A stretch of DNA of 61,805 nucleotides, counting the filler, from Sphacelaria rigidula (taxonomy: Eukaryota), in NCBI GenBank assembly GCA_964200075.2. It is 8 parts of 8 records of this genome, joined end to end, with 100 filler letters (N's around TTAATTAATTAA, not from the genome) between each part and the next. Parts side by side here need not be neighbours in the genome. Positions count along the whole stretch, not along the records: positions 1 to 7,639 come from CAXNAA020013983.1; positions 7,740 to 15,377 come from CAXNAA020013984.1; positions 15,478 to 23,115 come from CAXNAA020013985.1; positions 23,216 to 30,853 come from CAXNAA020013986.1; positions 30,954 to 38,591 come from CAXNAA020013987.1; positions 38,692 to 46,329 come from CAXNAA020013988.1; positions 46,430 to 54,067 come from CAXNAA020013989.1; positions 54,168 to 61,805 come from CAXNAA020013990.1. One strand, given 5' to 3'. Positions 1 through 61,805 of the stretch are shown piece after piece. Every line of letters starts with the position of its first letter. Positions within the stretch are counted from its first letter, which is position 1. Under the pieces are notes generated by a model. It saw only the letters and a program-made list of their open reading frames with translations. It had not been told where the DNA came from and did no database searches. The position numbers and the translations under genes are program-made.

Positions 1-2258
1 CCTCCGGGTTCTCATCCTCAATCAAAAGCACCATCCTCAACATAGATGATTGGCTGTTTATACTGGGTGTTGAGAAACATTAACCAATTAATTTTATCGA
101 CGTTCTCCTTCAGGCTCGTGTAAAGAAAAAAACTGGAAAATAATTTGTTTTTCTTCAAATTTCGTGTAAGTTTCGTTCAGTGATCAGCTGAACGGTCTAG
201 ACAGACTACCGTATCCGACGGTCTGTACCAATAAGGTCCGCTCATGACTTGCAGAGGAGTGGAGCTATGGTGGCCGCGTGATATATTAGGTAACCACGGA
301 GAGGTTAATATCGGGTACAGCGGTGGTAAAATGTGCTTTTCTTTTCTCGGAGCATTTTGCTCGGAGTAGAAAGGGCTTTCACAAGTAGTATATATACCCA
401 GATTCCCCCTGATTTTCGTGTTCGGATCAATTCGATGAACTTATTTTTCTGTAGACTAATGTTCTGAGTAAATTGATATAAATATGTTTTCATCGTTACG
501 GTGCTGTACATTGTTTCATAATTCATGAAGATGAACATCATACACGATCATATTCCACGTGCAAACAAGCAGAGAGAAAAAACGAGAAGGAGGACAAGTA
601 ACAAAAAAACGTCAGGGGTCGCAGGAGGCATCCAAACTAGATAACAAGGTGCCAAATTACCAAATAAATAACCTTCCATATATATACACATATATACCCT
701 TATTACTGCGCCCTTGCCGGGTGCTCTACATGAAAAAACACAATCACCTGGAGAGGCGAACTCTGCCCTTGCGTACTACTGTACCTCCCCTTACGTACAA
801 CTGCAACACCTTACTGCCACAAATTACTGCGCTACCCCCTCGGAATGATAATCTGACTATTGAATTTCAAATTTGCCCTCACCACTGCTCTATCCTCAGA
901 GTGCTCTCGTCCCTGCACCCACGTCAACAACCACGAAAATCACCAGCGGTATTCATGATCGATCCATGGATTGGGTGTCTCACCCTGTCAGCTGATTGCA
1001 ACAATCCAGCTTAGGATCATGATGGGGTTTTGTGTGCTTTGAGGTCTGCAGGTTTGCCTTGTGCGTTGTGTGCTTGTGGGGGTGGGGGTGGGGCTGCCCG
1101 CCGTGGGCACATCAATAATTTGATTGCCGAACTTACACAGGGATCTCAAACGCTTTTCCGCACTGCCGGATGACAGTTTTGAAATCGGTCTAGAGGGTAA
1201 GGCAGGTATCCCGTACTGGTATTTCGGACATCTCATACCCTACCGATACCGACCCAATCGAGTATTTTCAAGTGTCATACCTACGATACCCACGATACCA
1301 CGGTATTTCAAGATACCAGTACCTACCGTACCTGTTCCTTTCGCGGTCAGTGAATACCACTAAGCGAACGGCGTTCACCTTTTCTGTTGCCACGGAATAG
1401 GCGTTCGTCTCATCTGGGGAACAACCCTTATGTATGGAGAGGTACAGATGGGCCAATCAGGTTTGGTTTAGCGATTCCTGCCCGCCGCGGGTTGGCGCCG
1501 AAGGCGCAAAGGCAAATGGTGTCTACCAGCAGTAAAACATCATGTTTCGACGTCAACGCCCTCGTCAACGCCCTCCGATGGATGACATATCTTCGTGTAT
1601 GTTTTTGTCGCTCGAAAAGGTGTGGTGGAAAACAAAATTGTCATCGCATATGTCCACCGCATTCTGTTCCTAGTTGGCATTAACGATTGTTTTATCATTA
1701 CGGCGTGCCTTCGCACATCATTTTTTTATGGGAAATGTACGGTGGAAAAGGAAAACTCTGATTTGATAAGCCGTGATTTCACCTATTTTGTATCAAATTA
1801 TTGTTTGCGCACATTTGTCTGATCTCTCGAACCCGTGGTCACATATATAGGCTCGTCCATCCAATACCGTTCCTGCTATTCAGCGGTCGTGGCTTATTTT
1901 GAAGCTGGTTCAGATTACGACCTATTTCATTGGAGTTCCTGTTTTCCACTGCACGTTTCGATCCAAATATGATATGCTAAGGCACAGCCTTAGTGGCGAG
2001 CGGAGAAGAAGTGAAAAACAGTAAAGCCAACCTTTTTCTAACAAAAATGCGGGGAGAAGGCACGAAGAGGCGCTGGACCCCTAGCTTACAGACTACCACG
2101 CCATATACCATCCGTCCACATGATCACGCAAACTAGTACACACCACTCATCGTTGGCTACGGTCGCAGCCCTGCAGCATTGAGCAGGAGTTGAGCAAAGG
2201 GATGGATGCACTGCAGTAGTTGCGTATGCTGTGTGTACATTTTGTCGGCGAAAACTTG

Positions 2259-3620
2259 CACACGTCGGACGAGTCATGACTCGTCGAAACGAGTGCACTC
2301 GTTAATGTTTCTTGAAAACACCACGAGTACGGCTCGTGTGTTCGAGTTATTCTTCTGTCTTCACCAAGACCGACGACTCGTGTACTGGAGTCACGATTTT
2401 TTCCACCACAAACAATTTCTCGAGTGCTAGACCTATGAATTTTCTCCGCCACAAGCAGTGACTCGAGCGCTCGCCCTTCTATTTTTTTCCACCACGGGCA
2501 ATGACTCGAGTACTCGTCCTATTAATTTCTGCCACTACGAGCAATGAATCGAGTATTCGCCTATATTTTTTTCACACGCCGGACGAGCACGAGTATGACT
2601 AGTGGCACTCACACTCGTTGGGCTGTTCGTTGGCGGTAAAAATTGATAAGGTGAGTACTCGAGTCATTGCTCGCTGTGAAAAAACAAAATAGGGCGAGCA
2701 CTCAAGTTATTGTTCACGATGAATGACTTGAGTGGAGGAGCCAGCAATCCGACGAGCAAATAATTGTAATGAGCCCTTCGACGATCTTGAACCTAGAATC
2801 TTTAAGTTAATATGCATGTCTGCGCATGTGCAAGCGTCAAGCTCCAAAGTTCGTTTTCAGTTCCAAGCACCCCCACACACATACTGATCAGAGTTTTACC
2901 AAAGCAGCGGCGAGTATCTCTCGAGTAGTACATTTACATTTTTTTCAGGGCGAGCACTCGAGTCATTGCTCGTTGGAAAAAAACTCGTGACTCGATCACA
3001 CGAGTCATTGCTCGTTGTGAAAAAACTGAATGACTTGAGCACACGAGTCATTGGTCGTCGTGAAAAAACTGAATAACCCGAGCACACGACTCATTGCTCG
3101 TTGTGAGAAAACCTGAAAGACTCGAGCACTCGAGTCATTGCTCGTTGTGAAAAAACTGAATGACTCGAGCACACGAGTCGTTGCTCGTTGTAAAAGGACT
3201 GAGTGACTCGAGCACATGAGTCATGCTCGTTGTGACAAAAACTGAAAGACTGGAGCACTCGAGTCATTGCTCGTTGTGAAAAAACTGAATGACTCGAGCA
3301 CACGAGTCGTTGCTTGTTGTAAAAAGAAGCGATGACTCGAGCACATGAGTCATGCTCGTTGTGCTTTGCAAAACGTCCACGAGTACAGTCGTCTCGACGA
3401 CTAATGACTAGTCCGACGTGTGAATTTTTTCACCACGAGCAATGATTCGCGTACTCGCCCTATTAATGTATTCCCACAACGACCAATGACTCGAGTACCC
3501 GCCCTCCTCATTTTTTTTCACCACGAGCAATGATTCTAGTACTCACCCTAATATTTTTCCCACCACGAGCAGCCCAACGAGTTCAAGCCACGATCCATAC
3601 TCGTGTTCGTCCGACGTGTG
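2259..3620. mobile_element. Non-autonomous TIR DNA element with CACAC termini and 8-bp TSD, carrying a nested inverted copy of its own family
   Basis: TIR CACACGTCGGACGA at 2259 and TCGTCCGACGTGTG ending 3620. Perfect flanking AAAACTTG at 2251-2258 and 3621-3628. Internal ~43-bp repeats. Confidence 0.9.
2573..3422. mobile_element. Inner copy of the same family in opposite orientation, with a 43-bp tandem array (~2950-3360)
   Basis: Starts CACACGCCGGACGAG and ends GTCCGACGTGTG. Its left end matches the reverse complement of the outer right end, and vice versa. Flanks ATTTTTTT / AATTTTTT. Unit AGTCATTGCTCGTTGTGAAAAAACTGAATGACTCGAGCACACG at 3003, 3046 and onward. Confidence 0.8.
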
Positions 3621-6385
3621 AAAACTTGACTATCTTCTCTCATCGTAGGGACGAGGGTTAGAACGGCGTGGTAAGGTGGCCAACCCCCTCGCGGATGCGG
3701 TCATGGACACAATGCATGTATAAAGCTGCACGTTGTCCGAGTCCTTTTCACGTCGCATTGTGGGCAGAGAAAACAGATGGGGCTGCCGTGGAGGTTCTGC
3801 ATGTTCCCCGCTTCTCTCTCACATCCTGCTGCACGAAACATGCAGACACGAACTCAATATACACTGCATTCAAACAGCGTAGACAATACAGACTGTCTGT
3901 ATTGTTCACAAACGGCCATATACCGCTTCACGAGTCACCGTCCTTTTCCGATTAAAAGCTTGATTATTCGCTTCGACCCAAATCGAGTTACAAGATCGAA
4001 TTTCGCTAAAATTACTTGCCATCGCTTTTTTTTATGGAAAAATGCTGCAAGACACTCACTCGGCACGTTATGCCGTCGGTGCGCGAACTGCCATGGACGC
4101 CTTCATCAAAGCGCGTTCTTGATGTCGAGACGGCCATCAAGTGCGTCGACCCTATGCTCGAACGCGGTGCGGAATTTACGAAATAGAATGATTTCAACGG
4201 TTTGGTGATTGCGGCGTTTTCTACATGTATTTTCTGTCGAAAACCCTAGTGAGAGCTCCTAACCCGTGTACAGTACTGCCATCGCATACCAAAGTACTCG
4301 TATCTTTTAATAGTGCTACGCGATCGGGCCACGTTTTTGTCGAAACAAGTGATATCGGAATGAAGTTGGGAGCTCACATGCATAAAGTAAAGACGACAAA
4401 CCTTGGGGGATGCAATCTACATTTCGTCCATCCAACTGCTGATAAAAGTCCCATGACACCAGCAGGGCGCGGCAGCAGTATTGTGCTACGATAGGAGTAG
4501 TTTTCTGTCGAACCGCGGGTTCGCATTCACATATGTTGTCTCGTCTTCGCCGTTTCTGTGCTATGGCATGAACACTACCTCTTGCCTCCGTACTTCAGCG
4601 TCCATCTCCCACACCAAATTATGTTCATGTCTGCCATTCCGGCGACAGAATGTCGTGGCCGGCGCACGTTGTGCGTGCACCGCTGTGATGCACACTGTAT
4701 CCGCGCCACACCTTCGGCGATGCACACGATACTCGCGCTATTTTTTCTCTCTCTATCTTCAATATTTCATTGCGCTCACCGTGTCCTTGCCGCGCCCGTC
4801 ACCTCCAACCCTTGACCCCCTGTGCAGGCGGCCTTCAGGCCAAGGGAATCGCTCGGAGCACATGGACGGAGGGTGCAGATACCTCGGCGGAGCTGTTGCA
4901 CCGCGGCATGCCCCGTCCTGTGGGTCGGGGATGGAGAGATTCCGTGGGCGGTACGTGAGGCTTTCGCCTGGCTGTGGGACAGGGGGTCGTGTGGATTTGC
5001 CAGGCGTCTACGGAAAGCCTCCACGCTGTCGGTGTGAAGGGTGTAACAACTCCGTGATAAATGGACGGAGGGGGGGGCGGGAAGTTAAAGCTCACTTTGG
5101 ATCCACGATAGTCTGCCCCGCCGGAAGTTGGGGTGACGGTTCCTACCCGCCTATCACGAAGAATGTTAAATCCTTTTGTGGTCGTGGCGAATTCTTTTCT
5201 CCACATGTCGACGCCAACGCGTTGTGGTGTTGGGGGCGGCAGCGATCCGTGAGAACGGCTGCTGTCGGGGTTTGCGGATGTGTTGCGCTCCATGCCGGAG
5301 TATGGAGTCGTGTGATGAATTCGGCGCATATCGCACAAAAGGTATCCCTGTTTGGCCCAATGAGTCGCGGACTTGGGCCGTGGGTTCTGGGTACGAGGCG
5401 CCTCGTATTGCGCGGTTCAGTTGTCCTCTGTGGCGCGGTGTTAGGTGGGCTGATTTGTTCTTGTCCTCCTTCTCGGCTTTCTTCGAATTATGTAGCCTTT
5501 CCTCTGTGTGTGTTGTTTGTTGTCGGTGTCTGTGATCGTCTATATAGTATCTCGGTCTCTTGCGGGCTGGGGGTGTGTGGTTTATATCTGTGGTAGTGAG
5601 GTCTACACATATGCTTTGCCTGTGATCGTTTGGGTTTTCGATCTTGTGTTTTGTTTCAACGTTTGCCATAGGACTTGGGTTTCGGTTCACGATGATACGC
5701 GGCGAAGCGACGGCGCAGAGACCGTTTTTTCAACGACGACGTTTTGCGTTGCCTCTGCTTGATCCTTGGAGGACCTGTGCGAATATTTCAGTAGCAGTCG
5801 TTCCACGGTCCGACCTTTTTCATTTGTGCACTTCTGGCATCCGACTGTTCCCGTACCGTGCTTTGCTGCGGCACGCACGCTGGGTCACGGTCTCTCCACC
5901 CGGCGGTTACTCCGCCGACGGGCGAGTGATCCTGGCGCGTGTTCAGATGTTTTCTTAGATCGGCTTCTGTGACCTAAAAAATGACGGGGGTTCAAGTGGT
6001 TGGCGAGCGTCCGTCTCGCCTTCGAAGCTCTCCACTCATCGACTGGCGACAACTGGATGCCTGGCGCCCGGTGGGCGACTCTCAGACGTGGACGATGCGG
6101 ATCATTTTCGGGTATGCATCGATGGGGCTCAGTGTGCCGGCTTGTTGCCGGCTGTGTATTATTCTAGTGTCGGTGCAATCCGGCGCCATATCACCACAAC
6201 CGTGGAAGGTACGTCTCATGAAAAATCCCCCGCCCCTCCCGGACGACTGAAGCAAGCAAAAAATACGGACGCCTCCCCCCCTCCCCGGCGAGGGGTCCCT
6301 CGCCGTAATTGGGAGACTTGCTTTCATCCTACATGGAGTGCGATAATCAATCGATCGAAAAATTACAAGGGTCGGATTAGTTAAC

Positions 6386-6480
6386 GATTCGTCTGGATGT
6401 TACTTGGTTTTAGTGCAATTGATTCGTACCGTACGAATCAATCCCAAGGCTTCTTTTTCAGCGTCGCAACCCAGGTACGC
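6386..6480 (+). repeat. Dispersed repeat with a 25-bp palindrome; other copies at ~15971-16075 and ~61300-61354 (minus)
   Basis: ATTGATTCGTAC-C-GTACGAATCAAT preceded by GATTCGTCTGGA..., found on three contigs. Confidence 0.75.
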
Positions 6481-6567
6481 GCTGTTCATGTGAACAGGTA
6501 CACTGAGTGAACATGCACACGTGCGGATAGATTGATGCGGACGTGCGGGTACTGGTAGTCGAGTGTG

Positions 6568-7639
6568 TGTGACTACAGTATCCCGCTCATGGCAGCTACC
6601 GAGCTGCCGCCATGAGCGCTCTCTCACAACATCTGATCCCTCAGTCATAGGGTCGACTCAGTCTAGGCACTCTCCAATAATACAAAAGATAAAACTATCC
6701 TTCGCCACGGGCCACGGAGTACACTGGTGTTACAACCGGTTGGGCATAATGGCACAAGAGGGTGATAAGCCTGCTACAGTTATCGGTGGGCAGGGTGTTA
6801 CAGAAGATTTGCGAGAGGTAGGTGGTCAGATGGGTTCCTTGGCTCAGCTCATCCGTGATATGCAGATAAGCCAAGCTACATTACAGAGTAACTTGGCTAA
6901 CATGAGGACAGTAAGAGAGGCTGGGGGTGCAGAAAACAACGGCGTCCTCGATAGTGAAGGTTCCCACTGAACGGGGGGAATTCAACATGAATAGGACAGC
7001 GGAACGGCGTGGCGCTGGAGTCCGACGGGAGCGACGGTACATCGGGAGCCGAGCTGTTCCAGAGGACGAAGCGCGCTACGACATGGACAACGAGGCCACC
7101 AGTGACGAAGCCAGGGGCTTTGTCCCCGCACGTGATTCACTCCAACTTAACGATACAAGTGGAAATGGGTGAGGGGTTGCCGTTTTTCGACATAACGTTC
7201 CAAAATTTTCAAGGAAGAGCGCTGATTATGCTCGGTAGAGGCACGAACTGGTCAACTTCGCAAGGGGCGAAGGAGTTGACTGGGTATTCACCATGGCCGG
7301 CAATAGTTCTTACGATGTAGATGTCGTCAATCCTGAGATAGCGATGAGGTATCTAGAGAACAGACATGGAAAGGACACAGTGACAGCCAACGTAAGGGCC
7401 AGACGAATGCTTGTAGCTAGTTTTGGAGGAAGGAGGAAGCAGAATATTTTGCTTAAAACCCATTCACCTGCTGCGGTTTGGAGAAAACTTGAGGATGTCT
7501 TTCGCCCCAAAACAAATGGGGCGAGAACCGCTTTGTTGGGAAAGTTTGATGGAATCAAGATCGGTGTTCGTGATGATCCAGAGCAGAAGCTGCTCGAGAT
7601 GAAGGAACTTGCACGTAACCTGAACTCGTACGAGGAGCA
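6568..7639 (+). mobile_element. 5' part of a decayed Ty1/Copia-like LTR retrotransposon: candidate LTR 6568-6734 plus gag fragment, cut by the contig end
   Basis: ORF 7293-7639 SPAAVWRKLEDVFRPKTNGARTALLGKFDGIKIG..DDPEQKLLEMKELARNL resembles Copia gag (UBN2-type). Candidate LTR has TGTGAC...GTTACA ends; this boundary is tentative. Confidence 0.6.
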
Positions 7640-7739
7640 NNNNNNNNNNNNNNNNNNNNNNNNNNNNNNNNNNNNNNNNNNNNTTAATTAATTAANNNNN
7701 NNNNNNNNNNNNNNNNNNNNNNNNNNNNNNNNNNNNNNN
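7640..7739. other. Artificial contig linker; identical linkers at 15378-15477, 23116-23215, 30854-30953, 38592-38691, 46330-46429 and 54068-54167
   Basis: 44 N + TTAATTAATTAA (stops in all six frames) + 44 N, recurring every 7738 nt exactly. Confidence 0.99.
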
Positions 7740-7808
7740 GATGCGAGGTCAATGGCCTTATGACTATAGCAGGCATGATCATGAGTACACCCCCTCCCCC
7801 TCCCCCCC
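7740..7808 (+). repeat. Short dispersed repeat ending in poly-C; also ~12313-12360, 12403-12470, 12687-12749, 47856-47919 and minus 46804-46873
   Basis: Consensus GGATGCGAGGTCAATGGTCTGATGACTATGGCATGCATGATCATGAGTACACCCCCCC. Confidence 0.85.
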
Positions 7809-7900
7809 GAGTTCCCTTGTTGTCTTGATTTTGGTTGCAATGCTCCTCTGCGTGTGGTGGTGTGTCTGCGTTAATGCCTCGTCTTTTTTTTTTCTTGCAG

Positions 7901-8085
7901 ATTATCCCCGCGGATCCCGCCAATCCCGACTCGCGGGAAGTCATTCAGGCGCAAGCCGGGCAGGTGTGGTTCCCGGACTCTGCCTACAAGACGGCCCAGG
8001 CGATCAACGACTTCAACAAAGGAGAGAACCTCCCGCTCATGATCTTCGCCAACTGGCGCGGATTTAGCGGCGGGACCCGCGACAT
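7901..8085 (+). CDS. ACC: Acetyl-CoA carboxylase (homomeric), carboxyltransferase domain, exon
   Basis: [13 protein letters not shown]...[21 protein letters not shown]...[13 protein letters not shown](M). Polypyrimidine-CAG acceptor, GTCAGT donor, phase 2. Confidence 0.96.
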
Positions 8086-8144
8086 GTCAGTGTTTTATTT
8101 AAAAAAATTCCAAGTGTGGTTTTGGCTCATGGGTACAGTGCATA

Positions 8145-8297
8145 CACACCCTGGACACTGATGATGCTTTTTTTTGTCCAAGAGTGTACTGCGTAGAGTA
8201 TCGACTATTGCGTTTGTCGCAATAGGCAGTGGAAGCAATACTGTACGCAGTGCACTTTTTGACAATGTAATGAGTTATTGTCATTATCCAGGGCGCA
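8145..8297. mobile_element. CACACCCTGGACA-family MITE in an ACC intron; another copy at 11179-11328
   Basis: TIR CACACCCTGGACA / TCCAGGGCGC. Internal AGTGTACTGCGTA.AGTATCGACTATTGCG is shared with 20595-20731. Confidence 0.7.
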
Positions 8298-9444
8298 GTA
8301 GAATGTGTGTGTGTGTATGTGTGCTTATTTAGGTGTATCTCACGTTTTTGAGAAAATGAATGCACCTGTAGACATTACTGCTCCCGCACTTGTTGACTTA
8401 CTCCACTCGTCTCCGAATCTAGGTCTCATTATTGGCCCACGTCGCCCTAGCATTTTTAACATGGATTTTTGAGAAGGTTGTTTTGTGCATTCGCGCATGG
8501 CATTGCATGCTAGGGCGACCTTCCTCTAAGTGTTGAAATAGCTGGCTTGCCTCAGTGTTCGGGTCTCGTCGGAACACAAGGGGACGTGGGTCACGATCAG
8601 ACGTCCGAAGTATCACACATACCTACTCACCTGAGCACGTCGGAGGGATACTTTCGGGTACAGGCACAGCGTTCGTAGACGCCGTCCCGTAGACTTGCGT
8701 GGTCATTAAAGACTGGTCGACATGCGTCCTCTCCTGCCCGGTGTTTCGCAGAGCAGTGTGGTACCTCGCTCCATACCGATAATGGAGCGGTCGTAGTACA
8801 ATAGATAAGGCGCAATCTTATCCTTTCCATGACTGGGTATGAGTGTGGTCCCGTGGAAGACCTTCTCCGCTGAAGCCATGTGGCACAGGCCGGCGATTTC
8901 TTACCCTTTCTTTTCATGTATTTATATATATTTTTTTCTGTCTCAGACTCCTCTGTTGTTCTGTTTCATCTTTTCATGTTTTTCTCCAGTAAGTGTCTCA
9001 GTTCTGTTCTTGTTTCGAGTACCTTTTTCGTGCGACAAGCAGTATCTTGACCAATCAAATCAATCAGATGAAGAGTCAATTACCCGCACGGAACGGAAAA
9101 CCCTGTATAGCAGGGTTTGTGAACCCTGACATCCTCCTCGCCCCCCGCCCCCACCCGTCGTGAACGAAGGCTTGACGGACTAATCCAAACGGTGATGGCT
9201 TTTCTCCATTTTGTCGTTTTTTCCACCTTGAAAAAGAACATTCTGAGGCTGCATCACGCACGTGGTTTAATTGTCATGGGGATGATGGTGTGGCATTTGT
9301 TTTCGTCGGTACATATTTTACGTTTTCATCACCCTCGCCTAGTGGTGTGTGTTGAGTGTCCCGTTGCCGTCTCGGATAGTCGCTGCCTCGGAAGAACTGG
9401 AGCTTGCCCCCGCTGATGTCAGACTTTGGTCTGTGCGCACACAG

Positions 9445-9586
9445 GTACGGCGAGATTCTGAAGTTCGGCGCGATGATCGTCGATGCTCTGGTGGACTACA
9501 AGCACCCCGTGTTTGTGTACATCCCGCCGAACGGGGAGCTGCGCGGCGGGGCCTGGGTGGTTATCGATCCCACCATCAACGAGGAG
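9445..9586 (+). CDS. ACC: Acetyl-CoA carboxylase exon
   Basis: (M)[52 protein letters not shown] borders; phase matches the previous exon. Confidence 0.96.
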
Positions 9587-10160
9587 GTCTGTGATATCTC
9601 ACTGTCTGAGGTCGACCTTCGAGTTGGTGTCCTGTCTTGACATGTAAATGTTGGCTGTGTCTTGGATGAAACGGCGCTTGATGTCATCGGGCATACGGTA
9701 GGCAAGACAGTGGAACAGTACCTGGTGACGGTACTTTTGGGGTGGTGGTGTACAACATACCGTATACATAACAGTACTGTCTATTTATGAATATCGTGAG
9801 GAACGCTTGACCCATGTCAAATTTTGTTTATTCATTGTCACTGCCACAGTATCATGTGGTTGAATATTGTACATATCCCGCCTGCGCTTGACCCCATTCC
9901 AAAGGCGGTGTGTTGGAGAGCGGAGTAGACGCGAAGTATTTCTCGTTTGCTGAAACACTAAAATGATTTCAGACTGCTTGAAATAGTGAGATGGGTATAT
10001 CCTTGTTTGGAAAAGCACCACACTGTACGATTTATATTGTCCACTGATGCAAAAAACAAAAATAATGTCCTAGGTGAAAGCATGGGTCCATTGCAACTGA
10101 TGTAGCAACCGATAATACTTGTAATATATACAACAAACAGCAGGTCGAGTAGAGTATACA

Positions 10161-10313
10161 CAATTGCGGGGGGTATTGTGAAAGTCGTACTCGAGGCACA
10201 CAAAAGGGGGTTGCGTTTTAGGGGTCGTTTCCCAGTTATTTTTTGGACATGACTCCCAACACTCTACCCTAAGTTGAGTACTGGAGTACGAGTTATAAAA
10301 TACCCCGCAATTG
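10161..10313. mobile_element. 153-bp MITE in an ACC intron
   Basis: TIR CAATTGCGGGG / CCCCGCAATTG with subterminal TCGTACTC / GAGTACGA. Flanks AGTATACA / AGTATTGT. Confidence 0.7.
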
Positions 10314-10467
10314 AGTATTGTTCACCCTATTCGACCTGCCCTTGAATATATACCTTTACTTTGCTTAGTACTTCCCTTGTCTATTGTATGTATTGACCAT
10401 ATATTGTCATCATATCCAGAGTGTGACAAGCATCCACTCACCTCCTTACCCCCTCGGGCCCGATCAG

Positions 10468-10575
10468 GTTATGGAGATGTATGCAGACGTGGAATCTCGG
10501 GGTGGCATTCTGGAACCTCCTGGCATCTGCGAAGTGAAATTCAGGGTGGCGGACCAAATGTCCAAGATGCACGCG
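10468..10575 (+). CDS. ACC: Acetyl-CoA carboxylase exon
   Basis: VMEMYADVESRGGILEPPGICEVKFRVADQMSKMHA; 108 nt, CAG / GTGAGT borders. Confidence 0.95.
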
Positions 10576-11028
10576 GTGAGTTGCGATGCCGCCTGTGTAG
10601 TGAGGGTAGTATTTTACCAGTAACTGTACTTTCGCACTCTGGGGTTGTGTCTGGTCGCAAGGAAGCCATTAGGTCGGACTGGATGATGGCTCAATTACGA
10701 ATTGTTTACTGAGTTTTTTCTGCCTTGATGACATGAAGAATAGCTGAGATTGACATATGCTCCATGGTGTTTGTCGGAGAGAAATAGTGTGGCGGGGAAA
10801 ATATTGAAGCACTGCACGCTCTCGTGTATAACTGTGTTGCTTTGTTTTTGACGTTGTCTCTCTGTACACGATCTGGTTGCGTATTTTTGAGCTCCTCTCC
10901 TTGTTTTTAGCTTGGTAAAACACATGGTTAAACCGTTTACAGTTCATCCCTGGTGTGAAATGCTCTACGGGATATCTTCGTGGTTGACTTCGCGTCCGAT
11001 TTTTATTTTCATGTTTATGTGTGTGTAG

Positions 11029-11151
11029 CTCGACCCAGTGCTCGTGGGCCTTGATGCGGAAATGGCCGTGGCGGCTAGCGAGGAGGATGCTGCGGGGCTG
11101 AAGAAGCAGATCAAAGCTCGCGAGGACGCCTTGCTGCCCATGTACTTGCAG
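11029..11151 (+). CDS. ACC: Acetyl-CoA carboxylase exon
   Basis: LDPVLVGLDAEM...LKKQIKAREDALLPMYLQ; 123 nt, TAG / GTACGA borders. Confidence 0.93.
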
Positions 11152-11327
11152 GTACGACCGAAAAAAGGAGAAACACACCACACCCCGGATGGTGACGATG
11201 CGGTAGATGACATCGTCAAAAAGTGTACTGTTTACGGTATCAAATGTTTTGTCTAGTGCATGGACGCAATAGTCGATACTGTACGCAGTACACTTTTTTG
11301 ACCACGTAGTCTTCAGTCCAGGGTGTT

Positions 11328-11372
<45 letters not shown>

Positions 11373-11528
11373 TTTCGGTGTGGATGTGTGCATGTTAAGG
11401 TTTTCCTCGCGTTTTATGTCAAACCTATCTGTCGATAAGTACGGTACGTACATTGTGATACACTTCCTACTTTTCGAATGTATCTAGTGATGAATCTCAT
11501 ACCAAACCCTATGTTTGGCTCACATGTA

Positions 11529-12143
11529 CGAGCTGGGCCAGTTGACAGTGATTTTGCATATGTATCCGCGCCGGGCGGTGGGTAATCTGAAGCGTTGGGC
11601 GCTGAAATTTTGACACAACATTTTCATACTCACGACGCACAACCTCCCCAGGGATGCCGATGCCAAGAATAGAACGAAGAAGAAAAAGGGAAAGTAGGAG
11701 CGAATCGAAGTCTCTTCGAAAGCTAGAAATATGGTATATTTCCGTGAAAACCAAGAAAATACCAGGGCATCCCTGGGGTAGTTTATGCGTCCTCGTATGG
11801 ATGAGAGCCTGGTACAAATTTCGGTCAAAAGTCCCAGAAGTTTGTCGCAGCTTCCAAGTTTCGTGTGGCACAGCTGCGCTCCTTCAATCCAAGTGATGCG
11901 ATTGACTTCGGTTATGGAGGTTCGAATCCCGACCGATTCCTTTTTTTTTGTCCCTTCGGTTAGGTGATACACTATGCAGTACGTTTTTTTTCACTTTTTT
12001 TTCTTCATTCAGCGGCGGTGCGGTGCGTCACCACCTTGGTCTGCAGGTCACACCGATATATTAATTAAAGTCATGCATATTTGATGAACTTGGTCAGTCA
12101 CGCTGTGACGCACAAATGCGGGATTTACTCCTGGCCCAGCTCG
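11529..12143. mobile_element. Tc1/mariner-type MITE (615 bp) in an ACC intron
   Basis: TIR CGAGCTGGGCCAG / CTGGCCCAGCTCG with TA on both sides. Colinear with the copy at 16483-17081. Confidence 0.88.
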
Positions 12144-12887
12144 TATGTGTACCCCCCCCCCCCCTCCCCCCCCCCGCCACTCCCGACGGCTCGCAGGCTG
12201 TCGCGACAAGCGCCCCGCCCGGGACCCCCGAAACCACNNNNNNNNNNGTGGCCCACAAATGGGGGGTTTTCTCCCGGCCCCGCTCGTATGGGTCCCCCCC
12301 CCCCCCCCCCGTATGGTCTTATGACTATGGCGTGCATGATCATGAGTACAACCCCCCCGCCTGGTCTGGCGAAAACCCGGCGTGCTCCGCCCCGGCTTTA
12401 TAGGGATGCGAGGTCAATGGTCTGATGACTATAGCGTACATGATCATGAGTACACCCCCTTGCCCCCCGCGATGTCGAGCCACCCATGAGGCAATGTTTG
12501 AGCTGTGGCTGTCTATGAAAGTGGCGATACCAGAGAAAGAAGCATCTCGTTGTAGACTTGCCATCCAAATGCATAATCAGTAGGCTTCGGGCCGATCAAT
12601 CTTGACAGGATGCAGCACAACCTTCATGCGACTCGCCGAACACACCACGGCGCTTCGTGATTGGTGACCGAGTGCGAGCCTTTCGAGGGATGCGAGGTCA
12701 ATGGTCTCATGACTATGGCATGCATGATCATGAGTACCCCCCCTCCCCTCTTTTTTTTGTGAAGATTGAATTGGAGGTCGGAGTTGAAGAACAGACGGGA
12801 AAAGAAAATGTTGCCTGCGCGTCCGACTTTTTTGGGGGATATCTTTATTTCATTATTTTGGTTACCTTGTTTTGTGCTGTTCTCTAG

Positions 12888-13025
12888 GTTGCGCACGAGT
12901 TCGCGGACCTTCATGACCGTTCTGGGAGGATGAAGGCGAAGGGGGTGGTGAGGGACATCGTCGAGTGGAAGAGTGCTAGGGAGTACTTCTTCTGGCGTGT
13001 CAAGCGCCGTTTGGCAGAGAACGAG
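12888..13025 (+). CDS. ACC: Acetyl-CoA carboxylase exon
   Basis: VAHEFADLHDRSGRMKAKGVVRDIVEWKSAREYFFWRVKRRLAENE; 138 nt, TAG / GTGCGG borders. Confidence 0.96.
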
Positions 13026-14041
13026 GTGCGGTGGAGGAAACAAGACAAGAAAAAAACGTCTAGCTTGAAAGAAGTATAGGATGTTTGAAATATGCGTTTG
13101 TACACTCTCTGCTCTTCTCTGCTTTACTCCCTAGTTATATTTCTCTCTCGCCTCGCCTCTGCTTCCATCATTTTCTTCATACCTTGGAAAAAGTATATAT
13201 ATATATATGTGTGTATGTGGTCAACAGGTGCTATAGACGGTAAATGTAGAGTACTTCGTGAAGCCCGACAATAGTCGCAATACGCTCATTTTTAACGCAG
13301 TACATTTATCGTATAGTGCAATAGAGCATTGTTATTTTTTTCTTTGTTTGTTTGCGTTTGTGTTGAGTATAGACGCCTCCGTTGTGCTGAGGAATAGGTG
13401 ATGTCACCTCATTACCACCGCCTTGAAATTAGACACACAGCTTAACACTTGTCTGCGGGCATCTGTCGGCACGACGGGATGTTGAAAAGGCGGAATCTCC
13501 CTTCACGGGATATGCCGAAGATTGGTTTGGTATTGCCACCCGGCGGTGCACATGGAAACCTTCGTAATGGCCTTGCCATGATACTGCAGTTGCTGTTGCT
13601 GTTGGGATTTTTTGCTCCGAAATGTAGGCGTGTGCTTGGTGCTTGTGTGCCCTGAACCCCTGTTGGAACCGTCGGGGGTGAAGAAACGATTCACCATTGA
13701 CGCTTTTATTGGGCGCGAGATATGCTTGTTTTCCTGCAATTGTTGGATGATGACGCCCATCCAAATGTTTTTCACCACTCTTCGAGTTTGAAACTATACT
13801 TGGGTGACAGATTCATGCACCGCAGTCGAAGTGACGTGTTTTTTGGTGACGTGAACTCGCACATGGGAGTGTTTCTGTCAATCATGTTCTTCGAGAGCTC
13901 CAGAAGGGTTGACCGGGGGGAAAATAAAAGCAGAGGTGTGCTGATCGGTAAGTGTTGAATGGACATACGGGTACTTTGCTGAGGACTCCACATCCGAATC
14001 TGATGCGCGTGTGGTGTCCTTGGGATGCGGTGACACGGCAG

Positions 14042-14107
14042 GTGCGGAAAATGTTCAAGGCGGCGGATCCATCCCAGAGCTTTGAAGACGTCACCGGCTT
14101 GATGCAG
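14042..14107 (+). CDS. ACC: Probable next acetyl-CoA carboxylase exon (C-terminal region)
   Basis: VRKMFKAADPSQSFEDVTGLMQ; 66 nt, phase 0, CAG / GTGCGA borders. Plausible continuation after RRLAENE. Confidence 0.7.
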
Positions 14108-14384
14108 GTGCGACAATGCACCCAAATATCTCGTTTTTTTGTTTTTTGTTTCACATCCCCTTTCGGGTAAAGCTTTGAGCACTACAGTAGACTGAGACGA
14201 ATCAGGGTCATCATCCAAATCACAAGTTCCGTGAGGAAGTTGGTTGATAAAGTCGCGGTAGTGTTTGAAGAGCGGGGAAGTAACGTGTGTAGAAATAAAT
14301 GCCAGTGCATATTACACACTTTTTCTTTTCTTTTCAATCGTGTACGGTATGTTTTGCTGTAAAGTAACACACGGTTATTAACAG

Positions 14385-14655
14385 TGTTTTCGTGAGATTG
14401 AGGGTGAAAAGCGGTCAAGTAGTGATTGAATCGTTTCAGTTCCGAAATGCTCCTCTACGAGGCCCAATACGCTTTCTGTTTTAGCAGTCAACTGAAACCC
14501 TTGATATACCTGAGTTGGATGTTGATGTGCAGCTGCAAGCACACGCCAGTGATGTAGGCAAGGAAAAGCTTACATGATATGAAGAAACGGTTACGTTACA
14601 GCGAATGACGAAACTCACCCTCAATTAGCGCTTTACTCTCATTTTCACGAAAACA
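14385..14655 (+). repeat. ~280-bp dispersed repeat; copies at ~27745-28045 (+) and ~50865-51135 (-)
   Basis: Shared core CGTTTCAGTTCCGAAATGC...AGGCCCAATA. Confidence 0.75.
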
Positions 14656-15025
14656 TTATGTAATGGACTTGCAGCTTTTGGTCTCGTGACCTCAAGTTTT
14701 ATCGGGGGACAAGAGCAAGTCTACTAAGCAGCGCGACAACTAGAATCAATCACGGTAGCTGCAGGTGTCCGTCTCCTTCTCCACTGAAAGCACAGACTCA
14801 GCAGATTCTATCGTACGTGGAGGTTTTGCACTTGAAACAGCGTAGTCTTGTTCCGGATCACAACCAAATTTTTCTCGAATTTGCTGGAAACTCGTGAACT
14901 TTACCTGCCAAACGATGAACGAGCAGTAGGAAGCGGCGCAGGTTCCCGTACCCCCCCACACAAAAAAAAGAAGAACAGGGAGAGGGCCCCCCGCCCCCCC
15001 CCCCCCCCCCCCCCCCCCCCCATAC

Positions 15026-15377
15026 CACAAGGACTAGAGACACAGATAGACAAGGCACTAGAGTACACCAGGAAATGGAGAGTAACAGCGAACGTCAATA
15101 AATGCGCGGTACTCGTCTGTAACGAAGATAAGGAAAATTCGGTAGAGTTCAAATGGAAGTGAGGAGAAGAGAAACTGCCGAGCGTAGATCAGTCTTCATA
15201 CCTTGGCGTAGAGATCCCAAGAAACTGTTGTTGGGATGCACACATAAACAAAGAAATGGAGAAGGGTAAGGCACAGATAGGTAGGTTGGATGTGATCCTC
15301 AGGGACCCGCGCCTAGGCACTAGGATCAAGAGATGTATCCTGATGAACGTGATCGTACCAAAGCTGGAATATGCAGG
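15026..15377 (+). mobile_element. Non-LTR retrotransposon reverse transcriptase C-terminal fragment (pseudogenised)
   Basis: GLETQIDKALEYTRKWRVTANVNKCAVL... then, after a frame break, LPSVDQSSYLGVEI...WDAHI...VIVPKLEYAG. Confidence 0.8.
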
Positions 15378-15709
15378 NNNNNNNNNNNNNNNNNNNNNNN
15401 NNNNNNNNNNNNNNNNNNNNNTTAATTAATTAANNNNNNNNNNNNNNNNNNNNNNNNNNNNNNNNNNNNNNNNNNNNGCAGAAACTTCTGTGTTAGGGGC
15501 ACATGGTCGCAACCGATTGCGAATCCCGAGCCTTTTGAACAAAATAAATGAAATTTCGATGGTCCGTTGGACATCGATTAAATATTGAACCTCAAAAACG
15601 CATCCAGGCTGTTTATACAAAGTGTATCGGGTCTCGTGTAGGGATCGGAGGGGGGCATGTCGGAACTGAAAATATCGCCATAAAAATTTAACCACGTATC
15701 ACTCTTCAA

Positions 15710-15828
15710 CCCTTTTGGAACCCACCGACGATTTTTGTTTTTGTGAATCAGCATCATTTTGACTTGAAAATGACTGAAAATTATGCCAATTCATAAGCAC
15801 AGAAATGGCCAATGGGTTCCAAAAAGGG
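15710..15828. mobile_element. piggyBac-type micro-MITE
   Basis: TIR CCCTTTTGGAACCCA / TGGGTTCCAAAAAGGG; flanks TCAA / TTAA. Confidence 0.75.
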
Positions 15829-16482
15829 TTAATCGTATCCCAAACTCTCGATCTCACAAAAAAATCATTGTCTATCATGTGATCACGGTTGGATTCCTGA
15901 GGGATAACTCAAAGTGACACAATCAATCAACCAAGATTCAGGCAAATTTCCAAGGGTCGGAAGAATCTACGATTCGTCTGGAAATGACTTGATTTTAGTG
16001 CGATTGATTCGTACCGTACGAATCAATCCTTAGGCCTTTTTCTCAGCGTTTTTTGCCAGGTACGCGCAACCCAGGCACGTGGAATGGCGCAAAAATTGCG
16101 TGAAGACCTTTTTGACGAGCGGTAATTATTTTTTTTCCCTCTTTCGAGCAATCAGGTCTGAAAAATCCTGGATTTCGTTATTCGAACAGGCGATGATTCG
16201 TCCGAACCGGGCAAATTTCCCCTTCTACTATTCTACTCCTTCCAAGTGGGAAATATGCGATTTCTCATTCACAAGTGGAAATTTTGCTCTCGCCGCAAGG
16301 CTGCACATCGTAGAGGGTGTGTAGAGGGTCGCCTCAGGGGGTTCTGGACCTTTAGAGGGTCTGCAGAGGGTCTCTCCCTGAGGAAGGTGTTCCGAGGGTG
16401 TAGGAAAGTGTCCATCTCATTGTACAATAGCACATATGCCCGTTCGATGCTCGTGCTTGTTGCCCACGAGCGACATACAGTA

Positions 16483-17081
16483 CGAGCTGGGCCAGCTGAC
16501 AGTGGTGTGCGGATGTATCCGGGCCGGGCGGTGGGTAAATCGAAGTTTTTGGCGCTGAAATGTTTGCACAACATTTTCATCATCACTACGCACAAACTTC
16601 CCGAGGATGCCAAGAAAAAAAAAACATGAAGTTGAAGCGATTCCAAGTTTCTGCAAAAACTATAAAAATGCTATAACCCCGTGGAAATAAATAAATACGG
16701 GGGCCTCCCTAGTGTAGTTGTGCGTCCTTGTGTGGAGGAGACCCTGGTACAATTTCAGCCAAGAATCCCCGGAATTTGGCGCAGCATCCAACTTTTCGTG
16801 TGGCACGGCTGCGATCCTTTAATCCAAGTGATGCAGTTGACTCCAAGTATGGACGTCACGAGATCGAATCCCGACCAATCACTCTTTTTTTTTGTTCCGT
16901 CGGCTGGGTGATACACTATGCAGTACATTTTTTTCGTTCCTTTTCTTCAATTAGCGGCGGTCCCGTGCATTACCACGTTGGTCTGCAGGTCGCACCGATA
17001 TACTCAATTCGGGCTGATTTGGTAAACTTGATAAGTTATGGTGTGACATGCAAATGCGGAATCTACTGCTGGCCCAGCTCG
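16483..17081. mobile_element. Tc1/mariner-type MITE, second copy (599 bp)
   Basis: Same CGAGCTGGGCCAG TIRs and body as 11529-12143; flanks TA / TG. Confidence 0.87.
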
Positions 17082-17142
17082 TGTACATGCGACGTTTCTC
17101 TACTATCTTTATTTCTCGTCCACCTATAGTAGCAACACGTGA

Positions 17143-17723
17143 GGCCGCTTCTTGTAGTATGAAAAAAGTCACTGAAAAAGGTCGTGTTTTAGTCAGTTTC
17201 CAGAGGCTTTCCTCAGAACGCGACCCTTTAGACCATCTTAGATGGCAGTCACCAATCTCGATTTTTTCGAGCACCGGGGGGAAAAACAACCGGGGAACGC
17301 ATTTGATGGATGTCCAGACCAAATCGGGGGATCCATCAAATGCGTTCCCCGGTTGTTTTTCCCCCCGGTGCTCGAAAAAATCGAGATTGGTGACTGCCAT
17401 AATTCCAAATCGGGGGATCCATCAAATGCGTTCCCCGAATTCCCCCCGCCCCCCCCGATGCCCGAAAAAAATGAGATTGGTGACTGCCGTAAAAGAAGGT
17501 CTTAGATTACCGAAGGTGGCACAAGAAGAAAATTCAAATGATCACCACCGTCTGCACGCAGGCTACTAGATCATGGCCTTGGGTGCACACCGAAACCACC
17601 AGGATTTTTCATGAGCTGTAAAGGCGGGGTTTTGAAAACTGGCTTCTCTAAAAAAAAGTCACCGAGATAATTCGTTCACCCGAAGTTTTTTCAGTGAGTT
17701 CCTTCATACCATCAGGAGCGGCC
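17143..17723. mobile_element. PIF/Harbinger-type MITE enclosing a perfect hairpin
   Basis: Imperfect ~37-bp TIR GGCCGCTTC...CACTGAAAAA / TTTTTCAGTG...GAGCGGCC; 3-bp flanks TGA / TAA. Confidence 0.65.
17242..17400. repeat. Perfect 70-bp inverted repeat with a 19-nt loop
   Basis: 17242-17311 is the exact reverse complement of 17331-17400. A degenerate extra copy of the right arm lies at ~17405-17489. Confidence 0.97.
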
Positions 17724-19666
17724 TAAACACGAGCGCTTGGCGGAAACTTCTCTGAGCTCCGGTCGCCCGAACCCCCGGTTGAACATCGGGCGGACGGGCT
17801 CTTCAGGGGGGTCCCGAAGGGCTGGTCTGGGCGGAGAGACCACGCCTACATAGAAGAGGTAAAATCGTCACGCATTCTGTTTGCAGGATCTCTTCCTTTC
17901 ATGTGCATCAAGTCTCGTCGTAACCCTTTGACCGCCAGGGTAGATCATTATCTGGGTCACGTCATTTTTTTTCAAGTGAAGGCGACGCCGATTCAAGAGA
18001 TGACGAATCCTCGTCATCAACCCTTTTGGCACTGACGGTGAAAAACTGTGGATTTCGAGATGCTGTTTCTTTTGTAAACGACATATGGTTGAGTTTTTAC
18101 AGCTTTCACGCAAAACTATAAGCCCGAGGAGTGTTTTTCTGACCCGTATAAAAATGTGCCCCCGTGCAGCACAGAACTCAGAATATAGAGAATAGAAAGG
18201 TGGTGACAATTTATCATTGTGTAGACCTCAGGAACGCAAGTGCTAGTTTTGGCTGTGTGCACAAAGTTGAACAAACTTGACCCGTTGCGTCCCGTCACGG
18301 GACAAAAATAATCCGACCGCACCGGGGCGACATTGTTGGTGCGCGCATGACGTATATCGGTGGATTCTTCTGTGGCCTTCACCGTAAAAATGGTTGCCGT
18401 CGGGCTTTTCCGTACCTGTCTTTCCTTCTTTTGTCCGGGCTTGAAATAATGAGGCGTCTGACCCGGGGAAGGAAGAGGAGGGGAGGATTCCCAAAGGGTT
18501 TTAAGGATCAACGAAAGAAAAAAATGAGGAGAGTTGTGACAAATCGAGAACGAGAGTGAGGAACAAGGTTACGCACGGAAAATCACTTTCATGTTTTTCC
18601 TTCATTTGCATCATCATTCGAATGTTTCTCCGTTCTCCTACGGAAAGAATTCAAACGATTACTTTTTGGTGAGGACGGAGGAACAATTCGATGAGGACGC
18701 GAAAGGAAACATGAAATGGTTGCCACACGCGGATTTTTCGTCACTCTCAGGCCGGATGATACGGCAGCAGATTTTTGTCCCACAAAGTTTTTAATCTTGG
18801 GGGTATAAATCCGCGGCACACCTGGGTTCGGGAACGATCTTATGGCAGCATACAGATCTTCATGCCATTTTGTTCTGATTTGTATATCTCCACCAGGGTT
18901 TGGAGTTTCATGTGTAGCGTGTTTCAATAGCTCACAGTCCCGTAGGTGTCTCGGGTGTTGTGGTGCACTGTAGTGGTGCAGCGTCACTGCCGCAGAGAGG
19001 TCATCACCACCCCACTAACACCAGTGCCGGTTCTTTCGAGTACATAAGCAAGCGACCATGCCCCCCTCGTTGCTGCTCAAGTTGAATCATTCACCGAAGG
19101 ATCGCAGAACTACCCGCCAGACAGCGATAGTGCGCATCACATTTGTCCTCGCTCGACGTCTCTGCAATGCTTTTGACAGGAGACCGACGAGCAAGGCGTG
19201 TCGTTTTTTGTCTCGTGCGCGCGAAGCGGGCTGCATCGCGCGTCGGGTGCGGCGTATGGTTGCTTCGTGTGTTGTAGGTTGTGGTCGACAGGATCACTCA
19301 CAAAGGCGCAGCCAGCACGCCGGCACATGAAAGAAAAACGCGGCGTGACCCCATTTTGACGGTCTGCCGGCCAAAACGCAACAATTCGTGTGCAAAAATC
19401 TGTGCTTGCCGATCTCCGCCAGTTTGCCCAAAAAATTGTGGGGTTCGGGCCCCGAATCTTGGCCGCGGATTATGTCACCAACATTTTTGAATAATCTGTA
19501 CCCATAAGATGGGTGTAACACGAAATATTTCAAAATCTGAAGATCTGCGGCCAAAAATCTGATGCCATAACATCCGGTCTCATTGTCATCATCACAATCT
19601 CATTCATCCATCACATTCTCTCACTTTTTTTATTGTCTCGATGAGACGGGGCCTAGAACTGGCGCC

Positions 19667-19970
19667 GCGCCCCGGTGATCTAAATTAAAATGGTGCAACT
19701 GACAACATTTGGGTTATGAAGAACACCGGTTCGACTCCCGCCAGACACGGTCGGGGTTTTTTTCTTGACAATATATCTGATTTCCGACGATGATGGTGTG
19801 AGCACGTGAGTAGCAAAAATAATCTATTTGGGTTTGTTATACGAGAGTCGACGCGGTACGGGAGTGTTGATCATGATCCAACCCGCGAAACCAAAAAATC
19901 AAGGCGTGTACCGGGGATAGTTGGCTTGATCCCTTGAGACCCCGGACTAGTCCCGAGGAGGGGGAGGGGT
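19667..19970 (+). mobile_element. tRNA-derived SINE, family B; other pieces at 54168-54338 (-), ~38130-38270 (-) and ~52625-52770 (+)
   Basis: GCGCCCCGGTG start, B box GGTTCGACTCC. Body GTGAG.ACGTGAGTA...TGGGTTTGT...GACGCGGT is shared across contigs. Confidence 0.65.
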
Positions 19971-20594
19971 TCAGAGTGTGACCGTTCCCCCCCAAAAATC
20001 ACGACCAGGAAGGAGTGCATTGCCGTCGTAGTATCGTGCAGCAAAATACTGTAGTACAGCGGTAATTGTGCCAGCAGTTAGTTGTATACGCGGCCAAGCT
20101 TTTACCAAGAGGTCAACAGCACACACAGCATGATCCATGAGGACGTTTCTTGTCGCGACGGAAAACATCGGTCTTACAGAACCAATTTGCGAACAGATTA
20201 GATCCCATGGCGACCGCGTTTGAACTCCTCTTGACACCCCCCTGCCCCCCCATCCCCGTTTTTCTCCAGATCGTAAGCAACTTCCCAGATGCGGCTTCTG
20301 TTGCACAAGTTTTGGAGTCCAACACCTCTGTACAGAGGCCGTGTCTTATCAAAGCATTTCGGTGTCGTCGAAAACGTGCCGTGAAATCGAATCCGCTCGT
20401 ACCTGATACGTCCACGGCATTTATGCTCTCGAACATCTGAGAAAAGCAAATGACGTTGATGTATTAGATACGAGCGAATTCGGTTGCACCGCACGTTTTC
20501 GATACCAATTCTTCTTTTTCTTTTACCAGACACGGCCTGAAGCACGAAAATCACAACAATAACAGAAGCACGAGACCTATAACCTACAACACAC

Positions 20595-20731
20595 CATGCC
20601 CTGGACAAAGAATACACAGTCAAAAAGTGTACTGCGTACAGTATCGACTATTGCGCCTATTGCAACAGACAATACATTCCATACTGTACACAATATATTT
20701 TTTTACAATATATTCTACTGTCCAGGGCGTG
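20595..20731. mobile_element. 137-bp MITE with CA(C/T)GCCCTGGACA TIR and perfect 8-bp TSD
   Basis: CATGCCCTGGACA ... TGTCCAGGGCGTG; CAACACAC at 20587-20594 and 20732-20739. Confidence 0.88.
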
Positions 20732-21598
20732 CAACACACCGAGCTTCGACAGACCACGCAAAGAAAATCCGCCGCATATATGCCTCAACTCCAGAGCAAG
20801 CACTTGCTGATCATCTACATCTACACAAAGCAATCTTGTGTCTGACGGAGAGCCCTTCAGTACTGGAGGAAGGACGACCGCGTGCGTGTTATTTCACAGC
20901 CGAAAACGTGCCGTTACTGACCCTTCGAGTGGATGGTTTCGGCGCTCTCCTGGCACGAAGTATTGGTTCTCACTCAATACTCTGCGGGTCTGACACACGC
21001 GAAGCGACATAGTACTCAGCTGATCCACGATTACGGCTCGCGCTGTGTTTTGCTTTTAGCCAGGGCCAGTGAAGGTCTCAGATTCGCGTCTGGTCGCGAT
21101 GGACCGTGTCTCACATCTTTGAATGCGCGTCAGCTGTTGCGACGTTTGTGTTTCCCTTCGAGCGAAGTCGTCGTGACTCATCTGTCGGGTAGCGATCACA
21201 ATTGTTTCGGCGATTTTCTCGGCGGGTGGTAGCCAAGTGACGAATCACAACAGAGCATGAACAGCAAGCCGGTTTTGAGGAAAACGACTCTTCGGCACGT
21301 ATTTACTGTCCCGAACTAGACGACCTAAACACAAAAAGTATAACTTTCTCCTTCAACCACATGACAAAACTACTGCTGTAAAAGCACCGGCCCTGTCCTT
21401 TTGTGTCACGCATCACTCTCAACTATCCCGTGTCCACTGAGGTCAACTCTTACGGAAGCCGTTCAAAGTCAAGATTGCGCTCCATTTTGCCCGATGTGAA
21501 GAAATAATTCTCACCGAACGAAAGCAGTGATGGTCTCGAAGAAAGGTGATCCTATGATTTTGAATTTTGGTCAGCGGGCGGGTTTCTGATCAAAATTA

Positions 21599-22052
21599 GG
21601 CCGCTTCTTCTTGTCAGAAAACGGACTCTCTGAGAACTGCCCTTTGTGAGCCGTTTGTCGCGGATTTTGGGCAGAATACGGACCTTGGCGGACTGGACCT
21701 CCTCTGAAAGATTTGCTATGCTTTCCAAGAGGATTCTAGGGCGCTTTCCCGATATTTCGTACGACCAGTTTCACTTCTAGCCAGATTCTCGATTTTTTCA
21801 GTCACCCCAGGAATCTTAGAGTTTTCCGGGAAATTAGATTTTGGGAGCGACTGAAAAAATCGGGAAACGGCCAGAAGTAAAACTGGGTGTACGAAAAATC
21901 GGGTAAGTGCGCCAGAATTCTCTGGAAATGTATAGCAAATCTTTCAGAGTAAGCTCACTCCGCCAAGGCCCGTATTCCGCCCAAAACCCGCGACGAGAGG
22001 CTCACGAAGGGCAGTTCTCAGAGAGTCCGTTTTCTGACTATAAGAAGCGGCC
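21599..22052. mobile_element. Foldback PIF/Harbinger (Tourist-like) MITE with ~205-bp arms
   Basis: GGCCGCTTCTT..GTCAGAAAACGGACTCTCTGAGAACTGCCCTT mirrored at the right end; flanks TTA / TCA. Confidence 0.85.
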
Positions 22053-22169
22053 TCAGCACCTCATGTTGCACGTCCGGCGAAAAATTGAGTAGCTACTCAA
22101 AATCGGGTAAAGAACCAAACTATGGGACAAGACATGTTTGTACTGCGGCACAAACACACTCACGCCCTC

Positions 22170-22830
22170 TCTCGTGTGCTGTAGCCGTCAATGTATCGTG
22201 GTGTGATACACCTTGCGAAGACGGTTTGGTCTCCGCTGGGATTGCCTGAAATGTTGTACTGTTGCCGTGTTTCCGCTCCACACTGAACAATCGTAGTCGG
22301 CACGCAGTGCTGTCTCGTCAAGGTTGAAAATGGCATCGTGTGTTTGATGTTGATGTTGCGTCTTTCGCATCGAACAAGATGCTTCGTGCCCGAACCCATC
22401 ATTCCAGTGCTATAGCTGACACCGTGTAAGGTGGTCCGTTTGAACCCTGCGAAGACGGTTCAGTCTGCGGTGGGGGTTGCCTGAACTGCTGTACTACTGC
22501 TGTGTCCCGGTCGGTACGAAAACTGCAGTCGGCACGCCGTGCTGTCTACACACAGTTGAAAAAGTCATCATGGTGTATTTATCGCCTGTTGTGTCTTCTG
22601 TTGCTAAAGAGGGCGCTTAGTGCTCACACCCATCACCTCTGTGCTGTAGCTGTCTTTGTTCTGTGATGCGCTCGAGCCGTGCGAACACTGTTCGATCTGC
22701 GCCGGAGACGGCCTGGGCTGCTGTACTGCTGCTGTGTTCCGGTCTGTATAGCATTGGGGTGGGAGAATAGTGCTGTCTCTGTCTATACAAAGCTGAAAAA
22801 GTCACGTGATAGCCGGGGCAGCCGTTGTGC
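22170..22830 (+). repeat. Degenerate ~230-bp tandem repeat (3 units); related single unit at ~36225-36400
   Basis: Recurring GCT(G/A)TAGC...GCGAAGACGG...GTGCTGTCT...TGAAAA. Confidence 0.65.
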
Positions 22831-22949
22831 CTTCTTCGGGTGCTTTTGTACAGGTGCAAAACTCCTACAATACATCACGCCAACTTCATGTGTGCAGCTC
22901 CAATTTCGTGCCTTCGTAAGACGTTTTTTCTTGTCGCCATGCGTACTAA

Positions 22950-23115
22950 TGTGTGTGTTGTGTTGTCATCTCATCAATCCTGCACGCCGGTCTACACCTT
23001 TCGGTATATAGCCGGGGTCACACCGGAGGGAGGTTAACGCAGTTTTTTTTTTTTATACCCCACCGTCCTTCTGCGGTGCTTGCCTTTTATTTTTCATCGC
23101 GAGAGGGGTTCAGCA
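22950..23115 (-). mobile_element. SINE family A, 3' part (truncated by contig end)
   Basis: Matches 52789-52990 (CGCCGGTCTACACCTTTCGGTA..GCCGGGGTCACAC). Confidence 0.8.
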
Positions 23116-25881
23116 NNNNNNNNNNNNNNNNNNNNNNNNNNNNNNNNNNNNNNNNNNNNTTAATTAATTAANNNNNNNNNNNNNNNNNNNNNNNNNNNNN
23201 NNNNNNNNNNNNNNNACGATTGAAAAAGAATTCCTAGATCAGGTATACCTCGGCGAAATGTGGCCTACAAAAGATAAGTATTTCTGGAGGCAACATGTCC
23301 GTTTTCGCGTGCCCATATCTCTCGAATAACATGCTTTTTATCCGTTTTTTTTTCGAGTCCCGGGTGTCAATGCTCCCCCCCGAATAATGTCCGTGAAAAA
23401 TCCGGAGCGAAGACGGTCAAAATGAATGGCGTGTTTGGCTGTTTTTGCGTTACTGGCCATTTTTCGTACCTTTCCTAGGCAGAAAACGAGAAGGTATACC
23501 CTTTCTAGGCCACTGCCCTTTTCTGTGTTCAAAAAAGGTTCCTGTACGTACGAATGATGCGCAATTTCGGTTAATATTTTTCCTTCGTTACGGTTCGGGG
23601 CTCTCCCGGTATTTGGTACGGTACTGGTGGGTGACGGTAAAGTACCGCGCAGTAATCGTGATTTGTGGTACGTTCTGCGCCGTTGACGGGAAATACGACC
23701 TTGCGCGGGATAGCGGTTCACGTGTTGGATTTTGCAAATTTGCGCCGTACCGTAGATGATACCCCAAAACCGCGGTGAACCGCGGCGGTTTCATAGTGCG
23801 TTGAAAGCACCGACGGCAGACCTGATGAGTGCACTTCATACCTTAGTTTTCACGTCCCGCGTTTTAGGTAAAATCCTCCTTCTTTGTATACGCGTGTATC
23901 TTGTATGAGCAGGCACCCCATCGATCGGTGGTACAGTCAGTACCGCTTCGAGCACGTGGAGCGGCGGGACGGCGGCAAGGGTGCCATTCTATCGTTCCAC
24001 GAGTAAGTTTTTCGGAACACCTAGGCTCGCTCACCACAAAAAGGCGATTTTGCGGGCTGGCCGTAAGCGTGGAGAATGACGCACACAATCAAAAGTAAGC
24101 ACGTGCGCATTGAAAGAATAGGGTGATCCGTGTATATCTCGGATTGGACACGGTCAGTGGCGGGGCAGGGCATTGCAGTACTAGAGCACGGTCTCGCACA
24201 TCACAGCACTGCGCCGCAGAGTGCAGTCTTCCGTATGTCCATCTGTATCCAACCCTGTCACCGACGGACGTGATTCCTAGGACGATGTCGAAGCAGTGAC
24301 GGCCTGTATTGACAAGATGTTCGTGAGTTGATCCAACGATGCGCGTGCAGTGCAGTACATATTGCAATGCATATGCGAATAGATGCGCTACGAGTATCCA
24401 AATCTATTTTCGCACCACTTTGTTTGCGGTAGCTGCTGGCGGCTTGTGCCCCCGACCACGCTGCTGCCAACTGTGTCTGGACGGGGGTACGGAAGGGGGA
24501 CAGGCTCGGTTTACGTGCTCGTTTCCTGTCCCCAGGTAATAGGTTTTCGTGTATTGGGTGGCTTCGCTTCGGTTTTCTGTGTAGGCAGGGGATCTGCGGA
24601 GGCGGGGTCTTCAAAGGATGTTCCGTAGTCTGAAGTGGAATTATGAAGCCTTTTCAAACCATGACCACAGCGCCTGACTACATGCTTGTCATACTTACCT
24701 GGGTAGTAGTAGTCTAGTGTAGGGTATGCGTTCATCTCTCATCAGCTTGTCACGCTTTCCCCGTATGAACGAAATAACTGCCCGTTCTTTGGTCGCTGGC
24801 CGCTTGATCAACCCACTCTCTGCTGATGCGATTGGTTCAGCAGCACTCGAGTAGGAAGACGTTGTCAACACTGCATTAATATTACATTTCCGCGCCCTGA
24901 GGCCCACAAAGGGTTTATGTCGACATTATTTGTTGCCAGCATTGATCAATACTTCCAGCATGATCATCATGACCAATATTGGAGGATATGAGATGTTGTC
25001 ACAAACATTTTCATTTCATTTTCGCCCTTCCTTGCTGTGAGAAAAGCTCTGACTCTGGCATCGTCGATATCAATGCCATTCGTTTTTGCTAGCGTTTTAT
25101 TCACGATGCCACTCTTCCTCAAGGAAGACCACATGCGTAAGAACAGAGGTTTATTTCGGACGGGAACATCGGTCAGAAAAGACAAACCAGCTTTCACGAA
25201 GAAGCAGTGAATGAGTACACGGTGAATCGATACCTTCGAAATTGATTGTTTTTTTTAATGGTTCATGATCGATTCCATTATTTCTTGCCAAGGAGTTCAA
25301 GATAAACTAACCACAACCAAACATATGAAGGCTAGCTGCATAAGGGGGATCGTCTGTTACCCGTCTCCTCAAAAAGGTTAAACATACGTTTTGTTCCAAA
25401 CCTTCAGGCTACTCCTAATCCACGACTCAAACCCGAGGCCCGAAGTAGACACATGCAGTGCCCCGGGCGAAGTGCATGTTAGAGTGATGCTACGATAGGG
25501 GGGGGAGGGGGTGATTCCACGACAAACAGGGGCTCACAGGTGCGTCAAACGACGCAAGTACTCGCGGTGCGTTTGTATTCGGGGAGAAGCGACGTCAAGT
25601 GGTATGAAAGAGTGTGTCTTATTGGTATCCAGCGCGTTCGAACAAATTGCTGTTTTCAACGATGATTTTGAGGCGGAACTTGAAGTGAGAAAATGGCCCT
25701 GAATCCCCCACCGCCCATGATAGCTTCACTCGTTGGCAGAGCTCAAATTGAAGGTTGTAGCGCTGATTCGAGCAAAACGGCATGCTGATCACGCTGGACC
25801 TACACTTGGGGCCGTGAGCCCGTTCAAGACCAGAATGTCATGATTTACCCTAAAATTAAGTAGTATTCAACCATGAATGAA

Positions 25882-26298
25882 CAGTGGATTCTCGAAAATG
25901 GGGTTGCAGAGAAAAATGAGGTTCAACTCAAAAGCCATGTTTTCCCTGACCGAAATTCATGACAAATGACTTTCATATGAACTACCACATCCCTCCCGAC
26001 CTCCCTGAAACTATTTCGAGGGATTTCTAGCCTTCCATTCCCCCAATGGGTATGCGCGGAAGCACGTTTTTGTCTCGATTTCGGGGTGAAAAAATGACGT
26101 TTTTCGTCCCCAAAATCGTGCTTTCGCACATACCCTTTGGGGAAACGAAAGACTGAAAATCCCTCGAAATAGTTTCAGGGAGGTCGGGAGGGATAGGGTG
26201 GTCCATATGAAAGTCATTTGTCATGGATTTAGATCAGGGAAAGCACAGCTTTTGAGTTGGACCTCATTTTTTTCAACCCCGTTATCGAGAATCCACTG
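25882..26298. mobile_element. Foldback MITE with ~190-bp arms and pogo/Tigger-like CAGTGG termini
   Basis: CAGTGGATTCTCGA / TCGAGAATCCACTG, long mirrored arms (TCCCTCCCGACCTCCCTGAAACTATTTCGAGGGATTT). TA TSD not intact. Confidence 0.85.
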
Positions 26299-28231
26299 TT
26301 GATGGGCAGAAACAGTTCGAGGAAAACTCTACTGAACTACACTAGCACCGCCGCACACCGTTACCACGCGATTGCCGCACGTATCAAAGCCACCCTCTAC
26401 TGTACATTTCATTGCATCTAGGCAACAAAAGGCGGCACTGTAGCCGACAGTTGGACCCGCATCTCTCAGAATCGTCCCCTCCCCTTCCGTGAGCCAAAAA
26501 CGAAAAATTACCACGTTGGTCGAAAAGCAGGTCAAAAGCTCGAAATGCGTTACTTAAAAACGAGGAAAATAACAATTCGTGTGAAGGAGGGGACGTTTTG
26601 CATCGTTCAGTTGACGTAGATACCATGCACTGGTGGTGTCATTCTGCTGATACTCCTTCACTTTTCCCCCCGCATCCGTTGCTGTTACGCGCTCTTCGAA
26701 CATATCGCGGTACGATGACATGAAGCATACGCCCTAATATTCATGGGGCTCACCACGGATGCAGGCTTTCTGTCATGTATTTTCCTGCTCAATTTTGTAC
26801 ACTCAGAAATATCCTCTATTACATCTCTCCCGCACAGACGAAATAAGAAATAGATATACCAGTTGTCGAGTGGAGGAGAAAGTAGATGCATAGAACTGCC
26901 CCTGTGGCAAAGCCGTAGAGAGCAGAAGTCATAAAGTGGCAGAATGTGAACGATACAAGGGGAATCGCGACGCGCTACAGGGGGAAGTGCGGAACGTGAA
27001 CGAAGGTGGCATGAAATCGCTTGATGGATTACGATAGAAAGTAGCGAAAAACACGATGACTATACTAGGGAATGGATGGTTGTCACAGATGGCAGAACAG
27101 GACGGGAACAAGATATGTATATAATTTTGTGAGATATATGGAAGAGACGTAATGAGCACCTGAATGTTGAAGGTGTCTCTGTTCGGAGTAGGAACGGTGT
27201 TCCGTCTCGAAAGGGATGCGTGATCAATGGTCAAACGACCAAGGCAAGCAAGAAATAAGTCCGCCCTCCCCATGCACGTTTTTCGCCGTCTTTTCCCCAT
27301 TCGCTGTGCTTTTGCTTCTTTTGTTTCCAACATGAGCTCTGTGGCAGCGGATCATATAATGGGACAGTGGTATGTAAATATTCATTCTTGTATATCTCGC
27401 GCAGCGTGCATGTAATCGAACCTGTCACTGGCTGCAACCAGCCAAACTGCTTACACGATGCAAATTTTAATCCAGCAGTGTTCGCATGGGTAGTTTATGT
27501 CACACGAAGAGCGGTCCTCCGGCAGGGGTGCACATTTTTTGCTCTTGAGGCTCTGCACTTCGGGGGCCTTAGTCTGCAGCATGAGAAAACGTGTCGACTG
27601 AAAAGCGCACCCCTATACCGTAGAGTGACTCCGAAACTCTTCGCAAGCTGGTGGCAGAAAATACTTGGATTGAAACGAAATCTAGACGTAGGTACTATTG
27701 TACTCGGAATGTAGGAATGAATACTCATGAAGTGTCTGAAAAAAACGACGTTTCCGTGAAATTGAGAGTTAAAGGTACGATTGAGAGTGAGAAGCGGTCA
27801 ATTCGTGCAAAAGCCGTTTCAGTTCCGAAATGCACCTCCACCAGGCCCAATATTCTCCTTCTGCAGTAGCTTGACACGGAGGCCCTCGATACCCCTGAGT
27901 AGGTTATCAACGTGTAGCTGTAAGCACATGGCAGTGATGAGACGACGAAAAGCACACACGGAATGGAAAATTGGCCAAGTTAAAGCGAATGATCAAAGCC
28001 ACTCTCAATCCGCACCCAACTCTCAATCTCACGGAAACCTTGTTCAAGGTTAAGATGATCCCAATATCCTGAATATGACGTGCATATATATATATATATA
28101 TTCATGGGACGCGTTTCCGTTTTCGTTGGCGAGTGGCATCTGCCATTTTGTGCCGTTGGATGTAACGTACATTTTTTACGCGGATTGACCGTAGAATTCC
28201 ACGGTGATCGCATGATCGTTTTTTGTTCCAT

Positions 28232-28510
28232 CCCAACTCTAACCTCCCACGCAAAGCCTAGCCCCGTGCTTAAGCCTCAGTCTAATCCTAACCCCAAACA
28301 GACTCATGCCAAGAATCTTCTGGCAAAAGGTCACAGGAGATACCTTGGGCGATTTGGTGTAGGCAGCAACCCCAACTCTAACCTCCAACACTAGGCCCAG
28401 CCCCGTACCTAAGCCTCAGTCTAACGCTAACCCCTAAACGGACGCATGCCAAGGATCCTCTGCCAAAAGGTCAGAAAAGATAGATACCTTGGGCAAGGTT
28501 TGTGTAGGCA
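28232..28510 (+). repeat. ~140-bp tandem duplication with CCTAACCC-like motifs
   Basis: CCCAACTCTAACCTCC...TAAGCCTCAGTCTAA...GATACCTTGGGC...GTGTAGGCAG occurs twice. Confidence 0.85.
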
Positions 28511-29864
28511 GAGAACAAACTCCTCGCCGGAGTGATGCTACGGTAGGGATTGCACTTTTTTAGCGAAAATATTTCTCGGGGCTGCTGCTCGGGGTGTTGG
28601 ACGGATCATTTTGTGGATCGGGATCATTATTCACTTAAACAAGACTGAAAATGACGCCGACTCACGAAAAGGTCCCTCCTTGCGAACGCCATATTCCTGG
28701 GAGTCGGGTCCCCGGAGATTTGGGTTGCACCGTAAGCCCCACATATGTGTGCTCTTACAAGGAGAGTCCCAGAAACGAAAAGTGCAACACCTATCAAAGC
28801 ATTGCTCGCCGACAGACAGCCACTAGTTCGACCAAAAACGCGGTCTGTTCATCCTGGCGAGCACCTGGAACTGTCGGTGCCGAAATGATCCATATACGAC
28901 AGTTCCTGCTGTAACTAGGTATTTTATCAACCATGGAATATGGCGCCAACGTTCGTCATCTCTCTTGCTCATCGTTGCTCCAACCCGTCTGGAACATGAC
29001 ACACAGGTGGTACCGCCTGAGAAACCGCTCAAAAGATCAGGACAACTACTACGTCAAGACGTTCAGTGGGCTTGAGAATCTGCCGGACCATGTTGTACAA
29101 AAGGTGACGCACGTTCAACAGAATATTGGTGGAACGAATCAAACTACCCGCGCCGTCGAGACTGTTGATTTTGAGAATACGTTTTAATGTGGCTCTTGAT
29201 AGTTATATTGATTCGCTCTACGCAAGGAAGGAGTGAACTTGCAATAGGGAGCGCCAGGGAGGGGGAAGGGGGAGGGAGGGATTAAAGCACTCCTTGAACG
29301 GAAGTAGCGAGTCTTGAGCGCCGGTAAGCACGAAATTTCACTCGAATGCTCCCGCTTCTTCTCCCCCTCTGACGGGGTATAGCATCACCTCCGGCTGCCC
29401 CGCCGGGGGGGCGCGAGCTCGAACCTCTAGCGGGCGTACCAGACCACAACAGAGTAGGGGTGGCGTACAGGCACAGCTCGCCAGTGTACTGATGATTCAG
29501 TGCGCTGGCGAGGCTGTGCAGACGAAAGATGTGACGCATGGTTAGCGGACTTACCGATCCCCACGGCAGAGTCGCTCGCGGCAGCTGCACCTAACCACCG
29601 TCGCGGGAAGCATGGTACCCGTAGCCTGAGGAGTACAGAGGCGGGAAAACTCTACGTTAGTAAGCAGCAACGCCTACATGAAGGAAGTGATGCCGTTGTA
29701 GGCGGGGAGTGCTGTGTGCTGCCCTTTTGGATCAAGGCAAGAACCGGGCTAGACCGAGATGGATAAAAAGGAGAACAGCGGCTTGAAAAAAACGGAACAT
29801 GATTCGACCCCTAAGCGTGGTGGACCGATATAGACGAGCGAGCACCAGGGCAAAGGCACACGTG

Positions 29865-30660
29865 GGCGAGCTGGCCATGGGGACCTCCAGCGTCCGCACA
29901 CTCGTTTACAGGAGCAAGAACATCGTCGGCTACAACGCTGTAACCGTCTTCCAGATCTGTTCCGAGGAGGACTGTGACGTCCTCGGAGTCGACTAAAGAC
30001 CAGACGTGAGAGGCAAGGCTCAACCACCAATATAGGGTATGTGGTGATGTTGAGCGGGGCGCATATTGAGATAAAGGGATCAGAGTGGAGTGCATGGGGT
30101 ATGGTTGGGGATCCGGCAGGCTGCCTGGGACGGATTGGAAGAGGGAGACAGGGTGGTGAAGGGGATCAGCCCGAGACTGATGAAGGGTCTCCCACAGTTC
30201 GTAAAATCGAATTGAGTACTTTCCTCGTCTAGATACGTGCCCACAGGGAACAGTGATACCGCTGCGTGAGACCAGTTGTGGAAAGCAGCAATCGCCGCCA
30301 TCAAGGACGTGCCTCGCGGTGACCGCCTTTTGGTCATGACCGACGCCACTGTTGGGCGATGAGTGTAATGACACCAAGGTTCACGGTGCGCACGGAGGCA
30401 ATGACCTGAACGACCATGGGCAACGACGCCCGGTTTCGCTGGGGACAACGAACCCTCCGTCAACAACATGTTCTTCAGCGAACCGAAGTTCGGAGCCTCA
30501 CACAGGTGTCAGCGGGCGTACAGCGGGAAGAAGCAGCATCGCCGTGGCTACATATCCGTTCGACAAGCGGACCTGAGACTAATGCGCAATTTCTCCATAC
30601 GCCTCGTTGAGTTGAAAGACTCAGACGACCACGTGGTGTACGCTGTCGTTCGATTCGCCG
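29865..30660 (+). mobile_element. Decayed APE-type endonuclease domain of an RTE-like LINE
   Basis: Ordered motifs across frames: LAMGTSSVRTL, CDVLGV..TRR, GYVVMLSG, GVHGV, ISPRLMK, YVPT, LLVMTDA, LNDHG, NMFF, YISVRQ, DSDDHVV. Confidence 0.8.
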
Positions 30661-31757
30661 CCGAATGGCCTCCAAGCGGCGCAAAAAAGGCAGCAATAAC
30701 AGCGGCGGGCACGTCACCATCGACGCCTAACGGATGAAGGCGGAGAACATCCTCCGGAGTGGAATACAATACAGGATCCTTTGCTTTCCCCCCCCCCCCC
30801 CCCACCCCCCCGGTCACCCAACGGACCCCCACCCCCCCCCCACCCCCCCCACCNNNNNNNNNNNNNNNNNNNNNNNNNNNNNNNNNNNNNNNNNNNNTTA
30901 ATTAATTAANNNNNNNNNNNNNNNNNNNNNNNNNNNNNNNNNNNNNNNNNNNNCCCCATCGTAGCATGACTCTTCGAAAGTTTACACATAGTAATTACCA
31001 GATATACGCATGTGTTTTCGAGGTTTGAAGATAATGGGATCATCCGAGAATCTTGCCAAGTTGAAGGATGGTCATCTGAGAGCTCCGTAAGAGATGACGC
31101 CAGTTCACCTCCAAATCATCCCATGGTTGATGTTCACTTGATTTGACTGTGAGCAGCAATATTAGGATCTTTAGTGGGGCGGACAGTCCCGAGTGCTCCT
31201 AGCAGGAGAGTTTGTACCAGTTCAGCTGCAATCTACCCATGGTTGGCACTATTTTTCTTGATTTGAGTGTGAACACCCAAGATACGAGTCGTAAGTGGGG
31301 AGTGATGGTCGTGAGTGCTCTTCCTAGCGTGCGCAGAACGCGTTTTTTGTGTCGGCGCCGGTTTGAGGTCTGCCAACGCACACTTTGTCCAGGGCACCCG
31401 TTGGATCCCGTTTGCTGCCCACGGGTTCTTGGTAAGCCTTAGGTTGAGATTATCGCTAGGGCTATCTCAAAGATGTCTCAACAATGGATCATTTAGAGGT
31501 GAGCTGGAGTAAATCCACCTCGTGAGATTTGCGCCCGGTTTGGAAATGGTCCATGTCCATATCATGTGATCGCGGTTGGATCCCTGGGGGGGGGGAGTAA
31601 AAGTGCCAAAGTCGATCATGTGAAGGTCATGTGAGCTGTTGACTCTACCGTCTGGTTGGAAGATAATCACGTGAGAGTTTTGCCCTGCGCGTGACGAGGC
31701 GTGACGTCCCTGTTCTCCTCTCTCCCCATCTTGCTCGGAAAACTTACACGCCCGCAG

Positions 31758-31831
31758 CTGGAGCAGCTGTCCGATGCAGTGAAGGAGGATTACTTCTTCG
31801 AGTTATTCATCGACGACCTCCCCCTCAAAGG
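31758..31831 (+). CDS. Transmembrane 9 superfamily (EMP70/nonaspanin) protein, single exon
   Basis: LEQLSDAVKEDYFFELFIDDLPLKG matches the TM9SF lumenal Y.F...DDLP..G motif; CAG / GTGAGG borders. Not in the ORF track. Confidence 0.8.
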
Positions 31832-33031
31832 GTGAGGGCCCTTTGTCAATCGACTGGTTGATGGATAGAGTGATGGGGATCGTGAGTCGCACATTCACTG
31901 ATCTGCTGAAGAATCCAGACTTGATACTATATGTCGTACCCGTTTTTGTCACGATCCAGTACTCTCACGCAGCCTCGTCGACTTTCAACGGCCTTTTTCT
32001 TCTTTACTCTTTTTTTTTTCTTCTCATTTGTCCATGTTTTCTGTATACATACTGTACGAACGACCACCACTGCCGAGATTCGAGTGGGCAAAAGTTGCCG
32101 AAATCCACTGTCGGTGTATTTTTTCGACCGCCTTTGTCGCGGTGGTATGGTAGTGTCGGCGTAGAGCTGACGGAAGCGTACGGTTGTCCTTCATCATCGC
32201 AGACTAGAAGAGGACCGCTCTTCTACTTTTCGCGTGGTGATTTTTGTACGCGGCTGCCCTGATAAATTTGTCTTGGCCACCGCGTTAAGGATGTCTCGCT
32301 TCCCTCCCCCTTGCCCTCCTCGCCCTCGTTCCGCCTCTTCGTTCTTCTCTTCCTCCATACATGCCGCTCTGGTTCAGGCCGGTGGGGCTTGGAAAGGGGC
32401 ACTTTGTTACTTCTCAGGTTTTTCTGTACACGCACATCACCTTCATCATTGGGTGAGATATTGCGATGGACAGCAAGCAGTAAGGGAAATAATGGGCAGC
32501 AAGCAGGAAGGTCTCCCCCCCACTAGCTACTACTGTTGAGAGTAAAGCTCGAAAATGGTTTGTTTTACTATTAAAAAGTTGAATGGTTACGCGTAGCGCA
32601 CTTATGAACCACTTGAATGGTACATGATGATTTGGCCATCGAGCGGTGCAGCCGCGAGCCAGAAAGCCTTTCCCCCCCCCCCCCCCCGCTCCCTGCGTAG
32701 GCGGGGCCGGGGGCAAGCGGCCGACCCAGAAACCAAGAAAAAAAAAGGACGACCCCCCGCCCCNNNNNNNNNNATGCGTGGTCAATGGTCAAACGACTAA
32801 GGCAAGCAACAAATGAGTACGCCCCCCCCCCCCTGGCAGATGGGGCCCCGCTGGAGGCGCTGTGCCGCCGCACATTTTTACGCGATTTGGCTTCACTAGA
32901 GCTAAAAAAGTACGTGCAATTTGGTCCAATTTTCAAGGGCTGTATGTAGCATACGTAGCCGGTAACGGCTCATGAAGCCGATAACGGGAAATAATGGTTC
33001 GAAATCATTCAAAATTTTCATATAACCATTA

Positions 33032-35439
33032 CACACTCTGGACAATGGGCACAATAATCGTTCATTGCTTCAGCAATAGACATTGGGAAAAATCTGTCGA
33101 TCTATATATTATCGAACACGATGGATTGTGAAACACATCTATTGATATGTATTGCAAGGGACAATATATGTTGCAATAGTCGATCGATAGCCTTTGGCAA
33201 GTACAATAGATGAAGATCATTCGCCATCGATGAACATCGTGTACCGCAATAGATTCTGTGTTGTATATATCGATAGCCATTGCCGTAATCAAAATGTTTG
33301 CTGAGCCATCCATCGATATTCATTGCCGTCATCAATAGATTAAGTGAGTTATCCATCAATACCCATTACCGCCATCAATAGATTTGGTGAGCCGTCTATC
33401 GGTAGCCTCTGCCGCCAACAATGCATTTTTGATATCTACCAACGTGGGCATTGCCGTCAACAATCGATTGCTCTCAGCACCACGTATCGACAGCAAGTGA
33501 CGCCAACGATAGCTTTTGAAAAATAGATTGCTCACTGCAGTGGTCTCATGACATCAACGGCAATACCTCTTACACGTGAACACGCAACGATAGCTGACCA
33601 TAGCTTCTGTGGAATAAGGCGGGAACATAAATCGAAAACTGTGCCTACATAGCGCTAGTGATCGACGCCATTCAGCTACCTTTGTGGTCAGCAATAGATA
33701 TTGATGGCCGTGATTCAGATTACATTGTGGCAAACGGTAGACATTGATGGCCGCGATTCAGATTCTATTGTGACCCTGAATAGACATTGGTGGGCGCAAT
33801 TGGTATCCTTCTGTGACCACCAATATGTATTGGTGGCCGCGCGGCAGATTCTATTGTGATTGGCAATAAATATCGGTGGCCACAATTCAGAGCCTATTGC
33901 AACAAATTAGATGTATCGACAGACAACTGGGCCCTTCCATTGTCACGGCAATGATACATCATGTCCCTTGTCCCGAATCTGTTGTCGCCTACAATAGCTA
34001 TCGGTAGACTCCGATGCCAGTCGATCATGACTGACAATGAACATTGACAGTCAAATTTTCGGGGCTAATGCAGCGCCAATGTTCTATTCCATTGTCTATT
34101 GTCCAGGGTATAAGAACATCTCACCCACACACAAAAGTTCTGTAAGCGCCCATGTCCATCAGAGGGACAGCCATAAGTACCAACACCACACCAACAAAAG
34201 TTGAAGACTATTTTCTACACATGTTGCGGATTCCTACAAACTACAAGCGTCCCGAAATTGTAGAAACGTGATGTCATATATTCACAAGTAGTATCATTAT
34301 GTACCCACAGCATGTCCACCTGCGGCTTCTCTACCGTACCTTAACGGAGTATACTATTCTCTATACGTAGTATGTTACTATCTAGGTGTGGCAATAGACG
34401 GCAGAGAAAATCTGTCGATAGGCATTATACACCACAGTAGATTCTGGTATGTATCTATCGATTTTCATCGCCGCCATGCATAGATTTATACTTCCTCTGT
34501 CCCATAAGTAAAGATACTTGAATTTGTACGGGCCCTTGGCGACGTCCGATCGTTTTTTTTTAATGAACTCTACGGTGTTTTTTGGGTTAAGAAAATGTGT
34601 TTGAAATTGCAGCTCGTGCTTGAACCATGCAGCCGTGCGGCCAAGAAAAAGTAGGTCGGTCCAAAAACGGCCATTTTTCGCTCGTTTTCGCAGGAAAGCA
34701 TGATAGACCCGGGAACACGAAAAATCGCGAAAAATGGGCCAAAAAAATCTGAAAATGGCGAAACCACCATTGATTTTGGACATGTTCGTGATATTAATCT
34801 ACGCACGCTCCATCCAACATTTTGTTAGCATGTGACTGCTAGTGCTCGGCGTGTAGACGTCCAAAATCGGTCAATGATGAGGGGAAAATGGATCAAAAAG
34901 GGTCAAAATGGAGTATATTTCGACATAGTTTCAGTGATTAAAACGGTTTTTTTTTCGTCTTTTTTTTCATCAGCTTCGTCTGCGCTTTGCGTTTCTAATG
35001 AACCCAACCACAACATCGTCCCCACCACGGGCATACCTAAACATTGTATCACCGTTAGGCACCTTTACTTACGGGACAGAGGAAGTACACAATCTATCAA
35101 TAGCCATTGCTGTCATCAACAGATTTGGTACACAATCTGTCAAGAGCCATCGTCATCAAAACATTTGGCACGCGGTCTATCGATAGCCATTGCCGTCATC
35201 AATAGATTTGGAAAGCTATCGAGCGATGCATTTGGTCGGCCGCGATATATTTCGGTGTAGGGCCATAGCATACTGCTGCCCAGACAAGAGTGTGGAAAAC
35301 TGGTCTATCGATAGACGTCGCCAACGACAACAGAAATATAAACCTGCCGATCGATGGCCATTACGGACGACAATATTGGCATCTACTGTAGCAGATTATA
35401 TTGCTATCGCAATAGATGCCGTCTACTGTCCGGGGTGTG
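33032..35439. mobile_element. CACAC-terminus element (possibly composite) with 8-bp TSD and 43-bp degenerate repeats
   Basis: CACACTCTGGACA / TGTCCGGGGTGTG; flanks AACCATTA / AACCACTA. Repeat units at 33695, 33738, 33781, 33824. An extra internal right end at ~34098-34110. Confidence 0.8.
34491..35085. mobile_element. Stowaway-like (Tc1/mariner) MITE, 595 bp
   Basis: TA|CTTCCTCTGTCCCATAAGTAAAG ... CTTTACTTACGGGACAGAGGAAG|TA. Confidence 0.9.
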
Positions 35440-37650
35440 AACCACTACCATTATCACCATTTTATTGACAATGGCCAGTTATAACTGGTACCATTTCCGA
35501 GCTCTAGCAGAGGTGCATTTGTAGGTTCTGTATCGTACTGGAGGACATGAGTAGCAGCGTAATTTTCTCAGCATACCGGTTCTATGTAAGCTGCGTGCCG
35601 TGTGTCTTGACGGTTGGTGATTTTTGTTTTGTCTCTCCCTCCAGATGGGCCGTTCCCTCCCTGACGAACGGTGAAGGCTCGTGTATTTACCCTCCGTGTT
35701 GACCGCTTGCGTGGTTGTTCATCGAAACGTTCCACACGCCGGAGAGCTCATTAGCTACCTAACACTAACAGGACTCTAAGATTCTTCGTTCAAGAACACA
35801 GATGCATGACAGCTGGGTCTGAGAAGTCGCAGCGCTACCCTTGCGGTACTCCTCGTGCTCGGCGGCACGCGCTGTAGGGAGCAGCAGATATGGAAGAAGG
35901 GCCGACTGAGCTAGTTCATGATCCGGATATATACACTGACAAAAAGTACTATTTGGATAGCTCATGAGCTGTCCGACTTTTGAAATGTTCCTTCCCCTCC
36001 ATCATTTTCCCCCTGTCACTGTGTCTCCTTAGTGGCACAAAACCCATTCATGTGGATAATTTTCTAGTCAGTTCATTTTTTTGCGCGAAGCACGATTATA
36101 GCCGCGCGTTTGAGATCGGCACCCGGCAAGATTGAGAACCTCTTCTAAAATCAGGCGAAGAACTAAAACATCGGACATGTCCTGTTTCACTGTATATCAG
36201 CATGAACACACTCACAGGCTCCCCCATGTGCTATAGCTATGACTGTTCTGTGGTGTGTTGAAGACTTTGCGAAGGCGGCGTGGACTCCGCTGGCATTGCC
36301 CGAGTTGCTGTATGGTTGCGTTTGTCTCTTTATAGAAAGTAGTATCAGTCGGGACGCAGTGCTGTCTACGCACTTGGCTGTTGAAAACTTCATGGTGCGT
36401 TGACTATTTTGCCTTCCGTAAAACGAACAAGGCGCTGCCCAGACCCATCACTTGCGCGATATCAAACATGATTTGGTGGAGACACACAACCAGCACCGAT
36501 ACACACCTCTCGACCGGGTGGGTCAGACCCCGTGCTCCGATGAAAAGAGCACCAGACAGCACAGCGGATATGCTGCACAGCCAGGGCACTCACTGATTGC
36601 ATCCGGCAGTTGCTGCTGCTGACATGGGTGCCAGGGCTTGTGCCACGGAAATATGTAATCAGCCATACTAAGATGACGAAATGCCTATACAAGAGCACTG
36701 CAATGACCATCCGCTGTCTACTGCTTCGTTTCTCTGCTGCTGCTCTATTCATTCCGGCGCGACTATTCTTTCATGTACTGTAGTACGTACAGTGCAACGG
36801 GGACTCGACTCTGCGAGTTAATCACAAGCATTTTTCGCACCATAACTCACTACCGTACTAAGACCGTATTTCATTGGCGCTAGACCTGGCCGATTCCTTA
36901 CTGAAAGGCCTCTGATTCGTTGAATTTTTCTATATCACTACGAAAATCTATCGCCTCCTTTGTTTCGACCAGGTATAATGGCGACCGAATAGTTTCCGTA
37001 GATACGGAGAACATCGGGTCTGGTGAAAACGGCGGGACGCATCAGACGTATCCGGTGAGTTGAGAGTTGTTTTGGCATTTACGTGAGGGAATGGAGTTCA
37101 CAGCTTTCCAAGTTCATGGATAGCGTTGACGGCTGAAGTTAATGGTTGCCAAAGGTGGAATTGAAGGTATAGATATAGCGAGAGATTGTTACGTTTTCCG
37201 CTTACTAATATAACATCCAGTCATCATTTACATCATTTTCATCATTATTATCATTGTCGCACATTAGCCCAACCTCTCGAGAACCCGTGGTCACAGGCGT
37301 AGGCTCGCCTTTCCAGTACCGTCACTACTATACCTTTCACATGTAGGGTTTTGACGTATATTAGGTGCGCGGATCGTGGTTGGTACTTCATTGGCAATCG
37401 TGTATGCTTGCAGGGTCATGTTGACCCTTTGAGGGCCAAGTTGGGTCATCCGGGTTTTCATCGTCAATTTTTCGAGTAGAGATGAGGCCAAAATATTCTG
37501 AAAGTATGGAAATCCAAGGGTTCATTCTAGAGCTGTGCGTGCATGAGCCATGGTGTACCTTTTTCTCGCCTTCGGTTGCGTCCTGATCTATACCTTTTCG
37601 TTTCGCACTGAGGCCCGCTGCAGCAGCACGGGGCAAGCGTCAGAAATTTG

Positions 37651-38064
37651 TAGAGCTCGGAAATGGTACCAGTTATAACTGGCCATTATCATTATAATGG
37701 TAATAATGGTTATGGTTATATGAAACTTGGGGATAATGGTTTCAAACCATTATTTACCGTTACCGGCTTTATAAGCCGTTACCGGCTACGTATCCTACAT
37801 GTAGCCTTTGAAAATTGGCCCAAATATCACGATTTTTAGCTCCAAAGAAGCCAAATCACGTAAAAACGTGCCTCCCGCATGGCGCCTCCAGCGGGGCCCT
37901 CCGGGGGCTCTTCCGGCGGGGCCCCCTCTGCCGAGGGGTGCTTTTTGGCTTGTGGCTGCGCCGCTCGATGACCAAACCATTATGTACCATTTACCTGGTT
38001 AATGAGTGCGCTACGCATAACCATTCAAATGGTTATTGGTTAGGCAAACCATTTCCGAGCTGTA
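37651..38064 (+). mobile_element. hAT-type MITE, 414 bp
   Basis: TIR TAGAGCTCGGAAATGGT / ACCATTTCCGAGCTGTA; 8-bp flanks GAAATTTG / GAAATTAG; subterminal AATGGT motifs. Confidence 0.87.
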
Positions 38065-39485
38065 GAAATTAGTCCCCCTCCCACCTGTTTCGCTGTAGTC
38101 GGTATGTTACACTCCTAACCCCTCCCCTCCCTTCCAACGAGTCCGTGATCTGGAGGGATCAAACCATCTCTCCCCCGGTACAATACACGCCTCCTTAGAT
38201 TTTGGTATCGCGGATTGAATCAGCACTACTCCCGCACCGCGTCAACTGTCGTCTATCAAACTCAGGCAAACGGAAACACTTGTGAAGAAATACCCGGGTA
38301 AGGGTAGGGTTTCTAATGTACAACCTCCATACCGTACCCGACATTTTCTGTGAGGTCTCTGAGAATTCCATACCTGTACGGGACAGTTCGGTAACTTGTG
38401 TGCGAAATTTCAGATGCTATTAGACATACCCCTACGCTACACCACACAAGTCTTGGGAATTTTTTCCTCTTTAACCGTCCTCAGGGGAATTCCAGGCGGG
38501 GGGGGGGGGGGGAAGAAATATATGGGAAAGGAACAAATAATAAAAATGGCGCGGAATATAATGGAGAATGGGTCAGGGAGCGGAGAGGGGANNNNNNNNN
38601 NNNNNNNNNNNNNNNNNNNNNNNNNNNNNNNNNNNTTAATTAATTAANNNNNNNNNNNNNNNNNNNNNNNNNNNNNNNNNNNNNNNNNNNNCACCCACAT
38701 ACACCGAAAGGCGTAGACTGGTGCCCAGAATAAATGGGACGACAACACAAACAACACCTACCGACATCATCATGCAATCGAGTCATCCACCCGATATGAC
38801 AACAAGCACGCTTCATCGTCAACCTGCCAAGTTAGAATACCGGTAACCTACACTCTCAGGGATGATAGAAGGTGCAATTCACTAGCGTTAAGATCGGTAT
38901 ATCCCTGTAGAAAGATCTCTACGCCGGTCAGTAAGGTCATCCACCTACTGTACCCAGCCTAAGTCTTTTATATTTCATAACACATGTGAGGTTTTTGCGG
39001 GCATTTTTTTTATTCCCATCATACATCGTCCTACAATACTCCATCTAATTTCTCGTGTTGGCCCACATATTTTGTCAGAAACAACCGCAGCACGGAATGC
39101 ACCAACTATCCTTTCGAGAAACTTTATCCCGCCGAGATGGAAACGTACCCAGCAGTTTTTCAGTCAAACAGTCGCTTCAGCTCAAATCCTCTGACATCTC
39201 AGCCTACTGTTGAAACATGAGAAGAATACTACAGTGTCGCAAATCACATCACCACATCCGTCTGGAACACACTGATCAGCAGCCACCTGCAGGTACGCTT
39301 ACCGCACCCATCACGTTTCATCCCCATGATTGTCATGTAACAATTTGGCTCCACCCACAAAATCACAACCCATCATAGCGCGGATACTGTACTGTAGTCC
39401 CGGGAACTAGAAACACCTTACAAATAAAAAAATCCCCGTGGCACCACTCCATTCGGTGTAGTACTCACGTTTGGGACATGTTTCC

Positions 39486-39702
39486 CGCTGCAATGCGTGA
39501 GAGGACCGCGTGCTGAGAGGACCGCGCCGTAGTTCAAAACACCTCAGCATCGACGTTTTTCAAAACCAATCAGGCCAGTCCCTGCAGGTACCACGCCCCT
39601 GACTATAGCCCCAACACTAACTCTAACCCTAACCCTAACCATAGGGATGTTCAAATTCCGATGCGGTCCTCTAAGAACGCGGCCCTCTCACGCATTACAC
39701 CG
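39486..39702. mobile_element. Small TIR element with an internal (CCCTAA)n tract
   Basis: TGCAATGCGTGAGAGGACCGCGT / ACGCGGCCCTCTCACGCATTACA; CTAACTCTAACCCTAACCCTAACC at ~39617-39640. Confidence 0.7.
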
Positions 39703-40261
39703 CGATGAATCTTCTTTACCTCTTCTCCGCGCACAAGGTAGACGGCGCGCGCCCCCTGCACAGTGTGAGGGCTGAGTGGTGAAGTTTTCGCAGAACACAT
39801 CTCCCACAGGTGCCGTGGATAGCTCAGGAACAAAGCCCACTCCCCAGAGCTGGCCTGAACTGTTCTTTCGACCAATCTCCGCCGGGACGTCCCAAATCCC
39901 GAGCGCGTGATGAGGTGCGTCTCACCACCTGACGTCTTCTCCCCGTCCGCGGGCAGTGCCCCGTGCACTAATCGGGACATCGCTGCCTTTGCTTCACACA
40001 CACTGCCTCTGAAGTCCGCGTCGTCCCCGGTCGCTGTTAGTGGTATGGTCGCGTCCCTTGGTCCTACCATCGTGGTCGAAGGTTTGGACCACACGCCGTT
40101 GGCAAATCAAATGGACCCTCTAGAGAGTAAGTACAAGGCATACGCCTACCATGGTATCAAATCCCACCGCATGTATCTGCCAGAAAACCCGTGAAGACAC
40201 AGGTACCTCTGTATCATGGTTGATCAGTACTGTGGACTACACTGAAAAGGTTGTTCACTCG

Positions 40262-41350
40262 AATATCCCACTCATCATGCTCTCGATCATCCGTCAATTC
40301 CACGATGGTATGCAAGCTCGGGTGCGCACGAACTACGGGGAATACTCGGAATGGTTCGACATCGGACAGGGGCTCCGGCATGGATGCGTCCTAGCACCAC
40401 TAGTCTACTGCTCAATATTTTCTTCACGGCAGTACTCATGGTGGCGCTGGCAACCTTCCGTGATGGCCCTCACATCTCGAGGGACCTGGTGTGAGTTCGA
40501 AAGCGCGAAAAGAGATATTTCCAACAGGAATGAGCGGTAGCATGGGTCGTGCCAGACGTGGCCACAGCGATCGCGGCGGAAGAGGTACGATCCTTATGGA
40601 GCATGCTGTACGCCGATGACGCCTGCATCGTCTCGCGGACATCATCGAGCCTCGAGAAGATGATGACGGTGATTGTGACCATCTGCAGAGAGTTAGGGTT
40701 GACCGTGTCGAAAGCAAAGACGAAGACTATGCGACTGCGTTCACAGGCGGGGTACCTCGACATCAACGCGGCTGGCCAGGTATACAAACAAACAGACAAC
40801 TTTGTATACCTGGGGGGGTCAACTACGGAGAGCGGCGATCTCTCGGTGGAAATAAAATAGCTCGTACAACGGGCACGGTCGAACTACCACCAGTACAACG
40901 TCCGACTCTACAATCGACCGAACGCGGCTGTCCACCTCAAGGTCCGCATGATCAAAGCCGAGGCTGTCGAAGCGCTTCTGTACGGGTGCGTCACATGGAC
41001 CACTCTCAACGGCCACTACAACCTACTGCGCACGGGTCACCATGCATTGCTCAGGCGCTGCCTTGGATGGCGCAAGCGCAATCGCACAGACCACGTTCTG
41101 TTATACCGAGAGACCCTCGCGAGGACAGGGTGCGAACGCATCGATACGACGTTGAGGGGGAGAAGACTCCATTTCGCCGGTTTCGTTACGCGCATATGTC
41201 ACCAAACATGTCATGTTCGGTGAAATTATAGCCGTAAAGGGGCAACAAGGAAGATTTAACGACAGGTACAAGGACTGGATCCGCTGCCCAGCGGTTGACA
41301 TGAAGGCCTTCGGTATCGAATGGCAGGGGTGGACTATCAGAGCCTTAAAT
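40262..41350 (+). mobile_element. RTE-clade LINE reverse transcriptase and C-terminal region, 5'-truncated, with stops and frameshifts
   Basis: [63 protein letters not shown]. Confidence 0.95.
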
Positions 41351-41572
41351 GCAGGATCACCCCCAGCGAGTAATCCAGGGGCACAAGCACTGACTGTGCT
41401 CCCCGGTTCCTATAACAATATTCCATACACCGCCCTGGCTACTACCCGTAGATCATGATCTCGTACCGAGTACCCCAAGCAGAACACAATCCTCAATTGG
41501 TATTGTCGGGGTGATACGGAGTACGTACCTTGTTCATCAGTGGGTGTTATCGACCGTCACTGGTCCAAAAAA

Positions 41573-42415
41573 CCAAGGTTCTGCAAGTTACGCGTGCCAC
41601 AGCGTTACACGTTACGTTCACGTTACGTTTTGGCCGAAATGTAACGTGAGAATGTCATGAGTTTTTCACGTGGTGAACGTAACGTATAACATAACCGGTA
41701 AATTTGCAAATGGAGCGTTAACATAATACTATCGTTGATTCCTTTAAACGTGCCAAACGAAACGTGATGTGAACATTAAGTTGTCCAAATGTTCAAAACA
41801 CGTACTATGAAACGTCTAATGGGACGTGTAACGTCTATTACGTAACACGTGCTTTAGACGATCCATGTGTACTAGACGTTCGTTACACGTTACATGAAAC
41901 GCCAAAATGAACACGTGATATGAAGCGGTGCACACTTCAAGTTTGCAGTGAAATTTGAAATCCTAGAAGATTGTGCCTCAATAAACACGAGTGAGTTTGA
42001 ATGAACGCAGTAACATGAACATGAACGTGTAACGTGCAGTCTTGGAGGATATGACGCGGTCATGAACGAATCAACGACACTGTAGAGAAAGCAACGTTAC
42101 ACACATTCAGATAATGCGCCTACGCTCAAACCTACGACGGGCCACCGTCAGCATCACGTACACGGTACCGTCACGCGTTACATGACACGTTACAACGCTT
42201 TAAACACTGGTTAGTGAGCCGCCACATGCACAGAATGAAACGCTACATTCGAACCTGACATGTGTCAACGAAACAACGTTGTATTAGACGTTACACGTGA
42301 CATTAAAATGTTCCATATATTATATTACGTTACATGTACGAAACGTGACGTGGTTTTTTTTGTGATGAACGTACCGTGAACGTGAACGTGTAACGTACAG
42401 AGTCTTGCGAGAAAC
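41573..42415. mobile_element. Probable non-autonomous DNA element rich in CGTTAC/GTAACG/CACGT motifs
   Basis: Dozens of mirrored ACGTTAC-type motifs; CGTTACACGTT at left versus AACGTGTAACG at right. TSD not resolved. Confidence 0.55.
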
Positions 42416-43103
42416 ACAATTTTTCGGCTCTAGCACAAAATATAGGGGAGGGGGGGGGGGGAAACTTGAGAAAAAAACAAGCATTTCCTTTTGTCCACGA
42501 AAACGATTGGAATTGCTTCAATCGAGCAAAAGTACTCCAGAGTGAGAACCTTGGGCTGGGTAGTCTCAGGACCCCCGAAAACCGTTCAGTCCGTACGTCG
42601 TTCAATAATGAGCGCAGATGTCATCTCACTTCGGAATATAGAGAAGGTGCCTAGTATCTCCTGATCCCCAAACTTTGGGATCAAACGTTCACCGGGGGAT
42701 GAGTGATGGCACGCGAAAACAAATCGAATATCCCCGACTACGAAAACACTACGAAAATCTCATTGTTCATATGTAAACTGCTATACCTCGTTTTTCGTGC
42801 GTTCGAAACCGCTCACACCAGGTGCGTGAAGCCACTTTCATCGGATTCCCTGACCTTTGAGAGCATGGTGCCGGAGTTTCATTGGAAACATCAAGGAAAG
42901 GAAGTTTTCCGCCCACCCATGAATTTTTTCATCTTCATACAGTATCTGCAAAATGTTTCCAGCAACGAAATTTCTTCTCCGAAACACGAACGGCGGCACT
43001 TTACTTCTCATGAAAGTGTTTCCTCATCATTTCGAGAGACCTTTGAAAAAGCCTGGAGAATGAGTTGATGGCACCCGAACGAAGTCGATGAAAGCTCCTC
43101 CTC

Positions 43104-43388
43104 TCACCTTATACAGAGAGCCTGTTCAAGTGTACGAAAGGATATTCCAATGGCTTCGCAGACACTGACATTCCTCTTGTACGACCTCGGCTGATGCGCC
43201 AAAAAGTTGTCGATTGCCGTCCACAATATTAGATAATATGGCAGCACACACGCCGCATCACATGCTGCATGTTGTGCGTGAATGAGATATGGATTTTCTC
43301 GTGGTATGATATTGTACGAAGTATATATCCCTTCGGAGCTGGGTCTAAATATTCCGGATATCAGTGTGCTAGCACAAGCTGATCCCAC
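43104..43388 (-). pseudogene. Possible decayed KDZ (Kyakuja-Dileera-Zisupton)-type transposase fragment
   Basis: SGIF..SSEGI...RENPY...CDAAC.L..Y...AIDNF.AHQ...NVSVCE follows the remembered KDZ motif order; judged by eye only. Confidence 0.35.
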
Positions 43389-46071
43389 ACTGGGAAATAA
43401 ATACAGGGAACAATCACCCGGCTTTGACCTTACTCACCACGTTCTGAGAGAATAATGAGCTGAAAATTTGAGCGAGTGATGAGCTTCAAGAATCCGTACA
43501 TCGTCATACAGCATGTAGGTACCCATGGCACCAACAACCGTGCTTCATCGTCGGCACCCTTTTTAGGGGGGGGTCATCATTAACTGAAGTGAGAGGGGGG
43601 AATACTTGAATATCAATTATTTCGGAATGAATAAAAGGATTCCAGGACGTCAGCTTCTTGACGCCATACGTTTTCAAGCTAATACGGCGGAGGCCTCTCC
43701 ATCTGTTTTTTCCACAGCAACGACCTCCGACGCAAGTCCGACTGCCCAGTCCTTCATTTGTTTCAAGAATGACATGGGTTAACTCAAAATAAAAGCTCTG
43801 ATCGTGTTTTGGAGGGTTCAGGCTTCTTCCGGAGAAACGTCACCGGTGACGATGAAGAATAGTGAGGGTATTTTGTTCGTCATGACGAAGAGCGCGTTGG
43901 GCTCCGTCACGCACCAACGCCTGTCCCCCAAAGTAACTTTGATAGATTCTCAAGCACAAGTACGCGGGATACTCAGCGATTGACTTGCAGTGCCCCACAA
44001 GTCAGACTTTCGTTCACGTTTTATTTGGTGGGGCGTGTTTTTCGTCTCATGACCAAAGTGTCCAGTCTCAACGAGTTTTCGTCTGGCGTACGTAACGCGT
44101 GGTTCTCCCTCGTTTCTGCAAAATAACATGGTCCCTACACAAAATGAGACACAAAACAATGGATTTCGGTATCGACAGCCAACAACAAATGTGTCAAAAC
44201 GAAGAGGCCACACCCATAGCACGCGCTCCGCCTACATGCATTCCCTTCCTTCGCGCGCGCAGCATGGGAGGGTTCATCATCATCTCTATCTTTTCGCCAT
44301 ACTCCCTCCCCTTCACATCTCCCACCCCCACCTACAAAACATACGACCAGCTTGTGACCGTTCCCGTTCTCCTGCCTGAGCTAATCAGACGTGACTTCTA
44401 TGCCTGTCGCGATGTAGCATACATTTGGCTTTTTTCTGCGCACTTCCATACACACACTTACGCCGTGTGAATCATCTCCAACACGGTACACGGGTTCGCT
44501 GCTGTTCGCTATCGGCGACGACTCCGTTAAAATTGCACACGATTGCTCCGTACACCGCCGCAGACTCTTGATGATGTTTTCCCTAAATCAACAACAACAA
44601 TGTACAATAAACACGCTCGTTCGACGTAATTCGTAGTTCCCTCCTCGGCTCTTAAACGCGGCAACATGCAGCTTCCCTGTTCCGCACTGCGCTTCACTTG
44701 TACAAAAGCAATCGACACAAACTATACCATACAGCCAACACATCCTTTTAACTCCCCTATCGTATACACCCAATCAATTCGCCTAGCGTAACACCCGGTC
44801 AAGTCGGCCAAGGTAAGACATTCCTTATCGTCCTCCGTTACTTTTTTTTGCAGTTGGCTTAGGCGACCGCATCCTGCGCGATGCGAGCAGTCTGGTTCAC
44901 GTCTTCGGCCACGGTTGGCTTGGGCAGTCCCATTGAAGATGCGATAGCCCGCACGACCGCCACCATTCCAATCTCGCTGTTGAGCTTGTTCACTGGTGTT
45001 GTCGTGCCACATTTTGTTTTGTTTTACAACGAATATAATACGAGAGAACGAAAAACAACGAGTGTGAGATGCATGGCGACCATGTCTGAACCACTGGGGA
45101 CGCCATGAAACCGTTTGGACAATAAAAAATTATCGTTGTCTCAGAAGATCACTGAGTGGTGTTTTCTCGTTGGGCAATTGACCGCTACTGTTGCACAGAG
45201 GTTAGCACCTTCTGCCATTAACAAAAAAAAAGTCTTATTTCGCAGCTTATTTGAAATTATTTCCTGTGCCCGGGTACACGCGAGTACACGGGCACTTTTG
45301 CGCGAGGAGAGACCCCCAGCAGAGGAGACACATGACCAACGATCACAAGGAACCTTCTGTCGATGTTCCTGGTTCACAGCGGAAATGTAGAGCGGGCGAC
45401 AGCCAAATGGGCGCGAAAAAAAAACATTACACCCGGTTTTTTTCGCACACCGGGTTATTCTCGCACCCCGGGAACACGCGGGTGTATAAGCACTTCAAGT
45501 CCAAGAAAAATCCCCGGCAGAAAGCACACGAAATACGGATCACACGGGACCTTATCTCCATCTTCCTCCTTCAAAGGTGAAGCGTGGACCACCGGTCGAG
45601 AATCAGTCCATTGCAAAATCATATTCTCCGCGCTCGTATAGAAGATGGGGGTTATCGATGGATATGATCGTGGGCGCCTTCTAGATGCGACACGATTGGG
45701 TGATGGCGTGCGATGCCGGTCGAGAAATGTTCATCATGCCAAGGCAGTAGAACACGGGATGCTCGGGGGGGGAGGGAAAATATCATAGTCGTCCAGGTGC
45801 GAGTACTGTATTCGGAAAACCACCGAAGACAAACGATACCACGCAATATAGTAAAGCCACATGGAAACTGCCAGGGGCGAGACATATGGGCACAGTCCCC
45901 TCTCCCCACATCCGGGGCAAAACATCACCATTACTCGAGCACCTACCCCCTTGAATTCTCACCAATGACGTGGCTGCTTGTGACTTCATGTTTAATGTCC
46001 GAACACCCACAAGCTTAAAATAGGCAGCACTAACGTCAAGCGCACCCTTTTCACTTCGATGGAGCGCCTAC

Positions 46072-46238
46072 CTGCTGACCCTACTCCAACGCCTCTGGCT
46101 CCTGCGGCCAGGGCCATGGGAGCAGTGATGTCGCTCAGCCCGGAGGCGGCCATCACGGGAATGTCGACGGCCCGAGATATCGCGTGCGCGGCGGCAAGGG
46201 TTGGCGCCGCTCGCTCGATGGCGCCTTGAACTCCACCC
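46072..46238 (-). CDS. ycf23: Ycf23 / DUF561 family protein exon (nuclear, intron-flanked)
   Basis: GGVQGAIERAAPTLAAAHAISRAVDIPVMAASGLSDITAPMALAAGARGVGVGSA; CAG acceptor and GTAGG donor on the minus strand. Confidence 0.88.
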
Positions 46239-47984
46239 CTGTTGTTGAGTAAAATAAACAAAGAATATGATGGTCTTACTTGGCGTGTCGCATGGCCTTT
46301 GGGGTCATTTTCTCGGGGGGGGGGGGTGGNNNNNNNNNNNNNNNNNNNNNNNNNNNNNNNNNNNNNNNNNNNNTTAATTAATTAANNNNNNNNNNNNNNN
46401 NNNNNNNNNNNNNNNNNNNNNNNNNNNNNTGCGAGGAGGGGGAGGGGGTGCTGATAGTCATGATCCGTAGTCATGATCCAATGTCTGGATGCAATGCGGG
46501 TTTCGGGGGGGGAAAACTATGTGTTGGATTTCTCGGAGACTGACTGCGGGCTTGTACCGAGAAAGAGGGTGTTACTGAAAAATGCATGGTGAAGATCAAC
46601 ATATATGTTTTTATCGTGTACGTATTTGTAACGAGTCCGTCATCACCGAGAGATTAGCCCATCCCTCTTCGTGTACCTGCGTGGCACTTTTGGTAACGCG
46701 GATTGGGTCGGAGCTTCGTCGTCGCGTTCGCTCTGGTAGAAGTTTCGTTCGCGTGCTTGGATGGATCCTCGCGGTTCTAACCATGGAGAACCAGATTTAT
46801 GCCGGGGGGGGGAGGTGTACTCATGATCATGCATGCCATAGTCATCAGACCATTGACCGGGGGGGGGGGGGGAGGGGAACCTGCTCTTCTTAATAGTGTA
46901 CGTCGGAACTCGAGCCCGGAACCTTCGGCCCTCGCTGGATTGCAAGGTGACTTGTTGAATGCCTGGCTGGTCACACACGATCGCAGCAGATCACAACATA
47001 TGGCCAATACATGCAATAGACCAAAAATGCACTGGGTTGAGTATAAGCCTGTTGCATCTATTGTTTGTCGATGGATGCAATAGACCAAAAATGTACTGGT
47101 TTTGGTATAGGCTTATTGCATCTATTGACCATATGTATTGTCACTGTCCAGTGTGTGAAGAGCTTCGCGTCGTGTCTCGACCAGGTGCTTGAGTCTCTCT
47201 GCATTTTGGGCATCGTTCACACTGTGCCTTACTGAGCATATGAAAAACGATGTACGACAGAACCACTGCAATGCTCGTTGCGTTGAGTATAATATATGTT
47301 GTGCTTCACGGTCGTAGTCCCCAAGCCTGGGGGGCGGGGCGGTGGTTAGTGTGCCTCATCCAGGTGTCGTGGTGGTGTTGTCATCGCAGTTACGCAACAG
47401 TACTGCTTCACTGGTTCACCTTACCACAGGGGAACAGCCCACACAAAATGCATGGTGTTGGCGCAGTATCATGGGAGCAGCAGGAACAGCCAACTAGCGG
47501 CGTGAATGACTCAACGAGATAGTAACAGCTCCCCTCCATCCACGTTCCCCCCGTCCCAAGTAGATTGTGAGGTGTCAATCATTCGCCAGAAGTCGAATTC
47601 TGATCATTCTGATCAGCAACCTTTCACACTGTAATTTCTACCACCCCACCCCATACCGGGAGAGATATTGCCTACGCACTCTTGTCGAGGAAGCGGGGGG
47701 GGGAGTTGAAAGCATGAATGAAAAACAAATTGCTATGATTCATCGTAGTGAAAACCTTAGTTGTGCTCTCAAAACATTTTTTTGTAGCTCAATCCACGGG
47801 TCCTTCAGGCTCACCCCACCCCCCACCCGCCGGCGTGCTCCGTCCCGGCTTCGTAGGGATGCGTCGTCCATGGTCATGTGACTACGGCATGCAAGATTTT
47901 GAGTACCCCCCTCCCCCCCGCGCCCGTCCTTCCTGCTGCCGTCGAACTCCCTGACCGGACCACTGTGTACACACCATGCGTCAG

Positions 47985-48398
47985 GAATATGCCGAGATAG
48001 ACCCTACCGTCAGAGGAGGCTACGACTTTCTAGACGCTGCTCTCATGCTCGCGGGAAACAACGCCCGACGCCCACCCCCCGACATGGCAGCGAAGGCCAA
48101 GAGAGCCCTCGCCCGGGCCGGGGTGCTCAGGGCGACGAGCGTCAGAGTACGACACTGCTCGCACGCCTACGCCCTTGTGCTCACCGTGGCCGCTACCGCG
48201 GCGAAGGCAGCTGCCGCCGCAGCTTCGGCGGTTGCCGGGGCGGCGGTTGGGGGCGGCGTTGGGAGCGGGGGCGGGAGCGGAAATGACTGGAAGCTGGTGT
48301 ATAGTGGAGATTGTCGGCCTTGCGATGAGCTTGTGAGGGAGGGGAAGGGAGCGGCCGTGCTGATCCATGAAGCTACGTTCGACGAGTCCAAAGCGCAG
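47985..48398 (+). CDS. tRNase Z (ELAC2/Trz1-like metallo-beta-lactamase fold) exon
   Basis: [12 protein letters not shown]...[12 protein letters not shown]...LIHEATF; 414 nt, CAG / GT borders. Confidence 0.92.
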
Positions 48399-48480
48399 GT
48401 GTTGCATGTGCTGAATGCATCGGTTGTGGGTGGCTGTGGGTGGTACTGACACCATCAACAAAAGACTTTCCCTCAATGTT

Positions 48481-48559
48481 TTTGTTGTTGTTGCCATTGC
48501 CGTTGCTGTTGCTGTTATGTTGTCGTTGTCGTCGTCGTCGTTGTTGTTGTTGTTGCTGT

Positions 48560-48590
<31 letters not shown>

Positions 48591-48713
48591 ATTATTAACT
48601 TACCCCAATTCGCCTTCATCTACAATACTCCGTATATATATATATATCAAATGGTGCCATCTCCTTATTCCCACCTTGCTTTTATCTTACCAGCCTGGCT
48701 TCCTTGTGTGTGT

Positions 48714-48758
<45 letters not shown>
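48481..48758. repeat. Compound intronic microsatellites (GTT/GTC/GCT)n and (GT)n
   Basis: Read directly from the sequence. Confidence 0.95.
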
Positions 48759-48759
<1 letters not shown>

Positions 48760-48840
48760 CTCCTGAGAGCAGTTCTCGTCCCCAATGAGCACAACCTCGC
48801 GATTACATAACCATTGATGATAACATGTCGATTTGGTCAG

Positions 48841-49007
48841 GAGGCGCGCAGTCGCATGCACTGCACGTCGCAAGAGGCGTTGGACGTGGCCAGGCGAATG
48901 GAAGCGGAGCGGGTCGTGTTGACGCACTTCAGTCAGCGGTACAGCCATTTCGTCGCTAGTCCCAAGGGACTGGGTTCCAATGTGTCGATGGCCTTCGATT
49001 TCATGAG
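48841..49007 (+). CDS. tRNase Z exon
   Basis: EARSRMHCTSQEALDVARRMEAERVVLTHFSQRY...AFDFM; CAG / GTAAAA borders. Confidence 0.93.
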
Positions 49008-49974
49008 GTAAAACAGATGACAATAAATTTTATGCCCCACTCGTATTTTCATGGTTATATCACCGGGAGGATTATATATACATACATATATGTGAGGAAG
49101 GCGTATCGGTAGAGTAGACGGACACCTACGGGGGAGACTGCCGTCCTGATGCCGAAGGAACTCCGAGGCTGGCGATAATTTCCTCTTGTATATCTAGGCG
49201 AAAAAGGGATCAGATGAAAAGTGGTCGCCGTGGGCGACCAGTTCCTCGGGGGATGTTGGACCGTCCCAATATTAGGCTCTTCCTGGCATCACCCCGAGTT
49301 GTCTAGTTTCGTTGGCATTATAGGGTCCTCGGTATTCTGGTCCTCTTGGACCGTTCCTACCTTGTACCTGCATGCTCTGGTTCTTCATACATGTGTGGCA
49401 TCAGTCTCTGATATGTCACTGCAAAGAGGTGTCTTCCACATATATATATATTGGTATGACTCGACAATATTTGATATTTTAGAGCCCCCCCCCTCCCCCC
49501 CCAAAAGGGGGCCTTGCAAACGCGGCTATTTTTTTCCCCGTTTTCTTCGACTTTTCCCTAAAAAGTGAGAGAACAAATTATGACTTCCCCGGGGGGAAAA
49601 ATTACTGCCAAACAAAATCGACGTACGACATTCCGAGTAAAATGTAGTCAGTCTTGAAATCATCTATTGCTTGACCTGGTTTAGGAATCTGTTCTCACAT
49701 CTGTCGGGGAGAATAACTTTTCTTCCCCCCCCCCCCCCCAACGTTTCGGAGAATTCGCGTGCGTACTCATCTGTTGCTTGCCCCTCAGTCGATTGACCGT
49801 TGACCACGCATCCCTTTCGAGACCGGGGGGGGGGGTGTACTTTTCCATAAAAACCCTTAGTAGTACGATGCGATTGCCGTCTGAAACTACAGAATCTGAA
49901 TTGCTAGGTATATATTTATAACAAATATACATTTTATCTTTTTCTTCTCTGGTGAGCCCTGCAGACAGGTGCAC

Positions 49975-50445
49975 TTTCTTCACTTGCTTTCAGAGTACGG
50001 CGAAACGTGGTCATTTCGTCGTTCCCAGAAGCTCTGAGAGACAAGCATTTGCTCTTACTTGGTTTGAGAGTACGGCGAAACGTGGTCATCCCGTCGTTCC
50101 CAGAGGCTCAGAGAGGCGATCATTTGCTCTTACTTGGTTTTGGAGTACAGCGAAACGGGATCATTTCGTTCTCTCGAGCTTTGACAAGGCAGCATTACAT
50201 GATTCCCCTTGAGGAGGTTTCGGGAGCATCGCTTCCCCGGCAGGGTTCTGCATGGTGTTTCCCGCGTTTTTGTCCTCGCCGTGGCGGTAGACCCTTCGTC
50301 TCTCCATCTCACACCGCATACAGGCCTTTCAATCGCTCCGCCGTTTTCTACTACTTCTACCAGAATCGATCCCAGAAGCTCTGAGACAGGTACACTTTTT
50401 CACTTGCTTTTAGACTACGGCGAAACGGGATCTCTTTGTGATCCT
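49975..50445 (+). repeat. 75-bp tandem repeat (~2.6 units) plus a detached unit at ~50371-50440
   Basis: GTAC(G/A)GCGAAACG at 49995, 50070 and 50145. Confidence 0.85.
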
Positions 50446-50733
50446 TTGACCGTCGGAGATGCCACCTCTTACCGTATACAGGTCCCGCATTCCTTCGTGG
50501 AACCGGTATCGTTTTCACTTGAAAACTGAATCAGAATCATGCTCAGTTGGATGGGCTGTGCGGAACGACTCTCCGTCCAATCTCGGCCCACATGTCGCAT
50601 CGTCTCGACTGTACTTCCCTTTTCCTGTCTCTGGACTGCTGCTGTTGTTGCTGCTGCTTCTGCTCTGCCATACATGCGTTTTTTCGTCATGAGGTGCCGG
50701 GGTTTATTTTTCATATTTTAGTCGGCAGACAGT

Positions 50734-50850
50734 CGCACCGGTGGCTCAGTTGGTAACCCCCAAACCTTATGGCAGTTGGGTCGTCGGTTCGAACCTCAGT
50801 GCAGTCACACGGTCTGGAATTTTATCTCACACCATGTTCAACAGTGGACG
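50734..50850 (+). mobile_element. SINE family A tRNA-like head
   Basis: A box TGGCTCAGTTGG, B box GGTTCGAACC, followed by TCTCACACCATG..CAACAGTGG as in 52789-53150. Confidence 0.8.
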
Positions 50851-51344
50851 GCGACTACAAACAATGTTTTGGGGAGATTGAGAGTAGAGCGCTGATTGAG
50901 AGTGGCTTTGACTATGCGCTTCAACGTAGCAAGTTTTCCATTCCGTGCGCGCTTTTCTCTGCATACAGCTACACGTCGATATCTTGCTCAGAGATATCAA
51001 GGGTCTCAGTGGCAAGCTCCTACAGTGCAGCGAGCATCTTGAGCCTCGTGGAGGGGCATTTCGGAACTGAAACGATTCATTGACTAATTGAGCGCTTTTA
51101 ACTCTCAATCGTATCTTCTATTCTCAATATCACGAAAACATTGTTTACAGTATGTCGTGAGTAGACAGAATTCGGTTTCACGGTCGACGAGCGAAAGGAA
51201 CCGCTGAACCCCTCTCGCGATGAAAAAGTAAGCCGACCACCACAGAATTCCTGTGTTGACCTCCTTCTATGTTACACGTAACGCACACAACTATTAGCAT
51301 GAATATCGCATGGTCTCGACCTCACTTCATTTGTACTGTTTGAA

Positions 51345-51613
51345 CCATTTTGGGACCGGAATCCCAGAAACATGTGGTTTGCACGCAGGGGCGTTTCCAT
51401 GAATCGGTACTATTATTAGTTGGAAACAATTAAAAATGATGTCGATTCATACTAAGGCTCCTGCGTGCATATTACATGTTTCTGGGAATCCGGTCCCAAA
51501 AGGATTAACCCTTTGACCGGTAGGATAGGTCATCTGGACCACGCTGTAATTTGTGAAGTCCAAGTAACTGATGCCGATTTAACAACAGATAACCTATCAT
51601 GGCGGTCAAATGG
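51345..51613. mobile_element. Two abutting piggyBac-type micro-MITEs (51345-51504 and 51509-51613) separated by TTAA
   Basis: TTTTGGGACCGGA.TCCCAGAAACATGT mirrored; TTAA at 51505-51508; CCCTTTGACCG / CGGTCAAATGG. Confidence 0.7.
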
Positions 51614-52094
51614 TCAAATTCGTTGCCACTGTATGGGTTCTTGGTTTGCGGGGGCGGTCAGTTCCTCAGGTTCACTTTTGATTGTGATGCGTTGTTTTGA
51701 GCCTTCGTACGTGCTCATCATCCATGTTGCTCTTCGGGCTGGAAACGAGACCAATAAACGTTTTTGTGTGAAATCGGCATCGATTTCACATGAAAATCGA
51801 ACCGGCATCATGCTCATGAAACAATCAGAAGACACGACATAATTTTCCCGCCGCTTTCCATCAACCATTCGACGGCGAGAAAATTAGGTAATCTGTTGAA
51901 GTGGCATCAATTTCACTCAACAAAAGTATCCATGGTCCAGATTTGCTACCGTGCTCAGCCCATGAGCTACTGCGGCTTCTTCTCCAAACTACGCATGACC
52001 CTTGCCACTACACAACGCACACAGCTATCACCGGTGCTCATGTACCTGGGCTGTCGATCCACTGATCGTGGCGGCGAAGCCGCAGAAACTCTTG

Positions 52095-52130
<36 letters not shown>

Positions 52131-52788
52131 ATATAGCCTGGAAGTGTTCGTCTATCCTGTTTTACCAGCATATCGGCTGACCTCGTTCAAGTTGATGATG
52201 TAGTGCTCACCTCGTTTCGACTTGCCTACAATTACTTTTATCGTGAATTCATTTGGAAATATATCGTGGCGTACTTTTTTTCCCCCTGGCTTTTGCAGTA
52301 TTTCGTGTCATTACAGTATCTTTCGAGTTCATTCCTGTCGGTCGCGCGCTTACGTCTTGGTATATATCAAGAGGTGGGTCATCTCTCAATCCATTGATTT
52401 GTTGATTGGTTGATTTTTCGCACGTGATCTAATCCCCCAGGGCTCCAGCCGTGATTGTATGACCTATACTATTCAAAATTGCGGGGGAGGGGTGGGGGGG
52501 GGTCCCTAAGTCCAAGTAATTAGGCTGCCGAGCGTTGTCAGGCTTGTGAAAGTATTCCGTCACTTATTGAAGTACGTTTCTATGAAAGAGTCCGAGAAAT
52601 CAGAATTCTTCATGACGAGGGTGGATGGGGTGCGGTAGTACTGACTCAATCCGCGATCTCCAAAATTAATATCAAGGGGGTGTCACGGGGGAGATATATA
52701 TGGGTTGAGTCCTCAAGATCACAGTTTCGTTCGCCCCCAGGAAAGGGGAGCGAGGGGGGAGAGAGTTTGAAAGTATACCGGGAAGAAA

Positions 52789-53150
52789 TGTGTGTGTGTA
52801 TTGTGTGTCTTGTCGCCCCATCTATTCTGGACGCCGGTCTACACCTTTCGGTACATGTGGGCGCACCAGCCGGGGTCACACAGGAGGAAGGTCAACGCAG
52901 GAGCTTTTTTCTTTTTTACTCGTTTTGAATACCCCACCTTTCTTCTGCGGTGCTTGCCTTCTTTCTATTGCGAGAGGGGTACAGCAGTCCCTTTCCCTCG
53001 TCAACCTTTGAGTCGAATTTTGTGTACCCACGGCATAGTCCCTCTCCACTGTTGGGCATGGTGTGAGAAAAAATCGCAGATCCCTCCGAGAATTGAACCC
53101 ACGACCCAGCCGTCAGAAGGTTTCGAGGTTACCAACTGAGCCACCGGGGC
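52789..53150 (-). mobile_element. Full-length tRNA-derived SINE, family A (~360 bp)
   Basis: Minus strand reads GCCCCGGTGGCTCAGTTGGTAAC...CCTTCTGACGG...GGGTTCAATTC, then a unique body and a (CA)-rich tail. Several other copies in the window. Confidence 0.88.
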
Positions 53151-53229
53151 GAATGGTTAGAAATGAAGAAGCGTAATACCACACGTTTTGTGTATGTGAA
53201 GCTCAAAGCTTGTTCTACACTAGTTAGGT

Positions 53230-53313
53230 GTCTTCTTTCTTTTTCTTTCTTTTTCTTTCTTTTTCTTTCTTTTTCTTTCTTTTTCTTTCTTTTTCTTTCT
53301 TTTTCTTTCTTTT
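53230..53313. repeat. Polypyrimidine (TTTTCTTTCT)n tract
   Basis: Read directly from the sequence. Confidence 0.95.
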
Positions 53314-54386
53314 CACTTCCAACTTCTCCCCTTCCTCGGGACAAGTCCGTGGTCTCAAGGAATCAATCAACTCATCTCCCCCTGTGGTACCCGCCTTACA
53401 TTTGGGTATCGCTGAATGGGTCGTGACTATCACCACTCCGGCAACCACACCGACTGTCGTCCGATAAACTCAGCCACAACAAACTCTTTTTTTTTTCTGC
53501 TATCCATGTCCTCAAGCTTTCCAACAACGGAAATCAGGTACTTTTCATACAAAACCCAAACCCGCGTTTTCCCTGCTGTAATGATGTAAGTTGTGCCATT
53601 CACATTGACAACCACGGGGCGCGGCGACAGTACGACCAAAAATCGCGCCCCGAGTTCAACTGGATGATCGCTCTTGTGAGTCCGTCCAGAGAAAAAAAGA
53701 AGAGAGTTGTTGATGCCAGCGTCTACCGCGATTCATTCTGTACAAATACTGTAGAAGTCAAGATACCCCGCCTCCCCCCCCCCTCTCCCTCTCTTGTTTT
53801 TTTTCAAGTAAATTTTGATATCATTGTCACGCCAGTCAGTCACCTGGTATTGGAAATATTTGATTTCGTCTCCGATGAGCGGCACACCGAGGTTTTGTGT
53901 GTGGGGGGGGTGAACTTGAAAGCTTGTGGTGCGTTGTGCTGTGTACAGTATACCCGGAACTTGGGGAGGAATTTTGGTTGGCATACCAAACCGTGCTGGA
54001 AATGTGTACCGGACACTTCCTACGATACCCCCCTGCCACCACTCCGGCCACCCCACCACCGCAACGCNNNNNNNNNNNNNNNNNNNNNNNNNNNNNNNNN
54101 NNNNNNNNNNNTTAATTAATTAANNNNNNNNNNNNNNNNNNNNNNNNNNNNNNNNNNNNNNNNNNNNGCACCGCGTCAACTAACGTTACACAAACCCAGT
54201 CGACTACTTTGTTTACTCACGTTCTCACTCTTTCCACGGTGGAAATCATACATTACGAAGAAAGAGCACAACGCATCTGGAATCGAACCCCGTGCTCTCC
54301 ATCCTAATAAGGATAGTCGGACCACTTCACCGGGGCGCGACATTATATTGGATATTGTGTGAGGATTTTTCTTCATTTCCCTTTGA

Positions 54387-54483
54387 CCCTTAAACAGCGA
54401 GGTTAGTACTCTGTTGAATCGACATCAATTTCAAGTGAAAAAAGTATGCACGATCCAGAAAGACTAATCTCGCGGTCTAAGGG
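54387..54483. mobile_element. piggyBac-type micro-MITE, 97 bp (inverted relative of 56814-56911)
   Basis: TTGA|CCCTTA...TAAGGG|TTAA; body aligns to the reverse complement of 56814-56911. Confidence 0.8.
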
Positions 54484-55880
54484 TTAAAGTGTCTTTTTTC
54501 CGAAACGAGTTGTTTGAATGTTTCAAGTACATTTTAGGCCTGTGGCGAGGAAGAGTTATTCGCCGCTTATTGTTCGTTTCAGCGAAGCTGGTCTGAATAG
54601 CAAACCCTCCGAAATCGACAAATTTCACGTGTTCGTCTCTGCGTTTTTGCTTCCCTCTGTCTATATTTTGTTGGTAGTTTGTGTGCCGTCTTCCCTCCAG
54701 TGTCGGTACGGCCGATACGGGCAGTCGTGCTGATCGTTTGTCAGCGTCAAAAGTGCCGTTACCGCGTTGTACGTGTTACCCAAACTTAAAAAAATGTTGC
54801 CTGCGCGCATGTAGCACATGCAGGTGATGCTCCCACCCTCCTAAACAGCACCTACTTGAGGCACACCTCCCCTTTCCCCCCCCTTTCCCCCCCGAACATA
54901 CCAAACCTAAAACACAGCACATGCCAGCGGTCACCGTAACCAATGGGCACCAATAGGCATGAGATAAGTAGTGGGCACGAACGGGTACATCGCGAAGAGG
55001 GGGAGTGCAATGTAGGGTCATTGCTGCCGAATATACCGCTGTCGTTGGCTGGCTCGACCATAGGTCATTACGCAGATGACATACTCGTACGAATCGCAAG
55101 GACCAATTTCTGCTGGATTTGCGTCGAGATGATCTCACTGACTGCGCCACTGTAAAACGGTGAATGCGTCACGAGGTACATGCTTCGCCGGGTCACTACG
55201 ACCATATACCTGGATGTTTTGTCAACTAAGGTGGCTGTTTCAGACCCAGGTAATGGGGATAGGCCAAAATTTCGTATTTGTAAATTGGTTCCAAAGGTGG
55301 GTATCAATTTGGTGGGGCGATAGGCTGTGGGTGTCAGTCATGGACAAGGCATCCCGGCGCTGCTTAGTATGTGTGTTCCCCAGTGAATATAATTTTGGGT
55401 TCACGAACGTGCGACGGATGTGCATGTGTTGTATCCGTTGGCTTCGAGGGTGCACGCGTTGGATCCATTCGCTTCGAGAGTATTTTTCATAGTAATGCTT
55501 CCTCTTACCGGAATAATCAAGTACGCATATATATACAAGGATCGGACGGGGCCGCCTATCGCGACCCCGTCCTCCATGAAAGGCGTAGGAAAGAATAAAA
55601 TATGAAAGGGAGCGGGTGAAGGTAATGACTCCTACCAAAAGATACGATGTGTGTATTGTAATGAAACACATTTATATGAGAGGAGTAGGAGAAGGAAGAT
55701 AAGGCATGAGTGTGTGATATTTTTGGAATTGAAAACGCGATACACGGAATTGAGAAGAACGAAAGAACAGTGTGAAGAACGCGGAACACCCGAATGTGTC
55801 ACCGACATTACGTTCTGATAATATATATATATATATATATAACCCGGAGTAATAAGTAGAGTAGTCATTGGAGAGTAGGA

Positions 55881-56166
55881 GATTGTACAGGAGTTGATAA
55901 TTTGCTTACGAAATATCAAAATCTCTATGTACAACAGTCGGTTGAAATCCGATCCAACATATACGACATTTCACGAAAAAAACTATGGTTTTCAGGACAG
56001 GAAAAAGTACACGACTACATATACCGAGACTACGATTGTACACAAGTTGATAATTTGCTTACGAAAGAGCAAGATCTCTATGTACAACAGTCGGTTAAAA
56101 CCCGATCCAACATATACGACATTTGACGACAAAAGCTGTACTTTTCAGGACAGGAAAAAGTACACG
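55881..56166 (+). repeat. 153-bp tandem duplication
   Basis: GATTGTACA..AGTTGATAATTTGCTTACGAAA at 55881 and 56034. Confidence 0.9.
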
Positions 56167-56204
56167 CCGAACCCCGAACCCCGAGTAATCATATCTAAAC
56201 AACA

Positions 56205-57025
56205 CAGTGTTGTCGTCCCTTCTATTCTGGACGCCGGTGTCTACACCTTTCGGTATATATATATATGGGCGCACCAGCCGGGGTCACACAGGAGCTTGTT
56301 ATTTTTCATTTGTTTCTAGTACCCCACCTTCCTTCTGCAGGGCTTGCCTTGATTTTTTATCGCGAGAAGGGTTCAGCAGTCCCTTTCCCTCGTCGACCGA
56401 TCAAGTCGATTTTTGTGTACCAACAACGTGTTCGCCCTACATTGTTGGGCATGGTGTGAGGGGAAGGCGTTTATCGTAGAAAAAAACTTCTTGCCAACAA
56501 ATACACAAAGTCAAGACGTGAATCGGCATCATTTTTACTCTTTTTCAGGGTAAAATGATGCCGATTCTCAAAGTGACCCGTCCAACACCCCGAGAAACAT
56601 TTTCGCCAAAAAAGTGAACACCTACCATAGCATGGCTCCGATCTACACCTTTCGGTATATATATATATATATATGTGGGCGCACCAGCCGGGGTCACACA
56701 GGAGCTTGTTATTTATTTATTTATTTTAGTACCCCACCTTTCTTCTGCGGTGTTTGCCTTTAGTTTTTATCGCGAGAAGGGTTTAGCAGTCCCGTTCCCT
56801 CGTCGACCGTTAACCCTTGAACCGCGAGGGTAGTCCATGTGGATCATGCATACTTTTTTCTAGTAAAATTGATGCCGATTCAGCATATGACCTATTCTCG
56901 GCATATAAGGGTTAAGTCGATTTTTGTGTACCCACGACATGTTCGCCCCCCACTGTTGGGCATGGTGTGAAGGGAAGACGTTTATCGTAAAAAAAAACTT
57001 CTTGCCAACGAAAACACAAGGTCAA
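56205..57025 (-). mobile_element. Two tandem headless SINE-A copies (~56205-56515 and ~56640-57025)
   Basis: Both match the 52810-53065 body and share the same non-tRNA flank, which suggests a local duplication. Confidence 0.85.
56814..56911. mobile_element. piggyBac-type micro-MITE, 98 bp, inserted in a SINE
   Basis: TTAA|CCCTT...AAGGG|TTAA. The paralogous SINE at ~56391-56410 shows the empty site. Confidence 0.92.
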
Positions 57026-60012
57026 TGCGGAAAGTAAAGGCACACCAGGAAACCTTCGCGAAACAACCGGTGTCATTCCTCCAGTAGGTATCTTCATTAC
57101 GAAGAAGCGATGTATTTGTGTACAACCTGCAAGTTGAAATATCCCTCAACATTTGCGTGTCAACCTCCGGTTGTACAACGACAATGTACGAAGAAAGCTC
57201 AACCGAGGACGTTTATTGACTCTGGCAATATTTCAGCAACTTTACGAATAGCTCTAAGAATAACACAGACATTACTGCTGAACTTAAACTCTTGCTTACC
57301 ATGGCAATAATGAAGACTGAAAGCAAGACACAGCAGAAGGTCGTGGGAGTAGACCGGAACGGAAAGCGGGTACCACCGTCTATTACGCGCAAACTTTCAA
57401 ATACTGACAGGTTGGGTCGTTCACACAAATGTGATGCCTCCTGTATATTCGTGTATGCATGTTCCCGTTTTTCAGAATCAAATTTCCGTCTTTCATAATG
57501 AAAGTGTCAGATCCACCACCAGGGTTCCGCGTATTTCCTATCACGCGCAAACTTTCAGGCACTGAGAGGTTGGGTCGAAGGTCGAATCTCGCCCTCGTCG
57601 ACGGTGACCGGTAATAGGAAAACATTGCACTGTCTCATCAAGCTTTCGAAAATGAAAAATGTCGCAGGGTGAATTGGAGCTGAAGGGTTTTGTAAAGTGT
57701 GCTGTTCGAAGCGTAGGTCTAATTGACCCGCTTGCACGGGAGCGTTCACACGTAATCTTGGACATATATATATATATATATATAATATATATATATACTG
57801 CGAATTACATATACGAAAGTTTCGGCGGCTCGCGCCGCCTCGCTCAATGCAGCGAGTTCCAAGATGCCGAGAATGAGAATTGGTGATAGTTGTGTGCGTT
57901 TCGTAATCTAGTAGATGGATCGTGTGCCTTTTTTGATGTATGTGTTTGTAGGGACACGGTGTGAAAAAAAAATGGTTATCGTGACGCTTGGTGCGCCTTC
58001 CGCCTAGAGCAGCCGATGCCAGGGAGGTACGTGTACCACATACGCACGCCCGACCATAAGTGCATCGTGGCGGAGAGCCGTGACGAAGAGAGTTACACTC
58101 CCGAGACCCAAGCAAAACAAAAGGTGCATTCATTCGGAAACGCTTTCCATCGACCCAGTTACTGCATTCGGAAACGCTGCGGTCGACTCGGTAACTACAT
58201 TCGAAAAAAACGCTACTATCGACTCAGCAACGGACGCATCTCATCATCCATCACACACGGAAGCGCTCCCGCCATGAACCCGATCGCATCCTATCGTCAA
58301 TCAGAAGACATGAACACTGCTGAGCTGCTTGATCTTTGGAGGTTACAATAACTATGCAGTGTAGATACAAAATATCCGTTCCCGCTAATTCCTCTCCTTG
58401 CTGCACTTGGGGACGTGTTGGACATCATGCCGGGCGTGCTCTGCTTGGGAGTGCGTGATGTCAGGACGGAAAAACGGAGAGGGGCAAATCAGGTTTGCAC
58501 GAACAAACCTGTTTTGTCGCTGTTCGCCTCTTCCGCCTTGGCGTTCGGCACCCGCCAAGCAGAGCACGCCCCGCTTGATGTCCACCAGGCAGGTGCAGCA
58601 AGGAGAGGATTTCACGAGAGTGGAACTGTTGTATCTACAGTGCAGTTATTGCAGCCTCTAGAGATCAAGCAGCAACGGGTACACCTCGGTATTGCTGCAC
58701 CCCGCAGCATCGTGGCTAATTACCTCGCCGTGAAAGTAATTGACCAGTAAAATTATATCCACCAGAAGAACGGAGACGAGCAAACATATGGATGCCCACA
58801 GCGCATCACAATATGCAGTCGGTACCGATCTAGCCCGCGGGAAGCCGGTGTACTCTGAACTCAAGTAGAACATATTTTACTCTCTAGTCCAGTAAAAACG
58901 AAATGCTGGCCTGTCTGCCCTCGAAAAATTGAATGCTGGGCTGTCACTAGTCCAGGGAATTTCCTTCACTCTCAGAAAGATGAGTGATGTACAGGCTGGG
59001 TCAGCTTAGATATAGAGATGTATGTCGTGGGCAAGTGAGGAGCTCAGTTTCAAGAATTGTGCCTTGAACTTTGGTATCGAGAAGTACGAGGGCATTATGA
59101 AAAACACGTGGTTCCAAGACATGTGGGATTTTATTTGCACTTCTTTCATGAACTGAGGACAAGAAAACAAGATCGACTTGCCACAAAAACGTCCTTAATT
59201 CATGAAGGAAGAATGCCAATGTTTTCCAACAATGCTTGCCGTTGGGGCCTTCCGATTTTTCGTATCAAATGTAAAAGTACAACTCTCAGAAACGAGCTGC
59301 TAAATCCGGATTCGGTGCATTAAGTGCCTCTACTCATCATGTGTTGCAAGTCAGTAAGGATCGTATGCGCCCCGCCCCCTACCTCTCGATAAATGTAGAG
59401 TAAGGTCAAGGTGAGGGTATCGATCGTTTCCCCGTGCCCCACGGGATGTTGACACCAAAAACCAGCGCCGTTCGCTTATTTGATTGTGGCGGGGTTCCGT
59501 ATAGACTTGAGTATCGAAGTATATCCGTACGTCACGGCATTTCCTCGACATGTCGTTCAATCAACAAGAAAACATTTGGCCGGGCTGTTGAGTGTATGAG
59601 CATCTGCCCATGACTAGACAATTATCATGACGGGCGCATCACGGCCCAATTTTTCTGCGTCGATGAGATAGGGTTGCGGCAGTTTGAACCCGTTTTTAGG
59701 CTGGTCCAGCTAGTAACCTCTCTATGCATTTGGAGCTTTCGTCGGAACCCAGGAGAATTTTCTCGACGACTTACAGTGCAGCATTCGACGCGCTCTCGAG
59801 CCCTCACAGTCCACCATCTGGGTCATATGAAATTGAAGTATATCCGCCCAGCCCTTCCTCCGTTTCGGTACCTTCGTTCAATTGAAATTAGAGCACCCGC
59901 TCTCGAGCCCTCACACTCCAACATTTCACGGTTCGGACGAATCATCACCGGTTCCAATCACCAAATCCACGATTTTTCAGGCCTGACCTCTCCAAAAACA
60001 GAATGAAAGTTG

Positions 60013-61192
60013 CACACCCTGTACAACTATAACTAATAACTAACTAAGTTAGTTGTTTGGCAGACAACTACCAGGTAGTTGTCTGCAGGTAACTAGTTGC
60101 ACACGATTCTGAACCAGTAGTTGTCTGCAGGTAACTAGTTACGCACGATTCTGAACCAGTAGTTGTCTGCGAGCAACCAGTTGCGCACGATTCTGAACCA
60201 GTAGTTGTCTGCAGGTAACTAGTTGCGCACGATTCTGAACCAGCAGTTGTCTACAGGCAACTAGTTGCGCACGATTCTGAACCAGTAGTTGTCTGCAGGC
60301 AACTAGTTTCCAGGGCAGTTGTCAATGTAGGAACAACTTGCTCGGGTAGTTGTCAACAACAGAACAATGGGACCGTAGCTATGTTCCAGGAGAAGTTCGT
60401 ACTTGGATTTTTCGGGTTTTCGGGCTCGGCAGCGACAAGGATAGATGTAGCCGCCACCTGCTCACGAGAGTACCTCTTTTGTGTTTTGTTCTTGCTGGAT
60501 GCATTCTCTCCTCCGCAACCAGTGTTTTGTTTTGCACCGCCCAACATATTATTCTGGAATTTATGGGGATGTGGTTCGGGAGATAGCTCCCGCTTTGGAG
60601 AGGGGTGGTGGTCATCTAGCTATGAGTTGGAATAGTCATGCTCTCGCGCGGAATATCACAACAGCATGTTGCGTTTGCCATCGTTCATATCGCCAGCCTA
60701 TATAGGCTGGCGTGATCTTCGTGGTCTGCCCCCCCGTTCTCGCGCAGATACGGCTTAACACCACCACCACTACTATGATACCTGCTGTTGATGCATGTCA
60801 TTTGTCACAACTACCCAACTATGTTAGTTGTTTGGCAGACAACTACCAGCTAGTTGTCTGCAAACAACTAGTTACGCACGATTCTGAACCAGTAGTTGTC
60901 TGCGAGCAACCAGTTGCGCACGATTCTGAACCAGTAGTTGTCTGCAGGCAACTAGTTGCGCACGATTCTGAACCAGTAGCTGTCTCCAGGCAACTAGTTG
61001 CGTACGATTCTGAAAAGTTAGTTATCTACAGGCAACTAGTTGTGTACGAATCTGAAAAGTTAGTTGTCTGCAGGCAACTAGTTGCGTACGCATCTGAAAA
61101 GTTGGTTGTCTGCAGACAACTAGTTGCACACGATTCTGAACCAGTAGTTGTCTGGCAAACAACTATCAACCATCGTAGTTGTACAGGGTGTG
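60013..61192. mobile_element. CACAC-terminus element with two 42-bp tandem arrays (~60075-60310 and ~60850-61155)
   Basis: Perfect 17-bp TIR CACACCCTGTACAACTA / TAGTTGTACAGGGTGTG; flanks GAAAGTTG / AAACGTTG (6/8). Unit GATTCTGAACCAGTAGTTGTCTGCAGGCAACTAGTTGCGCAC. Confidence 0.88.
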
Positions 61193-61805
61193 AAACGTTG
61201 ACCGCTGGTCAAAAAGGTTCCCACGCAATTTTTACGCCATTCCACGTGCCTGGGCTACGCGTACCTGATTTGCAACGCTGAAAACAAAGCATAAGGGATA
61301 ATTCGTACGGTACGAATCAATCGCACTGAAATCGAGTAATTTCCAGACGAATCATTAGTTCGTCCGGCCCGTGCAACACTTCGTTCCCTTAGAAATTATT
61401 AATGTCGGGGCCGCACATGATACACACGACGGGTCTGCACGATGGATACTCGCACGTGCGCGATGGACCTCTGTCTGGACACGTCGTTCGCCGCCGACGT
61501 GACCAGGGCTGTTCCTCTTCTGTCTCGCTCTCCACTCGCTCTGCACTCGTAACACACCGCAGCACACCACACATCTCAGCGCGCTGCGATCCAAAAGGGT
61601 ACCGTATATGTGCTGAGCAAGTTATACGTAATCAAGTATGTCGGAATTCACTGAGCGGTGCGGCGGAAGCTACCGACAACAACCTTATAATTGTTCCATC
61701 GTGTTCGCTCTTTAGCTTCGCCATTTTGTCGTCCCCCCACCCGTGTTTCTGTTTGTCTCCCATTTTCTCAATTATCTTGGTTATCCCATGTTTTTATTCC
61801 CCCCC

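What the first reader, a model, noticed from the sequence alone, without database searches (positions are those of the whole stretch)
2251..61200. Recurring group of DNA elements with CAC(A/G)C termini and 8-bp target duplications that fits no common MITE class
Seen: independent elements on different contigs all begin CA(C/T)RC, end GYGTG and have 8-bp direct flanks. They are 2259-3620 (AAAACTTG, perfect), 20595-20731 (CAACACAC, perfect), 33032-35439 (7/8) and 60013-61192 (6/8), with weaker cases at 8145 and 11179. Sizes span 137 bp to 2.4 kb with unrelated interiors. Known: CAC-starting superfamilies (CACTA/Chapaev, Transib) make 2-5-bp TSDs, and hAT ends are usually YARNG. 8-bp TSDs also occur in P and Zisupton/KDZ. 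Inference: these are non-autonomous partners of one poorly described transposase lineage.
Basis: partly seen in the sequence, partly recalled or inferred. Interest (0 to 1): 0.75.

Follow-up and report, generated by a model that had tools for sequence, protein, structure and literature searches.

The report
Brown-algal hAT transposons with CAC ends
These are short non-coding cut-and-paste transposons of the well-known hAT superfamily in a brown alga, likely moved by hAT transposases that sit between the same ends elsewhere in the genome; only their CAC ends and 42–43-base end repeats are unusual.

Summary
The four elements, their CAC..GTG ends and the 8-bp duplications are real. Across four families, 55 of 86 two-ended copies have an 8-bp duplication with at most 1 mismatch (0 of 86 at 7 or 9 bp; 0.8% in cross-paired controls).

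One correction: 2259-3620 is not independent. It is a fixed passenger in a larger repeat, and empty paralogous sites carry one copy of the 8-mer.

The elements are hAT. Three long elements in the same genome (8.0, 6.8 and 3.7 kb) have these ends and enclose hAT transposase sequence. A profile of the clade matches only Hermes in the PDB (E 6e-36), with D180, D248, CxxH, W319 and E572 aligned.

What remains of interest:
- The transposases form a divergent 'ERDF' group that separates from the genome's TAG-ended hATs, with relatives in other brown, red and green algae.
- 11 of 13 transposase-linked ends carry 42–43-bp (or 85–86-bp) periodic subterminal repeats, against 0 of 8 TAG-hAT ends.

Verdict: new members of a known superfamily; modest interest.

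The parts
2259..3620 (.). Family A non-autonomous hAT element, 13-bp TIR CACACGTCGGACG, 43-bp subterminal repeats, flanked by AAAACTTG on both sides; fixed passenger in a larger repeat
   Evidence: both ends 76% identical to the transposase-bearing element L238:5361-9046
2573..3422 (.). Probable inverted self-nested copy of family A inside 2259-3620 (flanks 7/8 in a T run), shared by several genome copies
377..6335 (.). Larger host repeat (approximate limits, at least 5.9 kb, class not determined) that carries element A; related repeats have the empty site
6366..6482 (.). Fragment of a family E element
   Evidence: 82% identity
8145..8297 (.). Degenerate family B-like MITE, no recognisable duplication
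11179..11328 (.). Family B-like MITE, 7/8 flanks in a CA run
15951..16211 (.).
20595..20731 (.). Family B MITE, 137 bp, TIR CA(C/T)RCCCTGGACA, perfect duplication CAACACAC
   Evidence: same TIR as the L246 transposase family
33032..35439 (.). Family C non-autonomous element, 2408 bp, 43-bp subterminal repeats, 7/8 duplication
   Evidence: last 45 bp 87% identical to the left end of L246 element, first 391 bp 83% identical to the right end of transposase locus L248
59927..61373 (.). Family E MITE (about 260 bp when empty), TIR CACGG(T/G)YCGGACG, 7/8 duplication, interrupted by element D
   Evidence: same TIR type ends transposase loci L171-173, L220, L221, L223, L226, L229
60013..61192 (.). Family D non-autonomous element, 16-bp TIR CACACCCTGTACAACT, 42-bp subterminal repeats, 6/8 duplication, nested in E
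   Evidence: exact coding partner not found

Best explanation
The elements are non-coding hAT DNA transposons (MITEs and larger derivatives) of several families with CAC-type ends, and they were likely mobilised in trans by the hAT transposases found between the same end types elsewhere in this genome. Shown: the ends, the 8-bp duplications, empty sites for element A, the transposase sequence between matching ends, and conservation of the Hermes catalytic residues in the clade. Inferred from established hAT biochemistry: the transposase binds the 11-16-bp TIR, its N-terminal BED-type zinc finger binds subterminal repeats, it excises the element and inserts it across an 8-bp staggered cut at nAAnnTTn-like sites, and gap repair leaves the duplication. 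Inferred and untested: the 42-43-bp repeat period (about four helical turns) phases BED-binding sites on one face of the DNA. Element A spread later as a passenger of its host repeat. Present activity is not shown; the coding copies examined look decayed.
For: Long elements with both ends and transposase inside:
- L143:924-8955, 8032 bp; PF05699 E 1.7e-14.
- L246, 6779 bp, 7/8 duplication; exons with DLWTS, VTDAGSDV, CFAH, QRW and ERDF motifs, matching full-length P0018 at E 4e-17 to 5e-10.
- L238:5361-9046, 3686 bp, perfect duplication; PF05699 E 8e-10.

13 of 14 loci of the L246 transposase family have a CACACCCTG(G/T)AC-type right end 1.2-1.7 kb after the last exon, with differing flanks. 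Seven loci of the L171 family stop being homologous at an E-type end.

The clade profile A3 hits only Hermes in the PDB at E<=0.1 (best 5.6e-36). The ten best Foldseek rows are Hermes (low-confidence model, pLDDT 50). Catalytic positions are conserved in 65/70, 73/77 and 66/71 non-gap rows. 8-bp duplication statistics. Empty sites in 5 of the 10 loci fetched for this. hAT-2_ESi has CACAC-GTGTG termini.
Against: L143's own flanks are not a duplication (4 mismatches). The L246-family C-terminal exon alone is below Pfam's cut-off (no hit; E 0.04-0.15; Hermes E 8e-4 only by profile), so its hAT status rests on the chain through P0018 and A3. No coding partner with the exact D end was found; the nearest are L234 and L254. 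Window MITEs share only ends with coding copies, except A, C and E. No intact open transposase gene or transcript was demonstrated. 31 of 86 copies have 2 or more mismatches in the 8-mer.
Confidence: 0.93

Rival explanations
1. The elements belong to KDZ/Zisupton or P, which also make 7-8-bp duplications.
For: KDZ elements in Ectocarpus make 8-bp duplications and have tandem repeats in their termini; Kyakuja has CA..TG termini with 7-bp duplications but no TIRs.
Against: The listed Ectocarpus KDZ termini are GGG.. or CAGTA, none CACAC. All three complete coding elements found carry hAT sequence. That search started from hAT hits, and KDZ or P transposases were not searched in G000.
Confidence: 0.02
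2. The ends belong to an undescribed transposase superfamily, and the hAT genes between them are coincidental nested insertions.
For: L143 lacks a duplication, and CAC MITEs are abundant enough to flank a gene by chance.
Against: End type follows transposase sub-clade in the tree. Distance from last exon to end is constant within a family while outer flanks differ. L246 and L238 have duplications around the whole coding element.
Confidence: 0.02
3. They are hAT, but some window families (notably D) were moved by a clade member now absent or unassembled, or by cross-mobilisation, not by the partners identified.
For: No exact D-type coding copy among 8 D-end loci extended; the assembly has 27,214 contigs.
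Against: L234 and L254 coding loci end in CACACCCTGTACAA and CACGCCCTGTACAAC, close to D. This rival refines the best explanation rather than replacing it.
Confidence: 0.35

Closest known systems
hAT-2_ESi / hAT-2_Ec32 (Ectocarpus; Repbase synonym, PMC12477816 supplementary file 1)
   Same: hAT superfamily, CACAC-GTGTG termini, spliced transposase gene, 8945 bp against 8032 and 6779 bp here; clade proteins occur in Ectocarpus spp..
   Different: Described there from a single intact copy lacking a duplication (8 bp assumed), with 21-bp TIRs and no listed MITEs. Here 8 bp is demonstrated and several families are abundant. Sequence identity could not be tested because the FASTA supplements were unreadable.
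Hermes (hAT; PDB 8edg, 4d1q, 2bw3)
   Same: BED-type N-terminal region, D180, D248, CxxH, RW319 and E572 align with the clade profile; 8-bp duplication and BED-bound subterminal repeats (PMC10368747, passages).
   Different: ERDF instead of ERTF; proteins often longer (many 700-950 aa); CAC termini; Hermes subterminal repeats are dispersed 4-bp motifs, not 42-43-bp tandem units.
TAG-ended hATs of the same genome (L149, L150, L154, L157, L163)
   Same: hAT dimerisation region and 8-bp duplications.
   Different: On the other side of a split with SH-aLRT 99; SER(V/L)FS motif; no 42-43-bp period.
KDZ/Zisupton
   Same: 8-bp duplication; tandem repeats in termini in Ectocarpus.
   Different: Different termini and, in Ectocarpus, mostly above 8 kb; no KDZ protein seen inside these ends.

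Membership tests
hAT superfamily | 8-bp target-site duplication | tested here: met
   55/86 with <=1 mismatch at k=8, 0/86 at k=7 or 9; empty sites with one 8-mer
hAT superfamily | Short TIRs (10-25 bp, PMC3942097 passage) | tested here: met
   11-16-bp TIRs
hAT superfamily | DDE transposase with CxxH and RW motifs as in Hermes, encoded between the same ends | tested here: met
   that these Hermes residues are catalytic is recalled knowledge
hAT superfamily | PF05699 C-terminal region | tested here: met
   Above cut-off in L143, L238, L171, L141; below cut-off in the L246 family
hAT superfamily | N-terminal BED zinc finger | tested here: inconclusive
   C, C, H conserved and aligned to the Hermes N-terminus; no zf-BED Pfam hit; fourth ligand column not resolved
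   Termini are CAC; a tendency, not a rule: hAT-1_Ec32 has TTGGC and hAT-2_Ec32 CACAC
hAT superfamily | Hairpin-forming excision chemistry and present activity | not testable with these tools
   needs an excision or integration assay
Ac, Buster or Tip subgroups of hAT | Transposase falls inside the named clade | not tested
   No named reference sequences were in hand; the tree used only G000 loci and clade homologues
hAT-2_ESi family | Sequence similarity to the Repbase consensus | not testable with these tools
   FASTA supplements unreadable; only the termini match
KDZ/Zisupton | KDZ transposase inside the ends | tested here: not met
   Three complete coding elements hold hAT sequence and no KDZ Pfam hit in the ORFs scanned; no genome-wide KDZ search was run
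CACTA/EnSpm, Transib (CMCT) | 2-5-bp duplication (PMC12730594 passage) | tested here: not met
   perfect matches at k=2-5: 1, 1, 3 and 0 of 86

The most novel reading that the evidence does not exclude
The CAC-ended 'ERDF' transposases are an unnamed major hAT group spread across brown, red and green algae, whose ends keep a fixed four-helical-turn (42-43 bp) repeat spacing while the repeat sequence turns over between families. That would be a conserved transpososome geometry with a freely evolving DNA-recognition code.
Probability: 0.3. Interest if true: 0.5.

Novelty: new member of a known kind. Interest (0 to 1): 0.27.

Why it matters
Practically, it classifies several abundant brown-algal repeat families as hAT and confirms the 8-bp duplication that was only assumed for the catalogued CACAC-ended Ectocarpus element. 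It also shows that Pfam and terminal-motif rules miss this clade: the L246 family falls below the Pfam cut-off. If the fixed 42-43-bp spacing is functional, it gives a natural series for testing how hAT oligomers read transposon ends, and an active member from a kelp or wrack might be developed as an insertion tool for seaweeds.

Tried and rejected
KDZ was my first lead and was dropped once the Ectocarpus table and the coding copies pointed to hAT.

Target-specific insertion (Dada-like) as the reason for A's constant flanks was considered. I rejected it because flank homology runs for kilobases, the inner nested copy is also shared, and empty and filled hosts form separate divergence groups; a single old insertion explains it better.

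Null results: Pfam on L246 ORFs, none at E<=0.1; longer-homologue search with the L246 exon, none; no transposase sequence in the window or in L215, L207 or C-family long copies; no coding partner for D; no left end found for L173, L326 or L327.

The AlphaFold model was poor (pLDDT 50) and is used only as weak support. The tree is a quick tree on 103 columns, midpoint-rooted, with ERDF rows over-sampled by my search; rows under 65 aa were left out.

Literature searches for CACAC-ended algal hATs or periodic hAT subterminal repeats found only PMC12477816 as relevant; the library lacks most subscription papers and Repbase Reports. No earlier scan notes were found.
Full report
Setting. The window is eight contigs of a 244-Mb, 27,214-contig eukaryotic assembly, G000. 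A protein read from one G000 contig is 100% identical to one that NCBI labels Sphacelaria rigidula, a brown alga.

Observation. The four elements and their flanks are as described. I defined the ends without reference to the flanks. 86 of 101 loci had both ends. At 8 bp, 28 were perfect and 55 had at most one mismatch; at 5-7 and 9-12 bp none had at most one mismatch. Cross-pairing flanks between loci gave 0.82%. The target consensus is roughly nAAnnTTn. For family C, 2 of 4 full copies show the duplication.

Element A needs a correction. 29 of 30 copies of 2259-3620 share the same host flank, and homology runs from about 377 to beyond 6300. It is one old insertion amplified inside a larger repeat. 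Five of ten loci fetched to look for the empty site (L316-L320) have contiguous flanks with a single AAAACTTG, which shows directly that the insertion duplicated 8 bp. The sites at 8145 and 11179 are decayed relatives of B.

The transposase. G000 has 139 matches to the hAT domain PF05699 among 150 of 248 candidates scored. Extending these and their relatives gave three complete elements with CAC ends.
- L143:924-8955 (8032 bp) has TIR CACACGTCGGAC and PF05699 at E 1.7e-14, but its flanks are not a duplication.
- L246 (6779 bp) has TIR CACACCCTGGACAATAGA and a 7/8 duplication. Its exons carry the D1, D2, CxxH, RW and E motifs and match the full-length Ascophyllum protein P0018.
- L238:5361-9046 (3686 bp) has a perfect duplication and PF05699 at E 8e-10.

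Links to the window. Both ends of A are 76% identical to L238. C matches the left end of L246 (87% over 45 bp) and the right end of L248 (83% over 391 bp). B shares its TIR with the L246 family, where 13 of 14 coding loci show that end 1.2-1.7 kb after the last exon. E-type ends close seven coding loci of the L171 family and L226. No exact partner was found for D. The window itself holds no such transposase sequence.

Protein identity. A 100-sequence profile of the clade hits only Hermes in the PDB (E 5.6e-36), aligning D180, D248, C265/H268, W319 and E572; that these are the catalytic and conserved Hermes residues is recalled. They are conserved across the clade, and the residue two after the catalytic E is D in 66 of 69 rows. 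The ESM Atlas and Foldseek on a poor model agree. Against this, the L246 family exon alone misses Pfam's cut-off and reaches Hermes only at E 8e-4 by profile.

Clade and range. In a quick tree of 80 C-terminal fragments, a branch with SH-aLRT 99 separates 24 canonical rows, including all five TAG-ended elements, from the ERDF rows, including all CAC-linked ones; end type follows sub-clade. The tree has few columns, no outgroup and biased sampling. Named relatives come from Ectocarpus, Scytosiphon, Ascophyllum, Choristocarpus, an 'Undpi1' gene model (read as Undaria), Gracilaria and Mesostigma. Their ends were not examined.

Subterminal repeats. A, C and D have tandem units of 43, 43 and 42 bp with no mutual sequence similarity. 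The strongest period was 42, 43, 85 or 86 bp in 11 of 13 transposase-linked CAC ends, 0 of 8 ends of four TAG-ended hATs, and 36 of 500 random 500-bp windows. The 13 ends are not all independent, and I had seen several of them before fixing the period set. The short MITEs B and E lack the repeats, so they are either dispensable or were lost after amplification in another form; this counts against a strict functional role. Hermes BED domains need precisely placed subterminal motifs (PMC10368747, passages), so phasing at four helical turns is a plausible inference but untested.

Mechanism. Shown: ends, 8-bp duplication, empty sites, hAT transposase between matching ends. Inferred: cut-and-paste mobilisation in trans, with TIR and BED-repeat recognition and an 8-bp staggered insertion. 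Not shown: present activity; the coding copies examined have apparent frameshifts, deletions or nested insertions.

What is known. [quoted passage not shown] Its KDZ families have other termini, and its CAC-starting EnSpm families have 2-bp duplications. The FASTA supplements could not be read, so family-level identity is open. PMC12730594 (passages; supplement term search) gave the CMCT and KDZ duplication lengths. PMC3942097 (passages) gave the hAT definition and the Ac/Buster/Tip division. bioRxiv 2024.02.19.579948 (passages) had nothing on these elements; its supplements are closed. Searches found no paper naming this clade or the repeat period, within an open-access-only library.

Verdict. 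Real elements, an ordinary superfamily, and a probably catalogued relative. The divergent algal clade and the fixed repeat period are modest additions. Novelty: new member of a known kind. Interest 0.27.

Noticed in passing
window 377-6335; L311-L325: An at least 5.9-kb interspersed repeat of undetermined class carries element A as a fixed insertion; more diverged relatives (L316-L320) have the empty site.
   Followed up: partly
L334:7227-7493 onward; L345:2154-2921; L207; L029: CAC elements stack directly against one another, a new element starting right after the 8-bp duplication of another, consistent with the shared nAAnnTTn target preference.
   Followed up: no
L143:7599-7858 and L170, L225: The coding element itself carries a fixed family E MITE downstream of the transposase.
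   Followed up: partly
window 35486-37671: Another element with long inverted ends (flank-adjacent GTTATAAC TGGTACCA), not CAC type.
   Followed up: no
window 21598-22053 and 25909-26274: Fold-back elements with 185-bp and 164-bp arms, 85-87% complementary.
   Followed up: no
window 6536-7639 and 40124-41231: Gag-like ORF fragments at the end of the first contig, and LINE reverse-transcriptase-like fragments (identified by eye, not tested).
   Followed up: no
window 47903-48449: Exon resembling an RNase Z C-terminus (HEATF motif; recalled), not tested.
   Followed up: no
protein clusters of P0007-P0009 and P0017: Near-identical clade transposases form clusters of 21, 84, 215 and 70 members, one with Ascophyllum-labelled members, suggesting recent expansion in other seaweeds.
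   Followed up: no
window 7752-7801, 12313-12750, 47830-47923: A further short dispersed repeat ending in C-rich tracts.
   Followed up: no
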